Shown here: positions 1 to 64,000 of the stretch, piece after piece
Position numbering within the stretch: position 1 is the first letter of the stretch
Layout: every line of letters starts with the position of its first letter
IMG/VR virus record: IMGVR_UViG_3300037067_008462
Source: an uncultured virus (IMG/VR IMGVR_UViG_3300037067_008462)
Taxonomy: Duplodnaviria; Heunggongvirae; Uroviricota; Caudoviricetes
Strand: one strand, 5' to 3'
Length of the DNA stretch: 64,000 nt
Position numbers and translations under genes: made by a program
The notes under the pieces: model-generated
Seen by the model: the letters and a program-made list of their open reading frames with translations, nothing else
Database searches by the model: none
Told to the model about the DNA's origin: nothing

Positions 1-453
1 GATTCTTTTGATTATGAACAAGTTGTTCTAAAACTTGCTAGATTTTTAGCTGACATTTCAGATTGGAACGAAGCCAGTTGGCCCCCGGAAGAACTATTTC
101 ATTATTTCGAAGGACATCACAAACCAGATATCGATAAGGCTACAGATTTTCTTGTAAAATATTTAAAAATGAATGATAAAGAAGATCGTAATAGTACTCA
201 AATTATTAATGATACTTTAAATTATACAAATCCAAGTAAACCCGGTATGGCTGATGGATTCAGTGAAACGTCTAATAATGAGTGGAACGAAGGTCCAATG
301 AACATTCATTATGATTTTGCGAGTTATGCAAATCGTCCGGATTCAACCATCTTTTTAGAAAATCGTCCTTGGGGTAATGATCCTGAGATGATCGAGCGAC
401 TTCGCAAAAATGAATATTTTAATATGATTTTAAATCGTAAGGAACAAAAATGA
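1..453 (+). CDS. Hypothetical protein, 5'-truncated by the window edge
   Basis: Frame is open from base 1 (DSFDYEQVVLKLARF...) through the tracked 169..453 ORF; stop overlaps the next ATG (ATGA). Confidence 0.7.
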   Translation, partial: DSFDYEQVVLKLARFLADISDWNEASWPPEELFHYFEGHHKPDIDKATDFLVKYLKMNDKEDRNSTQIINDTLNYTNPSKPGMADGFSETSNNEWNEGPMNIHYDFASYANRPDSTIFLENRPWGNDPEMIERLRKNEYFNMILNRKEQK

Positions 454-2777
454 CCACTTTAATCAATAACCTTGTAAAATCTTTGGTTGCTGATTTTGTC
501 GAAGACGCCACAGCATATGGTTATGAATTTGAACCAGAAGATACGGCGGTTGTTGCAAGTCTAGTCATTGATACTTTAGATAGAGTTCGGAAATCTGCTA
601 ATGTTCCTGACGAGCAACTCGCAAGTTTTGTGGAACAAAATGATCGACTAATCAGGGCTGAAGCACTCAACTCTTTAGATGGCTGGTATGAAGGCCAGAT
701 GATTGAGAAGTCAATGAGTGAACTTAGTTACCATCCTGAACATGTTCGCGCTCACAAGATAGAGGACGAAGATGGGAAAGTGTGGGATGAAGGTTTCGTA
801 AAGGGACGCTTCACTGATCTACCTGAAGAACTTCGTAGTCACTTGTTAGACTATCACGGTGAGAGCAAAGTTTATCACGTTCACCTGGATAGTGGAAACA
901 GTCCGATGATCTTCGGTAGAGACGCAGAGGTTCACTCGATGAATCCAGCGGAACTAAAGAAATCTCAAATGCATGAGATCATACATAGATTAGATGAACG
1001 TGCTTTTCGTGAGATTAATGGTCTCGAAAGCACATCCGCTGAAGATTGGGAATTAGAGTTTTATCAAGAATTTAATAAAGCTGAAATTTATCCAAACATG
1101 ATTTGGGCTGACGGTGTTGTTATCGCTCCTGAGTTAGCCGGTCACCTTAATGACTTTCATGGTTCTTATCCGAATGGTGAATTAAAGTATGTACCGCATC
1201 CACTAGAAGTTACGATGATCGGACCAAGCGAAGTCTTTTCTCAACTATCAGAAATGCAAAAGGCTCTATCTGATCGTGTCCCCGAGATTAAAGAAACAAC
1301 TGTAGTAGATGAATTAAGAACTCTATTTACAGTACCAGATGAAACAATTCAAAGACCTAAAGTAGAAAATATATACAAAGCGTTGGGCCTGCGCCCTTTT
1401 CACAAAGCGGGAGTAGAAACAGAGGATGAAGCAAATCTAGGGGGAGATTATAGCGAACCGGAAGCTCCTCCCGCTGAACCAACTGAAAAAATGCCTTACG
1501 TTAACTCCCAGGAATCCGGTTTGCCGGAAGAGGAACTTGCTCTTCCGCAAGCCAAACCGCAAGGTTCAACAAACATGACGACTGTTGCGGATAATTACCA
1601 AAACGATCCCAACATTAGAAACTATGTTCTTGAACACTTCATGAATGAATTCATTAATCAAGTTAAACAAGAAAGACCTGAAGTTAGGGGAGCTTTCGAT
1701 ATAACGGTTCCCGAAAAGAAACAGATAGTTAGCAAGCTCATGCAGTTAAACCAGATAATTACCGGAAACAAAGGTAACAGTACCGCCGTACAAGCCGGTA
1801 TGAATGCTTCTGTAGAAGAATATATCAGAGAATCTTTGATCAATTACGCCTCAATGAATTTCGGTGAAGAAGCCGGTGATTCACTTCGTTTGTTAAGTCA
1901 AAACGGAGACTTCCTTTCCTTGATGGCTAACGTTATCGGAAATGGAACTTTACCTGTAGGTCAAGAAGGAAAAGAAGATCAGCCTTGGCCTGGAAAGAAA
2001 CAAGATTTCCTTGTCAATCCGAGTGGAGGTAAAGAAAAGAAACCCGATTCAGAAGCAAAGAAACCCGCTTCAAAACCAAAGAAACCTAAAGCAGAGGAAC
2101 CTTCCACAGAAGATAGAGAACCAAGCGACGAAGAACTGAAGACTATAGAGCATCAGGAATCTAGTCCTGTCAAAAAAGGCATTCAACCCTTAAAAAAAAA
2201 CATAACACCGATTACTGGGAAAATAACACCGATTTACGGAAGAGATGATGGTGTACAAAATCGAACATATCAAGCAGATGATATAAAAAATCAAATATAT
2301 CAGGATGCGGGAAATACACTTATTGGTTCAGGAATAGCTCAACATTTAGGAATGCAACCGGGGACTAGACCTGTTGAAAATATAGGAAATATAGCAACAA
2401 GGTTGATAACTAATAAAAACGCTCAAAATGCAGTTAAAGATTTAGAAAGTATAAACGCTCAAGGAAACCATCCATTAAGTACTAAAAGTGGAGAATTGGG
2501 GGTATCGAATATGCCTTTGCCGGATGAAGTTGGTGGAGATTATTTAAATAAAATTAACCAAATCAATGAAGAAAACGGTCTCCCCAAAAACAAACTGGCT
2601 GCTGGTGACGGAAAACCAAAAGAAACAGAAGAAGAAAGAGCTGCGCGTATAGAAGAAGACAATAAAATGATTAAAAATGCCCCACCTCAAGAAATCAAAC
2701 CTAAACTAGAAGGAAGAACTATAGGTTGGAAAGGTACTCCTACAACTTTTGGTAAAGGTACTCAAGACCCTTTCTAA
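450..2777 (+). CDS. Acidic, low-complexity probable internal head protein; probably extended to 3265 by a -1 frameshift
   Basis: 775 aa ORF upstream of the protease/capsid genes; many hydrophobic-x-K-[S/A] motifs; ends GAC CCT TTC TAA. Confidence 0.55.
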   Translation: MTTLINNLVKSLVADFVEDATAYGYEFEPEDTAVVASLVIDTLDRVRKSANVPDEQLASFVEQNDRLIRAEALNSLDGWYEGQMIEKSMSELSYHPEHVRAHKIEDEDGKVWDEGFVKGRFTDLPEELRSHLLDYHGESKVYHVHLDSGNSPMIFGRDAEVHSMNPAELKKSQMHEIIHRLDERAFREINGLESTSAEDWELEFYQEFNKAEIYPNMIWADGVVIAPELAGHLNDFHGSYPNGELKYVPHPLEVTMIGPSEVFSQLSEMQKALSDRVPEIKETTVVDELRTLFTVPDETIQRPKVENIYKALGLRPFHKAGVETEDEANLGGDYSEPEAPPAEPTEKMPYVNSQESGLPEEELALPQAKPQGSTNMTTVADNYQNDPNIRNYVLEHFMNEFINQVKQERPEVRGAFDITVPEKKQIVSKLMQLNQIITGNKGNSTAVQAGMNASVEEYIRESLINYASMNFGEEAGDSLRLLSQNGDFLSLMANVIGNGTLPVGQEGKEDQPWPGKKQDFLVNPSGGKEKKPDSEAKKPASKPKKPKAEEPSTEDREPSDEELKTIEHQESSPVKKGIQPLKKNITPITGKITPIYGRDDGVQNRTYQADDIKNQIYQDAGNTLIGSGIAQHLGMQPGTRPVENIGNIATRLITNKNAQNAVKDLESINAQGNHPLSTKSGELGVSNMPLPDEVGGDYLNKINQINEENGLPKNKLAAGDGKPKETEEERAARIEEDNKMIKNAPPQEIKPKLEGRTIGWKGTPTTFGKGTQDPF

Positions 2778-3265
2778 AACCGCCGTCAGAAGGCGACGTA
2801 GAGCAAAGGCTGGCAAGATTTCTTGGACGACCTAAAGAGATAGAGCCTATTCTTCCGCGTTTACAGAGACCGGAAGACAATCGTATTCTTCTTCCAGAAA
2901 AAGAAAGATTGAATGCCGTAGATAGACCTAGTGTGATTGAAAGTTTTCTTTCAAAATTAGGATTGAATAAAAATGTATACCCAGAAGAAACCCCCATCAA
3001 TCCGACTGCTGCCGGTTATGGCGATGGTCCAGAGGATTATCAACGTATAAAAAATGAACTTCCGACACCATCAGAATTTGATCCTAATGTAACCAACGAA
3101 GCCGTTGCCAGCGATGAAGCTAACTATGAAGTTCCTTCTATGAATTCAAGAGAAAGAAATAATTGGATTATTAATCTTTTTAGAAGCAAAGGAATGTTCA
3201 GTTTTGGAGACGGAAGACCCGGAGTTGAAAACGGAAGAAATATCGAAATAGGATTAGACGAGTGA
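2768..3265 (+). CDS. -1 frame extension of the 450..2777 protein (tracked as 2909..3265)
   Basis: The -1 frame is open from 2756 to 3265 with no convincing start near its 5' end; slippery heptamer CCCTTTC at 2768-2774. Confidence 0.5.
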   Translation, partial: PFLKPPSEGDVEQRLARFLGRPKEIEPILPRLQRPEDNRILLPEKERLNAVDRPSVIESFLSKLGLNKNVYPEETPINPTAAGYGDGPEDYQRIKNELPTPSEFDPNVTNEAVASDEANYEVPSMNSRERNNWIINLFRSKGMFSFGDGRPGVENGRNIEIGLDE

Positions 3266-4587
3266 TTTTTGAGAGAATTGTTGATCAACTTCTAGATGGA
3301 CATGAATTTGATACCAATACAATTCCAGGAATTGTTAAGGATCAAATTGTACGCAACTATGCAAATACTGTTACAGACTTGATCAGTGGGGGAATGTCTC
3401 TCGGAGAAAATTGTGCTAGATTCTACCAAGAACTTGAAGTATCCGCTCCTACTCTTTTCAATCGTTTCATTGAAATAAATAATTCAAAAAAAACATTCAA
3501 AGATGTATTCGAACAGTTAGAATCTAGATTATTCCGTAAGAACATTATTCAGAAACAAATGCCTGACGTTGATGGATTTCTTTTTACAATAGAACAGGCT
3601 TCCAAAAATCATCCCTTCTTTATTTTCTATCCAGAACTAACAGATAAGAATTGTCCTGGAATATTAAAGTTAAATTTCGATGTTGTTAATCTTGAAAGAA
3701 CTCTTGATTACCTTCTTTGTCCTCAAACCGAAATTCCTGAAGTTCCGGCTCCCTTCTTTTATTTTGACGGACCATTTAAATTAAACGATATTCATCGCCG
3801 TCAAGTTGTTTATTATATTTTGCCGTTAATCTTGCGTGATCTCGGTCCAATCGTTTCCCATTCTTCTCCGAATGAGAAAGCTGCCTTCAATTTGGCTAGT
3901 TATGTAACCCCTATCGTTGGACAAGATAGAGAGGGTTATTTTCAAAATGCTGAGAATGAGTTTTCCCTTTATGAATCTTTATATTCTCAAGAACTAGCTA
4001 TTTTAGGTATCGAAGAATTTCTTCCCGAAGCCATTGAGGGATTTCTATTTCAAGATCTAGAAAACTTAATGCAAAGGATTGCTCAAAGTGGTCTTGGATT
4101 GAGAGCATATTCGATTGCGGAATATCAAGGAAAATTGACACCTAATGTAGATGATATGGCGCAAAACCTTGCAGGGGAAGGATTAAATAAAGCTGCAATG
4201 GCTTTATATCAAGATGACGGAGATTGGTTAGAGCCGATTAGAACAGGATTACAACAAGTATTCCAAGATCATTATAATAACTTTATTCGTCCAAATATCA
4301 TAAAAGAATTTCAAGAAACATTTCTAAGTTTGAAGTCGCTCATTCCGTTATCTATTATTAATAGTATAAACTTCAAAGATCAAACCACAATTCTTTTAGA
4401 TAAAGCACAAGATTATTCGATCCTTACATTCTCTAGATTTATCGTTGATTGTGCCAAAGCGTACAATGTTTATAATCCTATCATTCAACTTGGAAATATC
4501 ACAACAACTACTCGTAAAAAGGGAAATCTTTTTTCTCAGGGTGGTTTAGATACGTTACAAATCATAGGAGGAGAAAAAGATTGGTAA
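3262..4587 (+). CDS. Hypothetical protein (head module)
   Basis: 441 aa ORF, GTGA overlap with the upstream stop; no recognisable domain. Confidence 0.6.
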   Translation: MIFERIVDQLLDGHEFDTNTIPGIVKDQIVRNYANTVTDLISGGMSLGENCARFYQELEVSAPTLFNRFIEINNSKKTFKDVFEQLESRLFRKNIIQKQMPDVDGFLFTIEQASKNHPFFIFYPELTDKNCPGILKLNFDVVNLERTLDYLLCPQTEIPEVPAPFFYFDGPFKLNDIHRRQVVYYILPLILRDLGPIVSHSSPNEKAAFNLASYVTPIVGQDREGYFQNAENEFSLYESLYSQELAILGIEEFLPEAIEGFLFQDLENLMQRIAQSGLGLRAYSIAEYQGKLTPNVDDMAQNLAGEGLNKAAMALYQDDGDWLEPIRTGLQQVFQDHYNNFIRPNIIKEFQETFLSLKSLIPLSIINSINFKDQTTILLDKAQDYSILTFSRFIVDCAKAYNVYNPIIQLGNITTTTRKKGNLFSQGGLDTLQIIGGEKDW

Positions 4588-5348
4588 ACTTAAATAAAGC
4601 ACATCCAGTTCCTACTCCTTCAGAAAATGCTGGCAATTACCAGTCAGCATTAACACTCTATCTTGATGAAATTCTAGAAAGGTATCCTGACCCAAAACAA
4701 ACTCTAGATACATATGGTGGAGTATCTAACTTTACAAGAGAATATATAAAGAAACTAAGAGATAGAGTTGGGAAAGAAGTATTAATTAGTGTGGTTATTT
4801 CTAATGACGTATTCGGTTGTCGTTGTTATGCATCCGAATGTATTCTATTACAAATAGCTAAACAATTATTTGAAACCGAACAAGAAACTTCCAGTTATCC
4901 GGAATGGATTAATAACAATTTGCATCGCGTTAAAGATCTTGTTAGTTTTGTGTCTAATGATGAAATTGATTTGGTTTATTTTAGAGGAGAAGATGGTCAA
5001 TACGTATTACATAAAGGACAAGAGGTAAAGACGCCCCCTTTTTCCAAATCGGGTGATCAACCGGTTTCACGATTGGCTGCTTTAACTAGTGCGTTCGAAC
5101 ATGAAATCTACAAACCAAATCCTAGTACAGCTATATTAAGAAAACAACCAAATCTAGATAAACAAATTGCTTCCAATCTAGACCAACAAGTATATGCTGC
5201 AAACGATGTTTCCGATGAACATCCGGAAGAGTTGAAAGTTAATTTGCATCGTAGTATCAGTGATAGCAATGATGCAAAAAGACTTGCAAAAACAACAAGA
5301 ACATTTAATGTGCTAAAAGCAATAAGAGATAAGTATCGTAGGAATTAA
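4581..5348 (+). CDS. Hypothetical protein, possible internal head protein
   Basis: 255 aa ORF with GGAGGAG RBS; LNKA, LHKG, FSKS and VLKA motifs. Confidence 0.55.
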   Translation: MVNLNKAHPVPTPSENAGNYQSALTLYLDEILERYPDPKQTLDTYGGVSNFTREYIKKLRDRVGKEVLISVVISNDVFGCRCYASECILLQIAKQLFETEQETSSYPEWINNNLHRVKDLVSFVSNDEIDLVYFRGEDGQYVLHKGQEVKTPPFSKSGDQPVSRLAALTSAFEHEIYKPNPSTAILRKQPNLDKQIASNLDQQVYAANDVSDEHPEELKVNLHRSISDSNDAKRLAKTTRTFNVLKAIRDKYRRN

Positions 5349-5388
5349 GTCAGAAAAAATTTTTAGAGATATAGGTTAAAATAATTCT

Positions 5389-7278
5389 ATGAGTTTTAAG
5401 AGAAACCCATTTGTAACTGGACATCAGATCGAGAAAGCAATGTCTTTCGGAAGAAATTCCGATATTCTTATAGAAGGGATTTTTGCTACTAATGATCGTG
5501 ATGTACAAGGCGATGTCATTACACCAACCATGCTCAAAAAGATGGTTTCTACTTTCGAACAACCTCAACCAACCCCACTCTATCTTAATCACTACTATCA
5601 TCGTCCCGCAATAGGAAAAGTATTAAAGGCAGAATATCAAGAAGATCCGGAAACTGGCAGAGCTTGGGTATGGGGTCAGGCTCTAATCGATACAAACGAT
5701 TCAGAAATTAAAAAGCAAATAGCGGATCAACGTATTAGAAACTTTTCTGTCGGTGGTCACTTAACAGATTATCAAATGGGTTACGATTCTAACGGGAAGC
5801 AAACTAGATACTGCACTGACGGACACATTCTGGAACTCAGTGTTACACCTGCTCCAATTAATATTATGGCTGGATTTACTCTAGCAAAAGGTTCTCTGCT
5901 TTATGAAGGTCTAGAGATCTTTAAGGCATTAGTGGATCATTATCCAGAAACAATTGATCCAAACGACGAGTTACTAATTAAGGTCGAAAACTTTAACTTC
6001 AATAATATCGCAAACGAGGCAGACGAAATGAACGAAATCCAAAAAGGCAATGTAAGTGACTTCAAGAAACTTTCAGATAAGCCCAAGGAAGATGTTAAAT
6101 TCGGGGAAGGCACCAAATATGGTGAGGAAAACCTTGAGAGTTATGTAGATCCAGGTAACCCCCGCAATTCGAAAAACGCTGATGAATTAAATCAGAACGA
6201 TAAGAAAGAATTATGGAACAAAACTTCTACTTCTGCTGCCGATAAGGGCGGCGATGATTTGGGTTTTGTTGATGAATCCGCCAATAAATTTATTAATCGT
6301 CAAGGCAATAGAACCGGTGAAGCAACCGCTAATTCACATGGACCTTATGAACCCGGTAACAGTGTCGATGATACTGGTGAAGAATTATTTAATAGATTTA
6401 AATCTGGTTATCAAAATCTTAATAGAGTACAGAAAGCTGCAATGGTAGATATTATCCTTCATGGTTTTCCGATTAACGATTCTTTCCAAGTAGAAAACGA
6501 AACCGATTTCGAATCTATCCACCGTTTAACAGAACAGAAAAATAGATTTCGTAAGGGCGGTAAACAATACGAAGGTGTTGTAGATGAAATTATATACATT
6601 CTCAAGGGTGCAGATTGGAAGAGAGTTGAATCTGATCCATTTGAACGTCTCATTTTTAGCCACTTACTAGGTGACCACCTTCCTGAATTTAATGAATTTT
6701 TAAAATGCTCTGGTTACGGTGACGGCGATGAAGACGATGTACCTCCAACCTCTACCCCTGAAGCTGCGCCTCCGGGTGCAATGGGTGGAGAAATGCCTGC
6801 GGCTCCCCCGCCTGCGGCTCCTCCTCAAGAAGGAATGGAAGAAGGGATGCCAGAGGGAGATAACGAAATGGAAGCTAAGATCTCTAAGTTCTTAGAAGAA
6901 GTTCCTAACGGCGAAGAAATTATAATGGAAATTCTAATGCAAAACGGCGTAATTGATCAGCAAGGAAATCCAACTGGAAATGAAGAAGGATTAGAAACCG
7001 CCGAACAGCAAATTACGGAATTAATAGAACAATATGAACAATCCGCTACAGATCAAGGTGAAGCAGCGGAACCAGCTATGGGATTCAATAAAAGTAGCTA
7101 CTCGCCAGAAGAAATTAGGAAGGCCGTAGCTGATCTTTATGATGAAGCGCAGAGGGATGCTGTTGTTAGATCTAAGGTAGTCCCAGAGTCTCAACAGTTA
7201 CCAAGCGTTAACGGTAAACCCATCTCCCCAACTCAGTTGGCGATGGCTCAGTTTATGCAAAGATATACAGATGATTAA
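5389..7278 (+). CDS. HK97-family prohead protease fused to an acidic scaffold-like C-terminus
   Basis: IEGIFAT-NDRDVQGDVI, LYLNH, FSVGG and ILELSVTPAPIN match Caudovirales prohead protease motifs; directly precedes the capsid gene. Confidence 0.85.
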   Translation: MSFKRNPFVTGHQIEKAMSFGRNSDILIEGIFATNDRDVQGDVITPTMLKKMVSTFEQPQPTPLYLNHYYHRPAIGKVLKAEYQEDPETGRAWVWGQALIDTNDSEIKKQIADQRIRNFSVGGHLTDYQMGYDSNGKQTRYCTDGHILELSVTPAPINIMAGFTLAKGSLLYEGLEIFKALVDHYPETIDPNDELLIKVENFNFNNIANEADEMNEIQKGNVSDFKKLSDKPKEDVKFGEGTKYGEENLESYVDPGNPRNSKNADELNQNDKKELWNKTSTSAADKGGDDLGFVDESANKFINRQGNRTGEATANSHGPYEPGNSVDDTGEELFNRFKSGYQNLNRVQKAAMVDIILHGFPINDSFQVENETDFESIHRLTEQKNRFRKGGKQYEGVVDEIIYILKGADWKRVESDPFERLIFSHLLGDHLPEFNEFLKCSGYGDGDEDDVPPTSTPEAAPPGAMGGEMPAAPPPAAPPQEGMEEGMPEGDNEMEAKISKFLEEVPNGEEIIMEILMQNGVIDQQGNPTGNEEGLETAEQQITELIEQYEQSATDQGEAAEPAMGFNKSSYSPEEIRKAVADLYDEAQRDAVVRSKVVPESQQLPSVNGKPISPTQLAMAQFMQRYTDD

Positions 7279-7317
7279 AACTTTGCATTGGTAATCTAAA
7301 AAAGGACTCTATCTAAA

Positions 7318-8568
7318 ATGAAGAAAAAGGAATCTTTTATCAAATCTAACAGTGAACCCCTACAGAAGGCGTCCACCGTTTATAGCCCGTCAGCGGTACA
7401 GGCCGGTACTTCAACATTCGGCTTCAATATGTCCGCACAGGAAGGTAGTCTAACCTCCTTCCCAATCATGGGTTCGCCGGGAGTTACGAACTCTATTGGT
7501 GGTCGTGACTTCCTTTCAGTAGACGTTACTCAGGACTTCCTGCCTTATATTAACCAGGCATCTTATTTACGTAAACATTTTAAGATTTATCCAATGGACG
7601 GCGCTTCGATGTATATTCCAAAGTTCGCCGGTCCCGCATACGCCTACGCTACAGGTGAAGGTCAGGTTATGAGCCACACTCAGATCCCAACCACCACCGT
7701 AGCTCTAGTGGCTAAGGCAATGGCTGTTTCGTTCAGCGTTCCTCGTGAAATTGCGGACGATGCAATTATCAACCTAATGCCAGCTATTCGTGATCACCTT
7801 GTAGACCGTTTTGTTCTGCACGAAGAGGAAGCATTCCTGCTTGGCGATACCACAACTTTCTCCGGTACCGGATCGGTACGTTCAATGTTTGATGGTCTTT
7901 CTAAGCTTGGTGAATGGGACAGCCTCGGTGGTACCGATGTAATGTCTAATAACGCCGCACAGTATGTTAATGCTGCCGGAAACCCCTTCTCAACCGAACA
8001 CGTAAACGCTTCATTAGAACAACTCGATCTAATGGCTCAGAACCCCTCTCATCTACTTGGAATTATTTCACGTAGACATGCTCGTACCATTCGTGGTGAC
8101 GGTATGGTTCTGAAGCAGTTAACTAACTTCGGTCCATCCAGTGTCTTCCGTACCGGTAGAATTGGTGAACTTTTTGGAACTAACTTTGTTCAAACAAACT
8201 TGTTAAATCCAACTTCTCCGATTGCTACCACGGACGGTAACTATTGGTCCTTTGTAGGTTTCGGTGGAGAAACACCAGCCGACATCGTATCTCCTGCCAA
8301 CGATACTCTTGGAGATATTGGTCTCGGTAACCGTATCTACAACTATTACAACTCAAGCGCCGCTGCTGCCGCTGCCACAACTACTTATAGTGAAGCTATT
8401 ATAGTTCACAAAGATGCTTGTGTTATCGGTGACAGACAGAAGCTCGAATTGGAGATGAGCGCGCATACTCTCTTACCTGCACGTGCCCTCCTGTTAGTAA
8501 GTCACGAGAGAATCGCGTTCGCTGGACAGTTAAGAAAGGGCATTATCAAGATCATCCAGCTTGGTTAA
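7318..8568 (+). CDS. Major capsid protein (HK97 fold)
   Basis: 416 aa; position after the protease; 'EEEAFLLGD', 'FDGL', 'ERIAFAG...IIKI' typical of HK97-fold capsids; followed by a strong terminator. Confidence 0.85.
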   Translation: MKKKESFIKSNSEPLQKASTVYSPSAVQAGTSTFGFNMSAQEGSLTSFPIMGSPGVTNSIGGRDFLSVDVTQDFLPYINQASYLRKHFKIYPMDGASMYIPKFAGPAYAYATGEGQVMSHTQIPTTTVALVAKAMAVSFSVPREIADDAIINLMPAIRDHLVDRFVLHEEEAFLLGDTTTFSGTGSVRSMFDGLSKLGEWDSLGGTDVMSNNAAQYVNAAGNPFSTEHVNASLEQLDLMAQNPSHLLGIISRRHARTIRGDGMVLKQLTNFGPSSVFRTGRIGELFGTNFVQTNLLNPTSPIATTDGNYWSFVGFGGETPADIVSPANDTLGDIGLGNRIYNYYNSSAAAAAATTTYSEAIIVHKDACVIGDRQKLELEMSAHTLLPARALLLVSHERIAFAGQLRKGIIKIIQLG

Positions 8569-8583
8569 ACCCGCATCCATACT

Positions 8584-8611
8584 AGGCTCCCCGAAAGGGG
8601 AGCCTTTTTTA
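8584..8611 (+). terminator. Rho-independent terminator
   Basis: AGGCTCCCC-GAAA-GGGGAGCCT followed by a T run. Confidence 0.9.
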
Positions 8612-8659
8612 TTATCTTTTTTTATTCCATTTCTTATTTTAAACCCATAATCCTCACTC

Positions 8660-8688
8660 TTGCTAAAAACGCTAAATTGTGGTATAAT
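8660..8688 (+). promoter_or_regulatory. Sigma70/SigA-type promoter
   Basis: TTGCTA-17 nt-TATAAT with a TG extension. Confidence 0.7.
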
Positions 8689-8741
8689 ACAGTACAATCG
8701 CAAGTTCAAATTTTTGACTGTAGATTCTCTAAATCAAGTTT

Positions 8742-10322
8742 TTGTCGGGAGTATTTAAATTGTTAGAAGAATTAAACGAAGAACTAATTGAAGGTAAAAA
8801 TGCTAAAATCTGTAAAGACTGTGGAAAACTTTTATCCTTTTCGGAATTTTATACAAAAAAAACTAGCAAAGATGGGTTCAGAAGCCAATGTAAAACTTGT
8901 AACAAACAACAGTATCAAAAAAATCGGGAAAATATATTAGAAAAAGCAAAAGAAAGAAGTCAAAAAACAGAATTTAAACAAAAGAAAAAAGTATATAATG
9001 ATGTTTATAGAGAAAAAAATAAAGACACACTTAAAGCTAAAAAAGATGCTTATAGACAAACTGAGAAATATAAAATAAGAAAAAAGATCTACTCCACCAA
9101 CTACAGAAAAGAAAACAAAGAGAGTTTATTAAGAAAAAAAAGGGACTATTATCGAGAAAATAAAGAAGAAATTCTAAGGAAACATAGAGAGTACGCAAAA
9201 ACAGAACAAGGGAAAGCAGTAAAAAAACAAATTCAAACTAGAAAAAGAAACAGAAAACAAGAAATTTATTCAAATCTATCCCCCGAAGAGTGGAAATGTA
9301 TCCTAAAATCCTTTGATTCGAGATGTGCTTATTGCGGTTCAAATAAAGATATTCAACAAGATCATATTATCCCTATTAGTCGCGGAGGAGAACATGCTCC
9401 CTGGAATGTTATTCCTTGTTGTTCTGATTGTAATAGAAGGAAAAAGAATAGTGTAGGATTTGAACTTCCACAATGGAATAAAGAGTGTCATCAGTATATT
9501 ATTAGATTGGAAAATTTAGATAGAGACTTGGTTGAAATGGGTTTGACACAAGAGGAGGCTCAATTGATTCCAATCAAAGATTTCGTTTTTTCTAATGAAC
9601 CATATGATAAAGAATTGGTTGAATTCATTAAAAAATATGAATGGTTAGGTAGTATAGCTCAACAAACAAGTCACTATTTCACTGCCAGATATAAGGATAA
9701 ATTAGCGGGAGTTATTTCAATAGGTACTCCGAATAATTTTAGTACAATTTTGGGTGAACAAACTAAAGAGATAGAGCGGTTGATTTCTAGAGGAGCATGT
9801 AGCTCTTGGACTCCAAATGGGTTGGCTTCCTCTTTTATTATGTGGTCATTAAGATGGATGGTACAAAACACACCCTATAGAGTATTTGTAGCATACTCTG
9901 ATCCAGAAGCCAGAGAAATCGGTACAATTTATCAAGCATGTAGTTTTTATTATTTGGGTCAGAATTTTGGAGCAGAAAAAAGATATAAAATTGGAGATAA
10001 GTGGGTCTCTAGACGTTACTTCACAACCTTTTCGAGACTTAAACAATATGCTAAAGATTTAGAATTAATATGGGATGATACGTGGAGAAGAGGAATACAA
10101 GGTGGAATTAATAATATTCCCTCAGATACAAAGAATCAACTTTACGAATATGCTAAACAAAAGGCAGATGAATGCGAAACAAAGGAATCTTTCCGTAAAC
10201 ATAAATATGTATTCATTCTCGGTAAAGGAAAAATTGAAACAAAAAGATTAAGAAAAGAATTTTTAAAGAGAAATAGAGTGCTGGCTTATCCAAAACGAGA
10301 AGAGACTAACGCTCTATCTTGA
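8742..10322 (+). CDS. HNH endonuclease fused to a Mom-like (GNAT-fold) DNA modification domain
   Basis: N-terminal CxxC zinc ribbon and HNH core (CAYCG...DHIIPISRGGEH...N...CCSDCN); C-terminal FIKKYEWLG...ISRGAC...VAYSDPEAREIGTIYQACSFYYLG resembles the Mom family. Start may be the TTG at 8760. Confidence 0.75.
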   Translation: MSGVFKLLEELNEELIEGKNAKICKDCGKLLSFSEFYTKKTSKDGFRSQCKTCNKQQYQKNRENILEKAKERSQKTEFKQKKKVYNDVYREKNKDTLKAKKDAYRQTEKYKIRKKIYSTNYRKENKESLLRKKRDYYRENKEEILRKHREYAKTEQGKAVKKQIQTRKRNRKQEIYSNLSPEEWKCILKSFDSRCAYCGSNKDIQQDHIIPISRGGEHAPWNVIPCCSDCNRRKKNSVGFELPQWNKECHQYIIRLENLDRDLVEMGLTQEEAQLIPIKDFVFSNEPYDKELVEFIKKYEWLGSIAQQTSHYFTARYKDKLAGVISIGTPNNFSTILGEQTKEIERLISRGACSSWTPNGLASSFIMWSLRWMVQNTPYRVFVAYSDPEAREIGTIYQACSFYYLGQNFGAEKRYKIGDKWVSRRYFTTFSRLKQYAKDLELIWDDTWRRGIQGGINNIPSDTKNQLYEYAKQKADECETKESFRKHKYVFILGKGKIETKRLRKEFLKRNRVLAYPKREETNALS

Positions 10323-10347
10323 CATTTTCAAAGCTTTATGGTATCCT
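10319..10347 (+). promoter_or_regulatory. Sigma70-type promoter for the small-gene array
   Basis: TTGACA-17 nt-TATCCT with TG; the CTCTATCT octamer overlaps the first base of the -35 box. Confidence 0.7.
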
Positions 10348-10379
10348 ATTTAAGAATGAAATAAATCAAGGATGCCGTA

Positions 10380-10631
10380 ATGAAATGTTTTTCATTAACA
10401 AATGCATGTAACCTATGGATGGCGTTTCTTAAAACAGAAGAAATAGCTTTTAGAAAAGAGGAAAGAGATAGAGGTTGGTTGGTGCTTCCCGTATTTAAGG
10501 ATGGGATTTCAAGTGATCGAGGAATCCTAACACATGCTGTAAATGACGGTATTACCTTTAATCAGCATTTCCGATGGATGTTGGACAACATATCAATTGT
10601 TATGGAAAAACAACCAGAGTATTTTATATAA
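10380..10631 (+). CDS. Small protein, CNLWMA subfamily of the array
   Basis: NACNLWMAF...IAFR shared with the 13829 and 14065 ORFs. Confidence 0.7.
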   Translation: MKCFSLTNACNLWMAFLKTEEIAFRKEERDRGWLVLPVFKDGISSDRGILTHAVNDGITFNQHFRWMLDNISIVMEKQPEYFI

Positions 10632-10648
10632 AGAGTATTTCGTACAAA

Positions 10649-10825
10649 ATGACAGAATTAAATCTCATAAATTTACTTTACAGTATAGGAGTAAAGGATT
10701 ACCAGATACTTCAGAATGTCAATCCGAATACGTATGTAGTTTATACAGATACAAAAACCAATTATTATAAGTTAAATGAGGATTCAATGGAATATATAGT
10801 AGAAAAGATAGAGTATTTGCTATGA
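10649..10825 (+). CDS. Small protein, MTxLN family
   Basis: Starts MTELNLINLL; start re-called from the tracked 10574 ORF. Confidence 0.7.
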   Translation: MTELNLINLLYSIGVKDYQILQNVNPNTYVVYTDTKTNYYKLNEDSMEYIVEKIEYLL

Positions 10826-11024
10826 CGAGACTTAACGTAGAAAATTTGCTTGATGTTTCTATTACAGGTAAGATCAATTATAGTATAGAAGAACTATCTC
10901 ACGGTTACTTTATACTAGATTAAGTCCGTATCCCCAATTAGAGTATTTCTTTTCTTTTGATGACAGTAATAATGTAGACTACCAAATAGATCCTTATTTG
11001 CTTTCATTTTTAGGGTATGAGTAA
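10822..11024 (+). pseudogene. Frameshifted MTxLN-family gene
   Basis: MTRLNVENLL... stops at 10923; the -1 frame continues to TAA at 11024, directly abutting the next ATG. Confidence 0.55.
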
Positions 11025-11225
11025 ATGACTGAACTAAATATATTAAATGTTGCGACAATGTTAGGATATATAAATCCAAGAATGAAATTAATAAGAAGTG
11101 AGGGATGGTTGTGTTCTGATAACTATATACCTTATTGTTGTTTTCTTAGTAAATACGATGGTTTGCTTCATGCAGATATAGGTTCAGTATTTGATGAATT
11201 GTTTTCTTGGACAGAAAAACAATGA
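11025..11225 (+). CDS. Small protein, MTxLN family
   Basis: MTELNILNV; close paralog of 11440 (GYxNP...GWL). Confidence 0.75.
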   Translation: MTELNILNVATMLGYINPRMKLIRSEGWLCSDNYIPYCCFLSKYDGLLHADIGSVFDELFSWTEKQ

Positions 11226-11443
11226 AAGAATTAAACATCAGAAATCTATGTCAATATGTTTTTGGAGACATATTTATACGTTTAGTTGATTACGATCAAT
11301 ATGCTTTTGATGTTGTATTACTTAAAAATAATAATGAATGGCAAAGTAATAGTATCATAATAAATTATGGACACTTACAGGATGAAAATATAGGAGAGAT
11401 TCTTGATTTAATCACAACAATATATCGGGAATATATGCAATGA
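11222..11443 (+). CDS. Small protein, MTxLN family
   Basis: MKELNIRNL; ATGA overlaps on both sides. Confidence 0.75.
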   Translation: MKELNIRNLCQYVFGDIFIRLVDYDQYAFDVVLLKNNNEWQSNSIIINYGHLQDENIGEILDLITTIYREYMQ

Positions 11444-11646
11444 CGGAACTAAATCTTTTAAATATTGCTGAAGCTATAGGATACAAAAATCCAAAGATAG
11501 AGTGGATAAATGGGGCAGGGTGGCTGTATTCTTCAGAAGTTTGTGAATTTAATTGTTATTTGGATGCTAAGGATTTGTGGTTTAAAGATAATCATTTTGA
11601 TAGTATTGTAAAAACATTATCTGATTGGTTAAAACAATGGACATAA
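11440..11646 (+). CDS. Small protein, MTxLN family
   Basis: MTELNLLNI. Confidence 0.75.
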   Translation: MTELNLLNIAEAIGYKNPKIEWINGAGWLYSSEVCEFNCYLDAKDLWFKDNHFDSIVKTLSDWLKQWT

Positions 11647-11664
11647 TTGGGGTACAATATATTT

Positions 11665-12114
11665 ATGAGAACCCTGATCACAATTGGTGTTATCGTCATC
11701 ATGTTATTGATTAGCGGTAGCATGGATAATAGAAAAGTAGCTCCTGATTTCTCATTTAAGAATTTCAATGGAAAAACTGAAAAACTATCTGACTATCAAG
11801 ATAGAGTGATTGTTTTGAACTATTGGGCGAAGTGGTGTCCTTATTGCGTTCAAGAGCTTTCAGAGATCGATGCCGTCTATAAAGAAAACAAAAATGTTTG
11901 GTTTATATCTATAGTCGTAGATGACGAAGGCAACCCTAAAGAATACATCAAACAAAAGAAATATGAATGGATCTTTGGATTAGATATCGACGGACAAAAG
12001 AAATATGGAATCTCTAGTATCCCGGTTACTCTATTTATCGATCAAGATGGTTATATTGTTTCAAAGAAAGTTGGAAAATTAACTAAAAAAGATTTAGAAA
12101 AAGAACTAAAGTAA
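11665..12114 (+). CDS. TlpA/ResA-like thiol-disulfide oxidoreductase with an N-terminal membrane anchor
   Basis: APDFSF...VLNYWAKWCPYC...IPVTLFID; the ATG at 11665 lies 6 nt after GGG-TACAAT. Confidence 0.85.
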   Translation: MRTLITIGVIVIMLLISGSMDNRKVAPDFSFKNFNGKTEKLSDYQDRVIVLNYWAKWCPYCVQELSEIDAVYKENKNVWFISIVVDDEGNPKEYIKQKKYEWIFGLDIDGQKKYGISSIPVTLFIDQDGYIVSKKVGKLTKKDLEKELK

Positions 12115-12318
12115 ACCATTTTCAATCCAAATGTCACTAAAGAAAGCTGATTTTGGTACGGGAGCGCCTTCCCAACCAAAAGGTGAATTAGTACAAGCTA
12201 GAAAATGGAAAATTAGCTTATATTCACGTCCCAACCAAACTAAATCTCCTTGAATTCCTATTCTTCCTGAAAAACCAGTCATAGACTCTATCTTATTGCT
12301 TACATTAAGTGATGTCAT
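12106..12318 (-). CDS. Small protein, MTxLN family
   Basis: MTSLNVSNKIE; paralog of the neighbouring 12515 gene. Confidence 0.7.
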   Translation of the reverse strand: MTSLNVSNKIESMTGFSGRIGIQGDLVWLGREYKLIFHFLACTNSPFGWEGAPVPKSAFFSDIWIENGLL

Positions 12319-12515
12319 CTTAAATGCTCCATAATCCATAGATCGTCTTTAAATAAATTCTTTAAGACAGGAAAGGAACTTCTCCCATTGTAAGGTAAAG
12401 AAACAAAGAATTGAAGATATTCTTTATGCAAATAAATCCAATCTCTACTCTCAAAATAATCTCCTTTGAATCCACAAAAAGCCTCTATCTTGTTTATGAT
12501 ATTCAATGCTGTCAT
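12315..12515 (-). CDS. Small protein, MTxLN family
   Basis: MTALNIINKIE. Confidence 0.7.
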   Translation of the reverse strand: MTALNIINKIEAFCGFKGDYFESRDWIYLHKEYLQFFVSLPYNGRSSFPVLKNLFKDDLWIMEHLR

Positions 12516-12727
12516 TCTAGTATATCACCAAACCAATATATAAACATACTTAAATCATTTGCACGATCAAAATCGTATAACCTGTCACCTACATCATCAA
12601 TTACTACTCGATGTCTCAATTTTGGATGTCGAATATCAAATTTATCAATGCCTGTATATTTTTTTCTTTCGACAAAACAATCTAATCCAAATGCTTGTAA
12701 GAAATTTTTAGCATTTAGTTCTGTCAT
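12512..12727 (-). CDS. Small protein, MTxLN family
   Basis: MTELNAKNFL; start re-called from the tracked 12832 ORF. Confidence 0.7.
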   Translation of the reverse strand: MTELNAKNFLQAFGLDCFVERKKYTGIDKFDIRHPKLRHRVVIDDVGDRLYDFDRANDLSMFIYWFGDILE

Positions 12728-12728
12728 T

Positions 12729-13121
12729 TTATATTTGATCACTAAACAGAAAAGAAAGTAACATTTGGTATTCTTTTTTGATTTTATGATAGGATGAATT
12801 ATTAATTTTATATAGCAACGTGTATCCTTCATATGAACGGTTTATTGTTATCATTAATATACGTCCATAATAACATTGATCGTGATATTTTGAAAAATCG
12901 CCATCATATTCATCATATAACTCAAAACTATTTCCAAATAATCTAAGACCACCAATGTTTGTGTCAGCTATCAAACTAATATAATCTGATTTATGTTCAA
13001 TAATTTTAATAATTCTAAAAACAAATGGACAAGTTCCGTCAATTACGGGCCATATATCGTCGTTGTTATTGACCATATATCTTTCTACTTCACTTAACAA
13101 AAATACATCGCCATTTTGCAT
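12729..13121 (-). CDS. Hypothetical protein, probably leaderless
   Basis: ATG lies 6 nt after a TTGAAA-17-TATACT promoter on the minus strand. Confidence 0.6.
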   Translation of the reverse strand: MQNGDVFLLSEVERYMVNNNDDIWPVIDGTCPFVFRIIKIIEHKSDYISLIADTNIGGLRLFGNSFELYDEYDGDFSKYHDQCYYGRILMITINRSYEGYTLLYKINNSSYHKIKKEYQMLLSFLFSDQI

Positions 13122-13127
13122 AATCTA

Positions 13128-13202
13128 AGTATAACAGGTCTAACTAAAATTTTCAACCCTCTATCTTGCAACCTTGACTTTTTTCGAGCAACATGGTACA
13201 AT
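13128..13202. promoter_or_regulatory. Divergent sigma70-type promoter pair
   Basis: Minus strand: TTGAAA(13156-51)-17-TATACT(13133-28). Plus strand: TTGACT(13174)-17-TACAAT(13197). CTCTATCT at 13159 sits between the two -35 boxes. Confidence 0.7.
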
Positions 13203-13372
13203 ACAAACGTGTAAGTAATCTCTCGTAGGAGCTTTGTTTGGAAGAAAGTATTAAGTTAGCATTTTCTTTTTTCTATGGAATTGTATTTACTTTAACCTTT
13301 AGTCTGATTATACTAACAGGAGGAAAAAGTAAAAAATGAAACAAATAACAATTAAAGGAATAGAGGCTTAAA

Positions 13373-13744
13373 ATGCTGTGGTATTGGTGGTTTGGTCTTT
13401 ATGCTATTATCGGAGTCTTTATTGCTACGATAGCTTTCTTTAGAGGAATCACTAGACCTTCTTCTAGTCTATATATAAAACCTGAAGATAGAGAGGGATA
13501 TTTTCTAACCATAGTTCTTCTTTGGCCCTTTTGTGCAATATTGATGATAATAATAAGTGTCTTGGGAGATGACGAGGTAACTCCACAACAAAGGGAACTT
13601 GAAAATGCTAAAGCAGACTTAGCGAAAGCTAAAGAAGAGGAAGAAAAGATTCGAAAGACTCTATCTGTTTATAATGAAATTGCTATAACAAGAGAAGAAA
13701 TAAGAAAGACAAATGAAAGAATTACATCAATGCTAGAAAAGTGA
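13373..13744 (+). CDS. Membrane protein with two TM helices and a coiled-coil tail
   Basis: Two hydrophobic stretches followed by a charged helical C-terminus. Confidence 0.65.
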   Translation: MLWYWWFGLYAIIGVFIATIAFFRGITRPSSSLYIKPEDREGYFLTIVLLWPFCAILMIIISVLGDDEVTPQQRELENAKADLAKAKEEEEKIRKTLSVYNEIAITREEIRKTNERITSMLEK

Positions 13745-13828
13745 TTATGACAATTAGATTAAAATGTAAAATTGGAAATCTATTAAGAATAAATAAGAGA
13801 TTATTAGTAAAGTTGATATGGAGAACAG

Positions 13829-14068
13829 ATGACTAGGTTAAACATATGCAATCTTTGGATGGCATTATACCATGATGACATTGTTGCTTTCAGATTTGAA
13901 CCTAGAGACAATAATAGGTGGTGGATTTCTCCTGTTTTTGTGTCGGGAAAGTCTCCTCCTATTGCTCTTGTATCAGGAGATTATAATGATACAAGAGCAA
14001 TAGGACAACGTTCTTTTGAGGAATGCGTAGGAAAGATTATTCATTTAAAATCGGCATATGATCTATGA
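13829..14068 (+). CDS. Small protein, MTxLN/CNLWMA family
   Basis: MTRLNICNLWMALY; GGAG RBS. Confidence 0.75.
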   Translation: MTRLNICNLWMALYHDDIVAFRFEPRDNNRWWISPVFVSGKSPPIALVSGDYNDTRAIGQRSFEECVGKIIHLKSAYDL

Positions 14069-14289
14069 AAGAAATACGTACAAAACTAAATTGTTGTAAT
14101 CTTTGGATGGCGTTTTATAACGACATCATTGCGTTTAAGTTTGAAGAAAATTCAGTATTAAATGGAATCATGATATATCCTTTGTTTTCTGATGGTAGAA
14201 TACCTACGTTTGGAATCAGAACTAATTATTTAACTACAGAGGAGGCGGTAGAATATATAATTAAGTCAGGAAGGGTATTTCCTAAGTAG
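14065..14289 (+). CDS. Small protein, MTxLN/CNLWMA family
   Basis: ...RTKLNCCNLWMAFY. Confidence 0.75.
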   Translation: MKEIRTKLNCCNLWMAFYNDIIAFKFEENSVLNGIMIYPLFSDGRIPTFGIRTNYLTTEEAVEYIIKSGRVFPK

Positions 14290-14290
14290 A

Positions 14291-14503
14291 ATGACAAAAC
14301 TAAACATAGAAAACTTAATCAAGGCTCTATCTAATCGTGATTATACGATAACTAAGAATGTGGCTGGTTCTTGGTTAATAGAAAAAGATGAGGGTGACCC
14401 AAAATCATTTTTTATAATACCGGAAGATGCTAGTCCTAGTAATGTTTGGACTTGTCGTTATTATGGGGATTTTATACTTTGGCTCAAACAATCTAATGAC
14501 TAA
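14291..14503 (+). CDS. Small protein, MTxLN family
   Basis: MTKLNIENLI. Confidence 0.75.
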   Translation: MTKLNIENLIKALSNRDYTITKNVAGSWLIEKDEGDPKSFFIIPEDASPSNVWTCRYYGDFILWLKQSND

Positions 14504-14714
14504 TCTAAATATAAAAAATTTGATAGAAGCTTATTGTATTCCTGAAGATAGTACACTTATTGGTAGATATACAATATTATTAATTAAGACTTCTACGGCT
14601 TGGACGAGACTACCTTATTCTAGATATCATATCCCTATAACTCCAAGTCTACAAGGTACACCGTTTAGGGGAATATTGCTTATATTGGATGATTTATACC
14701 AGAGATATTGGTAA
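14496..14714 (+). CDS. Small protein, MTxLN family
   Basis: MTNLNIKNLIEAY; tandem paralog of 14714. Confidence 0.75.
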   Translation: MTNLNIKNLIEAYCIPEDSTLIGRYTILLIKTSTAWTRLPYSRYHIPITPSLQGTPFRGILLILDDLYQRYW

Positions 14715-14944
14715 TGACTAATCTAAACATGAAAAATTTGGTAGAAGCTTATGGTTTAAATTCAACAACAACTCTTATTGTCGATAACACAATAATGTTA
14801 AGCAGAATCAATAACGCTTGGAGTAGAATTCCCGGTCATTGCATTAGATATTTTTTACCTATTTCGCCTGTGTTCGGTGTAATTGATTTGTCGTTCGATA
14901 TTGCAATAGAAATGTTAAATAAACTTTATGCAAATTATTGGTAA
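14714..14944 (+). CDS. Small protein, MTxLN family
   Basis: MTNLNMKNLVEAY; TAATG coupling to the upstream stop. Confidence 0.75.
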   Translation: MTNLNMKNLVEAYGLNSTTTLIVDNTIMLSRINNAWSRIPGHCIRYFLPISPVFGVIDLSFDIAIEMLNKLYANYW

Positions 14945-14958
14945 GGATATCATAGATA

Positions 14959-15336
14959 ATGTTAACTGATAAAATAATAGATTTTGCTATAGAGGCGGCT
15001 CATAAAAGTGAGAGTGATTTATTTAGGCATGGAGCGGTTATATATGATAAAGATAGAGTGTTGGCAGTAGGATGGAATGTTCTAGGAAAAACAGACTCGG
15101 CTCTATTTTATAATCAATATGGAACATTTCATGCAGAATCTCTTGCTATCTTTAGAGCATATGGCGGTAGAGTACGTAAAGGAAATAAGAAAGTTTATAT
15201 GTTTGTCGTTAGAATAAATAGGCACGGAGAGTTTAGGTTATCTAAACCTTGTCCTGCTTGTGAGAAATTGTTGAGAAAAAACCGTATTATTGTTTACTAT
15301 TCCACTGAAAATGGAATAGAGAAGTATATCCCTTAA
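14959..15336 (+). CDS. Zinc-dependent cytidine/dCMP-type deaminase
   Basis: HGAVI...GWN...HAE...SKPCPAC motifs. Confidence 0.85.
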   Translation: MLTDKIIDFAIEAAHKSESDLFRHGAVIYDKDRVLAVGWNVLGKTDSALFYNQYGTFHAESLAIFRAYGGRVRKGNKKVYMFVVRINRHGEFRLSKPCPACEKLLRKNRIIVYYSTENGIEKYIP

Positions 15337-15348
15337 GGAGTAGATTGT

Positions 15349-15525
15349 ATGGATACCGAAGATTCTAGACACAAGTATTTGGAATACCTAGAAGAAATGC
15401 TAAAAAGAATAGGTCGTGATCAAGACGAAACCGAAAATCGTTGGATCTATCATGGTTGGGGGAAGAGCGATGATTACAATGAGAGGAAAGATTCTCCTCG
15501 TATCACTTGGGTCGATTTCGACTAA
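15349..15525 (+). CDS. Hypothetical 58 aa protein
   Basis: AAGGAG RBS, MDTEDSRHKY...; below the ORF track threshold. Confidence 0.5.
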   Translation: MDTEDSRHKYLEYLEEMLKRIGRDQDETENRWIYHGWGKSDDYNERKDSPRITWVDFD

Positions 15526-15543
15526 ATAGGGTAAAAGTATTTC

Positions 15544-16251
15544 GTGTTTAAAACATCATTTTTACTACCAACCATTAGAGATCGATTCAAAACTGTCGTT
15601 TATACCTGGGACTACCCACAAGCTGAATTTCTTGTTAGCTACGACACTCAAGAACAAAACCTCAAAAGGTTCTCTGCGAGAGAAAGACGTGCCCTGCAAG
15701 GAACTATGTTGGAGTTTGAACATAATTGTTCTGAGTTAGGGGGAAACGTTGCAGTTTGGAATAATCTTGCAGCTAAAGCAACCGGAGATGCAATCTTCGT
15801 AATTGCTGATGATATTTTTAATAAAACATGTAATTGGCAAGATATTGTCTTATCTAGAATTCCAAATTTTCTTTCTGAACCTTGGGCTGTTGTAGGTGAT
15901 GATTTATTACGTTTAGAAGGATCGACTACTTGGAATAGAGGTTTAGCTGGACATCCCCTTATGTCCCGTCATTACTATGATCTTTTCGGATATGTTTGGT
16001 ATCCGGGATATCCATCTCAATATTGCGATAACGAATTTTATGAAGTAGGTAATGCAATAGGTAGATTGGTTTATATCCCAGAATTTGTATATGAGAACTG
16101 TCATCCTTTAGCAGGTAAAGCCAGAAGAGATAGATGGAACGGTCTTGCTAGTAAAACATTAGGTCAGGGATATAAAGTTTGGCAAGAAAAAGGTAGAATC
16201 CAGGAAGTTATAGATGATACAAAAAGAAAGATTCAACAGAGATACCCTTAA
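15544..16251 (+). CDS. GT-A fold glycosyltransferase (GT2-like)
   Basis: SFLLPT, WNNLAAKATGDAIFVIADD, YCDNEF; paralog of 17804. Confidence 0.8.
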   Translation: MFKTSFLLPTIRDRFKTVVYTWDYPQAEFLVSYDTQEQNLKRFSARERRALQGTMLEFEHNCSELGGNVAVWNNLAAKATGDAIFVIADDIFNKTCNWQDIVLSRIPNFLSEPWAVVGDDLLRLEGSTTWNRGLAGHPLMSRHYYDLFGYVWYPGYPSQYCDNEFYEVGNAIGRLVYIPEFVYENCHPLAGKARRDRWNGLASKTLGQGYKVWQEKGRIQEVIDDTKRKIQQRYP

Positions 16252-17059
16252 GGTTGTAATTCTAACTCCCTGTTTAAGAAGACCTGCGTTTTTAAAGATT
16301 CTTAGAAAGATGTTAGATAATCAAACTTTTCAACATTTTACACATATTATTTTAGAAGAAGATTGGAGTTATCAAGAGCATGGATTAGAGTTGTCCGGTT
16401 CGCAATTTGTTCAACTACCATGTAAAGAAAAAGAAGTATATTCGATTGCAAAAAAAATGAATTATGGTTTGAGTTTAATTGAACCAGATGTGGATTTGGT
16501 TTTTAAAATGGATTCTGATAATTATTTTGGACCACTCTATCTTGAAAAGTATATAAATTATTTCGAACAACATCCAGAATGTATTCTATCTTTCTCTAAA
16601 AGAGAGATTTTATACAATATATCAGAGAGAGAGTATGGTAACCTAGAAGTCGTTCAAGACGGCAATGTTTGTTTTCGTAGAGAGTTATTAGATAAAGTAA
16701 AATTTAGAGAAAGTTTTGGAGCAGGAGAATTAGGAGAAGATGCTTGGTTTATATGGGATACAGAATCAGCTTTTGGTAAACAAAGTATCCAACAAATTGT
16801 CCTAGATAAGGACTACATGGTTATCAAACATGTTCCTAAGATCCAACCCTTTACTAACTATAAGACATACAAACCATACAGCTACCCTAAAGAAACCGCA
16901 ATAGAGGTTATCAAAGAGGGTAAAAACTTGTGTACTTACGATGTATCATGCATAACAGACAACAATTGCTCTATTTTAAAGGATGTTGTTTCGGATGAAG
17001 ATATTGTTAAATTTTATGAATCATTTTTTATAAAGTATGACTGTGAGATAAAAACATGA
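16214..17059 (+). CDS. GT2-family glycosyltransferase
   Basis: VILTPC...KMNYG...KMDSDNY (DxD)...GED. Confidence 0.8.
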   Translation: MIQKERFNRDTLKVVILTPCLRRPAFLKILRKMLDNQTFQHFTHIILEEDWSYQEHGLELSGSQFVQLPCKEKEVYSIAKKMNYGLSLIEPDVDLVFKMDSDNYFGPLYLEKYINYFEQHPECILSFSKREILYNISEREYGNLEVVQDGNVCFRRELLDKVKFRESFGAGELGEDAWFIWDTESAFGKQSIQQIVLDKDYMVIKHVPKIQPFTNYKTYKPYSYPKETAIEVIKEGKNLCTYDVSCITDNNCSILKDVVSDEDIVKFYESFFIKYDCEIKT

Positions 17060-17814
17060 TATATGACTGTTGTATGTTTTTTAACGAACTAGATATGTTA
17101 GATCTCCGATTACATGAACATACATATGTTGATAAATTTGTAATCGTAGAAGGTACGAAAACATTTAGTGGTTTAGATAAAGAACTCTATTTTGATAACA
17201 ATAAACATTTATTTAAAGAATTTGAAGACAAAATTATTCACTTAGTAGTAGACGATATGCCCATAGAAGGATCGGCGTGGGACAGAGAAAGACACACACT
17301 AAATGCAATCAAAAGACTTCGTATTAAAGATGATGACATTGTTTTAATAGGAGCGGTTGACGAAATAATTAAAAAGGTGTATCCGGGTTTAAACAGATAT
17401 AAAACAAAGTTATTCTATTATTACTTTAATCATGCTGTAGTTCATTTAGATGGTAAACCTGTTTGGAATGAAGTTGTTTGTAGTGTTGATGGTGCTACTC
17501 TATCTAAATATTCAGTTTTTGAAATTCTGAACGAAAGACTAAAAAATGTTTTGGATTTTACCGTTAGAGAAAGAGGAGGATGGCATTTTTCTTGTGTAGG
17601 TTCTCCCGATTTTATCAGACAAAAAATAGAGTCTTGGTCTCATCAAGAATTCAACACAGAAGAGATGAAGTCTTCAGTTGAAAGAAAAATTAAAGAACAT
17701 AAATATTTGTTCGGAGACGATCAATTTAAGATAGTGAGAGTTGATTTAGACAATTCTTTTCCTAAATATTTATCAAACAATAAAGAACGTTTCAAGGAAT
17801 ATATTGATGTTTAA
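17056..17814 (+). CDS. GT17-like N-acetylglucosaminyltransferase
   Basis: IYDCCMFFNELDMLDLRL...VDKFVIVEG..TFSG..K, VDEI, GGWHFS, SWSHQE. Confidence 0.8.
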   Translation: MIYDCCMFFNELDMLDLRLHEHTYVDKFVIVEGTKTFSGLDKELYFDNNKHLFKEFEDKIIHLVVDDMPIEGSAWDRERHTLNAIKRLRIKDDDIVLIGAVDEIIKKVYPGLNRYKTKLFYYYFNHAVVHLDGKPVWNEVVCSVDGATLSKYSVFEILNERLKNVLDFTVRERGGWHFSCVGSPDFIRQKIESWSHQEFNTEEMKSSVERKIKEHKYLFGDDQFKIVRVDLDNSFPKYLSNNKERFKEYIDV

Positions 17815-18511
17815 AGTTTCCTTTTTATTACCAACTGCGCGTCCGCGTTTTCGTTACATAATGAGAAGTTGGGATATGGAAAATTGTGAAATTTTAATTA
17901 GTTATGAAATTCAAAACCCATATCTAGAAAGATTAACAAATGAAGAAAAATCGACCTTTAAAGCTAACATTAAGGAATTTGAGCATGACGGTCCTAATAA
18001 TGGTGTTTGTTGGGCTTGGAACAACTTAGCTAAACATGCTACAGGAGATGCTATTCAAATCATTGCAGATGATCTTGTTAATATTACCGAAGGAGATTGG
18101 CGTCCTTTTGTTTTGCAACACATTCCTGATTTTTTAACAGAACCGTGGGTAGCAATAGCTAACGATAATTTATATACTTTTCAAAATAAGTTGGCTGCAC
18201 ATCCTCTTATGTCTCGTCATTATTATGATCTATTCGGCTATGTTTGGTATCCAGAATACAAAGCATATGGTTGTGACAATGAGCTTTATTATATTGCCAC
18301 TTCTTTGAATAGAATTAAATTTATTCCTGAGTATGTTCACCAAAACCGACATACAGGTTCGTGGGCCGGAGCAGAATTTGATAAATGGTCAGATTCAATT
18401 CAGGCTACCGGTTCACAGGCGATGGAGGTTTGGACTCAAAAAGATAGAATAGAAAAAATTATAGCAGAAAAAAGGTCATTGATTGATGAAAGATTTAGAA
18501 GTAAAGGATAA
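17804..18511 (+). CDS. GT-A fold glycosyltransferase, paralog of 15544
   Basis: Shares HPLMSRHYYDLFGYVWYP and CDNE with 15544. Confidence 0.8.
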   Translation: MMFKVSFLLPTARPRFRYIMRSWDMENCEILISYEIQNPYLERLTNEEKSTFKANIKEFEHDGPNNGVCWAWNNLAKHATGDAIQIIADDLVNITEGDWRPFVLQHIPDFLTEPWVAIANDNLYTFQNKLAAHPLMSRHYYDLFGYVWYPEYKAYGCDNELYYIATSLNRIKFIPEYVHQNRHTGSWAGAEFDKWSDSIQATGSQAMEVWTQKDRIEKIIAEKRSLIDERFRSKG

Positions 18512-19226
18512 TAACAGAGATTTTATTATCGTCTCATTTTATACAAAAGAATATAAAGATGTTGTTAAATATCTTATTACGTCTTTAGAATGGCTAAAAC
18601 TTCCATATTATATTAGGGAAGTTGAAAAAAAGGAAAATTGGCAAGAAACAACGTGGTATAAACCTTCTTTTATTAAGGAAATGATTATAGCTAATCCTAA
18701 TAAAAAAATTTTTTGGGTGGACGCGGATGCTGCTTTTTTAAGATATCCTACTGAGATCGAACAATGTCAAAAAGGATTCAATATTTGCTATCATTCCCGC
18801 CTTACAACTCCTCATCCAAAAATTCCTCCCGGAGTTACTAAAGATAAAAGATTATATCATTCAGGTTGCGTAGTCGCTACTTCAGAATCTCTTCCTTTAT
18901 TGGAGGCATGGATTAATTCAAAAAACAGATATGATGTTCCTGATCAATATTTAATTAATTTCGCGGTAGAGGCACATCCGGAGGTTCCAATTTCTCCTCT
19001 ATCTTTAGATTATTTAAACACATTGCATGATAATCAAAGAAGATGTGGTTCATTGGTCGTTACTAGAAATCCGGCAGTTATGCATTTTATTTATAGTAAT
19101 GCCACAGAAGATGGAAAACCATGTTCCGACCTTCTATCTTTGTATAGTACCAACGGAAAAAAGAATGCAGAGAGGTTATTATTATATAGGAAAGAATTAA
19201 TAAAACGTGGAGCTAAAACAATCTAA
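18483..19226 (+). CDS. Nucleotide-diphospho-sugar transferase (GT-A)
   Basis: YKPSFIK...FWVDADA (DxD)...HSGC...DQ. Confidence 0.75.
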   Translation: MMKDLEVKDNNRDFIIVSFYTKEYKDVVKYLITSLEWLKLPYYIREVEKKENWQETTWYKPSFIKEMIIANPNKKIFWVDADAAFLRYPTEIEQCQKGFNICYHSRLTTPHPKIPPGVTKDKRLYHSGCVVATSESLPLLEAWINSKNRYDVPDQYLINFAVEAHPEVPISPLSLDYLNTLHDNQRRCGSLVVTRNPAVMHFIYSNATEDGKPCSDLLSLYSTNGKKNAERLLLYRKELIKRGAKTI

Positions 19227-19238
19227 AAGGAGATTTTC

Positions 19239-19775
19239 TTGTATAACCTAGACGAGGTTCATAAGGCTTTTTGGCACGTTAATATGATTGCTTATTTAGC
19301 AAAACTATTAGAACCGAATATATATGTTGAATTGGGTATTGAGGTAGCCTCTACTATCAATGCAGTTGCGAAACATGCAAAACGTTGTTTGGGCGTAGAT
19401 ATTAATCCTGCCTGTAGAGCAAGCATTACAGAACCAAACATAGAGTTTTTTTGTGAGACTACTGAAGTATTTATTAATAACTATAAAGATGTAAATATCA
19501 ATATGGTATTTATTGATGCCGATCATAATTGTGATGCCGTCATTAGTGATTTTAGAGGAATTTATCCCTATGTGGTTGATCAGGGAATAATTTTATTACA
19601 CGATACATACCCTGGCAGCAAAGCTTACACAACTCCATTTTTTTGCAACAATGCATATCAAGCTGTTGATATATTGAGAACGGAATATAAGGATTGTGAA
19701 TTCACCACGATTCCCGTTCATCCAGGTTTAACTATTTGTAGAAAAAGGATCGATGATTATTCATGGCTAAAATAG
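19239..19775 (+). CDS. Class I SAM-dependent methyltransferase (Methyltransf_24-like)
   Basis: YVELGI...GVDI...VFIDADH...IILLHDT. Confidence 0.8.
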   Translation: MYNLDEVHKAFWHVNMIAYLAKLLEPNIYVELGIEVASTINAVAKHAKRCLGVDINPACRASITEPNIEFFCETTEVFINNYKDVNINMVFIDADHNCDAVISDFRGIYPYVVDQGIILLHDTYPGSKAYTTPFFCNNAYQAVDILRTEYKDCEFTTIPVHPGLTICRKRIDDYSWLK

Positions 19776-20830
19776 TAACAATATTAGGCTGTAGACCAGA
19801 GATTATTCGTTTGTCTTTAATTATTCCACTATTAGATAAAAATTTCAAACACACCCTGATTCATACGGGTCAAAATCAAGATCCGTTACTTAAGGATATC
19901 TTTTTTAACGAACTTAATATAAGACAACCTGATATTTCTTTAGATATTTCTAATAACGCTTGGTATGGCCGTATGAGTAAGTTGATGTTACAATGCGGTT
20001 CTTGGTTAAGAGAGATAGAGCCTGATAAAGTACTGATTTTAGGAGACACTGATTCTGCATTGTCTTCTCTCTTAGCTAAACGCATGGATATTCCTGTTTA
20101 TCATATGGAAGCTGGCAACCGTTGTAGGGATGATCGTTCTCCTGAAGAAGCAAATAGAAAATGTATCGATCAATGCAGCGAAATACTCATGCCGTATACA
20201 GAACGGAGTCGGCAAAATCTATTATTGGAAGGATTCAAAGAAAACAAAATATTTGTTATCGGTAATCCTATAACAGAAGTATTAGATCAGTATCATTATC
20301 GTATTAAACAATCAGATATTCTAGAACAATTACATTTAGAAAAAAATAAATATGTTCTTGTTACAGTTCATCGGGCCGAGAATGTGGATTACAAAAGAAA
20401 CTTAAACGGCATTTTTGAGGGATTAACTTTATGCCAAAGATACATAAATATGCCTTTTATCATCAGCACTCATCCTAGAACAGAACAAGCTCTATCTTCT
20501 AATCCAATATCGAATAACAATTTAACATTCGGAAAACCATTTGGATTTCTAGATTTTCTAAAACTACAAATGAATGCATTGTGTGTTATTACTGACAGTG
20601 GAACGGTTCAAGAAGAGTGTGCTATTAATCACGTTAGAAATATAACTATCAGAAGAACAACCGAAAGACCAGAGACGGTTGAATGTGGTAGCAATATAGT
20701 TTGTGGAGATGAACCCGAGAGTATTCTGAGGGGGTTTAAGGTTGCCTTGAATTCTAGTACTGCCTGGATATCTCCTTATCCTCTTACTATGACGAGCGAA
20801 ACAGTTATTAAAATTATAGGTGGTGTTTAG
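19763..20830 (+). CDS. UDP-N-acetylhexosamine 2-epimerase (WecB/FnlC/Cap5G family)
   Basis: ILGCRPEIIRL, HTGQ, LGDT, HMEAGNR, PEEANR, TDSGTVQEE, TERPE. Confidence 0.9.
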   Translation: MAKIVTILGCRPEIIRLSLIIPLLDKNFKHTLIHTGQNQDPLLKDIFFNELNIRQPDISLDISNNAWYGRMSKLMLQCGSWLREIEPDKVLILGDTDSALSSLLAKRMDIPVYHMEAGNRCRDDRSPEEANRKCIDQCSEILMPYTERSRQNLLLEGFKENKIFVIGNPITEVLDQYHYRIKQSDILEQLHLEKNKYVLVTVHRAENVDYKRNLNGIFEGLTLCQRYINMPFIISTHPRTEQALSSNPISNNNLTFGKPFGFLDFLKLQMNALCVITDSGTVQEECAINHVRNITIRRTTERPETVECGSNIVCGDEPESILRGFKVALNSSTAWISPYPLTMTSETVIKIIGGV

Positions 20831-21646
20831 ATGAAAGTTTTAATCTTAGGGGCAAATGGTTGTTTGGGACATCAATTGGTAGATTATCTTTCTGAGATAC
20901 ATACAGTAAAAGGTCTAACTCGTTCTGAAATCGGAGACATAAAATATAACCATCAACCTCTATGGTTAAAGATGAGATTGTTTAAGCCGGATTGGGTTAT
21001 TAATTGTATTGGAGCAATCAAACAAAAAGATTATTCAAGAAAAGATTTTATCTATATCAACTCTCTTTTTCCTCACCAGTTAGTTGATATGTGTCAATCT
21101 TGGACAAAACTAATTCATATCAGTACTGATTGCGTTTTTTCCGGTAACTTAAAACATCATTATTCATATACAGAATCAGATGACACAGATGCTTTGAACG
21201 ATTATGGAAGATCAAAGGCGTTAGGTGAAATCTTAGATAAAGAAAACGTTATTACATTGAGAACCTCTATAATAGGGAGAGAACTTAATTCTCGTCATGG
21301 TTTGTTTGAGTGGTCTTTAAGTAATCAAGGGGAAATAATTAAGGGGTTCAAAAATGTGCTATATAGTGGTCTAACAACTTTAGCCCTAAGTAAAGTCATT
21401 GATGACCTCATAACAAAAGACTCTATCTCGACAGGTTTATGGCACGTTTCATCTCAACCTATATCAAAATTAGATCTATTAAATGAGATCAATGATATAT
21501 TCGAACTCAATCAAACAATTCAAGAAACACCATATCCGCATATCAATCGAAAGTTGAATTCTTCTAAATTTAAACTTAAAACAGGTTATCAACCTTATTC
21601 TTGGGATCAAATGTTAGAAGAATACAAAGAGTACCTGATTTTCTAA
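20831..21646 (+). CDS. RmlD-like NDP-4-keto-6-deoxyhexose reductase
   Basis: ILGANGCLG, HISTDCVFSG, YGRSKALGE, LRTSIIGRE. Confidence 0.9.
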   Translation: MKVLILGANGCLGHQLVDYLSEIHTVKGLTRSEIGDIKYNHQPLWLKMRLFKPDWVINCIGAIKQKDYSRKDFIYINSLFPHQLVDMCQSWTKLIHISTDCVFSGNLKHHYSYTESDDTDALNDYGRSKALGEILDKENVITLRTSIIGRELNSRHGLFEWSLSNQGEIIKGFKNVLYSGLTTLALSKVIDDLITKDSISTGLWHVSSQPISKLDLLNEINDIFELNQTIQETPYPHINRKLNSSKFKLKTGYQPYSWDQMLEEYKEYLIF

Positions 21647-22756
21647 AAATCACGAAAAAATACTTGTAAAACGGGATATAGTGTCTATGTAATGCAAAAA
21701 ACATATAAATATAGACTCTATCCGAATCCATCTCAAGAGGCAAAAATGAATGCAACTCTTGAAGGATGTCGGATTTTCTATAATTTATTGTTAGAACAAC
21801 GCATTAAAGCTTGGAGAGAGTCTCGCAAAAACCTTAGCGCATACGATCAAATGAAAATGCATTCTGGATGTTCTAAAGAAATTGGTATCTATTCACAAAT
21901 ATTACAACGCATAGCAATTCAATTAGACGGAGCATTTAAGAACTTCTATCGCAGACCTAAGTGTGGATTTCCTAGATTTAAAGGGAAAAACCGTCTTGAT
22001 AGTTTTTGCTTTCCACAAAACGGATGGAAACTAGAAAAGGACAAGATTACGATTTCGAAGATTGGTACAATCAATATCATTCTGCATCGCCCTTTAAAAG
22101 GAAAAATCAAACAATTAATAATTAAAAAATGGAATAATCAATGGTATGCCTGTTTCTCAGTAGAAACAGAACCAAAAGATTATGGAACAGCTACGGAAGC
22201 CGTAGGAATTGATGTAGGAATCAAAAAGTTTGCCGTATTTAGTGATGGAACAGAAATTGAAAATCCTCGCTTTTTCAAACGAGATCAAAAAGAATTAGCG
22301 AGAGTACAACGTAACAAGAATAAAAAAGCAATCACAATCATTCATCAAAGAATTTGTAATCGTAGATTAGACTTCACTCATCAATTAACAACTAAAATTG
22401 TTAAAAACTACAGTGAAATCTTTGTTGAAAAACTAAACAAAAAAGGAATGAAATCGTTCCGAGAAATAAATCGAGCTTTAAGCGATGTTGCATGGGGAAA
22501 ATTCAGAGAATTATTGAAATACAAAGCGGAAGAAGCTGGTAGAGTATATAAAGAATTGAATCCCGCAAACACCACAAGAAAATGTTATAATTGTGGTAAC
22601 ATCGTTAAAAAACAACTGAAGAATAGATGGCATTTTTGTCCGAGATGCGGAATTAGCATTGATCGAGATTTGAATGCTGCTCTAAATCTTCTCGCATTGG
22701 GGCATCAATGCGTTGGTATAGAAACCATAAAAGCTCTATCTTAGAGAGTATGTCAC
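21647..22756 (+). mobile_element. IS1341-like solo-TnpB element
   Basis: Sits inside the sugar cluster; right-end-like hairpin CTCT-ATCTT-AGAG followed by GTCAC (TCAC at 22753-22756). Left boundary is uncertain. Confidence 0.55.
21692..22744 (+). CDS. tnpB: TnpB RNA-guided endonuclease (IS200/IS605 family, no TnpA nearby)
   Basis: YKYRLYP HTH, GFPRFK, RuvC motifs GIDVG / VEKL / DRDLNAA, and a CxxC...CPxCG zinc finger. Confidence 0.92.
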   Translation: MQKTYKYRLYPNPSQEAKMNATLEGCRIFYNLLLEQRIKAWRESRKNLSAYDQMKMHSGCSKEIGIYSQILQRIAIQLDGAFKNFYRRPKCGFPRFKGKNRLDSFCFPQNGWKLEKDKITISKIGTINIILHRPLKGKIKQLIIKKWNNQWYACFSVETEPKDYGTATEAVGIDVGIKKFAVFSDGTEIENPRFFKRDQKELARVQRNKNKKAITIIHQRICNRRLDFTHQLTTKIVKNYSEIFVEKLNKKGMKSFREINRALSDVAWGKFRELLKYKAEEAGRVYKELNPANTTRKCYNCGNIVKKQLKNRWHFCPRCGISIDRDLNAALNLLALGHQCVGIETIKALS

Positions 22757-22835
22757 AACTGGAAATGACTTATCTAATTTTTGGGTAAGAGCTTTATTGT
22801 AAATGTTGTAAATCTGACACGATGGAGATGTCAAG

Positions 22836-23561
22836 ATGGAAATGAATACTGTTTATGTCGTTGTTGATCGTTCAACTTTGTTGATGGCTCGTCAAGAATT
22901 TGTTGTTTTATTGGGAGTAGATGAAGATGGAAAGTATTTTCTCCCAATGAATAATTCTTATGTTGAAAATCATAAAGTTGAAATTAATGAAGCAGACGTT
23001 GTTCTTCCTTCTGCTTCGGCTTTAGTTCTTCCCCCTACATACCGTTTTAAGATCATTAATTCTGATTTTAATACTGCAAAACCACAACCTCTTCCCCATA
23101 ACGGACGTATTAATTTAAACTTCGCAAGATTTATAAATATGGGCGCATATGCGTATGGTAATGATGTTATGTTTTTCTATTACAAAGAACCGGGACAATT
23201 AATATTTCCGACACCAAATGTTGTGTCTCAGGACACTACACAACGTGATGATGGGGGTTTTGAAGTTAAAACAACATGTACGTATCTTCCTGGTCAAATT
23301 CCAGGAAACAAATATTATATTGATATCAAGGATTTATTTAAAAATAGAGTATATATAAAAGAAGACGATACTGCATCTTTAACCGATACTTTTGCGTTTA
23401 TTTATAATAGAGAAAATATGTGTCTTGATGTAAAAGTATTATCTAACAGTGTTAATAGTATAGAGAATGATTCACCAATAACAGATACTATTTTCGATAA
23501 AGTTGAATCGGCATTAATAAATCTTAAGTCGTCTCGTAAGCCATTAAATACACCAGAATAA
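22836..23561 (+). CDS. Hypothetical protein
   Basis: 241 aa ORF with GGAG RBS. Confidence 0.6.
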   Translation: MEMNTVYVVVDRSTLLMARQEFVVLLGVDEDGKYFLPMNNSYVENHKVEINEADVVLPSASALVLPPTYRFKIINSDFNTAKPQPLPHNGRINLNFARFINMGAYAYGNDVMFFYYKEPGQLIFPTPNVVSQDTTQRDDGGFEVKTTCTYLPGQIPGNKYYIDIKDLFKNRVYIKEDDTASLTDTFAFIYNRENMCLDVKVLSNSVNSIENDSPITDTIFDKVESALINLKSSRKPLNTPE

Positions 23562-23576
23562 AAACGAGGATGATTA

Positions 23577-24563
23577 GTGTTAAAAAATAAAAGAATATTA
23601 ATTTTAGGTGGAACTGGTAGTTTAGGCGGAAAACTTCTAGATAGAATCTTAAATAAGACCGACGATCTCCCATCTTCTATCACAATTTTTTCAAGAGACG
23701 AAGACAAACAATTTCATCTCAAAAACACTCTATCTAGAAAGTATGAACATCACAATATAGTTAAATTTATTCTTGGAGATATTAGAAACTTTTCCAGTAT
23801 AAGATCAGCCTTAAAGAATCAAGATATTGTTCTAGGTGCTGCCGCCTTAAAGCATGTTCCTGGTTGTGAACTTCATCCATTTGAAGCCGTTCAAACAAAC
23901 ATTTTAGGTTATCAAAACGTTATTAATGCTATCGAACAAGGTTCTCTGCCTGTTGAAACTGTCATAGGGATTAGCACTGATAAAGCTTGTAAACCGGTTA
24001 ATGCTATGGGAATGTCTAAGGCTTTACAAGAAAAACTCTATATTGCCGCCAGTACCAATTCATCCACCAGATATGTTCTTGTTCGCTACGGAAACGTGTT
24101 AGGTAGCCGTGGTAGTTTGATACCTATCTTCAAGAATCTATTAGCTAACAAAATACCCTTAACGATTACAGACTTTCGCATGACTAGATTCCTTATGACC
24201 TTAGACCAATCGGTAGATATAGTATTTGATGCTATTAAATATGGCAAACCGGGAGAAATCTTTATTCCAAGGGTTCCCTCGGCAATTGTTATGGAAATAG
24301 CGGAAATTATGGCTCCTGATCAAGAATTCTTCGAAGCTACAGGAATAAGACCGGGAGAAAAATTGCATGAGATTTTGGTAAGCGAAGAAGAAGCACATAG
24401 AACCTACGATAATGGTAAAAATTACGTTATACAACCAGCAATTCCTTCTTTTATACCAAATCCAAATTTCAATTATTTGATTCATGAGTATGGAAGTAAA
24501 GACGAAATCATCTCAAAAGATGAAGTTAGAAAAATTCTTAAAGATAACGGATTTCTAAACTAG
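23577..24563 (+). CDS. UDP-GlcNAc 4,6-dehydratase/epimerase (FnlA/PseB/CapD family)
   Basis: GGTGSLG, FSRDEDKQ, AAALKHVP, STDKACKPVNAMGMSKA, VRYGNVLGSRGS, GIRPGEKLHE. Confidence 0.92.
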   Translation: MLKNKRILILGGTGSLGGKLLDRILNKTDDLPSSITIFSRDEDKQFHLKNTLSRKYEHHNIVKFILGDIRNFSSIRSALKNQDIVLGAAALKHVPGCELHPFEAVQTNILGYQNVINAIEQGSLPVETVIGISTDKACKPVNAMGMSKALQEKLYIAASTNSSTRYVLVRYGNVLGSRGSLIPIFKNLLANKIPLTITDFRMTRFLMTLDQSVDIVFDAIKYGKPGEIFIPRVPSAIVMEIAEIMAPDQEFFEATGIRPGEKLHEILVSEEEAHRTYDNGKNYVIQPAIPSFIPNPNFNYLIHEYGSKDEIISKDEVRKILKDNGFLN

Positions 24564-24577
24564 TATAAGGAAAATAA

Positions 24578-25095
24578 ATGGACGATAGAAAAGAAATCAT
24601 TGTAGCTAAATCAATAGCTTTCACACTATTCAGTCTTAACGTAAAAGAAAAGAACGGTGATAATCGCGGAGAAATTGTAGAAGAACTTCTAGACAGGCGG
24701 GGGGAGCGCCGAAAATGCCGTGGTGCGTTGCAACCGCTAATTTTATCTATTTAACAACCTGCAAGCTATTAGGGATTACACCATTATTAAAGCCAGGGTT
24801 AAGTAGTAGTAATTTCATAAATAGAGCGAAAAATATGACGTTACCGAACGGTAAAAGTCGTGTCATCGATCCTGATTTAGAGCCTAATAGAATTAAAGAA
24901 GTTACCGATGGGTGTTTTGTTGTTTACGAAGGAGAAGCGTATGGAACTGGTTATGTTCATACGGGCTTCGTTTGGACTCCAATAGATGACAAAGGAAATT
25001 ATGAAACTATCGAAGGTAATAAAAACAATACAGTAGCAAAAGTTAAGCGTAATCTAAAGAAATCTCCGTGTAAATTTATTAAATTATTTGATTAA
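24578..25095 (+). pseudogene. CHAP-domain cell wall hydrolase split by a -1 frameshift near a G6 tract
   Basis: AAGGA RBS + ATG 24578 gives ...VKEKNGDNRGEIVEELL (stop at 24754); the -1 frame carries PWC, HTGFV and TIEGN. Confidence 0.7.
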
Positions 25096-25787
25096 TGTTA
25101 GTATCAATTGTTACTCCGTCTTATGATAGGGGCAAATTCCATCCCATTCTATCTCGGATAGTACAAGATCAAACATATAAAGAGATAGAGCATGTCGTTG
25201 TGGAAGAAAGAGAGAGTTTTGATCGACATGGAATTATGGTGGAAGGGGCCAAGCATATTATAGTAGATCAACCTCGACTGTTGATGCACGAAAAAAGAAA
25301 TCTTTGTTGTGAATATGCTTCGGGTGACATTATCATTAATTTCGATTCAGATGATTATTATCGCCCACAATATGTCGAAGAAATCATGAAGCATTTCAAT
25401 AGATATCAAAAAGCAATAACTCACTCTATCTTAAATATATATGTTTTAAAAAAGAAATTATATTACATATCAACAAGAAGCAAACCTTATTGGGGTAGCG
25501 GCGCTCTTTATCCTAAAAGTTTATGGGAAGAACTTAAATATCTACCAGCAACATCAAATACAGGAGAAGACACAAATTTCTTTTCTAGAATTCATAAACT
25601 AAATAAGCTTTTCCCAACAGACTTCCTCTATCTTTATACGATAGCAATGCGTCATGGAGAAAATATAACAGTAGAAGTTAAAAGAGGAAGAGTGGTAAAT
25701 GATGAACATCACAGGTTCTTGAAAGAAATAGTTGTTCAACCTGAAATTCTAAAGTTTTATATGGATGTGGGTACAATGGTTTTGTAG
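25095..25787 (+). CDS. GT2-family glycosyltransferase
   Basis: VSIVTPSYDR...KRN...NFDSDDYY...GED. Confidence 0.85.
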   Translation: MLVSIVTPSYDRGKFHPILSRIVQDQTYKEIEHVVVEERESFDRHGIMVEGAKHIIVDQPRLLMHEKRNLCCEYASGDIIINFDSDDYYRPQYVEEIMKHFNRYQKAITHSILNIYVLKKKLYYISTRSKPYWGSGALYPKSLWEELKYLPATSNTGEDTNFFSRIHKLNKLFPTDFLYLYTIAMRHGENITVEVKRGRVVNDEHHRFLKEIVVQPEILKFYMDVGTMVL

Positions 25788-25872
25788 CTCTCTGGCTTAG
25801 TGTGAGTCATCAAGGAGAGCTATCTTAGGACCGTTTCCCCCGGAGCAATCCGGGGGCTTGATTTTTTCTTTT
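25784..25872 (+). ncRNA. Putative small structured RNA with its own terminator
   Basis: Predicted +1 lies 6 nt after GGG-TACAAT; bulged hairpin 25784-25823; GCAA-tetraloop hairpin 25837-25856, then T-rich. Confidence 0.45.
25837..25872 (+). terminator. Terminator-like hairpin
   Basis: CCCCCGGA-GCAA-TCCGGGGG followed by a T-rich tract. Confidence 0.7.
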
Positions 25873-25886
25873 CCTTGTGGTATGAT
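25858..25886 (+). promoter_or_regulatory. Sigma70-type promoter for the tRNA-like RNA
   Basis: TTGATT-17-TATGAT with TG. Confidence 0.7.
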
Positions 25887-25892
25887 GTTAAT

Positions 25893-25964
25893 GCTCTCGG
25901 GGATTAGTGTAACGGCAGCACAGTTGATCACTAGATTGGGTTCGAATCCCATGTTTCCGGGAGC
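25893..25964 (+). ncRNA. tRNA-like RNA lacking a normal anticodon arm, with an extended closing stem
   Basis: D-arm TAGTGTAACGGCAGCAC, T-arm TGGG-TTCGAAT-CCCA, only ~14 nt between the arms, 12-bp terminal stem. Confidence 0.65.
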
Positions 25965-25971
25965 TTTTAAT

Positions 25972-26000
25972 TTGACTTTCTCAATGTTTTGTGGTATAAT
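25972..26000 (+). promoter_or_regulatory. Strong sigma70-type promoter of the tRNA cluster
   Basis: TTGACT-17-TATAAT with TG. Confidence 0.85.
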
Positions 26001-26106
26001 ATACACGGTCGGCAACAACGGGAAGTCGTGACACCGTAAGTCTTACCGTAGGTACCAAGGTGTATCACAATAACGACCAAAGAAACAGACTACGCTGACT
26101 CTTTAT

Positions 26107-26178
26107 GGGGAATTAGTGTTAACGGCAACACGATTGGCCTGCAACCAGTAATTTAGGGTTCGAATCCCTAATTCTCCA
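26107..26178 (+). tRNA. tRNA-Ala(UGC), with atypical C33
   Basis: GGGGAAT/ATTCTCC acceptor with G3:U70 and A73; anticodon stem ATTGG/CCAGT around loop CC-TGC-AA; T-arm TAGGG-TTCGAAT-CCCTA. Confidence 0.8.
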
Positions 26179-26183
26179 AATAT

Positions 26184-26269
26184 GGAACTGTGGCAGAGTG
26201 GTCGATAGCAAAAGGCTGTTAACCTTTCGGGTTTTTGCCCCATCTTAGGTTCGAATCCTAACGGTTCCG
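26184..26269 (+). tRNA. tRNA with a GUU (Asn) anticodon on a long-variable-arm (class II) body
   Basis: GGAACTG/CGGTTCC+G73; AAAGG-CTGTTAA-CCTTT; 17-nt variable region with a GGG/CCC stem; TTAGG-TTCGAAT-CCTAA. Confidence 0.85.
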
Positions 26270-26274
26270 TTTAA

Positions 26275-26347
26275 GGGGTAGAAGTGTTGATGGTAACACA
26301 ATGCTTTGTCAGAGCAAAAATTGCAGGTTCGACTCCTGTGTACCCCG
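26275..26347 (+). tRNA. tRNA-Asp(GUC), slightly degenerate
   Basis: GGGGTA/TACCCC+G73; loop TT-GTC-AG; T-arm GCAGG-TTCGACT-CCTGT; A at position 8 and some mismatches. Confidence 0.75.
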
Positions 26348-26354
26348 CTTTTAT

Positions 26355-26429
26355 GGCTCTGTGGTGTAACGGAAACACGGTAGACTGAAAATCTATTAAT
26401 TCCACGTTCAAGTCGGGACGGAGCCACCA
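26355..26429 (+). tRNA. tRNA-Phe(GAA) with encoded CCA
   Basis: GGCTCTG/CGGAGCC-ACCA; GTAGA-CTGAAAA-TCTAT; imperfect T stem. Confidence 0.8.
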
Positions 26430-26477
26430 TTTTGAAACACAAACTCTATCTTTATAGGTGATAAATATGTTCTGAGT

Positions 26478-26735
26478 ATGTTTAATATAAGAAAAAACTC
26501 AACAGCATTTTATCGTTACGCAAGCAAACGTTTAATGCGTTTCCATCATCCACGTAGATATGGATTGATATTTGACATTCCATATAGCGGTAATCATTTT
26601 TGGTATGATTGGGAAGGCATGTTTAAAATACAGAGAAAAAATTCTAAACGTCATTCTATTCGTTATGAATTTAGATCTGCATTTAAACGTAATACTAAGA
26701 GATTAATAGAAGAGGAATTAGAACATGAAGATTAA
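26478..26735 (+). CDS. Basic hypothetical protein
   Basis: 85 aa ORF, overlaps the next gene. Confidence 0.55.
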   Translation: MFNIRKNSTAFYRYASKRLMRFHHPRRYGLIFDIPYSGNHFWYDWEGMFKIQRKNSKRHSIRYEFRSAFKRNTKRLIEEELEHED

Positions 26736-26982
26736 ATTTAATCATTATGAAGATGATGATTATTATGAATTTCATCACATTACAGTAACTAATGACGATG
26801 AAACCGAAATTAAAGCAGAAGAGTTTATTTCTCCTCTTTGTGAGTGCCCCGAAGATGCGATCATTGGAAGAGATTTAAAGAGTGGATATGATTTTCTTAG
26901 GTTTATACAGCTTGGATTTGATGCCGCTAAAAACGGAGAAACTCTAACTATAATAGAAACAGAAAACAAAGAAAGAGGATGA
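26725..26982 (+). CDS. Acidic hypothetical protein
   Basis: GAGG RBS; PLCECPEDAIIGRDL motif. Confidence 0.65.
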   Translation: MKIKFNHYEDDDYYEFHHITVTNDDETEIKAEEFISPLCECPEDAIIGRDLKSGYDFLRFIQLGFDAAKNGETLTIIETENKERG

Positions 26983-27161
26983 TTATGGACATTATAATTG
27001 AAGACGGTAAAATCTATTGTGTTCTTAAGGATACAGACTGTTATCCGGATAAAGAATCATACGAACTTTTACAAGATCTAACTTGGAATAATTATGAAGA
27101 GGGAGACAAAATAGAGTTAGGGGAATTATTGAAGATATTATTGAAATGGGCGGGACATTAG
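26979..27161 (+). CDS. Hypothetical protein
   Basis: Coupled ORF within the operon. Confidence 0.55.
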   Translation: MIMDIIIEDGKIYCVLKDTDCYPDKESYELLQDLTWNNYEEGDKIELGELLKILLKWAGH

Positions 27162-27162
27162 A

Positions 27163-27495
27163 ATGAAGATTATTTATTGTTATAGTGACGGAGAAGATAG
27201 AGAATCTTATTCTACATTAGATTCTACTATTCTTGAAGATAACCCTCAAACAAGAAAACTCCTAGTAGATTTCTTCTTAAAAAATGTTCAAGAAGACGGA
27301 CTCGATGATCCTACCCCTCAATCAATTCAAGATTTTTTAAACGGTATCACGATGCCTTTTGATGGATGCATATCTAAAGAATGCTACGGATTGATTTCTA
27401 ATGTAACAGGAAAACCAATGTTTCGTGTCGAAGTTGTTGAACCTGCAACCAATCTTCCTAAAAATTTTTATCACTATTGTATATTTGAGGATTAA
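27163..27495 (+). CDS. Hypothetical protein
   Basis: 110 aa ORF within the operon. Confidence 0.6.
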   Translation: MKIIYCYSDGEDRESYSTLDSTILEDNPQTRKLLVDFFLKNVQEDGLDDPTPQSIQDFLNGITMPFDGCISKECYGLISNVTGKPMFRVEVVEPATNLPKNFYHYCIFED

Positions 27496-27497
27496 AA

Positions 27498-27766
27498 TGA
27501 GACTAATTATAATTAAACAATACTTTGATAGAGAAGAAACTTTTGTTTTTGATCAAAACGATAGTGCAGGTTTGGCTGCTTTTAGAGATAAACAGATCAA
27601 AGATATTATGAAAGACAACATTACCGATGGGGAAACTATATCAGTGTTTTATAAAAAAGAGTTTGACAAACTTGTTTCAAAAAAGAATAAAGTAAAGAAA
27701 AATTGTTGTCGTTATTTGGGTTCACCTGATAAGGATTTTGAAGATATTTGGGTGACAGAAATATGA
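27498..27766 (+). CDS. Hypothetical protein
   Basis: GAGG RBS before the ATG at 27498 (MRLIIIKQY), inside the tracked 27425 ORF. Confidence 0.55.
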
Positions 27767-27984
27767 TTGATTACATCAAAATTGACAAGGCTATGGATAT
27801 TGTTCGTGCTGTTAGAAAATATAAAAGTCAGAACAAAATGGCTCCCAATGCTCCATTGGAAACTTTCATTATGGATATCCCAGAAGGAACACTAGAGGAA
27901 TATAAAGAAGCACTTACATTATGTCGTGGAGATATTTATAGTGCTACGCATGTTAAAGAATTCAAATTTGTAGAAGAAGAATGA
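27763..27984 (+). CDS. Small protein resembling the C-terminal part of the ValRS anticodon-binding domain
   Basis: DIVRAVRKYKSQNKMAPNAPL...DIYSATHVKEF recalls the ValRS 'IRKxKSExxLxLNxPL...DI' segment; ATGA-coupled to serS. Confidence 0.5.
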   Translation: MIDYIKIDKAMDIVRAVRKYKSQNKMAPNAPLETFIMDIPEGTLEEYKEALTLCRGDIYSATHVKEFKFVEEE

Positions 27985-28736
27985 TTGATTTCGAAAGAGG
28001 CGCTAAAACAACCGGAAGCAAATTCTATTTCAATACTGGTAAGACAGCATTGATAGAATGGAATCTTATCAATAAAATGATAGAATTTCACACAAAGAAT
28101 GGATATGAACTTGTTTTTCCTCCTCATCTTGTAAAAAAAGAAATAGGTGTTTACGCCGGACAGCTTCCTAAATTTGAAGGCGATTATTATTTAACTACCG
28201 ATAATCTTATGCTTATTCCTACCGCTGAAACAGCAATGGTTGGATATCATGCAAACGAAATTATAGAAGTTCCCAAAAAATATGTAGCAGTATCTCCATG
28301 TTTCAGAAGAGAATGTGGTTCTTATGGGGTTAGAGATAAGGGACTAAGGCGCGTTCATCAATTCAACAAAGTAGAGTTGTTTAGAATAGAGAAACAAGGT
28401 ATTCAAGACGAAATCTTAGATCTTATGATAACTGAAGTAACTACATTACTTAAAGAATTAGGTGTAAATAATATTAGAACTATGGAGTTGAACGAAAAAG
28501 ATAGAAGCGGGGGCGCTCTACGAACAATAGATGTTGAAATACAGTTACCTTCAACGGGTGAATGGCTAGAGGTTTCTTCTATCAGTTGGACTGGTGAAAA
28601 TCAATCGAAACCTGCCTTGATTAGATATAGAGAAGGCAATAAAAATCTAAAGTGCCATTTGTTTAATGGATCGGGAGTTGCATTGCCTAGATTGATGTTA
28701 GTATTATTGGAGTTACAAACAAATGATAACTTTTAA
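27981..28736 (+). CDS. serS: Seryl-tRNA synthetase catalytic core only (no N-terminal coiled-coil arm)
   Basis: DFERGAKTTGSKF, GQLPKF, LIPTAE, motif 2 CFRREcGSYG.RDKGLRRVHQFNKVE, LEVSSIS, motif 3 NGSGVALPR; only 251 aa. Confidence 0.88.
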   Translation: MIDFERGAKTTGSKFYFNTGKTALIEWNLINKMIEFHTKNGYELVFPPHLVKKEIGVYAGQLPKFEGDYYLTTDNLMLIPTAETAMVGYHANEIIEVPKKYVAVSPCFRRECGSYGVRDKGLRRVHQFNKVELFRIEKQGIQDEILDLMITEVTTLLKELGVNNIRTMELNEKDRSGGALRTIDVEIQLPSTGEWLEVSSISWTGENQSKPALIRYREGNKNLKCHLFNGSGVALPRLMLVLLELQTNDNF

Positions 28737-29679
28737 TTTAGCAGAAAATGGTGAACCAGAAGAAGAACTTTTTCCAAAGTTCGAGGCTAGATTCAATCAA
28801 ACTAGTCCAGAGGGTTGTTGGTGTAAAGGTAGAGTGGATGTTGTTCAGATTAATCAAGACGGAGAACAAATCTTAGGTTCTTATGAAAGGAATTATGGTG
28901 GCGCTCCGTTTTTCGCCTTTAAAAAGGGTGAAAGATGGTTTGCTCTATATTCTACTGATTATACAGCTACTAGAATTATGGAAATTTTTCCTGGTCAAGG
29001 TTTTAAAGATCTCGGAGGAGAAGAAAAAACAACTTGGGGGTTTTGTCCTGTTGCATATCACGTTCCAAAAGTTAAGAGTTTTTTTAGTACTAAATTATGG
29101 AAAGATCAAATTAACAAATGGCAAGCCATTATAGAAAAAGGCGGGGATGGTTATTGGACAATAAAAGAGGCAACCCGTAGAAAAGGTTGGAGTGAAACAG
29201 AAAAGGAAGAATTCGAACAATATAAATCTCTTTGCGATATTGGTTATTGGCATGATGATGAAGAAGAGGATCAATCCGGTTTTCTCTATCTTCCCCCCAA
29301 ATATGCTTTGATTATTGGTTGCGTCTGGGGGGATGATAGCGATTGGAAGATCCAAATTATCGATCTACATGATTGTGAGAACGGTAATATTACTCGTTCG
29401 GATAGAATGGGATACATTCCGTTTTGGGGCAAACTAAGCGACATTGAGGATGTTGATGTAGATGGTGGATTGAAAGAATGGTTTACGGAAGACAAACCAG
29501 ACCTCTATTTTGAATTTCCAGCATTAATTCATAGTAACTTTGCTGACGGAGAGATAGAAGCGATTACATTTAAAAATCATTCAGATAAGAAAAAGATAAA
29601 ACAACTAAAAGAAGAAATAGAGAGATTGAAGTCTCTCATTCCTGATTACAAAGAACCAGAATGCGAGAAATCAACTTGA
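28723..29679 (+). CDS. Hypothetical protein
   Basis: 318 aa ORF with GGAG RBS. Confidence 0.65.
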   Translation: MITFNLAENGEPEEELFPKFEARFNQTSPEGCWCKGRVDVVQINQDGEQILGSYERNYGGAPFFAFKKGERWFALYSTDYTATRIMEIFPGQGFKDLGGEEKTTWGFCPVAYHVPKVKSFFSTKLWKDQINKWQAIIEKGGDGYWTIKEATRRKGWSETEKEEFEQYKSLCDIGYWHDDEEEDQSGFLYLPPKYALIIGCVWGDDSDWKIQIIDLHDCENGNITRSDRMGYIPFWGKLSDIEDVDVDGGLKEWFTEDKPDLYFEFPALIHSNFADGEIEAITFKNHSDKKKIKQLKEEIERLKSLIPDYKEPECEKST

Positions 29680-29966
29680 AGATCAAAATAGGCAGTTGCC
29701 TTGAAAGATTCAAACAATGGTGGGGATGTAATAGATGGAAGATATCTTGGTATTACATATTTGGAATAATAAGGACTGGTTTACTTATATGGGAAGGAGT
29801 AGGAATAGATAAAAGAATATGTCCGGTATGTGACGGAAAAGGATGGCTATGGGGACATCATACTTGGTATCCTCCGCATCACATTTGTCATTTATGTGAC
29901 GGGAAAAGAATTATCAGTCAAGAGAAATATATAGATTATTTTAAAAAGTATTTCGGATCTAAATAG
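29661..29966 (+). CDS. Small protein with DnaJ-like CxxCxGxG zinc motifs
   Basis: CPVCDGKG and CHLCDGK. Confidence 0.6.
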   Translation: MREINLKIKIGSCLERFKQWWGCNRWKISWYYIFGIIRTGLLIWEGVGIDKRICPVCDGKGWLWGHHTWYPPHHICHLCDGKRIISQEKYIDYFKKYFGSK

Positions 29967-29997
29967 CTAACTCCGTATTACTATCGTTTCAGGACCG

Positions 29998-30023
29998 ACC
30001 CCGCAGAAATGCGGGGTTTTTTT
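29998..30023 (+). terminator. Rho-independent terminator
   Basis: ACCCCGCA-GAAA-TGCGGGGT followed by a T run. Confidence 0.9.
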
Positions 30024-30045
30024 GTGATTAGGGTATGATCTTTCT

Positions 30046-30207
30046 ATGATCAATAAAGAAATCAGAATTGGTTATAGCAAAGACCACAAACAATTTTTAT
30101 GGACCGTTTGCGACTTTTATGGAGATATCCTAGACGAAGGTTTATCTCCTGACATTCGAGAAGCATTTGAGTCTGCTTTATATATTTACGAGGACGATGA
30201 AATTTGA
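30046..30207 (+). CDS. Hypothetical 53 aa protein, probably leaderless
   Basis: ATG lies 6 nt after GGG-TATGAT; MINKEIRIGY...; overlaps the next start. Confidence 0.5.
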   Translation: MINKEIRIGYSKDHKQFLWTVCDFYGDILDEGLSPDIREAFESALYIYEDDEI

Positions 30208-30698
30208 AACTTTTAGTAGAAACAATTCCAGATAGATCTTGGAGCTATCAGGACATTCTAACGTGGCTCTGGCAAATTAGAGACACTTGGAATATTAAAG
30301 ATATCAATGCTCATGATCCTAAAGAGATTAGAAGTCACCTAAAAAAGAGTGAAGTTCTTGAGTTTATAAATGAAAACTTTGAATGTCCAAATGCACCTAA
30401 AAAAGAAAATGAGATAGAGGTTCCAAAATGGGACTGTTATGATGTCGTCTATATAGGGGAAGGAGATCTTTACAAGTTAGTTAAGGGAAAAGATATCTTT
30501 GTCTTTGTTAAGGGATTATCTTATACGTTTTATGATCAAGAGGCTCCCTTATTGTTAGATATGTTAACAACCCATAAGGAAATTTTTGCAGTTAAGGGAA
30601 GAAACTATTATTCTCATGAGACTCAAATTATAGATGTTGCCAGGAAGGTTAAAAAGAGGATGGGTGGTCCTCCAGAAAAATTCTTCACTATATTTTAA
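30204..30698 (+). CDS. Hypothetical protein
   Basis: 164 aa ORF. Confidence 0.6.
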   Translation: MKLLVETIPDRSWSYQDILTWLWQIRDTWNIKDINAHDPKEIRSHLKKSEVLEFINENFECPNAPKKENEIEVPKWDCYDVVYIGEGDLYKLVKGKDIFVFVKGLSYTFYDQEAPLLLDMLTTHKEIFAVKGRNYYSHETQIIDVARKVKKRMGGPPEKFFTIF

Positions 30699-30708
30699 AG
30701 GACAATAA

Positions 30709-31086
30709 TTGCAAAATCGTAAATGCTCAAAATGCGGACAATGTAAACCAACCAAAGAATTTTTTAAAGATATATGTAAAAAATGTTATTTTAAAGATAG
30801 AGTAATAAGCAAGAGACATCACAATCTTGAAAGAGTATACAATTATCTTTTAGTGCATCCTTGTGTAGACTGCGGAGAATCTAATCCAATTATATTAGAA
30901 TTCGATCATATAAACGGTAATAAAAGCTTCACAATAGGTTCTCATCTGCATTATGATTGGGGAAAAATAGAGCGGGAAATCAATAAATGCGAAGTTCGAT
31001 GCGCCAATTGTCATAAGTTGAGACATGCTAGAAAAGAAAATTGGGGGATAGTAAGATTGGTTGAAGGAACAAAAGAAAGCCCATAA
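30709..31086 (+). CDS. HNH endonuclease
   Basis: CVDCGE...LEFDH...KCEVRCANCH..RH. Confidence 0.85.
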   Translation: MQNRKCSKCGQCKPTKEFFKDICKKCYFKDRVISKRHHNLERVYNYLLVHPCVDCGESNPIILEFDHINGNKSFTIGSHLHYDWGKIEREINKCEVRCANCHKLRHARKENWGIVRLVEGTKESP

Positions 31087-31146
31087 ACCAAACTCTATCT
31101 TTGGACTTTTAGGGTAAAATCTTTATATCTTATATAAGGTGTTAAG

Positions 31147-31506
31147 ATGATAACTACCACGGCTTTTAACGCAAACAATCTAATAGGTTCTATCAACGAT
31201 CTTGTAACCCGCAATAGGCTTCGCTCTATCCATGTTCAGAGTGAAGCAGGTGAAACCTCAATTAAGGTAATAATACCTAACGATCAAAAGTGTATTATTT
31301 ATAAGATTTTTGAATCTTCAACGAAAAGCGATGCAACCTTACAGGTAAAATACGGAAGTGCTGTTGTTTGGAAAGCTGAAGTTGATACTGCTTACAAAGA
31401 GATTGATTTCGTTTTTCCTGCTGCTGACGGACTGAACGTAGAGGTAGAGTTGGTTGTTGATGGTGTGGGTTCTTATTTAACTGTCGTATATGAAATCAAA
31501 CACTAG
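31147..31506 (+). CDS. Small beta-rich protein, possible virion component
   Basis: AAGGTG RBS; first gene after a GGG-TAAAAT box preceding the head-tail module. Confidence 0.5.
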   Translation: MITTTAFNANNLIGSINDLVTRNRLRSIHVQSEAGETSIKVIIPNDQKCIIYKIFESSTKSDATLQVKYGSAVVWKAEVDTAYKEIDFVFPAADGLNVEVELVVDGVGSYLTVVYEIKH

Positions 31507-31544
31507 GAGTTAGAAATGAATCCACCGAATGATGGAGGTTATCG

Positions 31545-31754
31545 ATGGCCTCCATACACAAAGAAAAGGAAGTTTATATAATCTATCATCCACTAGACGA
31601 TCCTAATCCTTCCCCAAAGATTGATTTGGATAAACTAGGTCCAATGAAGTTAACAATTGGTGTAAAAATATTATTGACTGTATTGAAATTTTATTTGATT
31701 GCTATGGTTGTATGTGTTTTGTACAGAATCCTATGTTTTGCTGGAATAATATGA
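31545..31754 (+). CDS. Small membrane protein
   Basis: GGAGG RBS; C-terminal hydrophobic helix. Confidence 0.55.
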   Translation: MASIHKEKEVYIIYHPLDDPNPSPKIDLDKLGPMKLTIGVKILLTVLKFYLIAMVVCVLYRILCFAGII

Positions 31755-31855
31755 AAGTTGAAAAATGTGATATTCTGTGTATTAATTGTCATAGAATAGA
31801 AACCGCTAAAAAACAAAATCATTATATGTTACAATTAATGATGGAGGGGAATTAA
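31751..31855 (+). pseudogene. HNH endonuclease C-terminal remnant
   Basis: MKVEKCDILCINCHRIET matches the tail of the 30709 HNH (KCEVRCANCH). Confidence 0.55.
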
Positions 31856-31857
31856 AC

Positions 31858-32586
31858 ATGACTCTTGTTCAAATTAATCTCTTTATTCCTCAAAAACATG
31901 GACAAGACCAAATTCTATCTAGAAGTAAGATTGATTATTGCACAATAGATCAAGTTAAACAGTATTTGTATTACTTAGATCTTAACCTGCACGGTATTTC
32001 CGGAGATCCCGACGATGAAATTCGTCAAACTATGTCTTCAGTTAAAAGTCAAGTTAGCGGATGGTGTAAGACTGAATACGATTATATAAGAAGATTAGAA
32101 TGGGTTGACGGTAAAGCTCGGGACTTAATTATGTTACGTTTTTATCCTGTTGTGGAAGTAGAATATATTAGAGCTTACAATATCGACTATCAGCAATACT
32201 TCCAGTATCCCGGTGACGAGATGATTGTGAATACTCGTATTGGGTCTGTTCAGTTTCCCCCACTCTATATTATTAGTAACCCCTATAAGGCTATTGGGGC
32301 TACATTAAGTGGTTTTACATTCTTCCCTGGCAAAAAGAATATTGGTGTTGTTTATACTAGCGGTTTCATGGATAACGAAATTCCTATCGACTTCTCCGAT
32401 GCTTGTGCAAAATGGACGGCTGCTCAATTACTACAAATTGCAGAATTAAGACTTGGAGAAGGAATGAGACAAAGAGTAGTGTCGGGGGTTCAAGAAACCT
32501 TTGGATCGTATGGTCAGATGGCTCAGGTATGGAAAGAAGAAGCAAAACAGGCTTTGCTTAGATATCGTAGAGTTGAAATATTTTAA
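31858..32586 (+). CDS. Head-tail adaptor (gp6/gp15-like)
   Basis: YCTIDQVKQYL...VVYTSGF..IPIDF..AC...LLRYRR pattern. Confidence 0.75.
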   Translation: MTLVQINLFIPQKHGQDQILSRSKIDYCTIDQVKQYLYYLDLNLHGISGDPDDEIRQTMSSVKSQVSGWCKTEYDYIRRLEWVDGKARDLIMLRFYPVVEVEYIRAYNIDYQQYFQYPGDEMIVNTRIGSVQFPPLYIISNPYKAIGATLSGFTFFPGKKNIGVVYTSGFMDNEIPIDFSDACAKWTAAQLLQIAELRLGEGMRQRVVSGVQETFGSYGQMAQVWKEEAKQALLRYRRVEIF

Positions 32587-32642
32587 GTTTTTAATTGATA
32601 ATATGAAAGTAGATCCAAAATAATTTGGTTGGTAACCCGTAG

Positions 32643-33239
32643 ATGATTACAAGAAATTTTAATTTTAAATATACCAATAGTTCAGAGGGTCAAACCTTTA
32701 ATGTTGCTGATACTGATACATCCACTACACCGGTAGTTCAGAGAGGACAAAAACTCACTCTATTTTCTACTCGTTTATATGATGTTAGATGGGCTGCTAG
32801 AAGACTATTAAGATTATGTAATAGAAGAGGAATTCCTTGTTTTTATTTTTCGTCATTTTATTCAAATCCAGATAGAGTGGATCATGTAACGGGTTCTGTC
32901 TTTCTGGGTGGTACTGAAGCCGAAAGGGACTTCAGAGCTTATCGTAAACCAGAAGAAGCCAATATGAGAATTGGTTATATGTCACCCATATTTATTAAAG
33001 TGCTTCATCCTAATTATACAACTTCTGTGCAAGAGGACGAGAAAGGTCAAACTTTAATAGAAGAAGCAGAAATAACTCTCCCGATGATCGCTCTTTTTAA
33101 GAGATGGGATAGATTCAAGATTTTAGATAAAAATTATATTGCTGTTAGTGAAGCTAAACTGGTCTACGACAATAAAGGGTTTGTCGAAGGTCAAAAAATC
33201 ACAATAAGATCATTGAGACCAAGCGTTATAGAGACATAA
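32643..33239 (+). CDS. Probable head closure/neck protein
   Basis: Position; LFKRWDRFKI...Y beta-barrel-like C-terminus. Confidence 0.55.
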   Translation: MITRNFNFKYTNSSEGQTFNVADTDTSTTPVVQRGQKLTLFSTRLYDVRWAARRLLRLCNRRGIPCFYFSSFYSNPDRVDHVTGSVFLGGTEAERDFRAYRKPEEANMRIGYMSPIFIKVLHPNYTTSVQEDEKGQTLIEEAEITLPMIALFKRWDRFKILDKNYIAVSEAKLVYDNKGFVEGQKITIRSLRPSVIET

Positions 33240-33242
33240 AAT

Positions 33243-33788
33243 ATGATCGATATTTCATTTATGGATCAAGTTAAAAGTAATATTTATAAAGCTTCAATTT
33301 CATTAAAGATCGGGGGTATAATAACTTCAGCGATCCTTCAAGCTAAACTAGATTCTTATCTTCAGAACAATCATTTCCGTGCCACCATTAATGATATTTC
33401 AGACATGACTCTATTTAAACTTAGAAACTATGTTCACCATCATTATGACGAAGACAAAGAATTGATGGTTTATAAACAGCCTGAAATTGGTGTTGAAAAT
33501 GATTTCAGCTTCACATTTTTTGGTAACGAAGAGTATGATCAGCATGTATTTGATAGATACTTAGAGAGGGGTATGATTTATACAAGTAAAGATACGAGGA
33601 TTATTCCATCCCCTAAAGAAGAAGCTAAAGCTCAAGGATTACTCTTTAGAACTTCGAGGGGTCAAATTATTAGAGGAGATAACTTCATAGATGATTTTAT
33701 TAATGAAGAGATGAAATTAAACACTCCGAGTATTCTGAGAGCTTATCAGATAGACGTTGAAAGGTTTATGACAGCTAATAAAAAGTAG
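33243..33788 (+). CDS. Probable neck/tail completion protein
   Basis: Position; YLERG...I motif. Confidence 0.45.
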   Translation: MIDISFMDQVKSNIYKASISLKIGGIITSAILQAKLDSYLQNNHFRATINDISDMTLFKLRNYVHHHYDEDKELMVYKQPEIGVENDFSFTFFGNEEYDQHVFDRYLERGMIYTSKDTRIIPSPKEEAKAQGLLFRTSRGQIIRGDNFIDDFINEEMKLNTPSILRAYQIDVERFMTANKK

Positions 33789-33797
33789 AGTTTATAT

Positions 33798-36700
33798 ATG
33801 CCACTTCAGAAAATAACTTTCGGTGAAGGCTCCAATGTAACAGCGTTATGTTTAAACAACATGACTACGGCATTCACCAACTATATTGCTTCACACGAAC
33901 ATGACGGGGAAGAAGCTCCATTTATAGATGCGAGATATGTAAGTATCAGCGGCTTGGATGTTAACCCTTACAATATTACGCTTTACGATCACGCACACGA
34001 CTATTCGATCCATTCATATACAGATCCAGCTTCAACCAACAATATCAAATCCGATAAATTAAGTGAATCTGATTATGTAGAAATTAATTTGGTTAGTGAT
34101 TGTAGCGATTGGTCGTTTAACGGTTTATATTGGGAAACTTACGTTCAACTCTCACAGCCTTATTCTGAAGACTACACCGTACAAATTCAACCGGTTTATA
34201 GTGGAGACTATGTAAACTTCTTTGAAAATTTGAACTCAGCAGCTAACCTTGCTAACCTCGATGGTATAGTTCCATTAAACAACTCTCTATTGAACATACA
34301 CCTGATTCCTTGTAATCTAAACTCTAACGGATTCAGTATTCGTTTGTACGCCATTGGTAAAGGTACGCGACATCAATTAGTTTCATACGACGAAAGTTCT
34401 TTTGCAAACAAGAGAAAAGTTTATATGGGAGAGGATATCTCTCTTCCTATCGCTGGTAATCTAACAGCGGGAGAATTTCAACTTCCTTATAAAGGAGGAT
34501 TTTCATATCTTCCAAGCACAGGCTCTATCTCTATTCCTGTAGAGATAATGTTAAATATTTCAGCTACAGTAACAGCAAATAGAAAAGAGATTATTGTAGG
34601 AGAGAATGTTCAAGCCTTACCGTTTAATATTGGATTTAATGAGTTTTATGCTTTCTCCGCACGACTTCTAGCTGGCTATCGCGCCAATAGTGACATTTCT
34701 TATGAAGAAATGCGTAATATGGGATTTATTTCCAATGATGACATTCAAAACTTAATGAATCATGGTACTCAATCCCTGACAGAACAACAGCAGAAAAATC
34801 TTTCCTTTGAAAGTGAAAACGAAATTTCTTATAGACAAAGATCTTTCACGGTTATTGATCGTTACAGTCAATCCTCTTTTGGAGGCGACCTCCTAGATCT
34901 TCGTAAAAGCTCAAAAGCTGACCTATATTATGTTCAGATTGTAGAAACTGAAATCAATGCTTCCGGAGGTAGTGTTGGAGCGGTACCAAAAACTCGTAGA
35001 TTTATGGTCCCTCTTAAAAATGTACAAGTTGTTGGTAGCGATGTAGTTAAAATTAGAATTGCAGGTGGAAACTTGGTTCCAAGATCGGTAGATGGTTTTG
35101 GAAACATTGAATACACCAACGTTTTCTTACAGGGTGATTATGAAGTAATTGATGATGAAAATATTATTATAAGAAATTCAACCTTCAACGGTATCTCTGC
35201 TGCTAACCTTTATTATGAACCAGCCGAAGATACTTTTATTACCCTCCTAGAAGGGAACGAAGTTCTAGCTCAAGATTTTCCTGTTTCTATTAATTTTGAC
35301 GCTCAAAAATTCATGCCCGAGAATCTTCCTCTCACTCTATCTACCTATCAAGCAGGAGAAACAATATCATATAGATCATCGGATGCATATCTGATAAAAG
35401 AATATCCGAATCTAAACGAAGTCTATAAGAACTGGAAATCAGACTGGATTTTCGCTAAAAAGGGAAGTAGAGGATCTCTTTGCACACGCGTTAAGATTCG
35501 CCCAAGGTTCTTTAATATCAACGAGGGTACTTCGTTTATTATTCCTGGCAAGACATATATTAGAAACAAGAAAAACATTATTCTAATGAAAGAAGATCTT
35601 GTTGCCAATTATTCAGGATCTCAAGATCGCTTCATTATGAAACCGGGATTAAAGACAAACATTAACAAATCCGAATGCTATAAGGCTCTCAACCAACTGA
35701 GCTATCAAAAATCGGACTATTCCAGCCACTTTTATACTTATTTGAAATGGCCTTTAAGTGATGGAACATACAGTGAAGCATACGCCGAAGTTTTAAATAA
35801 CACAATCATCAACTATCTGGTTAATGATGTATTAACGTTTTCTAAAAACAAATATATCGATAGATATCGTATTGGTAAACGATTCGATGCTACCTTTAAG
35901 AACTATACTACAGTAACTGGTACTCTTTATAGCTACCTAGATGACAATGACGAGAGAGTTTATTATATCAAAACAAAAGATCAACCGTCATCTTCTATTC
36001 TCACAAGTGGTTTGGTACCATCAAGTCACTCAAAAGTAAAAATCCTGTTATCTAAATCTTCGTATCTAAATTATATCAATTCACCTTTTACGGCTGAAGA
36101 TGTTGTTGCAAAGTTCAATGGATTGGATGACTCCGGATTAACAACCGGTCCATTTAATGATCTGATCGAAACAATCGCTACGATTAAATCTGTTACACAA
36201 AACAGTGATGGTTCTTGGAATATAAATCTTTATAGTCCAGCAGACGTAACTGGATTAATAACTTGGGATGACGTTGCTTATTTAGATAGAGTCTTGAATA
36301 GTGATCTGTTCCCGGCTGATGTCGTAAACATCGGTGGAGAACCAATCTTTTTATACAAAAATCCAAAGAAGCCAACATTATTAAAAAGAACATATTGTGA
36401 ACTTGCAGCTAAAGCTACAGTAAATGAAATATCCAAGATTACTACGAATGATTATCGAGGTATTTCTTACGGCTTTGATTTATTTAAAGAGGATGCAACC
36501 GCCGATACAGTAGAACATTATCTGTACATAGGTTACGATACTCCATTCAACTATATTTCTTTCGTAATGGAACATGCTCTTGATGCCAGTTTGCTTAAAT
36601 CTACTACCGATATCACTTATGAATATTTGTCGGAAGGTGGCGCTTGGACTGCGCTTTCGCTTTTAAGTTCTGACGGAAACTCAAACGTTTTTTGGGATCA

Positions 36701-39700
36701 ACATCCCAACCTAACCTCTTATAATACCAACAATTTAGCAACCATCGTATTTCAGAGACCATCTATCTATAAGGGAACTAATAAGTGGGTCTTTAGTACA
36801 ATCCCAGAAAGTCCTAGTGATAGCAAATATTGGGTGAGAATGAGGGTTCAAACCAAAACACATTCTACCTTAAGTTTTGCTGACAGAAAAGAATTGTATC
36901 CATCGTTCCGTCAAACATTAATAGGCTCTATCTCTGAAGGAGAAATCTTAATTCGTCTAGCTTCACCAGCAGCAATAACAATTTCAGGTTCACCTTCATA
37001 TACAATAGAAATTGATCCAGCTTATGCTACTACAATTAATTGGGACTATATCAAAGAAGGAGACATGGTTTCATGGCAAGATAGTGTTACGGGAGCATAT
37101 CATTCGGCTATCATTCGTACTCCTGTAGATGGTAGCCCTAGCTCTGTTACTATTGATCTTAAATCTGAAGGTAATGCCGTTGATGGAACCGCCAGTGAAC
37201 TACATATTCGTAGGAATCCTTTCTCATATTTAAGAAACATCAATTTCTCTACTGATCGTCATATTAATACACAAATCACTAGAGAAAACAAGTGGAATCC
37301 ATTTGAACCATACAGTACTGCCGGTTTTAATAGAAGTCCAGCTTATTCTATAAAGAAACAACAATGGCTTCTGTTTAGCGATGATACAGAACCAGATTAT
37401 ACCAATATTACGGTTGAAGGAATTCGCAACTGTTTTGATAACTATCATGGAACAAGAAGTTCAGTAGATGTAGATAAATTCTTTTTTGACATAGAAGGTG
37501 TAATATACGATACACTTCCGGTTGTAGAATCGGACAGAATCGATGACATTATTGATATTGACGATGATTTCAAAATCAATCAAAAGCTATGGGTTAATCT
37601 TTTTGCACCACCCAACTCTCCTTCTGATGACAAGGAGATGTATTTCTTTGTATGCAAGCCGGTAAACGAAGATAGATATTATCTTGCAACGGTTTCTAAT
37701 GACTCATCTCTTATTCCAACAAGAGAAGAATTGCTCTCCACTTGGCTTATGGGAACCTTTGCCGATAAATATGCATATATTTGGAATGAAAACTTTCCTA
37801 TTTTAACTAGAAATCTTCCTTATACTCTTCCTTCTGGTTCACCAGACTCTCTATCTTTTGTGAGAGATGAAGCTGGTCTAGATTTCAATCAAAGAGTTGA
37901 AGCATATCATAAAGGAAAGATAGAGTCTTTTGGAGGGAAAGATGTTATAGGTTTCACCTTCGATACTAACGACATTTTTGACTCTTACGATGTGACTCGT
38001 CCTACATTCACCGGTCTTGCTTTTACTCCATCGATGCAAATCTGGCCTTACGCGGCTGGTTCTGAAATTACGTTACCTAATGGTGGATATTATTCTATAG
38101 TTCTACCTATCAATATTGTAACTTTTGGAGATATATTTAAAAACTACTATCCCGGTGTTGGTGGCAATCCTGCTTTTTATTATTCAGATCCACGTGCCAT
38201 ATTAACAAAGGAATATGGAATTAGCAGTTCAGCTTATCGTGTTAATCTTCTAGAATTTATATCTGGAACATATAAACAGGTTGAAGATGTTGAAAAATTG
38301 TCTGATTCTTATGATATCATTTTAAACGGAACTAATACTGATGTTAAAAGAGTTTTGAGTGATCAGTATGACGAATGTGCTGTTTTAATTGACACAACCG
38401 ATAATTATCTTGATACCAACATAATTTATGGTAGAACCAATGATCCAGTTTCTACTGTAAAACATCTCTATAATATGATTGATGTCCTTGTTCCCAAGTT
38501 TGGCGTCAGTCGTAAAACTGTCGATCTAGGTAAAAATAAAGAACAAGATGCTACACCTGAGTTCCAGGTTCCTGTCCAATACACACTGACACTAAAAGAT
38601 GATGCCGACTCAAGCACTAAAACACTTCAAGATGTAGATTTTGGTTTAGGTAATGGTTTATATTGTTTCACTGTACCACTACAAAACATTAAACATTATC
38701 ATCCTTTACTTGAAGGAAAATATTACGGAATCGATGCAAAAAGATCTGATTCTTATATAGATGTAGATAATCTTTTTGATCCTGCCGGTTCTCCCGATAG
38801 TTCGGTAACTAACTGTTATGAAATTGCAGCCAAAAGAGATTATTCAAACCCAGAAAATACTTTAATTTGGACTTTTGCTAACTTTAACGGTAATAGTGCT
38901 ATTCATATAGCCAATTGGGGTTATCACGCTTATTACAATTTAGGTCATACTCCTCTTCCCACAAAAACTAAAATTTTCAATTGGGGAATTCTTGATAAGT
39001 TTGTAGCAGCGGGAGATTACGATGGAGTTAGTCGTCCATACTACGAATACAACAAAGTCAAAAGCGAAGAAACGCTGATAGACTTCCTTCAGGGATCGAG
39101 CGTATTTTTAAGAAGTTATCGTTACGATATGTGGGATGACACTAACAGTTGGAAAAATCCCTCATATACAGAATGTGCCGATGAAAGATTTATTGGTGTT
39201 ATCGATAAAGTAGAAAAACTTCCCTTCTCTAAAGGCGCAGCTTCTATTTTAACTAACTTCGCTACTTTATCATTTAAAGATGGAGAAACAACCAACCTAA
39301 CAGATCTTTCTCCGACTTCTTTCTCTACCGACAACATTGTATCAAGAGAAATCGATCCTCCTTCAATAACCGAAGATGGTTCACTTTATATCATCCAAGA
39401 GGGAGCTACAGGAGAATGGAATGGCTCTCCGGATTCTTATATTGGTTATATCGCTGAATCCGTTTATCCTTCCGGTACGTGGATATATCACGAACCAGAA
39501 AGGGGCTGGCGTTGTTATGTAGAAGCAGAAGAAGCTTGGTATGTTTATACCGGTACATTCTGGACTAAAGATTATTCGGTAGGAAATCAAACTATCCCTG
39601 ACACCGCCGAGTATCTTCTGTTCTTCAGGGGAGACGGCAATTCAATTTGGCAAACTTCTGAAGATCTAAATAACCAATATTCCGAAGGCGGCATTATTGA

Positions 39701-42700
39701 TGATATCATAAACTTCAATCTTTCTAATCTTGGTCCTTACGGTGGTTATGCAAGCGCCCTCAGTCACGTTAACGTTTTAAACAGTTGGACTCAAGTAAAA
39801 GCATCTGCGTTGAGAACTGACATCAATCCGTTTAGTTATCTATATTTAAGTGGATCGGTAGTTGGTTATCAAACCGATGACCGAAACGGTTATGTCGAAG
39901 ATAACTTTATCGATTTGTTTAGTGATTATACAAAACAAAATGCTGTTTTTAAACTAATTCGTAACTCTTGGGATAAGACTAACGACAATAGTGTTGGTGT
40001 TTATGATTCGGTTACTGGCAATGTCACAATTCCTGAAGTTTATAACTCAGAAAGTGTTCCGTATTATGCTCCGACTGTCCTCAAAGATACATATTATGGT
40101 GCCTCTGCTCCAAGCGACCATTGGGGACACCTAAGCCACCACTATCTCTATACATTAGTTTTCAGAAAGGCCAAGAACGATCTTTATAATGTCATCAACG
40201 TTCTTGAAGATCCGGCTCGTTCATGGTTGGCTGGCTACAAACCGCTTAGATCGGTAAACGACGAAGATCAAGGTCCAACACACGAAACCACTCGCACCAA
40301 TACCGGTTTCAATTTTGCATCAAATGTTCCTTCTTATCAAAATGCTCAAGTGAATCTATTATCTTATGTGTATAAAGATAAGGATGGATTAAAACTCATT
40401 AAAAATTCAATGGAAGCTGACGGCCTAGACGCCTTCTATAGCGGTCTCTTAACTAGCTTCGTGAAAAACTTCCCATCCGATCTTCCTTCCTTTATGAACA
40501 CTGACGGGTTCGATATTTCGGTTGGAAGTAATGCCAATGAAATCACGAACACCATTGAAAGACAAGTCTCTATCTTAAGTTCATCTTCAATTGATTGGAC
40601 TTATGTTGTAAGATCTGAAGACGAAGCTTATAATATCTTCTTCTCTGAGGATATTAAGAATGTTATAAGTGATCGTTATAATTGGTTCCCCGTATATCCA
40701 GGACAAGCAGTTATTAAATTAGAAGATGATGAAATTTCTCCTAGTGATGTTATTGATTATAATGATTTGATGAGCGGAACTACTCCTGCAATAGATAGAG
40801 TAGTGGGATATGTTAAGAGTGTAGAATACTTCGGTTCCAAACAAGGGACTGGTAGTGGAGTATATTATCGTATAAACCTAGACAATGACATTGTTCTTGA
40901 TACAGGAACATATAGACTAGCCTTTTGGTATAGACCTTTAATTTCGAAGGTTCCGGAGGACTACGTTCGTCATAATTTCTATAGTTCAGACTACGACCAA
41001 GATATGCTCTGGACCAACAATCTACAGTTCAACTATAATAGTAGAAAAGTTATTAAAAAGAATAATGATGTTCTTTATAACAGAGGAAACATTTCTGTTG
41101 AAAATTATCCTGGTGGTTCAGCTAACAATGTTTTCTTTAATAAGAACGCCTCTACTGTCAAGGTAGAAAGAGCGTTGCCGAACTTAGGGAAAGTTACACG
41201 TTATATGGATATGCCAGGAACCATGATTGCTTGCGAGATTTATTATGAACACAATCCGGCTGATTTTGGACCGGAAGATATGTTCTATAAGTTATTCAAG
41301 ATTATCGAAGGACAAATGGTTCCTCTTGAACTTCAACGCTATCAAATGATTGGTGACGAACAGACCTTATTCATGTGCGTAGATGATGAACATTACTATT
41401 ATCAACTTTATAATCTAGCCGATAAAACTCTTGGTGGAGGATTACCTAACTCAGAAAACCTAACTTATAGTAACGCGAAGATGTTCTTCCCGATTACTCA
41501 ATATGCTTATGAAATACAAAATCCAGGATTCTATAATTTTGCAAACACAACTAAACAATATCAAATTTATCCACCAGAAAACAATGCTCCTGAACTAGAT
41601 TTCAAAATTTCTTCTAGAACGTGGGCTGCAAATATAGGTAATAAGAATTTCTATCTAACAAGTCGCGGAACCGGTGGTTTCAATAATATCAAGAGGGAAC
41701 ATAATACTCAAACATATCTAAAAATTCAAACTGCAAACGATACCGCAACCTATGTAGATTTATTCCCCGATGCTACGATTCAAGGTTACACACTAGATAA
41801 TTCGGCCTCTAATAGAATTTCGGTTGGCGCAGAATATCGCTTTAATCTCGGAACTTGGTACGGAGACTGGATTATCTACGACTATGACAAGGCTCTATCT
41901 CCTAGTCGTAAATATACAGAATTTAGCTATTTCAATAATTATGAATCAGATTTCAACCATCCTGTTTTCAGTAAATTCTATACACCTAAGCCATTAATTT
42001 ATGAACCGTCTGCTGTAGTCCTCTCCAAAGATCATATTGGGTTCCCTCACTACAAGTATAATGAAGTAACCGGTAACATCGATCTGATGATTGTTACAAC
42101 TCCTCAGACAGTTGAAGATAAACCTAAATATTTCGGAACAACAAAGCTCCATGCCTCTATCTTTAATGCGAAAGGAACTTCTCTTTATATGTTCCTTAAT
42201 GAAAAAGCTATTCTTAGCCATAATGTTTTCAACTTAACTGATGTAAATGGAACTTACGAAAGAAACACAGGAGCAACCACAGAGACCATTCTACAGAGAG
42301 CTTACAACGGTATTACTACCTTTGCTTCAATTAATGGTTTAGATGTTATCGAAAGCGGAACATTAAAGAATGTTCATTACTCTTCTATTAGAAATCTACT
42401 CTCCGATAACCCCATTTTAAAGAATATTTCAGAACTATCAATCGATACAGTTGCTAGTAAAAATTATAATATGTTAGTACTTAAGGTAAGTGGTGGTACT
42501 GTAGGTCACATTGCTTATCTATATGAACTACAAAAGACATATGGAATAGATTCTTCTCCATTCTTGTCGGCTTACGCTTATAGTGCGGTTGATGAGGCTA
42601 AATGGTTACGTAATAAGATCTTTACGAATATCATTACACCTGCTAGACGTGACGGAAAACCAACCGATCTAGAAATGGTTGAAATGGATCTTTCTTATAT

Positions 42701-44970
42701 TACACAGAAAATGCAGACCTCTCCTAAGCGGAGGGTTGCCAAGAGTACTGCTGGATATTATGTGAAGGTTCTATATGCTGCTTCTAATTCAGATTGGAGT
42801 ACGGTAAGTAACACTATTCTTGGTTTCCAGCTTGGACCTCCTAAAAACACAGATCCTCATAGTTCAAGTGCCTCTTGGTTCGACAAAGAATGGCTAAATC
42901 CTAATAAATATGTATGGAAGATTACAGCCACTAGTACCGGAAATATTGCCTCTAAGAAATTAAGTAAAAACTCTATTATTGATTTCACATATTTTGATCA
43001 AACCGCTCAAGATAGTTCAAATATTATCAAAGAAGGTGGTATTGAAATTGGTGAATCATTATATGCATTAACTGAATTTGAAAAAGTTAAGATTAAGAAA
43101 CTAATAGAAAATGGTACCACTGTTCCGGTTACTAATCCATATATTTTAGCAAAAGCTACCTATCAATGGGTTCATCTTGAGGACGTTCAGATAGAGATTG
43201 TTGATTTCACAGATCACAATAAAGCTATGCATTTAGATGGTTCAGATAGAATTGTCGATAGAACCACAGTCTTTAGCGCCCTAGATTATAATAAACTTTC
43301 AAGAAACTTTGACTTATGGTTAGATGACTTCCATATGGAAGCTACTCAACCTCATAATAAATGGGGCGACGATAATATTCTTTATCATTTTGATAATGAT
43401 GGCATAACTGAACATCCTGAAATTGATGAATATGATGACGATCCAAAAGGAGTTATATTCCCCTATCCCAATACACCAGCAAGAACCACTACTGAAGATT
43501 TAATTGATGATGATAACGATGTTTATCAGGCTAAGATTAACGCAACTATCGGTGTAGGTAGAAGAATTACATTTAACCCGGTTTGGAAACATTATAAGTT
43601 TGATTTAACTCCAACAACTGCTAACTTATGCTATCGAGGTAACGGTCAAGNNNNNNNNNNCAGTAATGCCAACCAGTTCTCACCTGAGTCCATTAACCAC
43701 AACTCAATCTTTCAAAATAACTTTGGGTGATCTATATAGTAATCTAATTAGTACAGATGCATATTTTTACGGTATGACTGGATACAATGCGCTCTATATG
43801 GGAAAAATGGCCTATCATACTGTATTGCATAATGGTTATAACGGTGTTTATTTTGGGATTCAACCTAATGGAGCAGTTTTAAATCATGATAATGTTACAG
43901 AAAAAGAAGATAGAAGGGGGTTCTTCTATTTTGGTGTGCCGAAGATATTCGATTACTTAAGATTACCTCAATGGTTATATGAAAGTATAGACGGAGGAGC
44001 TTATCTTGAATGTTGGACAAAAGATGGTTGGGTTAGATGTCCAATTGAAAGAAAATTTGGTAGTCTTAAGATTAGAATGCCTCATCCGCGTCTAACTCCA
44101 ACCACAAAGTCTCGTCCATTCCAGGATGTCATTTATACAGAAATGCTTCCATCTATCCCTGACAACGTACTGCTTTGCGGTCCAGGAACTAATAATCAAC
44201 TTCCGGTAGAAATCGGTAATGTCCTTTCTAATACCGCCTACTATCCAGCTTGCTCTATCTACAATCCGATTGCATCTTATTATGATAAAACCAATGATAA
44301 TAGATGGCAAACAGATAGAACTGCTTGGGGCGTAAGTACTTTAGACTTCTGTGTTAGACCGATTGCCGGATATTACTTTAGGTTCGTTACAACTATCGGC
44401 GGAACGGGCACTATTGGTGAATTCTTTGATGGAATTGTAGACCGTAGCGCAGAAACAGTCTCTGCGGTGATATCGATTCAAAACACTCCCCCAACTGATC
44501 CTCAAATAGGTGATCGTTATATTGTAGACGATACTCCTACGGGAGCCTGGATTGGCTATGAAAGCGAAATCGCTGAGTGGGGTTACACTAGCGGTACAAC
44601 TCTAGGATGGATATTCACCAGTCCAATATCTTCTCCTGATAGCACCTTAATTGCATATGTTATCGATGAGGATAAAATGTATGAATATCTTTCTCCTGGA
44701 CAATGGAACGAATATTCTGCCGGATTAATGGCGCTCTCTGGAAATATAGAAGAACCAACAACTAGAGACCTGATCTTTAGAGCTTTACATACCACTCCCC
44801 CACAATTTATTAATATTGCTAAGAGTGATTGTTGGATTGAAGACGTTAGAGTTAGCTCTAGTGATGCCTCTACTAATGACATCGATATTGTAATTGCAGG
44901 TTACAAAACAGATAATAATGTAAGAAAATTTAAATCAGAAATTCATACAATCAAAGTCAGGAATAAATAA
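33798..44970 (+). CDS. Giant (~3,700 aa) virion appendage/fibre protein, interrupted by an assembly gap
   Basis: The 3310 aa ORF runs into N10 at 43651-43660 and coding resumes in another frame (tracked 43666..44970). N-terminal HxHDG motif; two DUF2793-like modules (~39340-39570 and ~44470-44710). Confidence 0.7.
43651..43660. other. Scaffold gap (10 N)
   Basis: Run of n characters. Confidence 1.
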
Positions 44971-46776
44971 ATGGCTGTTAAGAACTCTAAACTACAAGAT
45001 TATAATAAATTAACCAAAGGGTTTGAAAGAAAGTTCAGATTCTATGCCAGTGGGATATCTTATAAGCAAGACTTTTATTCGGCTTTTAAAACTCAAGCAT
45101 CACCCCTGACTCTATCTAAAATTAGATCTGGAAATATTAACAAAGGTAGTGTCTATCCTGGCATCCCTGTTGATACAGATGTTGAACTTTTAAGTCAAAA
45201 TTCTAACTATAGTGTTAGCGATTCAAACTATACGAATATTAGGATCATACAAAAAGAAATAAATAAAAATCCTGTTATTGTAGCTTATGATGAATCCGGT
45301 TATGAAATTTTAAGTGGGAAAACTGTGTGGCTAACGAATTCCCTCGATTATTTCTATAACAGCTTACAAGAATATAATCTACTTGGTTCTCCCTTGTATC
45401 CTGCTCCAAAAGATATGGAGATTGTCAAGAAAAGCTCTTCGGAACCAGAAGAAATTTTAGATCAAATTCTATTAATCTTCATTGGATCTGGCTGTATTGA
45501 AATCCTTACCGAAAAAACCACAAATGAATACGGTAAAGAAAAAAGTGGAACGGTCTATCATCGTTTCCTCAGTGAAGGATGGGCTAGTAAGTATGGAAAC
45601 GAAATAAACAAGCAATTCTATACCGATACAGTCCTTGGGGATAACGAAGGTGATTATCTTCAGGGAGACGAAAATAGAAACTCTGCTCTTGCTGCTATAG
45701 CTCCTGTTGTGTTGGAAAATAGTGGGATTGATGCGGGTAATATAAATAATAACATTCTTGCTAACTTAAAGTTTTATTATTATACCAAACCACTTAGCTC
45801 TGCTAATTCTTATGCCTTTAAAACAATCTATTCTTTTGATGGTGCGGCTGGTTCTTCTTATTTTGGAAATCAAACACAAGAGATGTTCATTAAGAACATT
45901 GCTTCGGCTGTTAATGATGGTTCCAATGAAAACACATATCTATACAATGTCTTTTTTGAATTTCCACAAAATATAGAAGATTGGGATTATATCTATCTAA
46001 AATTTGATTTCAGTAATCTTCTTAATTTGAAAGACTCAACGAGAGCCATAACTTCCTATATTAACAATGACTTTACGGGAGAAAACTTTAGTCTTACAAC
46101 CGCCCTGACTATGTTGAATAGCAAGATTATTTTTGATTCCATTGGTCTTTTAGATCTCAGATATTATGATCCAAAATTACAACAATGGATGTCTACGAAC
46201 ATTGTTTCTAAGACTTATTATGCAGATACATACAGTTCGACTACAGAAACAACTGATCCTTTAGGAACCGTAAGAGATTGTATTTATGAATCAGACGGAT
46301 ATTCAACTGTAACAGAATTTAATGCAGGAGCCTCTCTTAATTATAATCCATTCTTTGATTATTCTGAATGTGAACTCATAGTTTATTCAAACGAGTTAGG
46401 CGAACTGGACTATAAAAATGTTATTGTTAAAATTAAAATTAAAGACGGTTTTAAACATTTGGTAACACATGAAAATATTGTATGTGATACTAATTGTAAG
46501 CTGAATTATGCTTTAGTTGTAGTAGATAATCCTTTTGAGATAGAGGCTAAGTCTGTTTATATTCCCGAAGTATATGGAAAAAGATTGTTCTGGTTAGCGG
46601 TTCCTCCAATTGTGCAACATGTGGGGGATTCAACAGGCATTGCATCGGTAGCTCAATTTAGAATTGTCGATGATGTTTTTGGACCAGAAGATATAACCTT
46701 AAATTTTGGTGCCGCTCTTGTTGGAAAATTTCCAAAAGAAATTTTCTCTATTCTAAAAGCAATTTGGATTGAATAA
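44971..46776 (+). CDS. Probable virion structural protein
   Basis: 601 aa, coupled within the structural operon. Confidence 0.55.
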   Translation: MAVKNSKLQDYNKLTKGFERKFRFYASGISYKQDFYSAFKTQASPLTLSKIRSGNINKGSVYPGIPVDTDVELLSQNSNYSVSDSNYTNIRIIQKEINKNPVIVAYDESGYEILSGKTVWLTNSLDYFYNSLQEYNLLGSPLYPAPKDMEIVKKSSSEPEEILDQILLIFIGSGCIEILTEKTTNEYGKEKSGTVYHRFLSEGWASKYGNEINKQFYTDTVLGDNEGDYLQGDENRNSALAAIAPVVLENSGIDAGNINNNILANLKFYYYTKPLSSANSYAFKTIYSFDGAAGSSYFGNQTQEMFIKNIASAVNDGSNENTYLYNVFFEFPQNIEDWDYIYLKFDFSNLLNLKDSTRAITSYINNDFTGENFSLTTALTMLNSKIIFDSIGLLDLRYYDPKLQQWMSTNIVSKTYYADTYSSTTETTDPLGTVRDCIYESDGYSTVTEFNAGASLNYNPFFDYSECELIVYSNELGELDYKNVIVKIKIKDGFKHLVTHENIVCDTNCKLNYALVVVDNPFEIEAKSVYIPEVYGKRLFWLAVPPIVQHVGDSTGIASVAQFRIVDDVFGPEDITLNFGAALVGKFPKEIFSILKAIWIE

Positions 46777-48215
46777 TGGCTATAGAAACTTTTGTAGATA
46801 GTGTTAATGGCGTTAGAGTCGTTTTTACAGTTGATGACTTTAATGAAATTCAAGATTGGGCCTTGTCTCAGGTAATTCGTCATACACATTCCTCTATGCC
46901 GAGTAGATATGTAAAGATTGCCGATGCAACTGATTTAACGAATCCAGTAGGATTAGATATCCCTTTAGATGGAACGGTTCTAACTTGGCAAGATCACATC
47001 AATCTACCTCACACACGAAGCATTGAATCCGGAAGGTTATTGGCGAGAGGGTGGACGGTACCTACAAAAGTTAGATGTGTTATTACTACTCCGATTTTTG
47101 ATACTACTAGTCAAGTACCTTTCCCTACTTATAATATGTCTCCTTTATCAATTAATAAAGATCTGGCTTCGGCTGAGATTAGACAAACAGTAACTTCCAA
47201 CCGACACAATCCAAACACCTATTCTAACTTTAGACATTATTTATGGATTATGCCAATGAATAATGTGTGTCGTATTCATCCAAGTCACCGTCCAATTTTG
47301 GATAGTGGAGATAATAAGGCGGCTATCTTTGCACAAACGCCACTCTTCATTCATCCTGCCAATATTGAGCTAAGAAAACAACTGGATGCTCCCAAAGGAA
47401 CACCCAACGCCAAGGCTCTATCTTATGTTCCAGACTATGCAGAAGAAAGAATATGGTCTCTAACCGAAGATTACACATGTTGGTTAGGAGGTTATAAATC
47501 CATTGTTGCCGCTAACGGTAGCGATATTATGCTTTTCTTTAATGACTTCTTTAATGAATTCTTCCAAGTAATTTCTACGATCAACTATGAAGAACTAAAT
47601 AGAGAATATTTCTTTAGATTGGAGAAGGGTGGAGGCAACCTTAGTCGTCTAGAATGTCATAACGTTTCAGATATTACTGCCCTAATGGAAGCCAAAGCTC
47701 TTGATTCAATGGATATCAGCGCCGGAGCAGGTTTAGGAAGAGATTCTATTGAAAAACGTATCTCTCCTTATGGAACCAAAGATTACTATTTTAAAACAGA
47801 TAGAACCACAGAAAGAATTAAATCAACCCTATATGATTCATGTGTTGAAAAGAGTGGAAGCAATATGACTTTTTTCTCTCTAGGTCTACCTAACTTTTCT
47901 GCTGTTAATGACTCTTCGATTCAAAGTGAATTAAACATTCCTGTTTATTTTGAAGATGGCTTTAGACAATGCTTGGTGATTAATGGAGAATATGGAACTT
48001 CTCGTAAATCATTCAAAAGAATGCATAGAGGTAGAGTGGTTTTGGTTTATCAGATCATAGATGGTTTTATATCCGTTCCTTATGAAATTTATTCCGCTGA
48101 TGCTTCCTCGATTCTATCTACGGCTCAAACCAGTACAGTATTGGGTGGAACCACTCAAGATCGATCATATGTAGATATTGCTAAACTCGGAAACGCAGGG
48201 ACCACAGGTGTCTAA
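46776..48215 (+). CDS. Probable virion appendage protein
   Basis: N-terminus (FTVDDFNEIQ...RHTHS...DHINLPH) resembles the giant protein's N-terminus. Confidence 0.55.
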   Translation: MAIETFVDSVNGVRVVFTVDDFNEIQDWALSQVIRHTHSSMPSRYVKIADATDLTNPVGLDIPLDGTVLTWQDHINLPHTRSIESGRLLARGWTVPTKVRCVITTPIFDTTSQVPFPTYNMSPLSINKDLASAEIRQTVTSNRHNPNTYSNFRHYLWIMPMNNVCRIHPSHRPILDSGDNKAAIFAQTPLFIHPANIELRKQLDAPKGTPNAKALSYVPDYAEERIWSLTEDYTCWLGGYKSIVAANGSDIMLFFNDFFNEFFQVISTINYEELNREYFFRLEKGGGNLSRLECHNVSDITALMEAKALDSMDISAGAGLGRDSIEKRISPYGTKDYYFKTDRTTERIKSTLYDSCVEKSGSNMTFFSLGLPNFSAVNDSSIQSELNIPVYFEDGFRQCLVINGEYGTSRKSFKRMHRGRVVLVYQIIDGFISVPYEIYSADASSILSTAQTSTVLGGTTQDRSYVDIAKLGNAGTTGV

Positions 48216-48648
48216 TCAATATAAAAGAGATTTCTTTGATCCCAATGTTAATTGTGATCTACCCTGCGGAAAAACCCCCCAACCTGATGCTGTTTTTGAT
48301 CCATCTCCTCCGACTAAAAGACAAATAAGTAACGAAGAATTAATGAAGCAAATAGAGGAGGATGAAGAGAGTGTAGAGGAAGTCGTAAATATAGAGTGTC
48401 CCACAAGCGACACAATAGCGGCTCCAACGGTTACAGCTACAAACGAAGATCAAACTGGATTCATTATTATAAATTGGACTGAAGTAGAAGACGCTATGGG
48501 ATATGAGATCTATCGAGATTCATCAATCACTCCCATAAAAATTGTTGGATATGATGTGCTTACTTTTAGAGATACAGAAACATATGATGCAAATCCTCAT
48601 ACCTACTGGATCAGGGCTTTCAAATATTATAGGGATTGGCCTATTTAA
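48208..48648 (+). CDS. Fibronectin type III-like protein
   Basis: APTVTAT...IIINWTEVEDAMGYEIYRD...TFRD...HTYWIRAF; start re-called at GTG 48208. Confidence 0.7.
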   Translation: MSNQYKRDFFDPNVNCDLPCGKTPQPDAVFDPSPPTKRQISNEELMKQIEEDEESVEEVVNIECPTSDTIAAPTVTATNEDQTGFIIINWTEVEDAMGYEIYRDSSITPIKIVGYDVLTFRDTETYDANPHTYWIRAFKYYRDWPI

Positions 48649-48953
48649 TGGAAGAATGTAAAAATCAAAAAGTTAATATAATTCAAGGAGATCCTTTTGC
48701 TGCTTTATATGCCCAAAATACCTTTGAGGCTGGACAATTTGAAAAGGACATGAGTTTCAGCAAGACTATTGCTGTAGGAGACGAAGAAAATTTAAATCAA
48801 AAACAATCCATAAATATAACAGAAGACTCTATCTCCGAAGAAGGTTTAGGGGAAGATATATATAAATTATGTTGCGGAGAAGATTTTGTAATCAGTGAAC
48901 TTTCTGAATCAGTAAGCGCCACTTATCAAGGTGGTATTGGACCGGGATTCTAA
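48636..48953 (+). CDS. Small acidic protein
   Basis: 105 aa ORF ending in ISELSESVSAT. Confidence 0.5.
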   Translation: MAYLMEECKNQKVNIIQGDPFAALYAQNTFEAGQFEKDMSFSKTIAVGDEENLNQKQSINITEDSISEEGLGEDIYKLCCGEDFVISELSESVSATYQGGIGPGF

Positions 48954-50610
48954 TATGTCTGAAGGATTAGTTGTTGGAACTCAATGTGAATGTCCTCGTA
49001 GATTTATTATTAGCGAACCAAAATCTGTAATTGCAACAGTTGTACTACCTCCTCTAGTTTATTATTTATGGGGATCTAAATATACAAATGATCATTATAC
49101 GACAAGCAAAGAATCGTTTGTTTTAGATGATTATTTTGAAACAGCACGTTTGATGTGGGATTTAACCGATTGTGGGTTTCATGAATATCCGGTTATCTCT
49201 TTAAATGGTAACTTTTATACACAAACTTGTGAAGGTTATAGTTCTTTATATCAAAGTGTGTTTAGATATAGGGATGGATCGAATGGAACCTTATTAAGCG
49301 ATTATACAGATCCAAAATGGCAAACAACAGCTACAGGTTATACAATTCCGGACAGAATTGTATACGGAACTCATTATCCAATTTTATTAGATAAAACCTT
49401 AAGAGATATTTCAATATCTAAATCTTCTGAATTCAAAATAATCAGAAGCGGAATGTTTGATCCTGTTACAATTGTAGGCCGAACTTTCGCTGCCGGATCA
49501 ATAGAGACTCTATCTAATGATGACCTAGCAACAATATATAGAGGATATGATGACGAACCAGCTTCAAACGGTTTTGTTCCATTTTTCACTACAGGAATAG
49601 AATATTTAAACAATGAATATTATACTGTTGGAGGAGAAGTTGACAGTGGTGTTTCCTTGCTTAATTTCCCCGGATGTGTATTTTATCTTGATCCTAATGG
49701 TACTTTTACGGAAACGTTTTTTCCGGGAGGAACCGGAGGGGTCGGAAACGCATTCCAATGGATAGCTTGGGTTTATCAAATATTAGAAACAATTCCTGGC
49801 ATCGGTAATCACGTTCGAATACCATATTTTCTTCAAATTTCTTCTGATTTATCCAACAATATATATATTGCGGGACTTGCTAAATATTATGCTCCCTCTG
49901 GACATCTAGATTCAACCGGATATGTTTGGGTTAAATTGGATTCAAGTGGAAATCTTTTGTGGTTCAAACCAGATGCAGTCAAAATTTCTGGTATTTGGAC
50001 ACAAACCATTAATTATATTCCAAGATCTTCAATTATTCCGGCTAGAGATCAAACAAAATTATTAATTCATTCTCAAGAAGTAGGGTCTACCTCTCCGGCT
50101 GCTATTGTATGCATCGATACCGCTACAGGAGATATAAATTGGATTAAAGATATAGAAGGTCTATATCCTGGATACACAGCTACCACCGGTCTAACATTTT
50201 CTAAAGTTGCCATTGACGCTCAATATGCACGATTCACATGTTGTCCTACCGAAGATTTGTTCTATATTATGATAGCTGATTCTAGTACACATAGAGCCAA
50301 AGTTCTAGCATTAGATTTTGATGGAAATATATCTTATACATCCAGCCTCCTTTCTTACGGAACAACTAGTACTATTCGGCCATTAGTTGTAGACGAAGAT
50401 GGAAATTTATTCTTTGCAGGGGATAAGATATATGTATTAGATGCACATTTAAATTTAATTCATGAAGTAAACAGTAATATTATCGTTGGAGTAGATAACG
50501 AAACATTTCAAATTAGCAAAGATATCATCGATATTAATACTCAAACTATAACAGAAAGATATATTTATGGTCCGGACAATATGGTAAAACACTTTATTTT
50601 TAGTGACTGA
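48931..50610 (+). CDS. Beta-propeller-like virion protein
   Basis: Repeating xDxxGNxxW-type motifs (KLDSSGNLLW, IDTATGDINW, LDFDGNISY, VDEDGNLFF). Confidence 0.6.
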   Translation: MVLDRDSNMSEGLVVGTQCECPRRFIISEPKSVIATVVLPPLVYYLWGSKYTNDHYTTSKESFVLDDYFETARLMWDLTDCGFHEYPVISLNGNFYTQTCEGYSSLYQSVFRYRDGSNGTLLSDYTDPKWQTTATGYTIPDRIVYGTHYPILLDKTLRDISISKSSEFKIIRSGMFDPVTIVGRTFAAGSIETLSNDDLATIYRGYDDEPASNGFVPFFTTGIEYLNNEYYTVGGEVDSGVSLLNFPGCVFYLDPNGTFTETFFPGGTGGVGNAFQWIAWVYQILETIPGIGNHVRIPYFLQISSDLSNNIYIAGLAKYYAPSGHLDSTGYVWVKLDSSGNLLWFKPDAVKISGIWTQTINYIPRSSIIPARDQTKLLIHSQEVGSTSPAAIVCIDTATGDINWIKDIEGLYPGYTATTGLTFSKVAIDAQYARFTCCPTEDLFYIMIADSSTHRAKVLALDFDGNISYTSSLLSYGTTSTIRPLVVDEDGNLFFAGDKIYVLDAHLNLIHEVNSNIIVGVDNETFQISKDIIDINTQTITERYIYGPDNMVKHFIFSD

Positions 50611-52174
50611 TATGAGTATCCCAAATAAAATCATTCTAAACCAAGGTAGTGTTTTAACAAACACAACCCTAAACACGTTACAAGATAACTTTGAAGATTG
50701 GATTAAAAATCATTATCATACTAATGAAAAAATTCCGATTCTAACCATTGCGTCTGAAGATAGAGTGTTGGAGTTGATCGGGAACGATGATTTCCTGTTC
50801 GGTTTCACAAATAGGATCTCTAATTCTACTTTAAGTATCACAGATTATGCGCCTACTTATTTGGTATTAAAATTAAATAAACTTTCTGAACTATATAATC
50901 GATCAGTTCTATTAGGAAAAGAGGACATTTCTCTTAAGAACTTAATTTATAGTTATAGTTCTTCTTACAATCAGGATTCAACCACTGATACCTTCTATTA
51001 CATCTTTAAAACTCCTACCTTCGAGGAAGACGGTCTAGATATTATCGTTACTATTCCAGCTTTAACAAGTAATGGATTGTTTACCTATGAGGGTTCGCAG
51101 TATTATCAAAAATCTCAGAAAATTAATATCAAAAAATCTATAATTAAAGACTATAGTTATGTCGAGACAACGTATACTGTTTTAACTCTAGAATTAGATA
51201 TTTTAACAAACACTTATATCGGTATCCCTGCGTTACCGATAATTGCAAGCTCTATCCTTGATGACAATAATAATAGTGCAGCGTCACATGTTGCAGATAC
51301 ATCTAAACATGCCGCCAGCTTTGCTACAGAAAGAGGTCTCATGGAGGTTGCGAAAGAAAATATCTTTGCTACACCTAATTGGCAAAAAGATTTTCCTCTC
51401 TACACAGACGGAAAATTTATGATTTCTTCTAACGACAAAACTCTATCTTTGAATATTATTAAAAATGAAACTAATACAAATAGATCTACAATAGCTCGTT
51501 CTAACGATAGTCCTTTAGATGGAATGTTTAGAGGAAATTCTCAGTCTCTAAATTGGATGAACGCTAATTACTTTACGACAGAAGAAAGAAAAGATGTAAA
51601 AGTAATGCAGAATGAAGTTATGAACGATTACAATTATGAAATCAGTGCTAATGAAAGTGGTGCCAACTCTCAACGTTTCACCAAAAGCGAATTGATCCCA
51701 ACCGCTAACGTTGGAGGCAAAGCTTCTACTTTTTATAATCAATCCAGTGGAGAAGATAGGGCTACTCGCGTAATTAAGGATGTTCAAATTGGAGTCACAG
51801 AGGGCACGTCCTTTGTAACCCTTCCAATTTTACTCAAGCTTTCACCAAACAAACATTCCAAGAGCTATATGTACACATTTTATTATGGAAAATTAAGCAA
51901 AGAATTGCAAGAGTCGTTTTTAGGAAAATATGCGGGAGCAGGACTCTATCAAGCTCATCGTACTAGCTTTGAATACAACGTAAGTCCAGGACTCTATTTT
52001 GAAAAGATTATCACATTAGGTTCTCCCTATGAACCATTCAATCTTGGAGCAGAACATATATACACCAAGACAGTTGTAAAAGACTTCTCCAATCCTGAAG
52101 CAAGTTTCAATGGTTGGGTTCTGGAAGAACAAGATATAGCAGAAATCAAGCAATATGAAACGAGGATGATCTAA
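50603..52174 (+). CDS. Probable virion appendage protein
   Basis: GSVLTNTTLNTLQ...NHYHT N-terminus resembles the giant protein; also ASHVADTSKH. Confidence 0.55.
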   Translation: MTDMSIPNKIILNQGSVLTNTTLNTLQDNFEDWIKNHYHTNEKIPILTIASEDRVLELIGNDDFLFGFTNRISNSTLSITDYAPTYLVLKLNKLSELYNRSVLLGKEDISLKNLIYSYSSSYNQDSTTDTFYYIFKTPTFEEDGLDIIVTIPALTSNGLFTYEGSQYYQKSQKINIKKSIIKDYSYVETTYTVLTLELDILTNTYIGIPALPIIASSILDDNNNSAASHVADTSKHAASFATERGLMEVAKENIFATPNWQKDFPLYTDGKFMISSNDKTLSLNIIKNETNTNRSTIARSNDSPLDGMFRGNSQSLNWMNANYFTTEERKDVKVMQNEVMNDYNYEISANESGANSQRFTKSELIPTANVGGKASTFYNQSSGEDRATRVIKDVQIGVTEGTSFVTLPILLKLSPNKHSKSYMYTFYYGKLSKELQESFLGKYAGAGLYQAHRTSFEYNVSPGLYFEKIITLGSPYEPFNLGAEHIYTKTVVKDFSNPEASFNGWVLEEQDIAEIKQYETRMI

Positions 52175-52941
52175 TGGCTCTACAATTATTAAAAGTATTC
52201 ACAAAATCAAATTCGGAAGATAAAGCTCAATCTGTTGTTATTTCCGATGAATCAAGTTTTATTGTTAGTATCCGTCCTACAGAAATTGTATGTATAGATA
52301 GAGCATTAGAAAAGTTTTTTGAAATCATATATGCAAACAGAGGAGTAGAGGTTCGTCAGGGATCTCCCCGCGACAAATTCTCCCATCCCTCTATCTATAT
52401 TGAAGTTCCAACAGTACAAGTAAGATCATTCTTGGGTCAAAGATTAGGACATTCTTCCTCTTCAGACAAATTAACCATCACTGACGTTGTAGATGCTGAC
52501 GGCAACAAAATTGCCAATCTAACAGACATTGCAAACCATGATGCCGTTGTGGACTACCGTGGTAATCTCGCCATAGCCAATGCAAGAATCACAGTTTATA
52601 CAGATAACTTTGATGTAACACAAGAATTATTAAATGAAGTTTATTCTTTAATTATCCACAATGTACCTTACTATATTCATCGTATCAGCCAATATAACGA
52701 TACGGTTCCGGAATCAAAAGATCCTAAAATAGCCGGTCTTGAGATCACAGGTATTTATGAAAAATTTCATGATGAACTATGTGGAGCCAAGCATATTTGG
52801 GCCGTAACTGTAGGGGCAGCTATTCCTTATTTTATTAGAGTTTCAAAATATTATACTTATATTACTGGTATCCATGAAACCGCATATATAGTCGATCCAA
52901 TAACCGACGAAAAGACTCTTATTCACGAACATGATATTTAA
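52174..52941 (+). CDS. Tail terminator/completion protein
   Basis: Directly before the sheath; PSIYIE...ITVYTDN pattern. Confidence 0.55.
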   Translation: MALQLLKVFTKSNSEDKAQSVVISDESSFIVSIRPTEIVCIDRALEKFFEIIYANRGVEVRQGSPRDKFSHPSIYIEVPTVQVRSFLGQRLGHSSSSDKLTITDVVDADGNKIANLTDIANHDAVVDYRGNLAIANARITVYTDNFDVTQELLNEVYSLIIHNVPYYIHRISQYNDTVPESKDPKIAGLEITGIYEKFHDELCGAKHIWAVTVGAAIPYFIRVSKYYTYITGIHETAYIVDPITDEKTLIHEHDI

Positions 52942-53038
52942 TTTTTAAACTTCAGACCAAAAAACTCCATAATTGGATATAGTAAATATGATTGGTTTAT
53001 GGTATTTCATAAACCAAATAATATTTCGAGGACAAAAA

Positions 53039-55186
53039 ATGAGCGATCAGACAAATAGAGTTGTGCCTACAGTCTGGACACAAATTATTAATAAGATCAG
53101 CTATAACATTACTCCTCTCAGCGATACAATCGGAATTGTTGGGCCTGCAAACGGTGGAGCTTTAAATGAAGTTCTTACCTTTACAAATCCCACCAATGCC
53201 CTCTTAGCGTTAGGTTCTTGTCGTATGACAAACCAAATGTTCGCTGCATGGGGCGGTGGTGCAGGCACAATTAAGGTCGTTCGTATCGGTGGAACAGAGA
53301 ATTTTGATTCAGTACTTTATTATGATCATGAAACCTCTCCTGACGTACCGGTTACTTATGATATGACCACCTATATGTCTCAGAGAAATGCAACAAGTGA
53401 TATTGATGCTTTTTATGATACGGTGGTTGCTGAGTTTACACCAGGAACGAGTGATCTTTTTGGTGAAATCGATACTGTTGATGGGGACGTTATCTTTGTT
53501 CGTTCCGATGATCTTTTTGATACTTTAGATATTCGTTTCGGAACTGCTCCTCCTGCGGGAGCTAAGATAGAGGTTGCTTACTATAACGGTGATGTACTTA
53601 ATACTTTCAATGGACACACAGCTTATGCTTTGTTAAAACCATTTGTAGCTAATGATGTTGAAATTTTAGGCGGTGAAGTTACGGTAGGTGGCCTAACTAC
53701 CATTCACCTAGAATGGGATCTAACGAATGTATCAGATTGGGAGCAAACCTCTATTACCGATAGTACCGGATTAGATCATTCTGGTTATATTGTAGCTATT
53801 CGTTGTAGCGAAGCTGGTTCTGTACCCGCTTATTGGGATATCACTAGAATTGCAAGAAGAATAGGTGCTGAAGCACCATTCGTTGCTTTCTATCCCGGTA
53901 CCTTTGATCCTACCACCGGTTATCTTAATGGTGTAACAAATCTACTTCCTCAATGCTTTATGTTAGAAGGATTAACTGCCGGTGAAGACACCATTACGGT
54001 ACAAACCAGATTGGTTGGACCTAAAGTTTATCTAACTATCGAGAAAACTGATTCACTCGGTGTTGTGACTACAGAAATTTATATTCTTAGTCCAGCAATT
54101 GTGTCGAGTCCGTCAGATCATTATGTTTACGATACTGAAGATCTTGTTACTGAAATTAATGCAACTTCTACCATAGTAACAGCAATCGATCTGAGCGGTA
54201 CATATCAAATGTTTGGGTGGGCTACTCCCACTACAGCAATCACGTCCACTTTTGCAGGTGGAAGTAACAATCTGACCGGGCTAACATTAAAGGATTATGC
54301 ACGTGGTCTTGGTTATCTGGCTCGTGAATCTGATGTTTATTGGCTTCTACCGTGTATTCCTGAAGAAGCAATTACAACTTCTAGTGTTATAGATAATAGT
54401 AAATTCCTTGCTATTTTACAATTATTCTATACGCATGTAAACAATCTCAGTACTGGTCTAAACCAGAAACCTCGCGTCTTGATGTCTTGGTTGTCTCCTG
54501 GATATCAAAATGTTGGAACAATCTCAAATTCAAACCTCAATGTTAAAACCGGATCTGCGCGTAGATTGGGTGCTTCAAGTAGGGTTCTGTACGTTGTTCA
54601 AAAACTTGGCTTTGCTGAACTTGAAGGAAGTGGCTCGTTAGCGTATCGTAGAGATTATCTAGCAGCTTACACTGTTGGCAGACTGGCAGGCTTAAATCCG
54701 GCTGTTCCGGCAACTCACAAAACTCTTGAGATTGGAGCCGTCGATATGGCATACGATCTCGATGAGATGGACGTATTAATTCGTAATGGTGTTTTCGCTT
54801 ATACCGATGTCAATGGTATTGGCGTTTGTGTTGGAAAATCGATTACAACCATTTTAAACAATATACTTGCTGCGGTTTCAGCTAGAAGAATTGCAGACAA
54901 GATTGCAGTAGATACAACCGCTCTACTTGAGGGTCGTTATATCGGAAAAGCTCTTGAGACAGGTGTTACAAGCGATATTAAGCGAGACATTGCGGCATTC
55001 CTTGATTCTAAAATCGCGCCAGCGGAAATCGGTGGACTCATCAATGGATATGCTAACGTAATTGCATATCCCGATTCGGTTAATAAAAACAAAGTTCATC
55101 TGAGTTACGATTTGGCAATTAAGACTGACTTAGACTTTATCGACCAAAATATTTATCTAACAAACAATCTAACGGTGAACCTCTAA
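53039..55186 (+). CDS. Contractile tail sheath protein
   Basis: VPTVWTQI...IGIVGPANGG, GAGTIKVVRI, FAGGSN, PATHK, LIRNGV, SITT, RRIAD; GAGG RBS before ATG 53039. Confidence 0.9.
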   Translation: MSDQTNRVVPTVWTQIINKISYNITPLSDTIGIVGPANGGALNEVLTFTNPTNALLALGSCRMTNQMFAAWGGGAGTIKVVRIGGTENFDSVLYYDHETSPDVPVTYDMTTYMSQRNATSDIDAFYDTVVAEFTPGTSDLFGEIDTVDGDVIFVRSDDLFDTLDIRFGTAPPAGAKIEVAYYNGDVLNTFNGHTAYALLKPFVANDVEILGGEVTVGGLTTIHLEWDLTNVSDWEQTSITDSTGLDHSGYIVAIRCSEAGSVPAYWDITRIARRIGAEAPFVAFYPGTFDPTTGYLNGVTNLLPQCFMLEGLTAGEDTITVQTRLVGPKVYLTIEKTDSLGVVTTEIYILSPAIVSSPSDHYVYDTEDLVTEINATSTIVTAIDLSGTYQMFGWATPTTAITSTFAGGSNNLTGLTLKDYARGLGYLARESDVYWLLPCIPEEAITTSSVIDNSKFLAILQLFYTHVNNLSTGLNQKPRVLMSWLSPGYQNVGTISNSNLNVKTGSARRLGASSRVLYVVQKLGFAELEGSGSLAYRRDYLAAYTVGRLAGLNPAVPATHKTLEIGAVDMAYDLDEMDVLIRNGVFAYTDVNGIGVCVGKSITTILNNILAAVSARRIADKIAVDTTALLEGRYIGKALETGVTSDIKRDIAAFLDSKIAPAEIGGLINGYANVIAYPDSVNKNKVHLSYDLAIKTDLDFIDQNIYLTNNLTVNL

Positions 55187-55198
55187 GGAGTCTAGAAC

Positions 55199-55630
55199 AT
55201 GGCTGATATCGGATTTCCTGTTTCTGGTAGTTTAGTCGAGATTATATATGAAGGAACCCCTATCGCTTACGGTCAGGGGTTAAAGCTTGATATGAAAGTG
55301 GATTATAAGCCTGTACGCCAGTTAGGACGCATATATCCTGTAACATTTGTTATTAACTTTGTTACGGTTAGCGGCGGTTTCTCTATCGCTGACACAGCAG
55401 CCGCAAATTGGTTGCAAGTTATAACAGATCAAATCGATTCCTCAAGCACGTCTTCTGATCCTAGTCAATGGGGTTCTTTCTGTCTGAGGGCTATCGCCGG
55501 TAATAATGACGCTCCTACCTATACTGTTACAAATGTAAGGTTTGTTGATTTGTCTCCGACTGTAGATATTAGTGGAAACTTACTAGAAACCACTATTACT
55601 TTTGTAGGATTGAGACTTAAATCTGAATAA
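55199..55630 (+). CDS. Tail tube protein
   Basis: 143 aa directly after the sheath; PVRQLG..YP motif. Confidence 0.8.
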   Translation: MADIGFPVSGSLVEIIYEGTPIAYGQGLKLDMKVDYKPVRQLGRIYPVTFVINFVTVSGGFSIADTAAANWLQVITDQIDSSSTSSDPSQWGSFCLRAIAGNNDAPTYTVTNVRFVDLSPTVDISGNLLETTITFVGLRLKSE

Positions 55631-55647
55631 AAAATTGGAGAAATAGA

Positions 55648-56040
55648 GTGCCGAATACGGTAACTTATGAGGATGATTCAGGCACACACGAATTCATCAT
55701 TAAAGATGAACCACTAACTGTTGGAGAATATATTCAGATAGGGGTTTATCGAGATCAACTAATCGAATATTACGGGGGGAATCCCCTGAAAAGTTCGAGA
55801 GAAACGCTAGAAGTAGCGGCTCAAGCAGCGAAAGCGTATATTGTCACGTTGAAGGGGCTGTTACCCGAATACAAAGGATCAGCCCCTGCCTTTTTATTTT
55901 CGCAAAAACTTCTCACTAAACCAACTATGGAATTATTAATTAAAACTCCACCTAAACTTATCTCATTTATTCTTAAATCTTACGATCAATTAGCGGAACC
56001 TCCAATCGCTAATAACATGGATGATGCTAAAAAAAAATAG
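55648..56040 (+). CDS. Tail assembly chaperone (G-like)
   Basis: Follows the tube; ends in an A9 slippery run (56029-56037) then TAG. Confidence 0.75.
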   Translation: MPNTVTYEDDSGTHEFIIKDEPLTVGEYIQIGVYRDQLIEYYGGNPLKSSRETLEVAAQAAKAYIVTLKGLLPEYKGSAPAFLFSQKLLTKPTMELLIKTPPKLISFILKSYDQLAEPPIANNMDDAKKK

Positions 56041-56252
56041 CAAATTCTCCATTGTTATATAGATTATTAGATATAGCATTTGTTAAAAATATTCTTCCTT
56101 TTGATTGTTCTAACATATATTCCATGCGTTACGATCATTTTCTTCTTTATCTAGCGCATCACAATTTCAGCGTCAAACAGCAAGAAGAAAGAATTAGTAG
56201 GGCAAGAAAAATTAGAGAAAATTCACCAATGAAAATGGCTGGATGGAGATAA
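56029..56252 (+). CDS. Tail assembly chaperone -1 frameshift extension (GT-like)
   Basis: The -1 frame is open from the A run (IANSPLLYRLL...) to 56252. Confidence 0.7.
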
Positions 56253-56261
56253 GATAAATAT

Positions 56262-57902
56262 ATGGCTCAAGGAAATATCGGTACTACTGTCGATATTAAT
56301 ATATTTAGTGATTTAGGTAGAGTTTTTTCGCAAATAGAACTCTCCCAATCCGAAGCTTTGTCTCGTTCAGAAGAAGCTTTAGAAAAAGTTTCTGTTACAC
56401 AACCTCAGATCGAAGAACATATTCCGGAGGTTGCACAACCCACACATTCAATTGGAGACCTTTTATCTGAAAGTATTTCATCTAGAGAACAAAAAGAATT
56501 AACTATATCTAATTGGTTGCGGGATACACTTCGAAGCTCTATCTCTTTACCATCCCCCCCTGTTTCAAATATACAAGAACTAGAATTAAAAGACCTTCTT
56601 CCTAATATCACAAGATCAGATTTTCCTCTAATAGACATGATGTTAAATAGAGGAGATTATGGAGTAGAAAGTAAGCAGTACGGATTATGGGAAGAAAACA
56701 TAAGAGAAAGACTTGATTACAACGTAGAAAGATATACTGTAGAACAAAAAGCATTCGAAGTTCCAGAATTTGAAAAAGCAGAAGAGAGAGAGCCTTTTGT
56801 AATTCCGGAAGTAGCGACAGCTAAAGAATTAGTCATGGAATTGTTTCATGACATTGCTTCGAAAGGTTTTACACATCAATGGAATTTTCCAGCCGAATCA
56901 TATAAATTCGATTATGAAGAATATGTCCTGACTCCCGAAAAACAGAGAACATTCGAAGTTCCTATATTTGAAAACGGCGTAATAGAGTATTCTCTTCCAC
57001 AAGAAGATGAACTCAAGGCTATGTCTTTTGAGACTCCTGTTTTTGAAACAAAAAGTAATGATTATTCTTTATATGAAATTTCAGACGAGAAAAGTAGAGC
57101 AATTGAAATTGATTTGCCAAATTACGAAAGTCAAACTTCTATTACACTACCGGAAATTGAAACTTTAACTCAAAAAACATTTGATCTTTCAAATGTCATC
57201 GAAGAGGTTCAAAGAGCAGAAACTGTTTTGCCTCAAATTACGGAAGAGAACGCCAGAGAATATCAACCTATAGAGTATGGTACGTCTGAAGTTAATGTTG
57301 TGCTACCCGAATTAACAACTGAGAATGCTAAATCATATTCTCTAGCTGAATTCCAAGAACAGCCAGTATTGATGGATCTGACGCCACTTCAACCCTCCTC
57401 TTATACATTTAATTTAGAAACCCCAGAATTTCCGGTTTCAGAGATGTCTCTTTCCATTCCTGATCTTGCACCATTTAATCCAACTCAAATATCTCTTGAA
57501 CCTCTATCTCTTTCTTCGAATCCACTTCAATTACAAGAAATAGGTTTTGAATATCCTAGAGCAGAGATCCCTAATGTAGACTTACCGCAAACAGAAAGAT
57601 TAGATCTTGCTATGCCAGAACTGGCCGCACTAGAGAGAATGGAAGTTGCTATCCCAGAATTAGCACAAGAAAAAAGAGGAGAAATAGAAGTAAACACAGA
57701 AGAAATGTTCCAGGGTTATCGACCTCCAAGATCATTCGAGTTTCAAACGGATGATTTTAGAAGTTATTCTTCATTTGACTCTGAAATAGAAGCAATATTC
57801 AACGTTCAGGCAGCACAACAAGCTTCTCGTCCACATGAATTACCGTCACAGGCTAACAATCAAATCCAAAATACCATAGGTTATGGGAGAAGAACTCCGT
57901 GA
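56262..57902 (+). CDS. Acidic Glu/Pro-rich protein in the tape-measure position
   Basis: Follows the chaperone pair and precedes the hub; quasi-repetitive LP[EQ]/PxF motifs. Confidence 0.45.
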   Translation: MAQGNIGTTVDINIFSDLGRVFSQIELSQSEALSRSEEALEKVSVTQPQIEEHIPEVAQPTHSIGDLLSESISSREQKELTISNWLRDTLRSSISLPSPPVSNIQELELKDLLPNITRSDFPLIDMMLNRGDYGVESKQYGLWEENIRERLDYNVERYTVEQKAFEVPEFEKAEEREPFVIPEVATAKELVMELFHDIASKGFTHQWNFPAESYKFDYEEYVLTPEKQRTFEVPIFENGVIEYSLPQEDELKAMSFETPVFETKSNDYSLYEISDEKSRAIEIDLPNYESQTSITLPEIETLTQKTFDLSNVIEEVQRAETVLPQITEENAREYQPIEYGTSEVNVVLPELTTENAKSYSLAEFQEQPVLMDLTPLQPSSYTFNLETPEFPVSEMSLSIPDLAPFNPTQISLEPLSLSSNPLQLQEIGFEYPRAEIPNVDLPQTERLDLAMPELAALERMEVAIPELAQEKRGEIEVNTEEMFQGYRPPRSFEFQTDDFRSYSSFDSEIEAIFNVQAAQQASRPHELPSQANNQIQNTIGYGRRTP

Positions 57903-59692
57903 GTCCTGTTTCTCGATCATCTGCCACAATATCTTCTAATATTCAACCATCCAGTACGATTGTAATCATGAACAATATTATTGTAGATAATGTGGTTGAA
58001 GTTGAAGTTAAGAAAAATATGATGAACATTAACCCTCGCGGTATTATTGATACACATCTCGACGGCAAAGAATTTATGCCAGGAACTGCAATTGTTAGAA
58101 CAACAAGTAATATTGAAGATTTTTTTAGATTAAATACACCATTTATTATAGCTAATAAAGTCACAGATTCCAATCAAATTGCCGCTTCACTTGCTGCTCT
58201 ATCTTATATGCCTTTAACTAAATATAATGAAAAAGTAGCCGGTGTAAAATTAATGGCTACTGTAGGTGCCGGATTTCTTCCTATCTTTATTGGTGTTTGT
58301 GCTGGATTACAAACAGTCTTCGTGAATAGCGCGGATTATGTTGGCTATGAATACATTATTGGAGCCTTCGATCTTAGTCTTTTCCTTATGCAACCATATA
58401 ACAATCAACCAGTAAATTTTGTCGCTAAAAAGATTATAGATCCAAGTAGTTTCCCAGATCCTCCCAAGTATTCAGTACCTAAAGAATATATGGATCATAC
58501 TTCCTCTAATGGAATGGTAGATATACCGATGGTGGGAAGACAACCTTTTGTGTGTACTGCCATTGCGGAATTTCTCGATAAATGCCCTCAATACAGAAGT
58601 TATGTAAAAAACACTACAAGTCCATTAAAGATGGTCACCGATACTCTTACCCCTCTTGTTTCTGGTACAGAACCAATGGATATTCCTAAGATAATCGGAT
58701 TAAAGCAATCAGCTTTATTAAAAGTACCTATTGAGAAATTTGAAGCCCAGACTGAAGCTGTACCTGTAACTTTCCTGGAAAGCGTAACAAGATTTGGTGT
58801 TTCGGGAAGATTTGCACCCAGTACTCCTGTGCCAGAAAATCTGAATTGGCATTATCTTTTAGGGGTGATTACTCCCGGTCCATTTTATGAAACGTTCATA
58901 AGAGAAGATACAGGAGAATTCGTTTTTAGAAGAGCCGGATGGATAAACAACAAGGGTGGTTTTCCGAGACAGAAATTTCAGAATCCTCCTGTCCCTATTA
59001 TAATTCCTAGACACAGCGTAATGACCCATCAAAAACTTTGGGGTGGAAAAATGGGTGAAAACGCACTAATCAGTGCGTTTGGAGAATTTAGTGTTAACCT
59101 GCATCAATATGTCGCCACAGGAAGAATTGGGCCGCAGAATATAGATAAATTTGGAACAAGTAGTTTAACATCTAGACCTTTTGATAACGTAGACTCATTC
59201 AGCAATGATGGCAACATAAACATGGGTACACGTAATAATCCTCTAACTTTTACAGATGTTTTTTGTGCCTCAGATTATTTCAAACTTAGTGATGAGCTTA
59301 AAACTTTCAGTTGGGGAGCCAAAACAGGCTTGCTTCCAGGACCACCAAGATTAAGGAAACGATATACAGATAATCTTCCTAAAATGTTATCTTGGATAGC
59401 TAAATATCAGCATACGTATCCTTTTGTTATGTTTTTAGGATTTAATAATTACTTTATGGCCCCTCTGGGCGCTCCATTATCTCTTCCCTTGGCGGCATCT
59501 CCCGCTTCTCTGGCGGGGTTAACCAGTATTGCATCTGCCGCAAATAATCCTTTTGTTTCTTTAGAAGCAGCTAGTTCATATAGAATAATAGGAAAAATTT
59601 ATAAAAAATCTATGAGAAAGGATGGATCGTTTTCCGAAGAGTATTATCTATTGTTAGGTAATACTGTTCCGGGATTCGTAATGAATAAATAA
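57899..59692 (+). CDS. Probable baseplate hub protein
   Basis: Position; PIFIG and FYETFIREDTGEFVFR motifs. Confidence 0.55.
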   Translation: MSPVSRSSATISSNIQPSSTIVIMNNIIVDNVVEVEVKKNMMNINPRGIIDTHLDGKEFMPGTAIVRTTSNIEDFFRLNTPFIIANKVTDSNQIAASLAALSYMPLTKYNEKVAGVKLMATVGAGFLPIFIGVCAGLQTVFVNSADYVGYEYIIGAFDLSLFLMQPYNNQPVNFVAKKIIDPSSFPDPPKYSVPKEYMDHTSSNGMVDIPMVGRQPFVCTAIAEFLDKCPQYRSYVKNTTSPLKMVTDTLTPLVSGTEPMDIPKIIGLKQSALLKVPIEKFEAQTEAVPVTFLESVTRFGVSGRFAPSTPVPENLNWHYLLGVITPGPFYETFIREDTGEFVFRRAGWINNKGGFPRQKFQNPPVPIIIPRHSVMTHQKLWGGKMGENALISAFGEFSVNLHQYVATGRIGPQNIDKFGTSSLTSRPFDNVDSFSNDGNINMGTRNNPLTFTDVFCASDYFKLSDELKTFSWGAKTGLLPGPPRLRKRYTDNLPKMLSWIAKYQHTYPFVMFLGFNNYFMAPLGAPLSLPLAASPASLAGLTSIASAANNPFVSLEAASSYRIIGKIYKKSMRKDGSFSEEYYLLLGNTVPGFVMNK

Positions 59693-61819
59693 ATGATTAC
59701 TGTTTGTAGAGTTGTCGCAGTTAATCCTGAAACTCAAACGGTTGATATTCTGCGTGAATCACATTATACTCAATGGGTAGAAGGAAACCTAGCCGAAACC
59801 GTGAGTATTATAGAAGGAGTTCCTTATGGATCTCCTAACATACAAGATTATGGGCTTCCTTATGTGTGGGGGTTTTTAAAGTCTAACGATATAAAAATCA
59901 ATAATTTCTTTTATAATTCTGTAAATAACTATGGCCCAAATTTCCATTTTGGAAGAAATGCGTCTCCAGCATATTTCAAACAAATTCATGAAAAATATTA
60001 TAAAGGAAAGGGTTCGAACCCTAAAACTGTTACAGGAGGAACGGCCTTCCGTCCTTCTGAAGGTTCATTAGCTTTATATTATGTAGAAGCAAACGTTATT
60101 ATTGGTTTTGTAGGCACCAGTGCTTACGCTGCCTTGATTCGAGATCCTTATGTTGCCCCAAATACGAAAGACACAACCGCAGGCTCTATCTTTGATCGTG
60201 GATACCAAGAAATATTAGAAATGGAGGAAGGGAACAAAGAAGAAGACTTTGAAAACATTATTAGAGGATCTCACAGCACATTAGGATATCATAGCACATT
60301 AAAATTAAAAATCGAAGATGAGAAAAGATTAATTGATGAATATGGTCCTCCTGATTATCGACACAACACATATCCTGTCATGAGTCCCTATGTATATCAT
60401 CAAAATATCAATATGGCTCATCCAGAAGAATTAGTTGATCAATACAGAAGATTTAAACAAAACGAATACAAAAGACTAAGCGATATCTATAATACTTCAG
60501 TTGAAGATATAAGAACCAAAGCCAAAAAGGGAAGTGTCTTACCGAATCTCTACGATAGTACACTACTCTTTGATGATGGCTTTGAATATAATCCGACAAA
60601 ACATTTTGTTTCTTTCTCTAATATGTCTTTAGATAACGAAGATATCTTTGAAAATTATGGAGAAGAGATAGATGGTGATGCTCAATTTGCTTACGAAGAT
60701 GTAAATTACCATATTGCTCCTGAATCAGGTATTAAACACTTTAGAGACGGAAAGATCCTAATCTATGCCGACACATATAACACCTTCGCTGATTTTACTA
60801 AACCTACAAACTACGAAGAGTATTTTAAAGAGAATTTTGAAGATTCAGAATTTTACAACAAAACATCATGGACTAGTCCCCTTGAGGAATATAGGGCCAA
60901 TAACGAAAACTATGTTAAATATCTTTTGGGAGAAGATGTTTCTGAAGATTTTCTTTATAAATTTGACCAATACAATGCAGATAAATTTGAGATAGAGGGT
61001 GAAAGAGAAATTGTTTCCTTTGATGAAAGAGGGGCTTATATTGTCGTAGACTCTGTGTATACAGAGATTTCTTCCGACACAAGAAAAGGTGGATATTTAT
61101 TTTTTAAATCATCGAAAAAATATGATCTTGCTAGAGAATACGAAAAGAAAACTGTTTTCTGTGGATTCGAAACCCTTAATCAGATCTTAGGAATCAATAA
61201 AACGGGAACTTCGACAATAACCAACTCTTCAGGTACATATTGTTTTGAACACAATCTTGATAGCAAATATGCCTATGAAGTCCTGACTGATTCAAAAATT
61301 CAAGAAGGCACACAAGCCTTAGAAACCCCTCTTTATGGTGTAAAAACATTTAGGGAACATCATCTTTCTATTGAATCGATTGCTCTTGAATCCAAACGGT
61401 CCGGTGGTTTACCTCATAATGCCGGAGTTTATATTGGTTCTAGTAGACAGGGATCTTTTGCAAGCGAAAACAACATTAACGATGGAGGTTGTGTTTATAT
61501 TCGTGCAGGAATTACAAATCCTGTAGGAGGAGATTTGATTTCCACTACAATGTGGCCTGAATCTAATCAGGGTGGAAGAATCGTACTAGATGCTCATGAG
61601 ATTCAATTGAACGCTAATAGAATTTTATTCGGACAGACCAGAATGGATCAAGAATTAAAAATGTCACAGATAAACCTAGCATCATTCCTATTAAACCTAA
61701 TTCCAGCAGAAGGCCAAACAGTTTCAAAGGTTGGAGACCTTATTTATCAGAAATATCCCATTCAAAACAAATTCAGTATGAGAAATTTTGCTCCAAGCAC
61801 CGGTATCAAAGATGGTTAA
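59693..61819 (+). CDS. Probable baseplate central spike (gp5/gpV-like N-terminal OB fold)
   Basis: CRVVAVNPETQTVDI...P.EGS...IIG; C-terminal GRIVLDAHEIQLNA. Confidence 0.6.
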   Translation: MITVCRVVAVNPETQTVDILRESHYTQWVEGNLAETVSIIEGVPYGSPNIQDYGLPYVWGFLKSNDIKINNFFYNSVNNYGPNFHFGRNASPAYFKQIHEKYYKGKGSNPKTVTGGTAFRPSEGSLALYYVEANVIIGFVGTSAYAALIRDPYVAPNTKDTTAGSIFDRGYQEILEMEEGNKEEDFENIIRGSHSTLGYHSTLKLKIEDEKRLIDEYGPPDYRHNTYPVMSPYVYHQNINMAHPEELVDQYRRFKQNEYKRLSDIYNTSVEDIRTKAKKGSVLPNLYDSTLLFDDGFEYNPTKHFVSFSNMSLDNEDIFENYGEEIDGDAQFAYEDVNYHIAPESGIKHFRDGKILIYADTYNTFADFTKPTNYEEYFKENFEDSEFYNKTSWTSPLEEYRANNENYVKYLLGEDVSEDFLYKFDQYNADKFEIEGEREIVSFDERGAYIVVDSVYTEISSDTRKGGYLFFKSSKKYDLAREYEKKTVFCGFETLNQILGINKTGTSTITNSSGTYCFEHNLDSKYAYEVLTDSKIQEGTQALETPLYGVKTFREHHLSIESIALESKRSGGLPHNAGVYIGSSRQGSFASENNINDGGCVYIRAGITNPVGGDLISTTMWPESNQGGRIVLDAHEIQLNANRILFGQTRMDQELKMSQINLASFLLNLIPAEGQTVSKVGDLIYQKYPIQNKFSMRNFAPSTGIKDG

Positions 61820-62264
61820 AATAACAAATACACACAATAAAAATTTGATATTAGATTTCGCTCAATTATATAGCCTTAATGGGAAAAATAAAGTTATAAT
61901 ATCAGATTATAGCACATTGCGTGTACAAACCTATGGACCAAAATTATCTAGGTTAGAAGTAATTGGTTATTTCTCAATTCCCGCCTATAACAATAAAAAT
62001 GGAACACAAAATCTTAAAGATATGTTAAATTTCTTTAAAACAAGTAAGGATGGAAATAAAACTACACAGTTTATGGTTAGTATTGTGCAAAATCAATCTT
62101 CTGATGCTATAACATCAAAAGAAAAATTACCGAAATTCAGGGGGGTAATTGAAAAGATCAAAGTCTCAATGGAACTCGAAGATACATACTTGATTCACTA
62201 CTCTATCTCTTTTCTCGTTTATCCTTTCAATAAACTCACATCTTCAATAAGGGACGTATATTAA
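61788..62264 (+). CDS. Probable baseplate/tube-initiator protein
   Basis: Position; VQTYG...I.G...YSISF pattern. Confidence 0.45.
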   Translation: MLQAPVSKMVKITNTHNKNLILDFAQLYSLNGKNKVIISDYSTLRVQTYGPKLSRLEVIGYFSIPAYNNKNGTQNLKDMLNFFKTSKDGNKTTQFMVSIVQNQSSDAITSKEKLPKFRGVIEKIKVSMELEDTYLIHYSISFLVYPFNKLTSSIRDVY

Positions 62265-62782
62265 TGCAAATTGATGATGGAGTAAGAACTTGGCTTATCA
62301 CAACAGATAGTTTTACCAAAAAGGATAAAAACGTATATTTTCCTTATGTTCAAAGTTTTGTAATAGAAAGAAGATTCTTAATGTCTTCAGGTGAAGGTCT
62401 CGATGGCTCTTATGCTACAACATGGAGAGAAAGTTTTGATGTTATTACTGTAATATGTTTACAACCTATTAATGATAATAGTCAAGGTAGTATTATGACT
62501 ATGTTAGATGAGATAGAGCCTTTGAGTAAAATAACTCGCATTGGACAAGAATTTGCTCAGATTAGATGTGTACTGAATAAAGATGATACAAGTTATAATA
62601 TTTTTAAATACTATATTATTCCGATAGCTCATGGTATTCAAAGAAGCGCAGACGAACAGATTTTAGAGGCAACTTTTACGTTTGTTGGCTCCGAAGATAG
62701 AATGGCAGTAAACGGTTATTTAATGAATAACTATGGAAGTAGAACCGCTGTACCTATCACTAGCGGGAAGTTTCAGGTATAA
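62264..62782 (+). CDS. Probable baseplate protein
   Basis: Position in the baseplate module. Confidence 0.45.
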   Translation: MQIDDGVRTWLITTDSFTKKDKNVYFPYVQSFVIERRFLMSSGEGLDGSYATTWRESFDVITVICLQPINDNSQGSIMTMLDEIEPLSKITRIGQEFAQIRCVLNKDDTSYNIFKYYIIPIAHGIQRSADEQILEATFTFVGSEDRMAVNGYLMNNYGSRTAVPITSGKFQV

Positions 62783-62784
62783 AT

Positions 62785-63195
62785 ATGACAAATCTAGAAA
62801 CCATACAACAAATTTCGGATACGATTAATGCTAACGCCATACCTTATGATGACGGTGAAAACGAAAAATATGTTATTTCCGATTACACAAGCTTTTATAA
62901 TGCTATAACGCAATTTGAAAGTTTAAGTATTGCAGAAACCGATAGTAGCTATAATAATTATTTAGATTTAAAAATACTAATTGGTAAAATCCTTGCAACA
63001 TTTAAAGACGAACCAAGTAACAAAGCAGGGGTAAAATTAATTAACTATGATAATAGTCGAAATACATTAACCATAGCTAATGATTATTGGTCATATAGTG
63101 ATTCAATAAATTATCTATACCTTATTAATCACGCTAATACAGATTTTGAAATATATTCTTCTGGTTACATAATTGTACCGTTAGGTACCGAATAG
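62785..63195 (+). CDS. Probable baseplate protein with a LysM-like C-terminus
   Basis: TLTIANDYW...LYLIN...G.IIVP. Confidence 0.45.
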   Translation: MTNLETIQQISDTINANAIPYDDGENEKYVISDYTSFYNAITQFESLSIAETDSSYNNYLDLKILIGKILATFKDEPSNKAGVKLINYDNSRNTLTIANDYWSYSDSINYLYLINHANTDFEIYSSGYIIVPLGTE

Positions 63196-63197
63196 AT

Positions 63198-63851
63198 ATG
63201 ATCATAGGAAAATTAACAGAAGCACTCGACATCAATTTTAGGAACTTAGTTCTAGAATCGGTTTCGTTCAGCACTAATCTGGTTATTGACGATATCTCTT
63301 ACGGAACAATTCAAGGAATAGTTGTTCCTGATACTCAAGACGGCATTTTTCAGATTGGCGAAGAAAAAATGAGTTATAAGTATTATGAATCTTATAAATT
63401 TTACACTGTTACACGAGGATATCTTAATACACCAGTTAGAGAACATGCCATTGATGACTTGATTTATAAGATAGATAGAGTGCAAATAAAGAATTATGAC
63501 AGTTTAAGTATTTATGATTGGAGTATAGGAAAAGAGGGATTAATACTGGATTCATACAACAATCCAAATATAATTAGGGGAATGGACGTAATCTCTCAAA
63601 ATGTATACTTAACTCTGCAATCAATAGGTAATGAGATTTTAAATAATCTGACAGATATTGATTATAACGATCTTGACTACTTAGCTCAACTCTATCTCAA
63701 TGCTCTTCCAATAGATTCTTTTATTTATAATGTTGTTGTAAATAGTATAACACAAACGATCAACGGACTTGAAGTTAATATAAATGCGGAAACTAAAAAT
63801 AAACAATTTTCTAATTTACAGGTATTCATCCCCGTAAGGAGCCTGCTGTGA
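63198..63851 (+). CDS. Probable baseplate wedge protein (gp25-like C-terminus)
   Basis: IIRGMDVISQNV...V.V.SI...LEVNINAET. Confidence 0.5.
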   Translation: MIIGKLTEALDINFRNLVLESVSFSTNLVIDDISYGTIQGIVVPDTQDGIFQIGEEKMSYKYYESYKFYTVTRGYLNTPVREHAIDDLIYKIDRVQIKNYDSLSIYDWSIGKEGLILDSYNNPNIIRGMDVISQNVYLTLQSIGNEILNNLTDIDYNDLDYLAQLYLNALPIDSFIYNVVVNSITQTINGLEVNINAETKNKQFSNLQVFIPVRSLL

Positions 63852-64000
63852 CCTTTAGTGATTTTTTAAACTACTTTAGAGATGCCCTAAAAGCCTTCTC
63901 TAAACTTCCTTTGAATTTTTCCGTAGATAGTCCAATTCATGCGTTGGGTGAAACGGTAGCCTCTATTGCCAGTAAGAATGATGCCGCCATAACTAATATG
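63848..64000 (+). CDS. Baseplate J-like protein, 3'-truncated
   Basis: GTG start; MTFSDFLNYFRD...NFSVDSPIHALGETVA is typical of BplJ N-termini. Confidence 0.55.
   Translation, partial: MTFSDFLNYFRDALKAFSKLPLNFSVDSPIHALGETVASIASKNDAAITNM

Follow-up and report, generated by a model that had tools for sequence, protein, structure and literature searches.

A jumbo phage genome is marked about once per kilobase by the non-palindromic octamer CTCTATCT, which is written mostly through silent codon choice and on which some machine reading single DNA strands appears to depend. We tentatively propose that the word is a phage-lineage signal read on single strands, most likely as a site at which the AEP primase of the phage recognizes its template or starts a primer. 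The DNA analyzed, designated the window, was a 64-kb stretch out of a 134-kb contig. It is part of an uncultured jumbo myovirus, for which capsid, portal, terminase, and sheath genes were identified.

Abundance of the word and placement in genes

The window contained 73 exact copies of CTCTATCT (reverse complement, AGATAGAG), 42 on the plus strand and 31 on the minus strand, corresponding to a density of about 1.1 per kb for both strands. A hand count from a previous sequence-only reading of this DNA had given about 72 copies, and all the coordinates listed there were present in the computed table. Dinucleotide shuffles of the window (n = 100) contained a mean of 2.86 copies and at most 8, and an order-3 Markov model predicted 5.0. 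Enrichment over composition was therefore about 25-fold, in agreement with the 25- to 30-fold proposed earlier, although the GC content was 35.4% rather than 33%. The word ranked first among the 8-mers of the window (z 30.5). One-mismatch variants, which had been described as common, were far rarer than CTCTATCT, the most frequent being the C-to-T forms CTCTATTT (21 copies) and TTCTATCT (15 copies).

Enrichment persisted under codon-preserving null models. A within-gene shuffle of synonymous codons gave 16.8 ± 2.5 copies (maximum 22) and a shuffle of codon order gave 12.6 ± 1.7 (maximum 18), both procedures keeping unchanged the 9 copies located outside the 72-ORF set. The excess within genes over these nulls was about 8-fold. 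Sixty-four of the 73 copies were located within ORFs, 35 in the sense and 29 in the antisense orientation. All five stop-free codon phases were used (LYL, xLS, xSIx, xIE, and xDRx), the sixth phase reading AGA-TAG and thus containing a stop. The word was spelled at 62 of the 130 sites at which the protein permitted it by synonymous substitution. These results show that CTCTATCT is written mostly via silent codon choice and that selection acts on the DNA rather than on the protein, as the sequence-only reading had asserted. An artefact of codon usage or of a recurrent peptide was rejected on the same grounds.

The words of two related phages, G001 and G002 (see below), were likewise found in both orientations relative to genes (sense/antisense, 90/78 and 41/45, respectively). 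Because sense and antisense copies are similar in number in the window, G001, and G002, the dialect words have no tie to transcription; by contrast, the ratio was 31:2 for GGGTATAATA in G002. A promoter or transcription signal was rejected since the copies are mostly genic, occur in both orientations, and promoter-like matches across 9.5–15.5 kb are not above shuffles.

Dialects in two related phages

No close relative was detected among GenBank phages at the DNA or protein level, and the sheath protein had no match among viral contigs. Searches with the capsid protein identified two relatives only, G001 and G002, metagenome locus L013 being the same phage as G001. The octamer CTCTATCT was present 12 times in G001 and 14 times in G002, level with the control in both cases. 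The word of G001 was GGCTCTA, with 186 copies versus 18.5 in the Markov model and 42 and 33 in the codon shuffles. The word of G002 was CTCTT[TC]ATC, with 100 copies versus about 12 and 28 and 21, respectively. The three dialects are similar in density and have a CTCT core in common, and an A located three bases upstream of CTCTA is preferred in the words of the window and G001. The GC contents of the three phages were 35.4, 39.9, and 31.7%, and all three harbored large sugar-nucleotide clusters.

None of the 46 window sites located in aligned orthologues was a word in G001. As judged from these alignments, word sites are not homologous between the window phage and G001. The word itself is lineage-specific. 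Assembled contigs from four metagenome runs, which retain no molecule ends, displayed 30 variable positions over 20 kb, none of them within word sites, a result uninformative as to strain-level conservation. The sequence-only reading had inferred a genome-wide recognition site, a claim supported by the codon phases, the codon-preserving nulls, the use of synonymous sites, even spacing, and the parallel dialects of two relatives. A TnpB/IS605 target or TAM was rejected because G001 possesses a dialect but lacks any TnpB homologue. Matches to TnpB were distant (32–46%), partial, and located in Firmicutes MAGs, and led to no host call.

Spacing on each strand

On the plus strand of the window, the coefficient of variation (CV) of the gaps was 0.60 versus 0.97 ± 0.14 for random placement, and a fraction of 0.0005 of 4000 simulations was as even. 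The smallest same-strand gap, 197 bp, was attained by 0.0028 of 5000 simulations. The minus-strand series did not differ significantly from random placement (CV 0.83; 0.22 of simulations equally even), its smallest gap being 179 bp (0.063 of simulations). In G001, even spacing was observed on the plus (CV 0.64; 0 of 4000 simulations equally even) and minus (CV 0.73; 0.0015) strands. In G002, the plus strand was evenly spaced (CV 0.73; 0.011) and the minus strand was not (CV 1.14). Thus, spacing was even on four of the six strands, the exceptions being the minus strands of the window and G002. On the four even strands, the smallest same-strand gap ranged from 176 to 404 bp, a result found in at most 0.004 of simulations. 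Combining both strands of G001 led to a CV of 0.80, less even than each strand alone.

Opposite-strand neighbors at 300 bp or less numbered 9, 23, and 11 in the three phages, versus 10.5, 22.4, and 6.2 by chance. Strand counts were 109:77 and 53:47 in the relatives, no switch point was detected in the cumulative strand difference, and each 8-kb bin across the window, like each full 10-kb bin across G001, contained both orientations. Because same-strand copies avoid each other and opposite-strand copies do not, the strands seem to be read separately. This favors a reader of one strand or of one direction, as in priming or a Chi-like system. Orientation-blind binding to duplex DNA, as in condensation, is disfavored because the positions of opposite-strand copies relative to each other do not depart from chance. 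The sequence-only reading had offered an open list of readers, of which priming and Chi-like recombination are favored by the per-strand spacing, whereas condensation is counted against.

Table 1. Word series and neighboring features in the 64-kb window.
Feature	Position	Strand	Remarks
CTCTATCT, plus-strand series	1264..63697	+	42 copies, mean gap 1523 bp
CTCTATCT, starts	1264, 4656, 5578, 7307, 10312, 12286, 12483, 13159, 13659, 14325, 16535, 17498, 18997, 20490, 21421, 22734, 23728, 25424, 25626, 26444, 29284, 31093, 34523, 35335, 36926, 37849, 40568, 41893, 42155, 44253, 45110, 47416, 48827, 49508, 51441, 52389, 56537, 57502, 58197, 60184, 62201, 63690	+	
Minus-strand series, AGATAGAG in plus reading	578..63480	-	31 copies, mean gap 2096 bp
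AGATAGAG, starts	578, 757, 2111, 2838, 3924, 4760, 9518, 9769, 10466, 10806, 11495, 11799, 13486, 15051, 20013, 25183, 27195, 30412, 30795, 32870, 36284, 37918, 40793, 43189, 46538, 50758, 52296, 53565, 60990, 62511, 63473	-	
Word-free stretch over major capsid gene (7318-8568)	7315..9517	.	No word between 7314 and 9518
Longest word-free stretch, 2972 bp	53573..56536	.	Final part of the tail sheath gene, then three small conserved genes
Intergenic CTCTATCT whose final T begins the promoter-like match TTGACA-17-TATCCT	10312..10347	+	
Intergenic CTCTATCT (13159-13166) and TTGACT-17-TACAAT (13174-13202)	13159..13202	+	Match begins 8 nt past word end
Fusion of HNH nuclease and Mom-like DNA-modification domain	8742..10322	+	Adjoins capsid gene

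An AEP primase as the candidate reader

G001 and G002 have a common replication module encoding an AEP primase (44% identical), a DnaB-like helicase, PolIII-alpha, and SbcCD-like proteins. The primase of both relatives was assigned by PF22548 and phrog_5362, and its gene is five genes apart from that of the DnaB-type helicase in G002. The primase of the window phage was not found by protein searches, the replication module being located outside the 64-kb window, and a primase homologue carried by a 17.8-kb contig (P0012) was absent from the viral collection. A structure of the primase was predicted from 35 sequences, an earlier model based on 4 sequences being poor (pLDDT 55). In the resulting model (mean pLDDT 93), the Prim-Pol domain resembled MsCAPP (Z 26.8, rmsd 1.9 Å, 200 residues aligned). 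Three confident C-terminal helices were predicted at residues 241–298, the structural comparison spanning residues 1–208 only. Pfam searches up to an E-value of 5 yielded no family for this C-terminal module. Its identity between G001 and G002 was 41.5% versus 50.0% for the catalytic domain, a difference too small to mean anything. In a blind word scan of 18 other phage loci, all of which encode distant members of this primase family, only about 7 loci, several of them duplicates of one phage, were above the simulated null and 11 were not.

Both the identity of the reader, here taken to be the primase, and the strand form that it reads are inferences. In the proposed mechanism, the primase would act with the phage DnaB-type helicase at CTCTATCT, this pyrimidine-rich word templating a primer started by a purine. 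A start signal every 1.5–2 kb on each strand would ensure that lagging-strand or restart primers are always possible. Selection would maintain coverage rather than single sites, so that another site arising near one already present on the same strand would add nothing and would not be retained, and sites would be missing where protein constraint is high, as in the capsid gene and at the end of the sheath gene. Drift of the template-reading surface of the primase would lead to drift of the preferred word, generating three dialects around the CTCT core.

The sizes of phage and bacterial Okazaki fragments span a range that includes 1.5–2.6 kb. The primase reading is supported by the per-strand spacing of the window and G001 (1.5–2.6 kb), which falls in this range. 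Further support comes from DNA-level selection, coverage-like evenness on single strands, independence from transcription, the lineage-specific dialects, the presence of a candidate primase in both relatives, and the precedents of NrS-1 and pRN1 described below. It is weakened because a Chi-like directional signal predicts the same per-strand statistics, because known primase words are mostly 3–5 nt in length, because the minus strands of the window and G002 are uneven, and because the primase of the window phage was not retrieved and the C-terminal module has no Pfam match. More speculatively, this jumbo phage clade might write a lagging-strand priming map into its DNA, with an 8-nt word per 1.5–2.5 kb of each strand, maintained by selection largely via silent codon choice and read by a CAPP-like AEP primase, the co-evolution of word and enzyme resulting in mutually unintelligible dialects (CTCTATCT, GGCTCTA, and CTCTTYATC). 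Such private dialects may also bar the replisome from rival or host DNA.

Alternative explanations

A Chi-like signal, which we consider unlikely, would switch host RecBCD or AddAB, or an unrecognized helicase-nuclease of the phage, from degradation to recombination, thereby protecting broken ends and feeding recombination-dependent replication. As expected for such a signal, CTCTATCT is an asymmetric and strongly over-represented octamer, and per-strand evenness and same-strand avoidance fit a directional reader equally well. The dialects could track the Chi words of different hosts, in keeping with the different GC contents of the three phages. However, 1.1 copies per kb and 25-fold enrichment are well above the values for Chi in E. 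coli, whose density is near 0.2 per kb, no RecBCD- or AddAB-type gene was detected among 137 G002 proteins scanned, and the words display no replication-orientation skew or regional concentration. The nuclease-related genes of G002 encode SbcCD-like proteins, a PD-(D/E)XK exonuclease, and HNH nucleases. According to the accessible part of Bobay, Touchon and Rocha, 2013 (PMC3784561), lambdoid phages devoid of their own recombinases strongly over-represent the Chi octamer of the host, and the motifs are concentrated from the origin to the packaging site. Here, by contrast, the distribution is uniform with both strands in every bin, the density is much higher, and the word differs between relatives and has no host counterpart that we could find. 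None of 405 bacterial genomes from one phylum (4 + 401) carried CTCTATCT above the reversed-word control, the highest load being 373 copies for a genome of 2.9 Mb, or roughly 0.13 per kb. This result also bears on the very doubtful possibility that the host itself contains the word about once per kb, as for uptake sequences or HIP1, and that the phage adopts this bias or exploits its reader. The sequence-only reading had considered such a host repeat; it was not detected in the genomes surveyed, which belong to a single phylum that may not include the host. The word does have the anatomy of an uptake sequence, with about one copy per kb, both strands, more evenness than chance, and dialects. 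Nevertheless, bacteria with hyper-abundant words are rare, and each of three related phages would require a host with its own. In addition, it is not obvious how uptake-driven bias would act on a jumbo phage of virulent type that is equipped with its own replication machinery.

The word might alternatively be a binding or modification target on duplex DNA, for condensation, packaging, a protective coat, or base modification, although we consider this improbable. Regularly spaced binding sites could organize 200 kb of DNA, the sugar-nucleotide clusters of the three phages are compatible with modification, and a Mom-like protein is encoded beside the capsid gene in the window and in G001. In the window, this protein combines HNH (PF14279/PF01844, residues 195–238) and Mom (PF25680, residues 293–498) domains. 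The Mom part is common to G001 (55% identity), the HNH domain is missing from the G001 orthologue, and tblastn revealed no match to the Mom-like gene in G002. Because G002 has a dialect in spite of this, the protein is unlikely to be the writer or reader of the word. An orientation-blind duplex binder also predicts evenness and avoidance in the combined series, whereas opposite strands were indifferent to each other and the single strands of G001 were more even. Pfam scans of the longer ORFs revealed no DNA methyltransferase or base-hypermodification pathway, and enrichment of modification targets is not expected. We give little credence to T5-like nicks introduced into one strand of virion DNA by a phage nickase acting at the word. 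The sites are strand-specific and HNH nucleases are encoded by the window and G002, but the HNH domain is not conserved in G001 and, to our knowledge, there is no reason to expect nick sites to be strongly enriched or evenly spaced. Equally remote is a functionless by-product of biased mutation or repair, such as a very-short-patch-like process creating the word. The C-to-T forms could reflect decay and repair, but AT-richer variants are expected to be commoner from composition anyway, mutational drive accounts neither for even spacing nor for same-strand avoidance, and three sharply different dialects would be left unexplained.

Relation to known systems

Priming sites of the T7 gp4/DnaG type comprise 3–5 bases and are frequent by chance, and we know of no report of selection for their spacing. 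The uptake sequences of Pasteurellaceae (USS) and Neisseriaceae (DUS) occur about once per kb on both strands, within genes in several frames, and are evenly spaced and diversified into dialects. The HIP1 octamer of cyanobacteria (GCGATCGC) is palindromic and tied to methyltransferases. The phage words resemble USS and DUS (cf. PMC1939737) in density, presence on both strands, use of several frames, evenness beyond chance, and dialects. However, uptake sequences are cellular and read by the uptake machinery, whereas the words reported here belong to phages, with no competence system and no host word found. HIP1, as described in the available portion of PMC4390886, is also an octamer present roughly once per kb within genes and has no assigned function, but CTCTATCT is asymmetric and read per strand. 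T7 gp4/DnaG-type sites (5'-GTC-3' core) are similarly strand-specific starts of lagging-strand primers, as far as PMC2910064 could be accessed, although the enzyme family is unrelated and its words are shorter.

The closest parallels are provided by AEP enzymes of mobile elements. In the accessible part of PMC8718748, the NrS-1 primase-polymerase is reported to recognize the 8-nt template 5'-TTTGGTTA-3' plus GTG(A/G), recognition being credited to a helix-bundle domain. In that of PMC13469122, the helix-bundle domain of pRN1 (ORF904) scans single-stranded DNA for GTG. The putative phage system has in common with these a short non-palindromic word, the element's own AEP primase as the presumed reader, and a single-stranded template. 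The primase of the relatives carries a predicted C-terminal helical module. The system differs in that the primase of the relatives is CAPP/TOTE-like and not fused to a helicase, and the helical module has no Pfam match. Genome-wide enrichment, even spacing, and dialects are not described in the accessible parts of these two reports. Our search of literature outside subscription journals revealed no published description of evenly spaced, over-represented private phage words, and the literature on the raw word CTCTATCT was limited to primers, miRNAs, and similar items.

Should the word serve as a primase signal, the priming of replication would be far more sequence-specific than in textbook systems, and codon choice would be shaped over a 200-kb genome, a new type of constraint on viral coding sequences. 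The dialects would then represent a natural experiment in which a DNA-reading enzyme co-evolves with hundreds of sites, and would suggest that self and non-self are distinguished during replication. If it is Chi-like or host-derived, the word would reveal a hitherto unnoticed signal used by an uncultured host for recombination or uptake. Private words also provide a simple marker, based on sequence only, for grouping uncultured phages and finding the reader protein.

Word-free stretches, promoter-like matches, and flanking bases

The absence of the word from the capsid gene and from about 53.6 to 56.5 kb, noticed in the sequence-only reading, was borne out since both stretches were empty. The capsid gene was assigned by PF05065 and phrog_10, and its product was the most conserved protein compared (76% identity with that of a relative). 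Strong constraint on both protein and codons probably leaves few opportunities for the word in this gene. In the longest word-free stretch, the sheath gene was assigned by phrog_279 and the product of the next gene was 64% identical to that of a relative.

The word had also been reported to abut promoter -35 boxes at 10312 and 13159. This holds loosely, since the last T of the word opens TTGACA at 10312, whereas the box is 8 nt away at 13159. Only 2 of the 73 copies adjoin a promoter-like match, and such matches were not above shuffles across 9.5–15.5 kb (32 versus 33.5). We therefore treat these adjacencies as incidental. Flanking preferences of CTCTATCT were weak, with A at position -3 in 44 of 73 copies and T at position +1 in 35 of 73.

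Enrichment of CTCTATCT in the window

The 64,000 bases of the window contain 73 exact copies of the word CTCTATCT, 42 on the plus strand and 31 on the minus strand. A sequence-only reading had arrived at about 72 copies by hand; the coordinates that it gave were all present among the 73 mapped copies. It expected about 2-3 copies from base composition; dinucleotide-preserving shuffles (n = 100) gave a mean of 2.86 and a maximum of 8. The order-3 Markov expectation was 5.0. The enrichment survived nulls that preserve codons, as 16.8 ± 2.5 copies (maximum of 22) were obtained by shuffling synonymous codons within each of the 72 ORFs, and 12.6 ± 1.7 copies (maximum of 18) by shuffling codon order in the ORFs. 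Nine copies located outside the ORF set stay fixed in both codon shuffles. Thus, the in-gene comparison is between about 64 observed and about 8 expected copies. No other 8-mer in the window deviated nearly as much from expectation as the word (z of 30.5), which was sharply defined, the commonest one-mismatch variants being present in at most 21 and 15 copies. Its flanks carried little information (A at position -3 in 44 of 73 copies; T at +1 in 35 of 73).

All genes of the window are on the plus strand, and the 64 in-ORF copies comprised 35 sense and 29 antisense copies. The use of both strands and of five codon phases, proposed from the sequence alone, was borne out: the word occupied all five stop-free reading phases, the sixth phase reading AGA-TAG. 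The peptides of the window offer 130 places at which the word can be spelled synonymously. It was used at 62 of these (48%; 38% to 76% depending on the phase), versus about 6% in the synonymous-shuffle null, indicating that the word is written mostly by silent codon choice. This choice runs counter to general codon preferences, CTC, for example, accounting for only 7% of leucine codons.

Spacing of the words

The gaps between copies in the combined series had a CV of 0.68 versus 0.98 ± 0.11 for random placements, and a series as even was obtained in 0 of 3000 simulations and, in a second set, in a fraction of 0.00025 of 4000 simulations. Copies were more even than chance in the combined series and on the plus strand, the minus strand not reaching significance. 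The smallest same-strand gaps were 197 bp on the plus strand and 179 bp on the minus strand (reached in fractions of 0.0028 and 0.063 of simulations, respectively). Copies on the same strand of the window avoid each other; nine plus-strand copies had a minus-strand copy within 300 bp versus 10.5 by chance. Spacing was also determined for the enriched words of two related uncultured phages, G001 and G002. The smallest same-strand gaps were 176 and 301 bp in G001 (a fraction of 0.0002 of simulations each) and 404 bp on the plus strand of G002 (0.004). Opposite-strand neighbours were at chance in G001 (23 versus 22.4); G002 had slightly more of them than expected by chance (11 versus 6.2). The strand bearing the majority of the genes had the denser, more even series in each of the three genomes.

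Evenness of word spacing by genome and strand
Series	Gap CV	Fraction of simulations as even
Window, plus	0.60	0.0005
Window, minus	0.83	0.22 (not significant)
G001, plus	0.64	0 of 4000
G001, minus	0.73	0.0015
G001, combined	0.80	0.00025
G002, plus	0.73	0.011
G002, minus	1.14	not even

One of the two longest word-free stretches covered the capsid gene, and the other covered the end of the sheath gene together with the small conserved genes that follow; these match the capsid gene and the 53.6-56.5 kb interval in which the sequence-only reading had seen no copy. The genes in these stretches are the most conserved ones, which fits a weak selection for the word that would yield to strong protein constraint.

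Dialects of related phages

G001 (202,677 bp) encodes a capsid protein 76% identical to that of the window and matches 38 of the 72 window ORFs, in synteny. G002 (220,861 bp; capsid 66% identical) has direct terminal repeats and is complete according to the CheckV estimate. The octamer itself did not extend to these relatives, since it was at control level in both (12 copies in G001, as for the reversed word, and 14 in G002); each had an enriched word of its own. The top word of G001 was GGCTCTA, with 186 copies (109 on the plus and 77 on the minus strand, in several phases) versus 18.5 in the Markov model and 42.5 and 33.4 in codon-preserving shuffles; its extended forms were CAAGGCTCTA and GGCTCTAnnA. 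The word of G002 was CTCTT(T/C)ATC, with 100 copies (53 plus, 47 minus) versus about 12 in the Markov model and 28.1 and 21.0 in codon shuffles.

The three words have CTCT in common, and that of G002 differs from that of the window by two extra middle bases (CTCT-ATCT versus CTCT-TY-ATCT). An A three bases before CTCTA was preferred in both the window and G001, and 10 of the 73 window copies read AGGCTCTATCT, which satisfies both dialects. In aligned orthologues, 46 window sites and 34 G001 sites were compared, and not one read as a word in the other phage. Word sites are thus non-homologous between the two phages: density is kept, position is not. At two orthologous places (window 46776-48215 and 30204-30698), the words of the window and G001 overlap in alignment columns on opposite strands, which may be chance given the 46 and 34 sites compared.

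G002 also contains 33 copies of GGGTATAATA versus 0.9 expected; this strand-specific sequence (31:2) probably serves as a promoter element of the extended -10 type. Two sigma-70-like factors are encoded by G002.

Candidate readers of the word

Selection for coverage of each strand separately, independently of the direction of transcription, points to a single-strand or directional reader. The replication and repair genes among 137 scanned G002 proteins encode PolIII-alpha, an archaeo-eukaryotic-type (AEP) primase (PF22548, phrog_5362), a DnaB-like helicase, SbcCD-like proteins, a PD-(D/E)XK exonuclease, RuvB, RuvC, and a ligase. The replication module is kept in G001, with 44% identity for the primase; no primase of the window phage itself was seen, either in the 64-kb window or through protein searches. 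The primase of the relatives matches MsCAPP Prim-Pol structures by sequence (E of 6e-20), and its predicted model (pLDDT 93, 35 sequences) superimposes on MsCAPP over 200 residues (Z of 26.8, rmsd of 1.9 Å; Foldseek E of 7e-14). A C-terminal three-helix module predicted at residues 241-298 had no Pfam match. According to PMC8718748, the AEP primase-polymerase of NrS-1 recognizes an 8-nt word, site binding being attributed to its helix-bundle domain, and the helix-bundle domain of pRN1 is described in PMC13469122 as scanning single-stranded DNA for GTG. There is thus precedent for an AEP primase reading an octamer. The phage AEP primase, known here from G001 and G002, is our first-ranked candidate reader, although we hold this tentatively, at rather less than an even chance.

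A Chi-like signal read directionally predicts the same per-strand statistics as the primase and has a phage precedent (PMC3784561). However, that precedent is regional and concerns the host's own word, whereas the word described here is uniform, denser, and differs between sister phages; in addition, no RecBCD/AddAB-type gene was detected among the 137 G002 proteins. Among the genome-wide readers listed by the sequence-only reading, priming and a Chi-like signal fit the per-strand statistics, whereas binding to duplex DNA or modification at the word fits strand independence poorly. For modification, the Mom-like gene of the window has no counterpart in G002 and is therefore not the common reader. 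The phage might instead mirror a word of its host's genome. None of 405 bacterial genomes, all from one phylum, had the word above control, and the densest contained about 0.13 copies per kb versus 1.14 per kb in the phage; a repeat of equal density is thus absent from these genomes. Less probably, the words would be nick sites or be created by a neutral mutational bias, the latter leaving the even spacing unexplained.

The arrays resemble uptake sequences or Chi in anatomy, but they belong to a virus here, with a word private to each lineage. Among the matches listed by searches of the open-access literature, none described such word arrays in phages.

A blind word scan, performed with no control set, of 18 other phage loci encoding distant primases of this family gave a mixed outcome, with about 7 loci above the null and 11 not above it. 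Other uncultured phages with distant AEP primases had over-represented words of their own in about 20 kb: (T/C/A)CCGGCA(A) in L035, L041, and L049 (9-19 copies versus 0.6-2.3 expected) and the 7-mer core ACGGTCC in L042, L043, and L050 (24-35 versus 4-9). L041 additionally contained GCCGCCCA on one strand (18:0).

Gene content of the window

The window, 64 kb of a 134-kb contig, comes from the genome of an uncultured jumbo myovirus. No related phage was found among GenBank phages with its DNA or proteins; near-identical DNA was present in contigs assembled from groundwater and landfill metagenomes.

Features of the window
Feature	Position (strand)	Description
Capsid gene		PF05065
Tail sheath gene		phrog_279
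HNH-Mom ORF	8742-10322 (+)	HNH nuclease (residues 195-238) fused to Mom-like DNA-modification domain (293-498); directly 3' of capsid gene
Sugar-nucleotide/glycosyltransferase cluster	15544-25787 (+)	GT17, GT2, UDP-GlcNAc 2-epimerase, RmlD-like, PseB-like Polysacc_synt_2, methyltransferase
TnpB / IS605 OrfB-type gene	21692-22744 (+)	Cas12f1-like TNB domain; within sugar cluster
Four-tRNA cluster	26106-26429 (+)	Ala-TGC, Asn-GTT, Asp-GTC, Phe-GAA
Class II aminoacyl-tRNA synthetase core domain	27981-28736 (+)	PF00587; 251 aa, too short for full synthetase
Fibre-like ORF	33798-43730	3310 aa
Scaffold gap	43651-43660	10 N

The Mom part of the HNH-Mom ORF is kept at the same place in G001 (55% identity), and a LAGLIDADG-type gene is found at the counterpart position in G002. 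No homologue of the TnpB gene was present in G001, and its matches in bacterial genomes were all distant and partial. Because the scaffold gap falls close to the end of the fibre-like ORF, neither the C-terminus of the ORF product nor the point at which the next gene starts is certain. A similar sugar cluster is present in G002, with a DegT aminotransferase and an MptE/Maf-like protein. Both clusters suggest glycosylation of the nonulosonic-acid type, perhaps on virion proteins.

Follow-up and report, generated by a model that had tools for sequence, protein, structure and literature searches.

Recognition of tRNA-Ser by a seryl-tRNA synthetase (SerRS) is ascribed mainly to the coiled-coil arm of the enzyme. 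The window analysed here, i.e., a stretch of 64,000 nucleotides of DNA from an uncultured virus (IMG/VR record IMGVR_UViG_3300037067_008462), carries the gene for a SerRS that lacks this arm, one member of a clade which raises the question of how tRNA is found when the usual binding arm is missing. The DNA of the window is that of a phage, has 35% G+C and includes a capsid gene, a gene for a Mom/HNH protein, TnpB, an ORF of 3310 aa and nucleotide-sugar genes. The gene in question is the following:

Positions 27981-28736, plus strand: core-only (armless, tail-less) seryl-tRNA synthetase of 251 aa, assigned by profile matches, an AF2 model and membership of the armless clade.

Residues 1-244 of the 251-aa ORF align with model positions 151-399 (of 418) of TIGR00414 serS at an E value of 9.7e-64 and a score of 215.9 bits, by which the curated equivalog cut-off of 301.65 is not reached. 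PF00587 (class II core) is the sole Pfam domain of the protein, at 73.2 bits against a cut-off of 29.3; the same Pfam profile search gave no match for PF02403, the coiled-coil arm. The family profile aligns with residues 151-401 of the 425-aa SerRS 2dq3, which means that about 150 N-terminal residues (coiled-coil arm and base) and about 24 C-terminal residues are gone. An AF2 model of the ORF (pLDDT 78.7) superposes on SerRS cores with TM values of 0.80-0.82; among these structural matches is 9qof (2025), an E. coli arm-deletion SerRS, at TM 0.80.

An earlier note on this DNA had described a SerRS of 251 aa with motifs 1-3 and the TxE serine-binding loop intact, and all of these residues were located within ORF 27981-28736: motif 1 at P47-P48, motif 2 at R109/E111 and R124-F128, motif 3 at N229-R237 and the TxE loop at T81/E83. 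Its further statement that the ORF begins at the DFERGAK segment, with the whole N-terminal coiled coil gone, agrees with an alignment that starts at position 151 of TIGR00414. We confirm that this part of the window encodes an intact class II SerRS core. The window sequence recurs unchanged in contigs of a second study, one of which, 242 nt long, spans the junction between the SerRS gene and the small ORF upstream of it (see below) and is identical; since these contigs are identical, they offer no variation for testing selection. In the protein database, the SerRS is located on a contig of 134 kb.

A protein search among 8,000 scored candidates returned 7,974 proteins at E ≤ 0.001. The best 120 of these 7,974 (query included) are 53-65% identical, measure 226-344 aa and contain PF00587 only; at least 119 protein clusters besides the query have the armless form. 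PF02403 was found in none of the 120 best relatives, the query being counted among them. In 105 of the 120, the D-F-x-x-G-x-K/R segment (consensus DFERGAK) follows after 2-3 residues, in five after 5-10 residues, and in three it is preceded by an unrelated called extension of 17-82 residues. The other seven fall outside the strict pattern: two start deeper in the core, and in five the motif occurs at its usual position in a variant form (for these five, P0004 and one further member were deduced from the counts of two patterns).

When the search was limited to proteins of at least 441 aa, only arm-bearing SerRS appeared among the matches listed. All 120 of the listed proteins of this size are at most 47% identical, and PF02403 is present in 119 of them. 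Given that identity ceiling, there is no fused or full-length form at clade-level identity among the matches listed. Among 595 confirmed matches in species-representative genomes of bacteria and archaea, the best 80 reach just 39-46% identity. We inspected 36 of these 80: 33 have 134-150 extra N-terminal residues and a total length of 410-432 aa, two are cut by the contig end, and one has an unclear start.

For a maximum likelihood tree, 33 proteins were drawn from across the 120 armless members and combined with 24 cores out of the 80 bacterial ones. All 33 armless proteins are found on one side of a branch with an SH-aLRT support of 100. We define here the phage core-only SerRS clade by a start at the DFERGAK segment, a size of about 245-265 aa and a position on the armless side of the tree, and the window SerRS shares its start, its size and its side of the tree. 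The homologues therefore share the truncation, as the earlier note had asked to be checked: none of the 120 best relatives has PF02403, 105 start alike and the 33 sampled form one branch. They do not share the neighbour, the small upstream ORF being absent upstream of all four related loci. The truncation is an old and widespread family trait and not a recent accident; what the data show is an intact, conserved clade of single origin on genomes of uncultured, mostly huge phages, without a recognisable phage-supplied arm. The reading as a genuine armless SerRS that works in an unusual way holds, and recent pseudogenisation is contradicted by the armless relatives.

Four clade members were identified in IMG/VR with an alignment scan, and a family-specific DNA pattern gave the same four contigs; a single-protein scan of the viral contigs gave no locus. 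Two of the IMG/VR records are rated 100% complete: G001 (532,729 bp, flagged provirus) and G002 (498,568 bp, with direct terminal repeats). Further clade members occur on contigs of up to 673 kb. Purely viral carriage of the clade is likely; it is not proven, because the NCBI entry of one member, “Serine-tRNA ligase, partial”, is assigned to a Woesebacteria MAG. The cultured-phage collection yielded no clade member, with tblastn matches in 112 of 112 records less than 60% identical, and this phage collection contains no close DNA relative of the window locus either. The one annotated phage SerRS that we inspected, from Brevundimonas phage Gurke, is full length (CDS of 1302 nt). A match labelled “Acinetobacter phage” was rejected as a phage SerRS, being surrounded by bacterial housekeeping genes. 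A metagenome scan that used universal SerRS motifs kept 80 loci of at most 43% identity, presumably ordinary SerRS, and was uninformative on the clade.

Conservation within the core was assessed in an alignment that combined 32 bacterial cores with the 120 members of the armless clade, and in which a column was called universal when at least 90% of the sequences across both groups had the same residue. There are 48 such columns, including T81, E83, R109/E111, R124-F128, K130, E132, E186 and E197, as well as S199/S200/S202, N229, S231, G232, A234 and R237. The motif-2 loop touches the acceptor stem in SerRS-tRNA complexes. Its length is unchanged in the armless clade compared with the bacterial cores, while two of its positions differ in charge: position 118 is R/K in 81% of the armless members versus D/E in 72% of the bacterial cores, and position 123 is K/R in 100% of the armless members versus I/L in 85% of the bacterial cores. 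In the window SerRS, both are basic (R118 and R123). A gain of basic residues in motif 2 is what one would expect if binding of the acceptor stem compensated for the lost arm.

The window SerRS itself departs from the conserved residue at 11 of the 111 columns that are conserved in the clade (median of 2) and at five of the 48 universal columns (L97V, A112C, S142Q, N203W and L228F), the highest number of the 120 members, with the next highest at two. As the most divergent member at universal columns, it may be altered or weakened. Its end branch of 0.51 is the longest in its part of the tree.

The surroundings of the armless genes could indicate which tRNAs they serve. In the window, tRNA genes occur 1.5 kb upstream of the SerRS gene:

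Positions 26106-26429, plus strand: tRNA cluster with Ala UGC, a class-II-type tRNA GUU, Asp GUC and Phe GAA.

These tRNAs are possible substrates of the SerRS. The tRNA GUU, at positions 26183-26270, is 88 nt long, has a variable-arm stem of 4 bp and G as the discriminator base; its acceptor stem (GGAA...UUCC) is as in phage tRNA-Ser, with GUU as the anticodon. The two complete genomes contain 56 (G001) and 72 (G002) tRNA genes, each with four tRNA-Ser (GGA, GCU, UGA, CGA) of 86-95 nt. In G002, the armless SerRS gene (343,077-343,820) lies within a tRNA array of 25 kb, and the block of tRNA-Ser genes (GGA, GCU, UGA, CGA; 344,451-346,426) follows directly downstream. The tRNA-Ser genes adjoin the SerRS gene in one of five loci only, and two short clade contigs have no tRNAs. 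In a complete huge phage with an armless SerRS, eight of the 72 tRNAs (Lys, Asn, Arg twice, Gly, Cys, His and Ile) measure 83-92 nt, and all five that were inspected of these eight have variable-arm stems. The tRNA stretches of G001 and G002 have a G+C content of 51-60%, compared with 35% for the window.

An arm could be supplied in trans by another gene of the same phage. In G001 and G002, matches to PF02403 reached 14.8-19.9 bits at most, below the cut-off; 14 of 14 control genomes gave a signal, which in 13 of them was above the cut-off. The best of the weak matches (19.9 bits) was rejected as an arm, being a generic coiled coil; the two others scored 17.0 and 14.8 bits. Neither of the two genomes has a second SerRS-like gene. 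Gene neighbourhoods were read for four relatives. An all-versus-all comparison of ORFs over about 6-8 kb around the gene, made for the window plus the four viral loci, revealed only SerRS and overlapping shadow frames as shared, and there is no carrier protein, transferase or other conserved neighbour across these five loci. The small neighbours of the window SerRS have neither a family nor a usable structural look-alike; those that directly flank the SerRS gene and the small ORF upstream of it are:

Positions 27497-27766, plus strand: ORF of 89 aa without family match, the stop of which overlaps the start of the next small ORF by ATGA.
Positions 28723-29679, plus strand: orphan ORF of 318 aa that overlaps the 3′ end of the SerRS gene by 14 nt, without family or usable look-alike.

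In one viral locus (L001), a GluRS-like ORF, identified by motif reading, occurs within 1 kb after the SerRS gene. Furthermore, the huge phages G001 and G002 harbour other reduced synthetases:

HisRS-like core: 205 and 237 aa, below the hisS cut-off.
GlyRS-like core: 270 aa, a weak GlyRS match.
ThrRS: 408 aa, model positions 171-549 of 565, with the N-terminal part absent.

A candidate for an RNA-binding partner in the window is the small ORF directly upstream of the SerRS gene, here called the mini-ORF. Its position is defined by the following features:

Positions 27763-27984, plus strand: orphan ORF of 73 aa with a likeness to the end of the anticodon-binding domain of class Ia (Val/Ile) synthetases, according to weak profile matches and an Atlas model.
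Positions 27757-27772, plus strand: direct repeat of 16 nt, first copy, spanning the start codon and first codons of the mini-ORF.
Positions 27975-27990, plus strand: direct repeat of 16 nt, second copy, spanning the start codon and first codons of the SerRS gene.

The mini-ORF resembles the ValRS models NF009687 (E 1.8e-4, residues 7-72 on model positions 731-791 of 801) and TIGR00422 (E 5.1e-3, model positions 727-789 of 863), and also PF08264 (E 0.028, 14.7 bits against a cut-off of 25.1). The three profile matches are co-linear and all below the family cut-offs; as evidence for a fragment of a class I synthetase, they are weak but agree with one another. In the ESM Atlas, the model of the exact protein shows TM values of 0.66-0.74 to the Anticodon_1/DUF5915 end of Ile/Val-RS-type proteins, and seven of its 10 listed structural neighbours belong to class I synthetase families. 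A single-sequence AF2 model was poor (pLDDT 64.1), and a Foldseek search with this poor model gave nothing in the PDB at E ≤ 0.001. An exhaustive phmmer search of 1.84 billion representatives retrieved the mini-ORF itself and two spurious proteins only; these two long matches are repeat or low-complexity sequence and not ValRS. Matches to ATP synthase gamma in a phmmer search of the PDB were at chance level only. In G001 and G002, there is no match to the mini-ORF even at E 10.

The stop codon of the mini-ORF (TGA, 27982-27984) overlaps the ATG of the SerRS gene (27981-27983) as ATGA. This overlap, which the earlier note had read as translational coupling to a ValRS-like mini-domain, is there, and the likeness to ValRS is consistent with the profiles at a level below the family cut-offs. 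Overlapping starts follow 14 of the 69 plus-strand ORFs of the window (eight ATGA and six one-base overlaps), and for that reason the coupling of the mini-ORF and the SerRS gene is generic here. The two copies of the direct repeat are 14/16 identical, are spaced by 218 nt and share a 10-nt core that occurs only twice in the window. Since the repeat covers both starts, the mini-ORF and the SerRS both begin with Met-Ile-Asp. The simplest reading of this arrangement would be that a segment of 218 bp was inserted at the extreme 5′ end of the SerRS gene, duplicating its start and creating the mini-ORF; the ATGA overlap with the upstream 89-aa ORF would then be the ancestral junction. The G+C content of the mini-ORF is the same as that of its surroundings. 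A co-fold of the mini-ORF with the SerRS alignment, which scored 0.00 without controls, speaks neither for nor against an interaction. A programmed frameshift joining the mini-ORF to the SerRS was rejected, as 105 of the 120 members start there without any upstream piece. The mini-ORF is apparently a lineage-specific insertion and not a conserved partner of the SerRS. The proposal that the mini-protein is a swapped-in RNA-binding subunit finds no support at the family level, given that it is an orphan, present in 0/4 of the related loci and bracketed by a duplication of the SerRS start.

We tentatively favour, at a probability that we would place slightly short of even, that the clade core serylates tRNA-Ser, either alone or via a dimer with host SerRS, the mini-ORF being a lineage-specific add-on. 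The core would bind ATP and serine to form seryl-adenylate, as its conservation suggests. Judging by the gene context and the motif-2 changes, the acceptor would still be tRNA-Ser, the acceptor stem of which would be docked by the more basic motif-2 loop. The core may do without the missing arm, or the full-length SerRS of the host may provide one across the dimer, as SLIMP does for SerRS2alpha. Deletion of the arm of E. coli SerRS is said to lose most of the tRNA charging, in work attributed to Borel (1994) and Vincent (1995). Because of this loss, and because purified SerRS2alpha alone is inactive, charging by a stand-alone core is doubtful. In animal mitochondria, charging of tRNA by the armless SerRS2alpha depends on SLIMP and on the coiled coil of SLIMP (PMC10570016). 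With that natural precedent, a heterodimer with host SerRS is possible for the phage core by analogy (PMC10570016). As G001 and G002 contain no arm-bearing partner, the host enzyme would have to play the part of SLIMP.

That the core makes seryl-adenylate and passes the serine to a non-tRNA acceptor (a protein, a carrier or a small molecule), in the manner of the amino acid:[carrier protein] (aa:CP) ligases, PoxA and AsnA-type paralogs, we consider unlikely. The loss of both tRNA-holding appendages speaks for it, and armless synthetase paralogs with non-tRNA acceptors are known, as covered in a 2022 review (PMC9437257). The huge phages with armless SerRS also carry the HisRS-like (205, 237 aa) and GlyRS-like (270 aa) cores, and the phage family phrog_4806 (about 190 positions) matches SerRS too. 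However, none of the five loci has a carrier protein, transferase or other conserved neighbour, the methanogen-type serS models, from which the aa:CP ligases derive, match just at E 0.005 and 0.1, and the motif-2 loop is of full length and more basic; the G002 gene, moreover, occurs in a tRNA array beside tRNA-Ser genes. Given the tRNA-array context and the conserved basic motif-2 loop, a non-tRNA acceptor is disfavoured. A heterodimer might also act in a dominant-negative or regulatory way and lower or redirect host serylation instead of adding charging capacity, and it would indeed hold one arm per two active sites. We find such hijacking or poisoning quite improbable, as a pure poison would not need the full catalytic apparatus that is strongly constrained in 120 members, and the complete tRNA-Ser sets of the phages suggest support of serine decoding over inhibition; the differences in G+C amongst the carriers (35% versus 51-60%) hint at diverse hosts, across which a host-specific interface would be hard to keep.

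Two further explanations concern the window locus itself. The 73-aa protein could bind the core to form a two-subunit enzyme with a new RNA-binding surface and a new tRNA specificity, e.g., for the class-II-type tRNA GUU. Such an enzyme would make use of the likeness of the mini-ORF to the anticodon-binding-domain end of class Ia synthetases and of the ATGA overlap with the SerRS start; it would fit a mini-ORF frame that stays open despite having no detectable sequence relative, and a SerRS that is the most divergent member at universal positions. In addition, two other clade members are extended at the C-terminus by a piece that weakly resembles IF2_N (E 0.012 and 0.014, below the cut-off), implying that small appended helical modules recur. 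This is nevertheless highly improbable for an orphan ORF that is absent from four of four related loci and from both complete genomes, is flanked by the 16-nt duplication of the SerRS start as a mark of insertion, and has family matches that are all below cut-off, in a window where overlapping starts are common (14/69). Alternatively, the clade is functional and the window gene is drifting to loss after the insertion disrupted its 5′ region. The end branch (0.51, the longest in its part of the tree) and the deviations at 11/111 clade-conserved columns (median of 2) and 5/48 universal columns, including N203W in the E-x-S-S-x-S-N segment, would be in keeping with decay, which we nonetheless hold very unlikely: the frame is intact over 251 codons, all motif 2, motif 3 and TxE residues are kept, and the sequence is identical in the second study.

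How the clade members work matters beyond this locus. If, as we tentatively prefer, the core charges tRNA, it could do so by itself through the acceptor stem or by taking the place of a catalytic subunit in the host enzyme; the remaining option is that it acts outside translation. Each of the three would be new for phage-host biology. As these huge phages also encode reduced HisRS-like and GlyRS-like cores, phages may rely on minimal synthetase cores more generally. A bolder extension, to which we give little credence, is that an arm-independent SerRS rewrites a tRNA identity rule; the long variable arm would then be free for use on non-Ser phage tRNAs, e.g., the 88-nt tRNA GUU, and at the window locus the captured ValRS fragment may add an RNA-binding piece.

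Compared with bacterial-type SerRS (TIGR00414; PDB 2dq3, 1ser and 6r1m), the phage core has the same class II core, motifs 1-3, TxE loop and motif-2 loop length. Its identity to the best bacterial cores is 39-46%; it lacks about 147-150 N-terminal residues (PF02403) and about 24 C-terminal residues, forms a separate branch and scores below the curated cut-off. The E. coli arm-deletion SerRS 9qof is, by its entry title, an armless core that still binds a seryl-adenylate analogue; at 368 aa versus 251, that construct still has its C-terminal tail and the base of its N-terminal domain, whereas the phage form is natural and conserved. Amongst phage families, phrog_4806 (about 190 positions, annotated as histidyl tRNA synthetase) is likewise a phage-borne, core-only class II protein and matches SerRS at E 8.8e-12, but it is a family of other specificity, and the SerRS clade is far closer to true SerRS (phrog_16140, E 1.1e-52), a profile which at 426 positions is about as long as full-length SerRS. 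The aa:CP ligases are of methanogen-type SerRS origin and have the carrier-protein gene adjacent. They resemble the phage core as SerRS homologues without a tRNA-binding domain that activate an amino acid, as given in the review (PMC9437257), yet the window SerRS matches methanogen-type models weakly (NF002120, E 0.005; TIGR00415, E 0.1) and no carrier gene is found among its neighbours.

In full-text literature searches, we found no description of an armless phage SerRS clade. The available part of the 2022 review on known SerRS paralogs lists the albomycin-resistant SerRS2, SLIMP and the aa:CP ligases, and has no mention of a phage armless SerRS (PMC9437257). The survey of huge phages reports up to 15 synthetases per genome, and the word “seryl” is absent from its main text (PMC7162821). 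The closest natural parallel is SerRS2alpha with SLIMP, also a SerRS subunit that has lost its coiled coil and kept its active site, and for which the arm comes from the other subunit (PMC10570016). There, the arm is provided by an arm-bearing, active-site-dead paralog encoded in the same genome, whereas no such paralog was found in G001 and G002, and the lineages are unrelated. The armless phage SerRS thus joins a known class, that of synthetase cores that have shed their tRNA-binding domain.

The tRNA with anticodon GUU (asparagine) in the window carries a long variable arm of the class II type, and a second long-armed tRNA(GUU) is encoded by G002, one of the two complete huge-phage genomes, that is, by the same huge phage as an armless (core-only) SerRS:

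window 26183-26270, tRNA(GUU), 88 nt, class-II-type long variable arm
stretch L195 13793-13882 (G002 330593-330682), tRNA(GUU), 90 nt, long variable arm

In the window tRNA the discriminator base is G and the acceptor stem resembles that of tRNA-Ser; the 90-nt tRNA of G002 has a U1-A72 pair and a tRNA-Asn-like acceptor.

In G002, tRNAs of 83-92 nt with anticodons other than those of Ser, Leu or Tyr amount to 8 of 72 (Lys UUU, Asn GUU, Arg UCG, Arg UCU, Gly UCC, Cys GCA, His GUG and Ile GAU). They lie at 327.8-352.9 kb and 463-466 kb (stretches L195, L196 and others). Variable-arm stems were present in all five of the eight that were inspected, and four of these long tRNAs have a normal-length twin within the same G002 array.

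Directly upstream of the window tRNA cluster, the stretch 25780-26100 appears tRNA-like on visual inspection: it contains the T-loop motif GGTTCGAATCC as well as a hairpin with a T-run after it. ARAGORN and Rfam both made no call there. A tRNA-like sequence with a 7-nt loop, CGTTGAA, also occurs in G002 directly 5′ of the armless SerRS start (locus L003, 4900-4975), where ARAGORN likewise gave no call.

Beside the armless SerRS, both complete huge phages (G001 and G002) also encode domain-stripped homologues of class II synthetases, found in four extracted stretches:

L176 1044-1661, + strand, HisRS-like core, 205 aa
L174 1115-1828, + strand, HisRS-like core, 237 aa
L177 981-1793, - strand, GlyRS-like core, 270 aa
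L178 1028-2254, - strand, ThrRS without its N-terminal part, 408 aa

Within the armless SerRS clade, two proteins, P0043 (the product of L001 5001-6005) and P0033, are extended at the C-terminus by about 85 aa, and the extensions match IF2_N weakly, below the cut-off (residues 266-319 of P0043 and 265-315 of P0033; E 0.012 and 0.014, 15.6-15.8 bits). In L002, a viral contig of 8 kb, the armless SerRS gene is bracketed by two copies of a 27-nt direct repeat (2155-2181 and 2904-2930; 24 of 27 positions identical, spacing 749), because of which the ORF upstream ends in the same residues as SerRS. The next gene 3′ of SerRS (3019-3546) has, by eye, the look of a homing-type endonuclease.

Elsewhere, the window contains:

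8742-10319, HNH endonuclease fused to a Mom-family domain
15544-25787, block of glycosyltransferase and nucleotide-sugar genes (UDP-GlcNAc 2-epimerase, RmlD-like, Polysacc_synt_2)
21692-22741, TnpB gene (OrfB_IS605/Cas12f-like)
33798-43727, ORF of 3310 aa with a DUF2793 stretch

Long tRNAs were also seen in G001: one of 94 nt with anticodon UCA, an acceptor start GGAAG and a long variable arm (80837-80930), and one of 91 nt with anticodon CUA (491736-491826). Both are class II tRNAs, suppressor-like or Sec-like.
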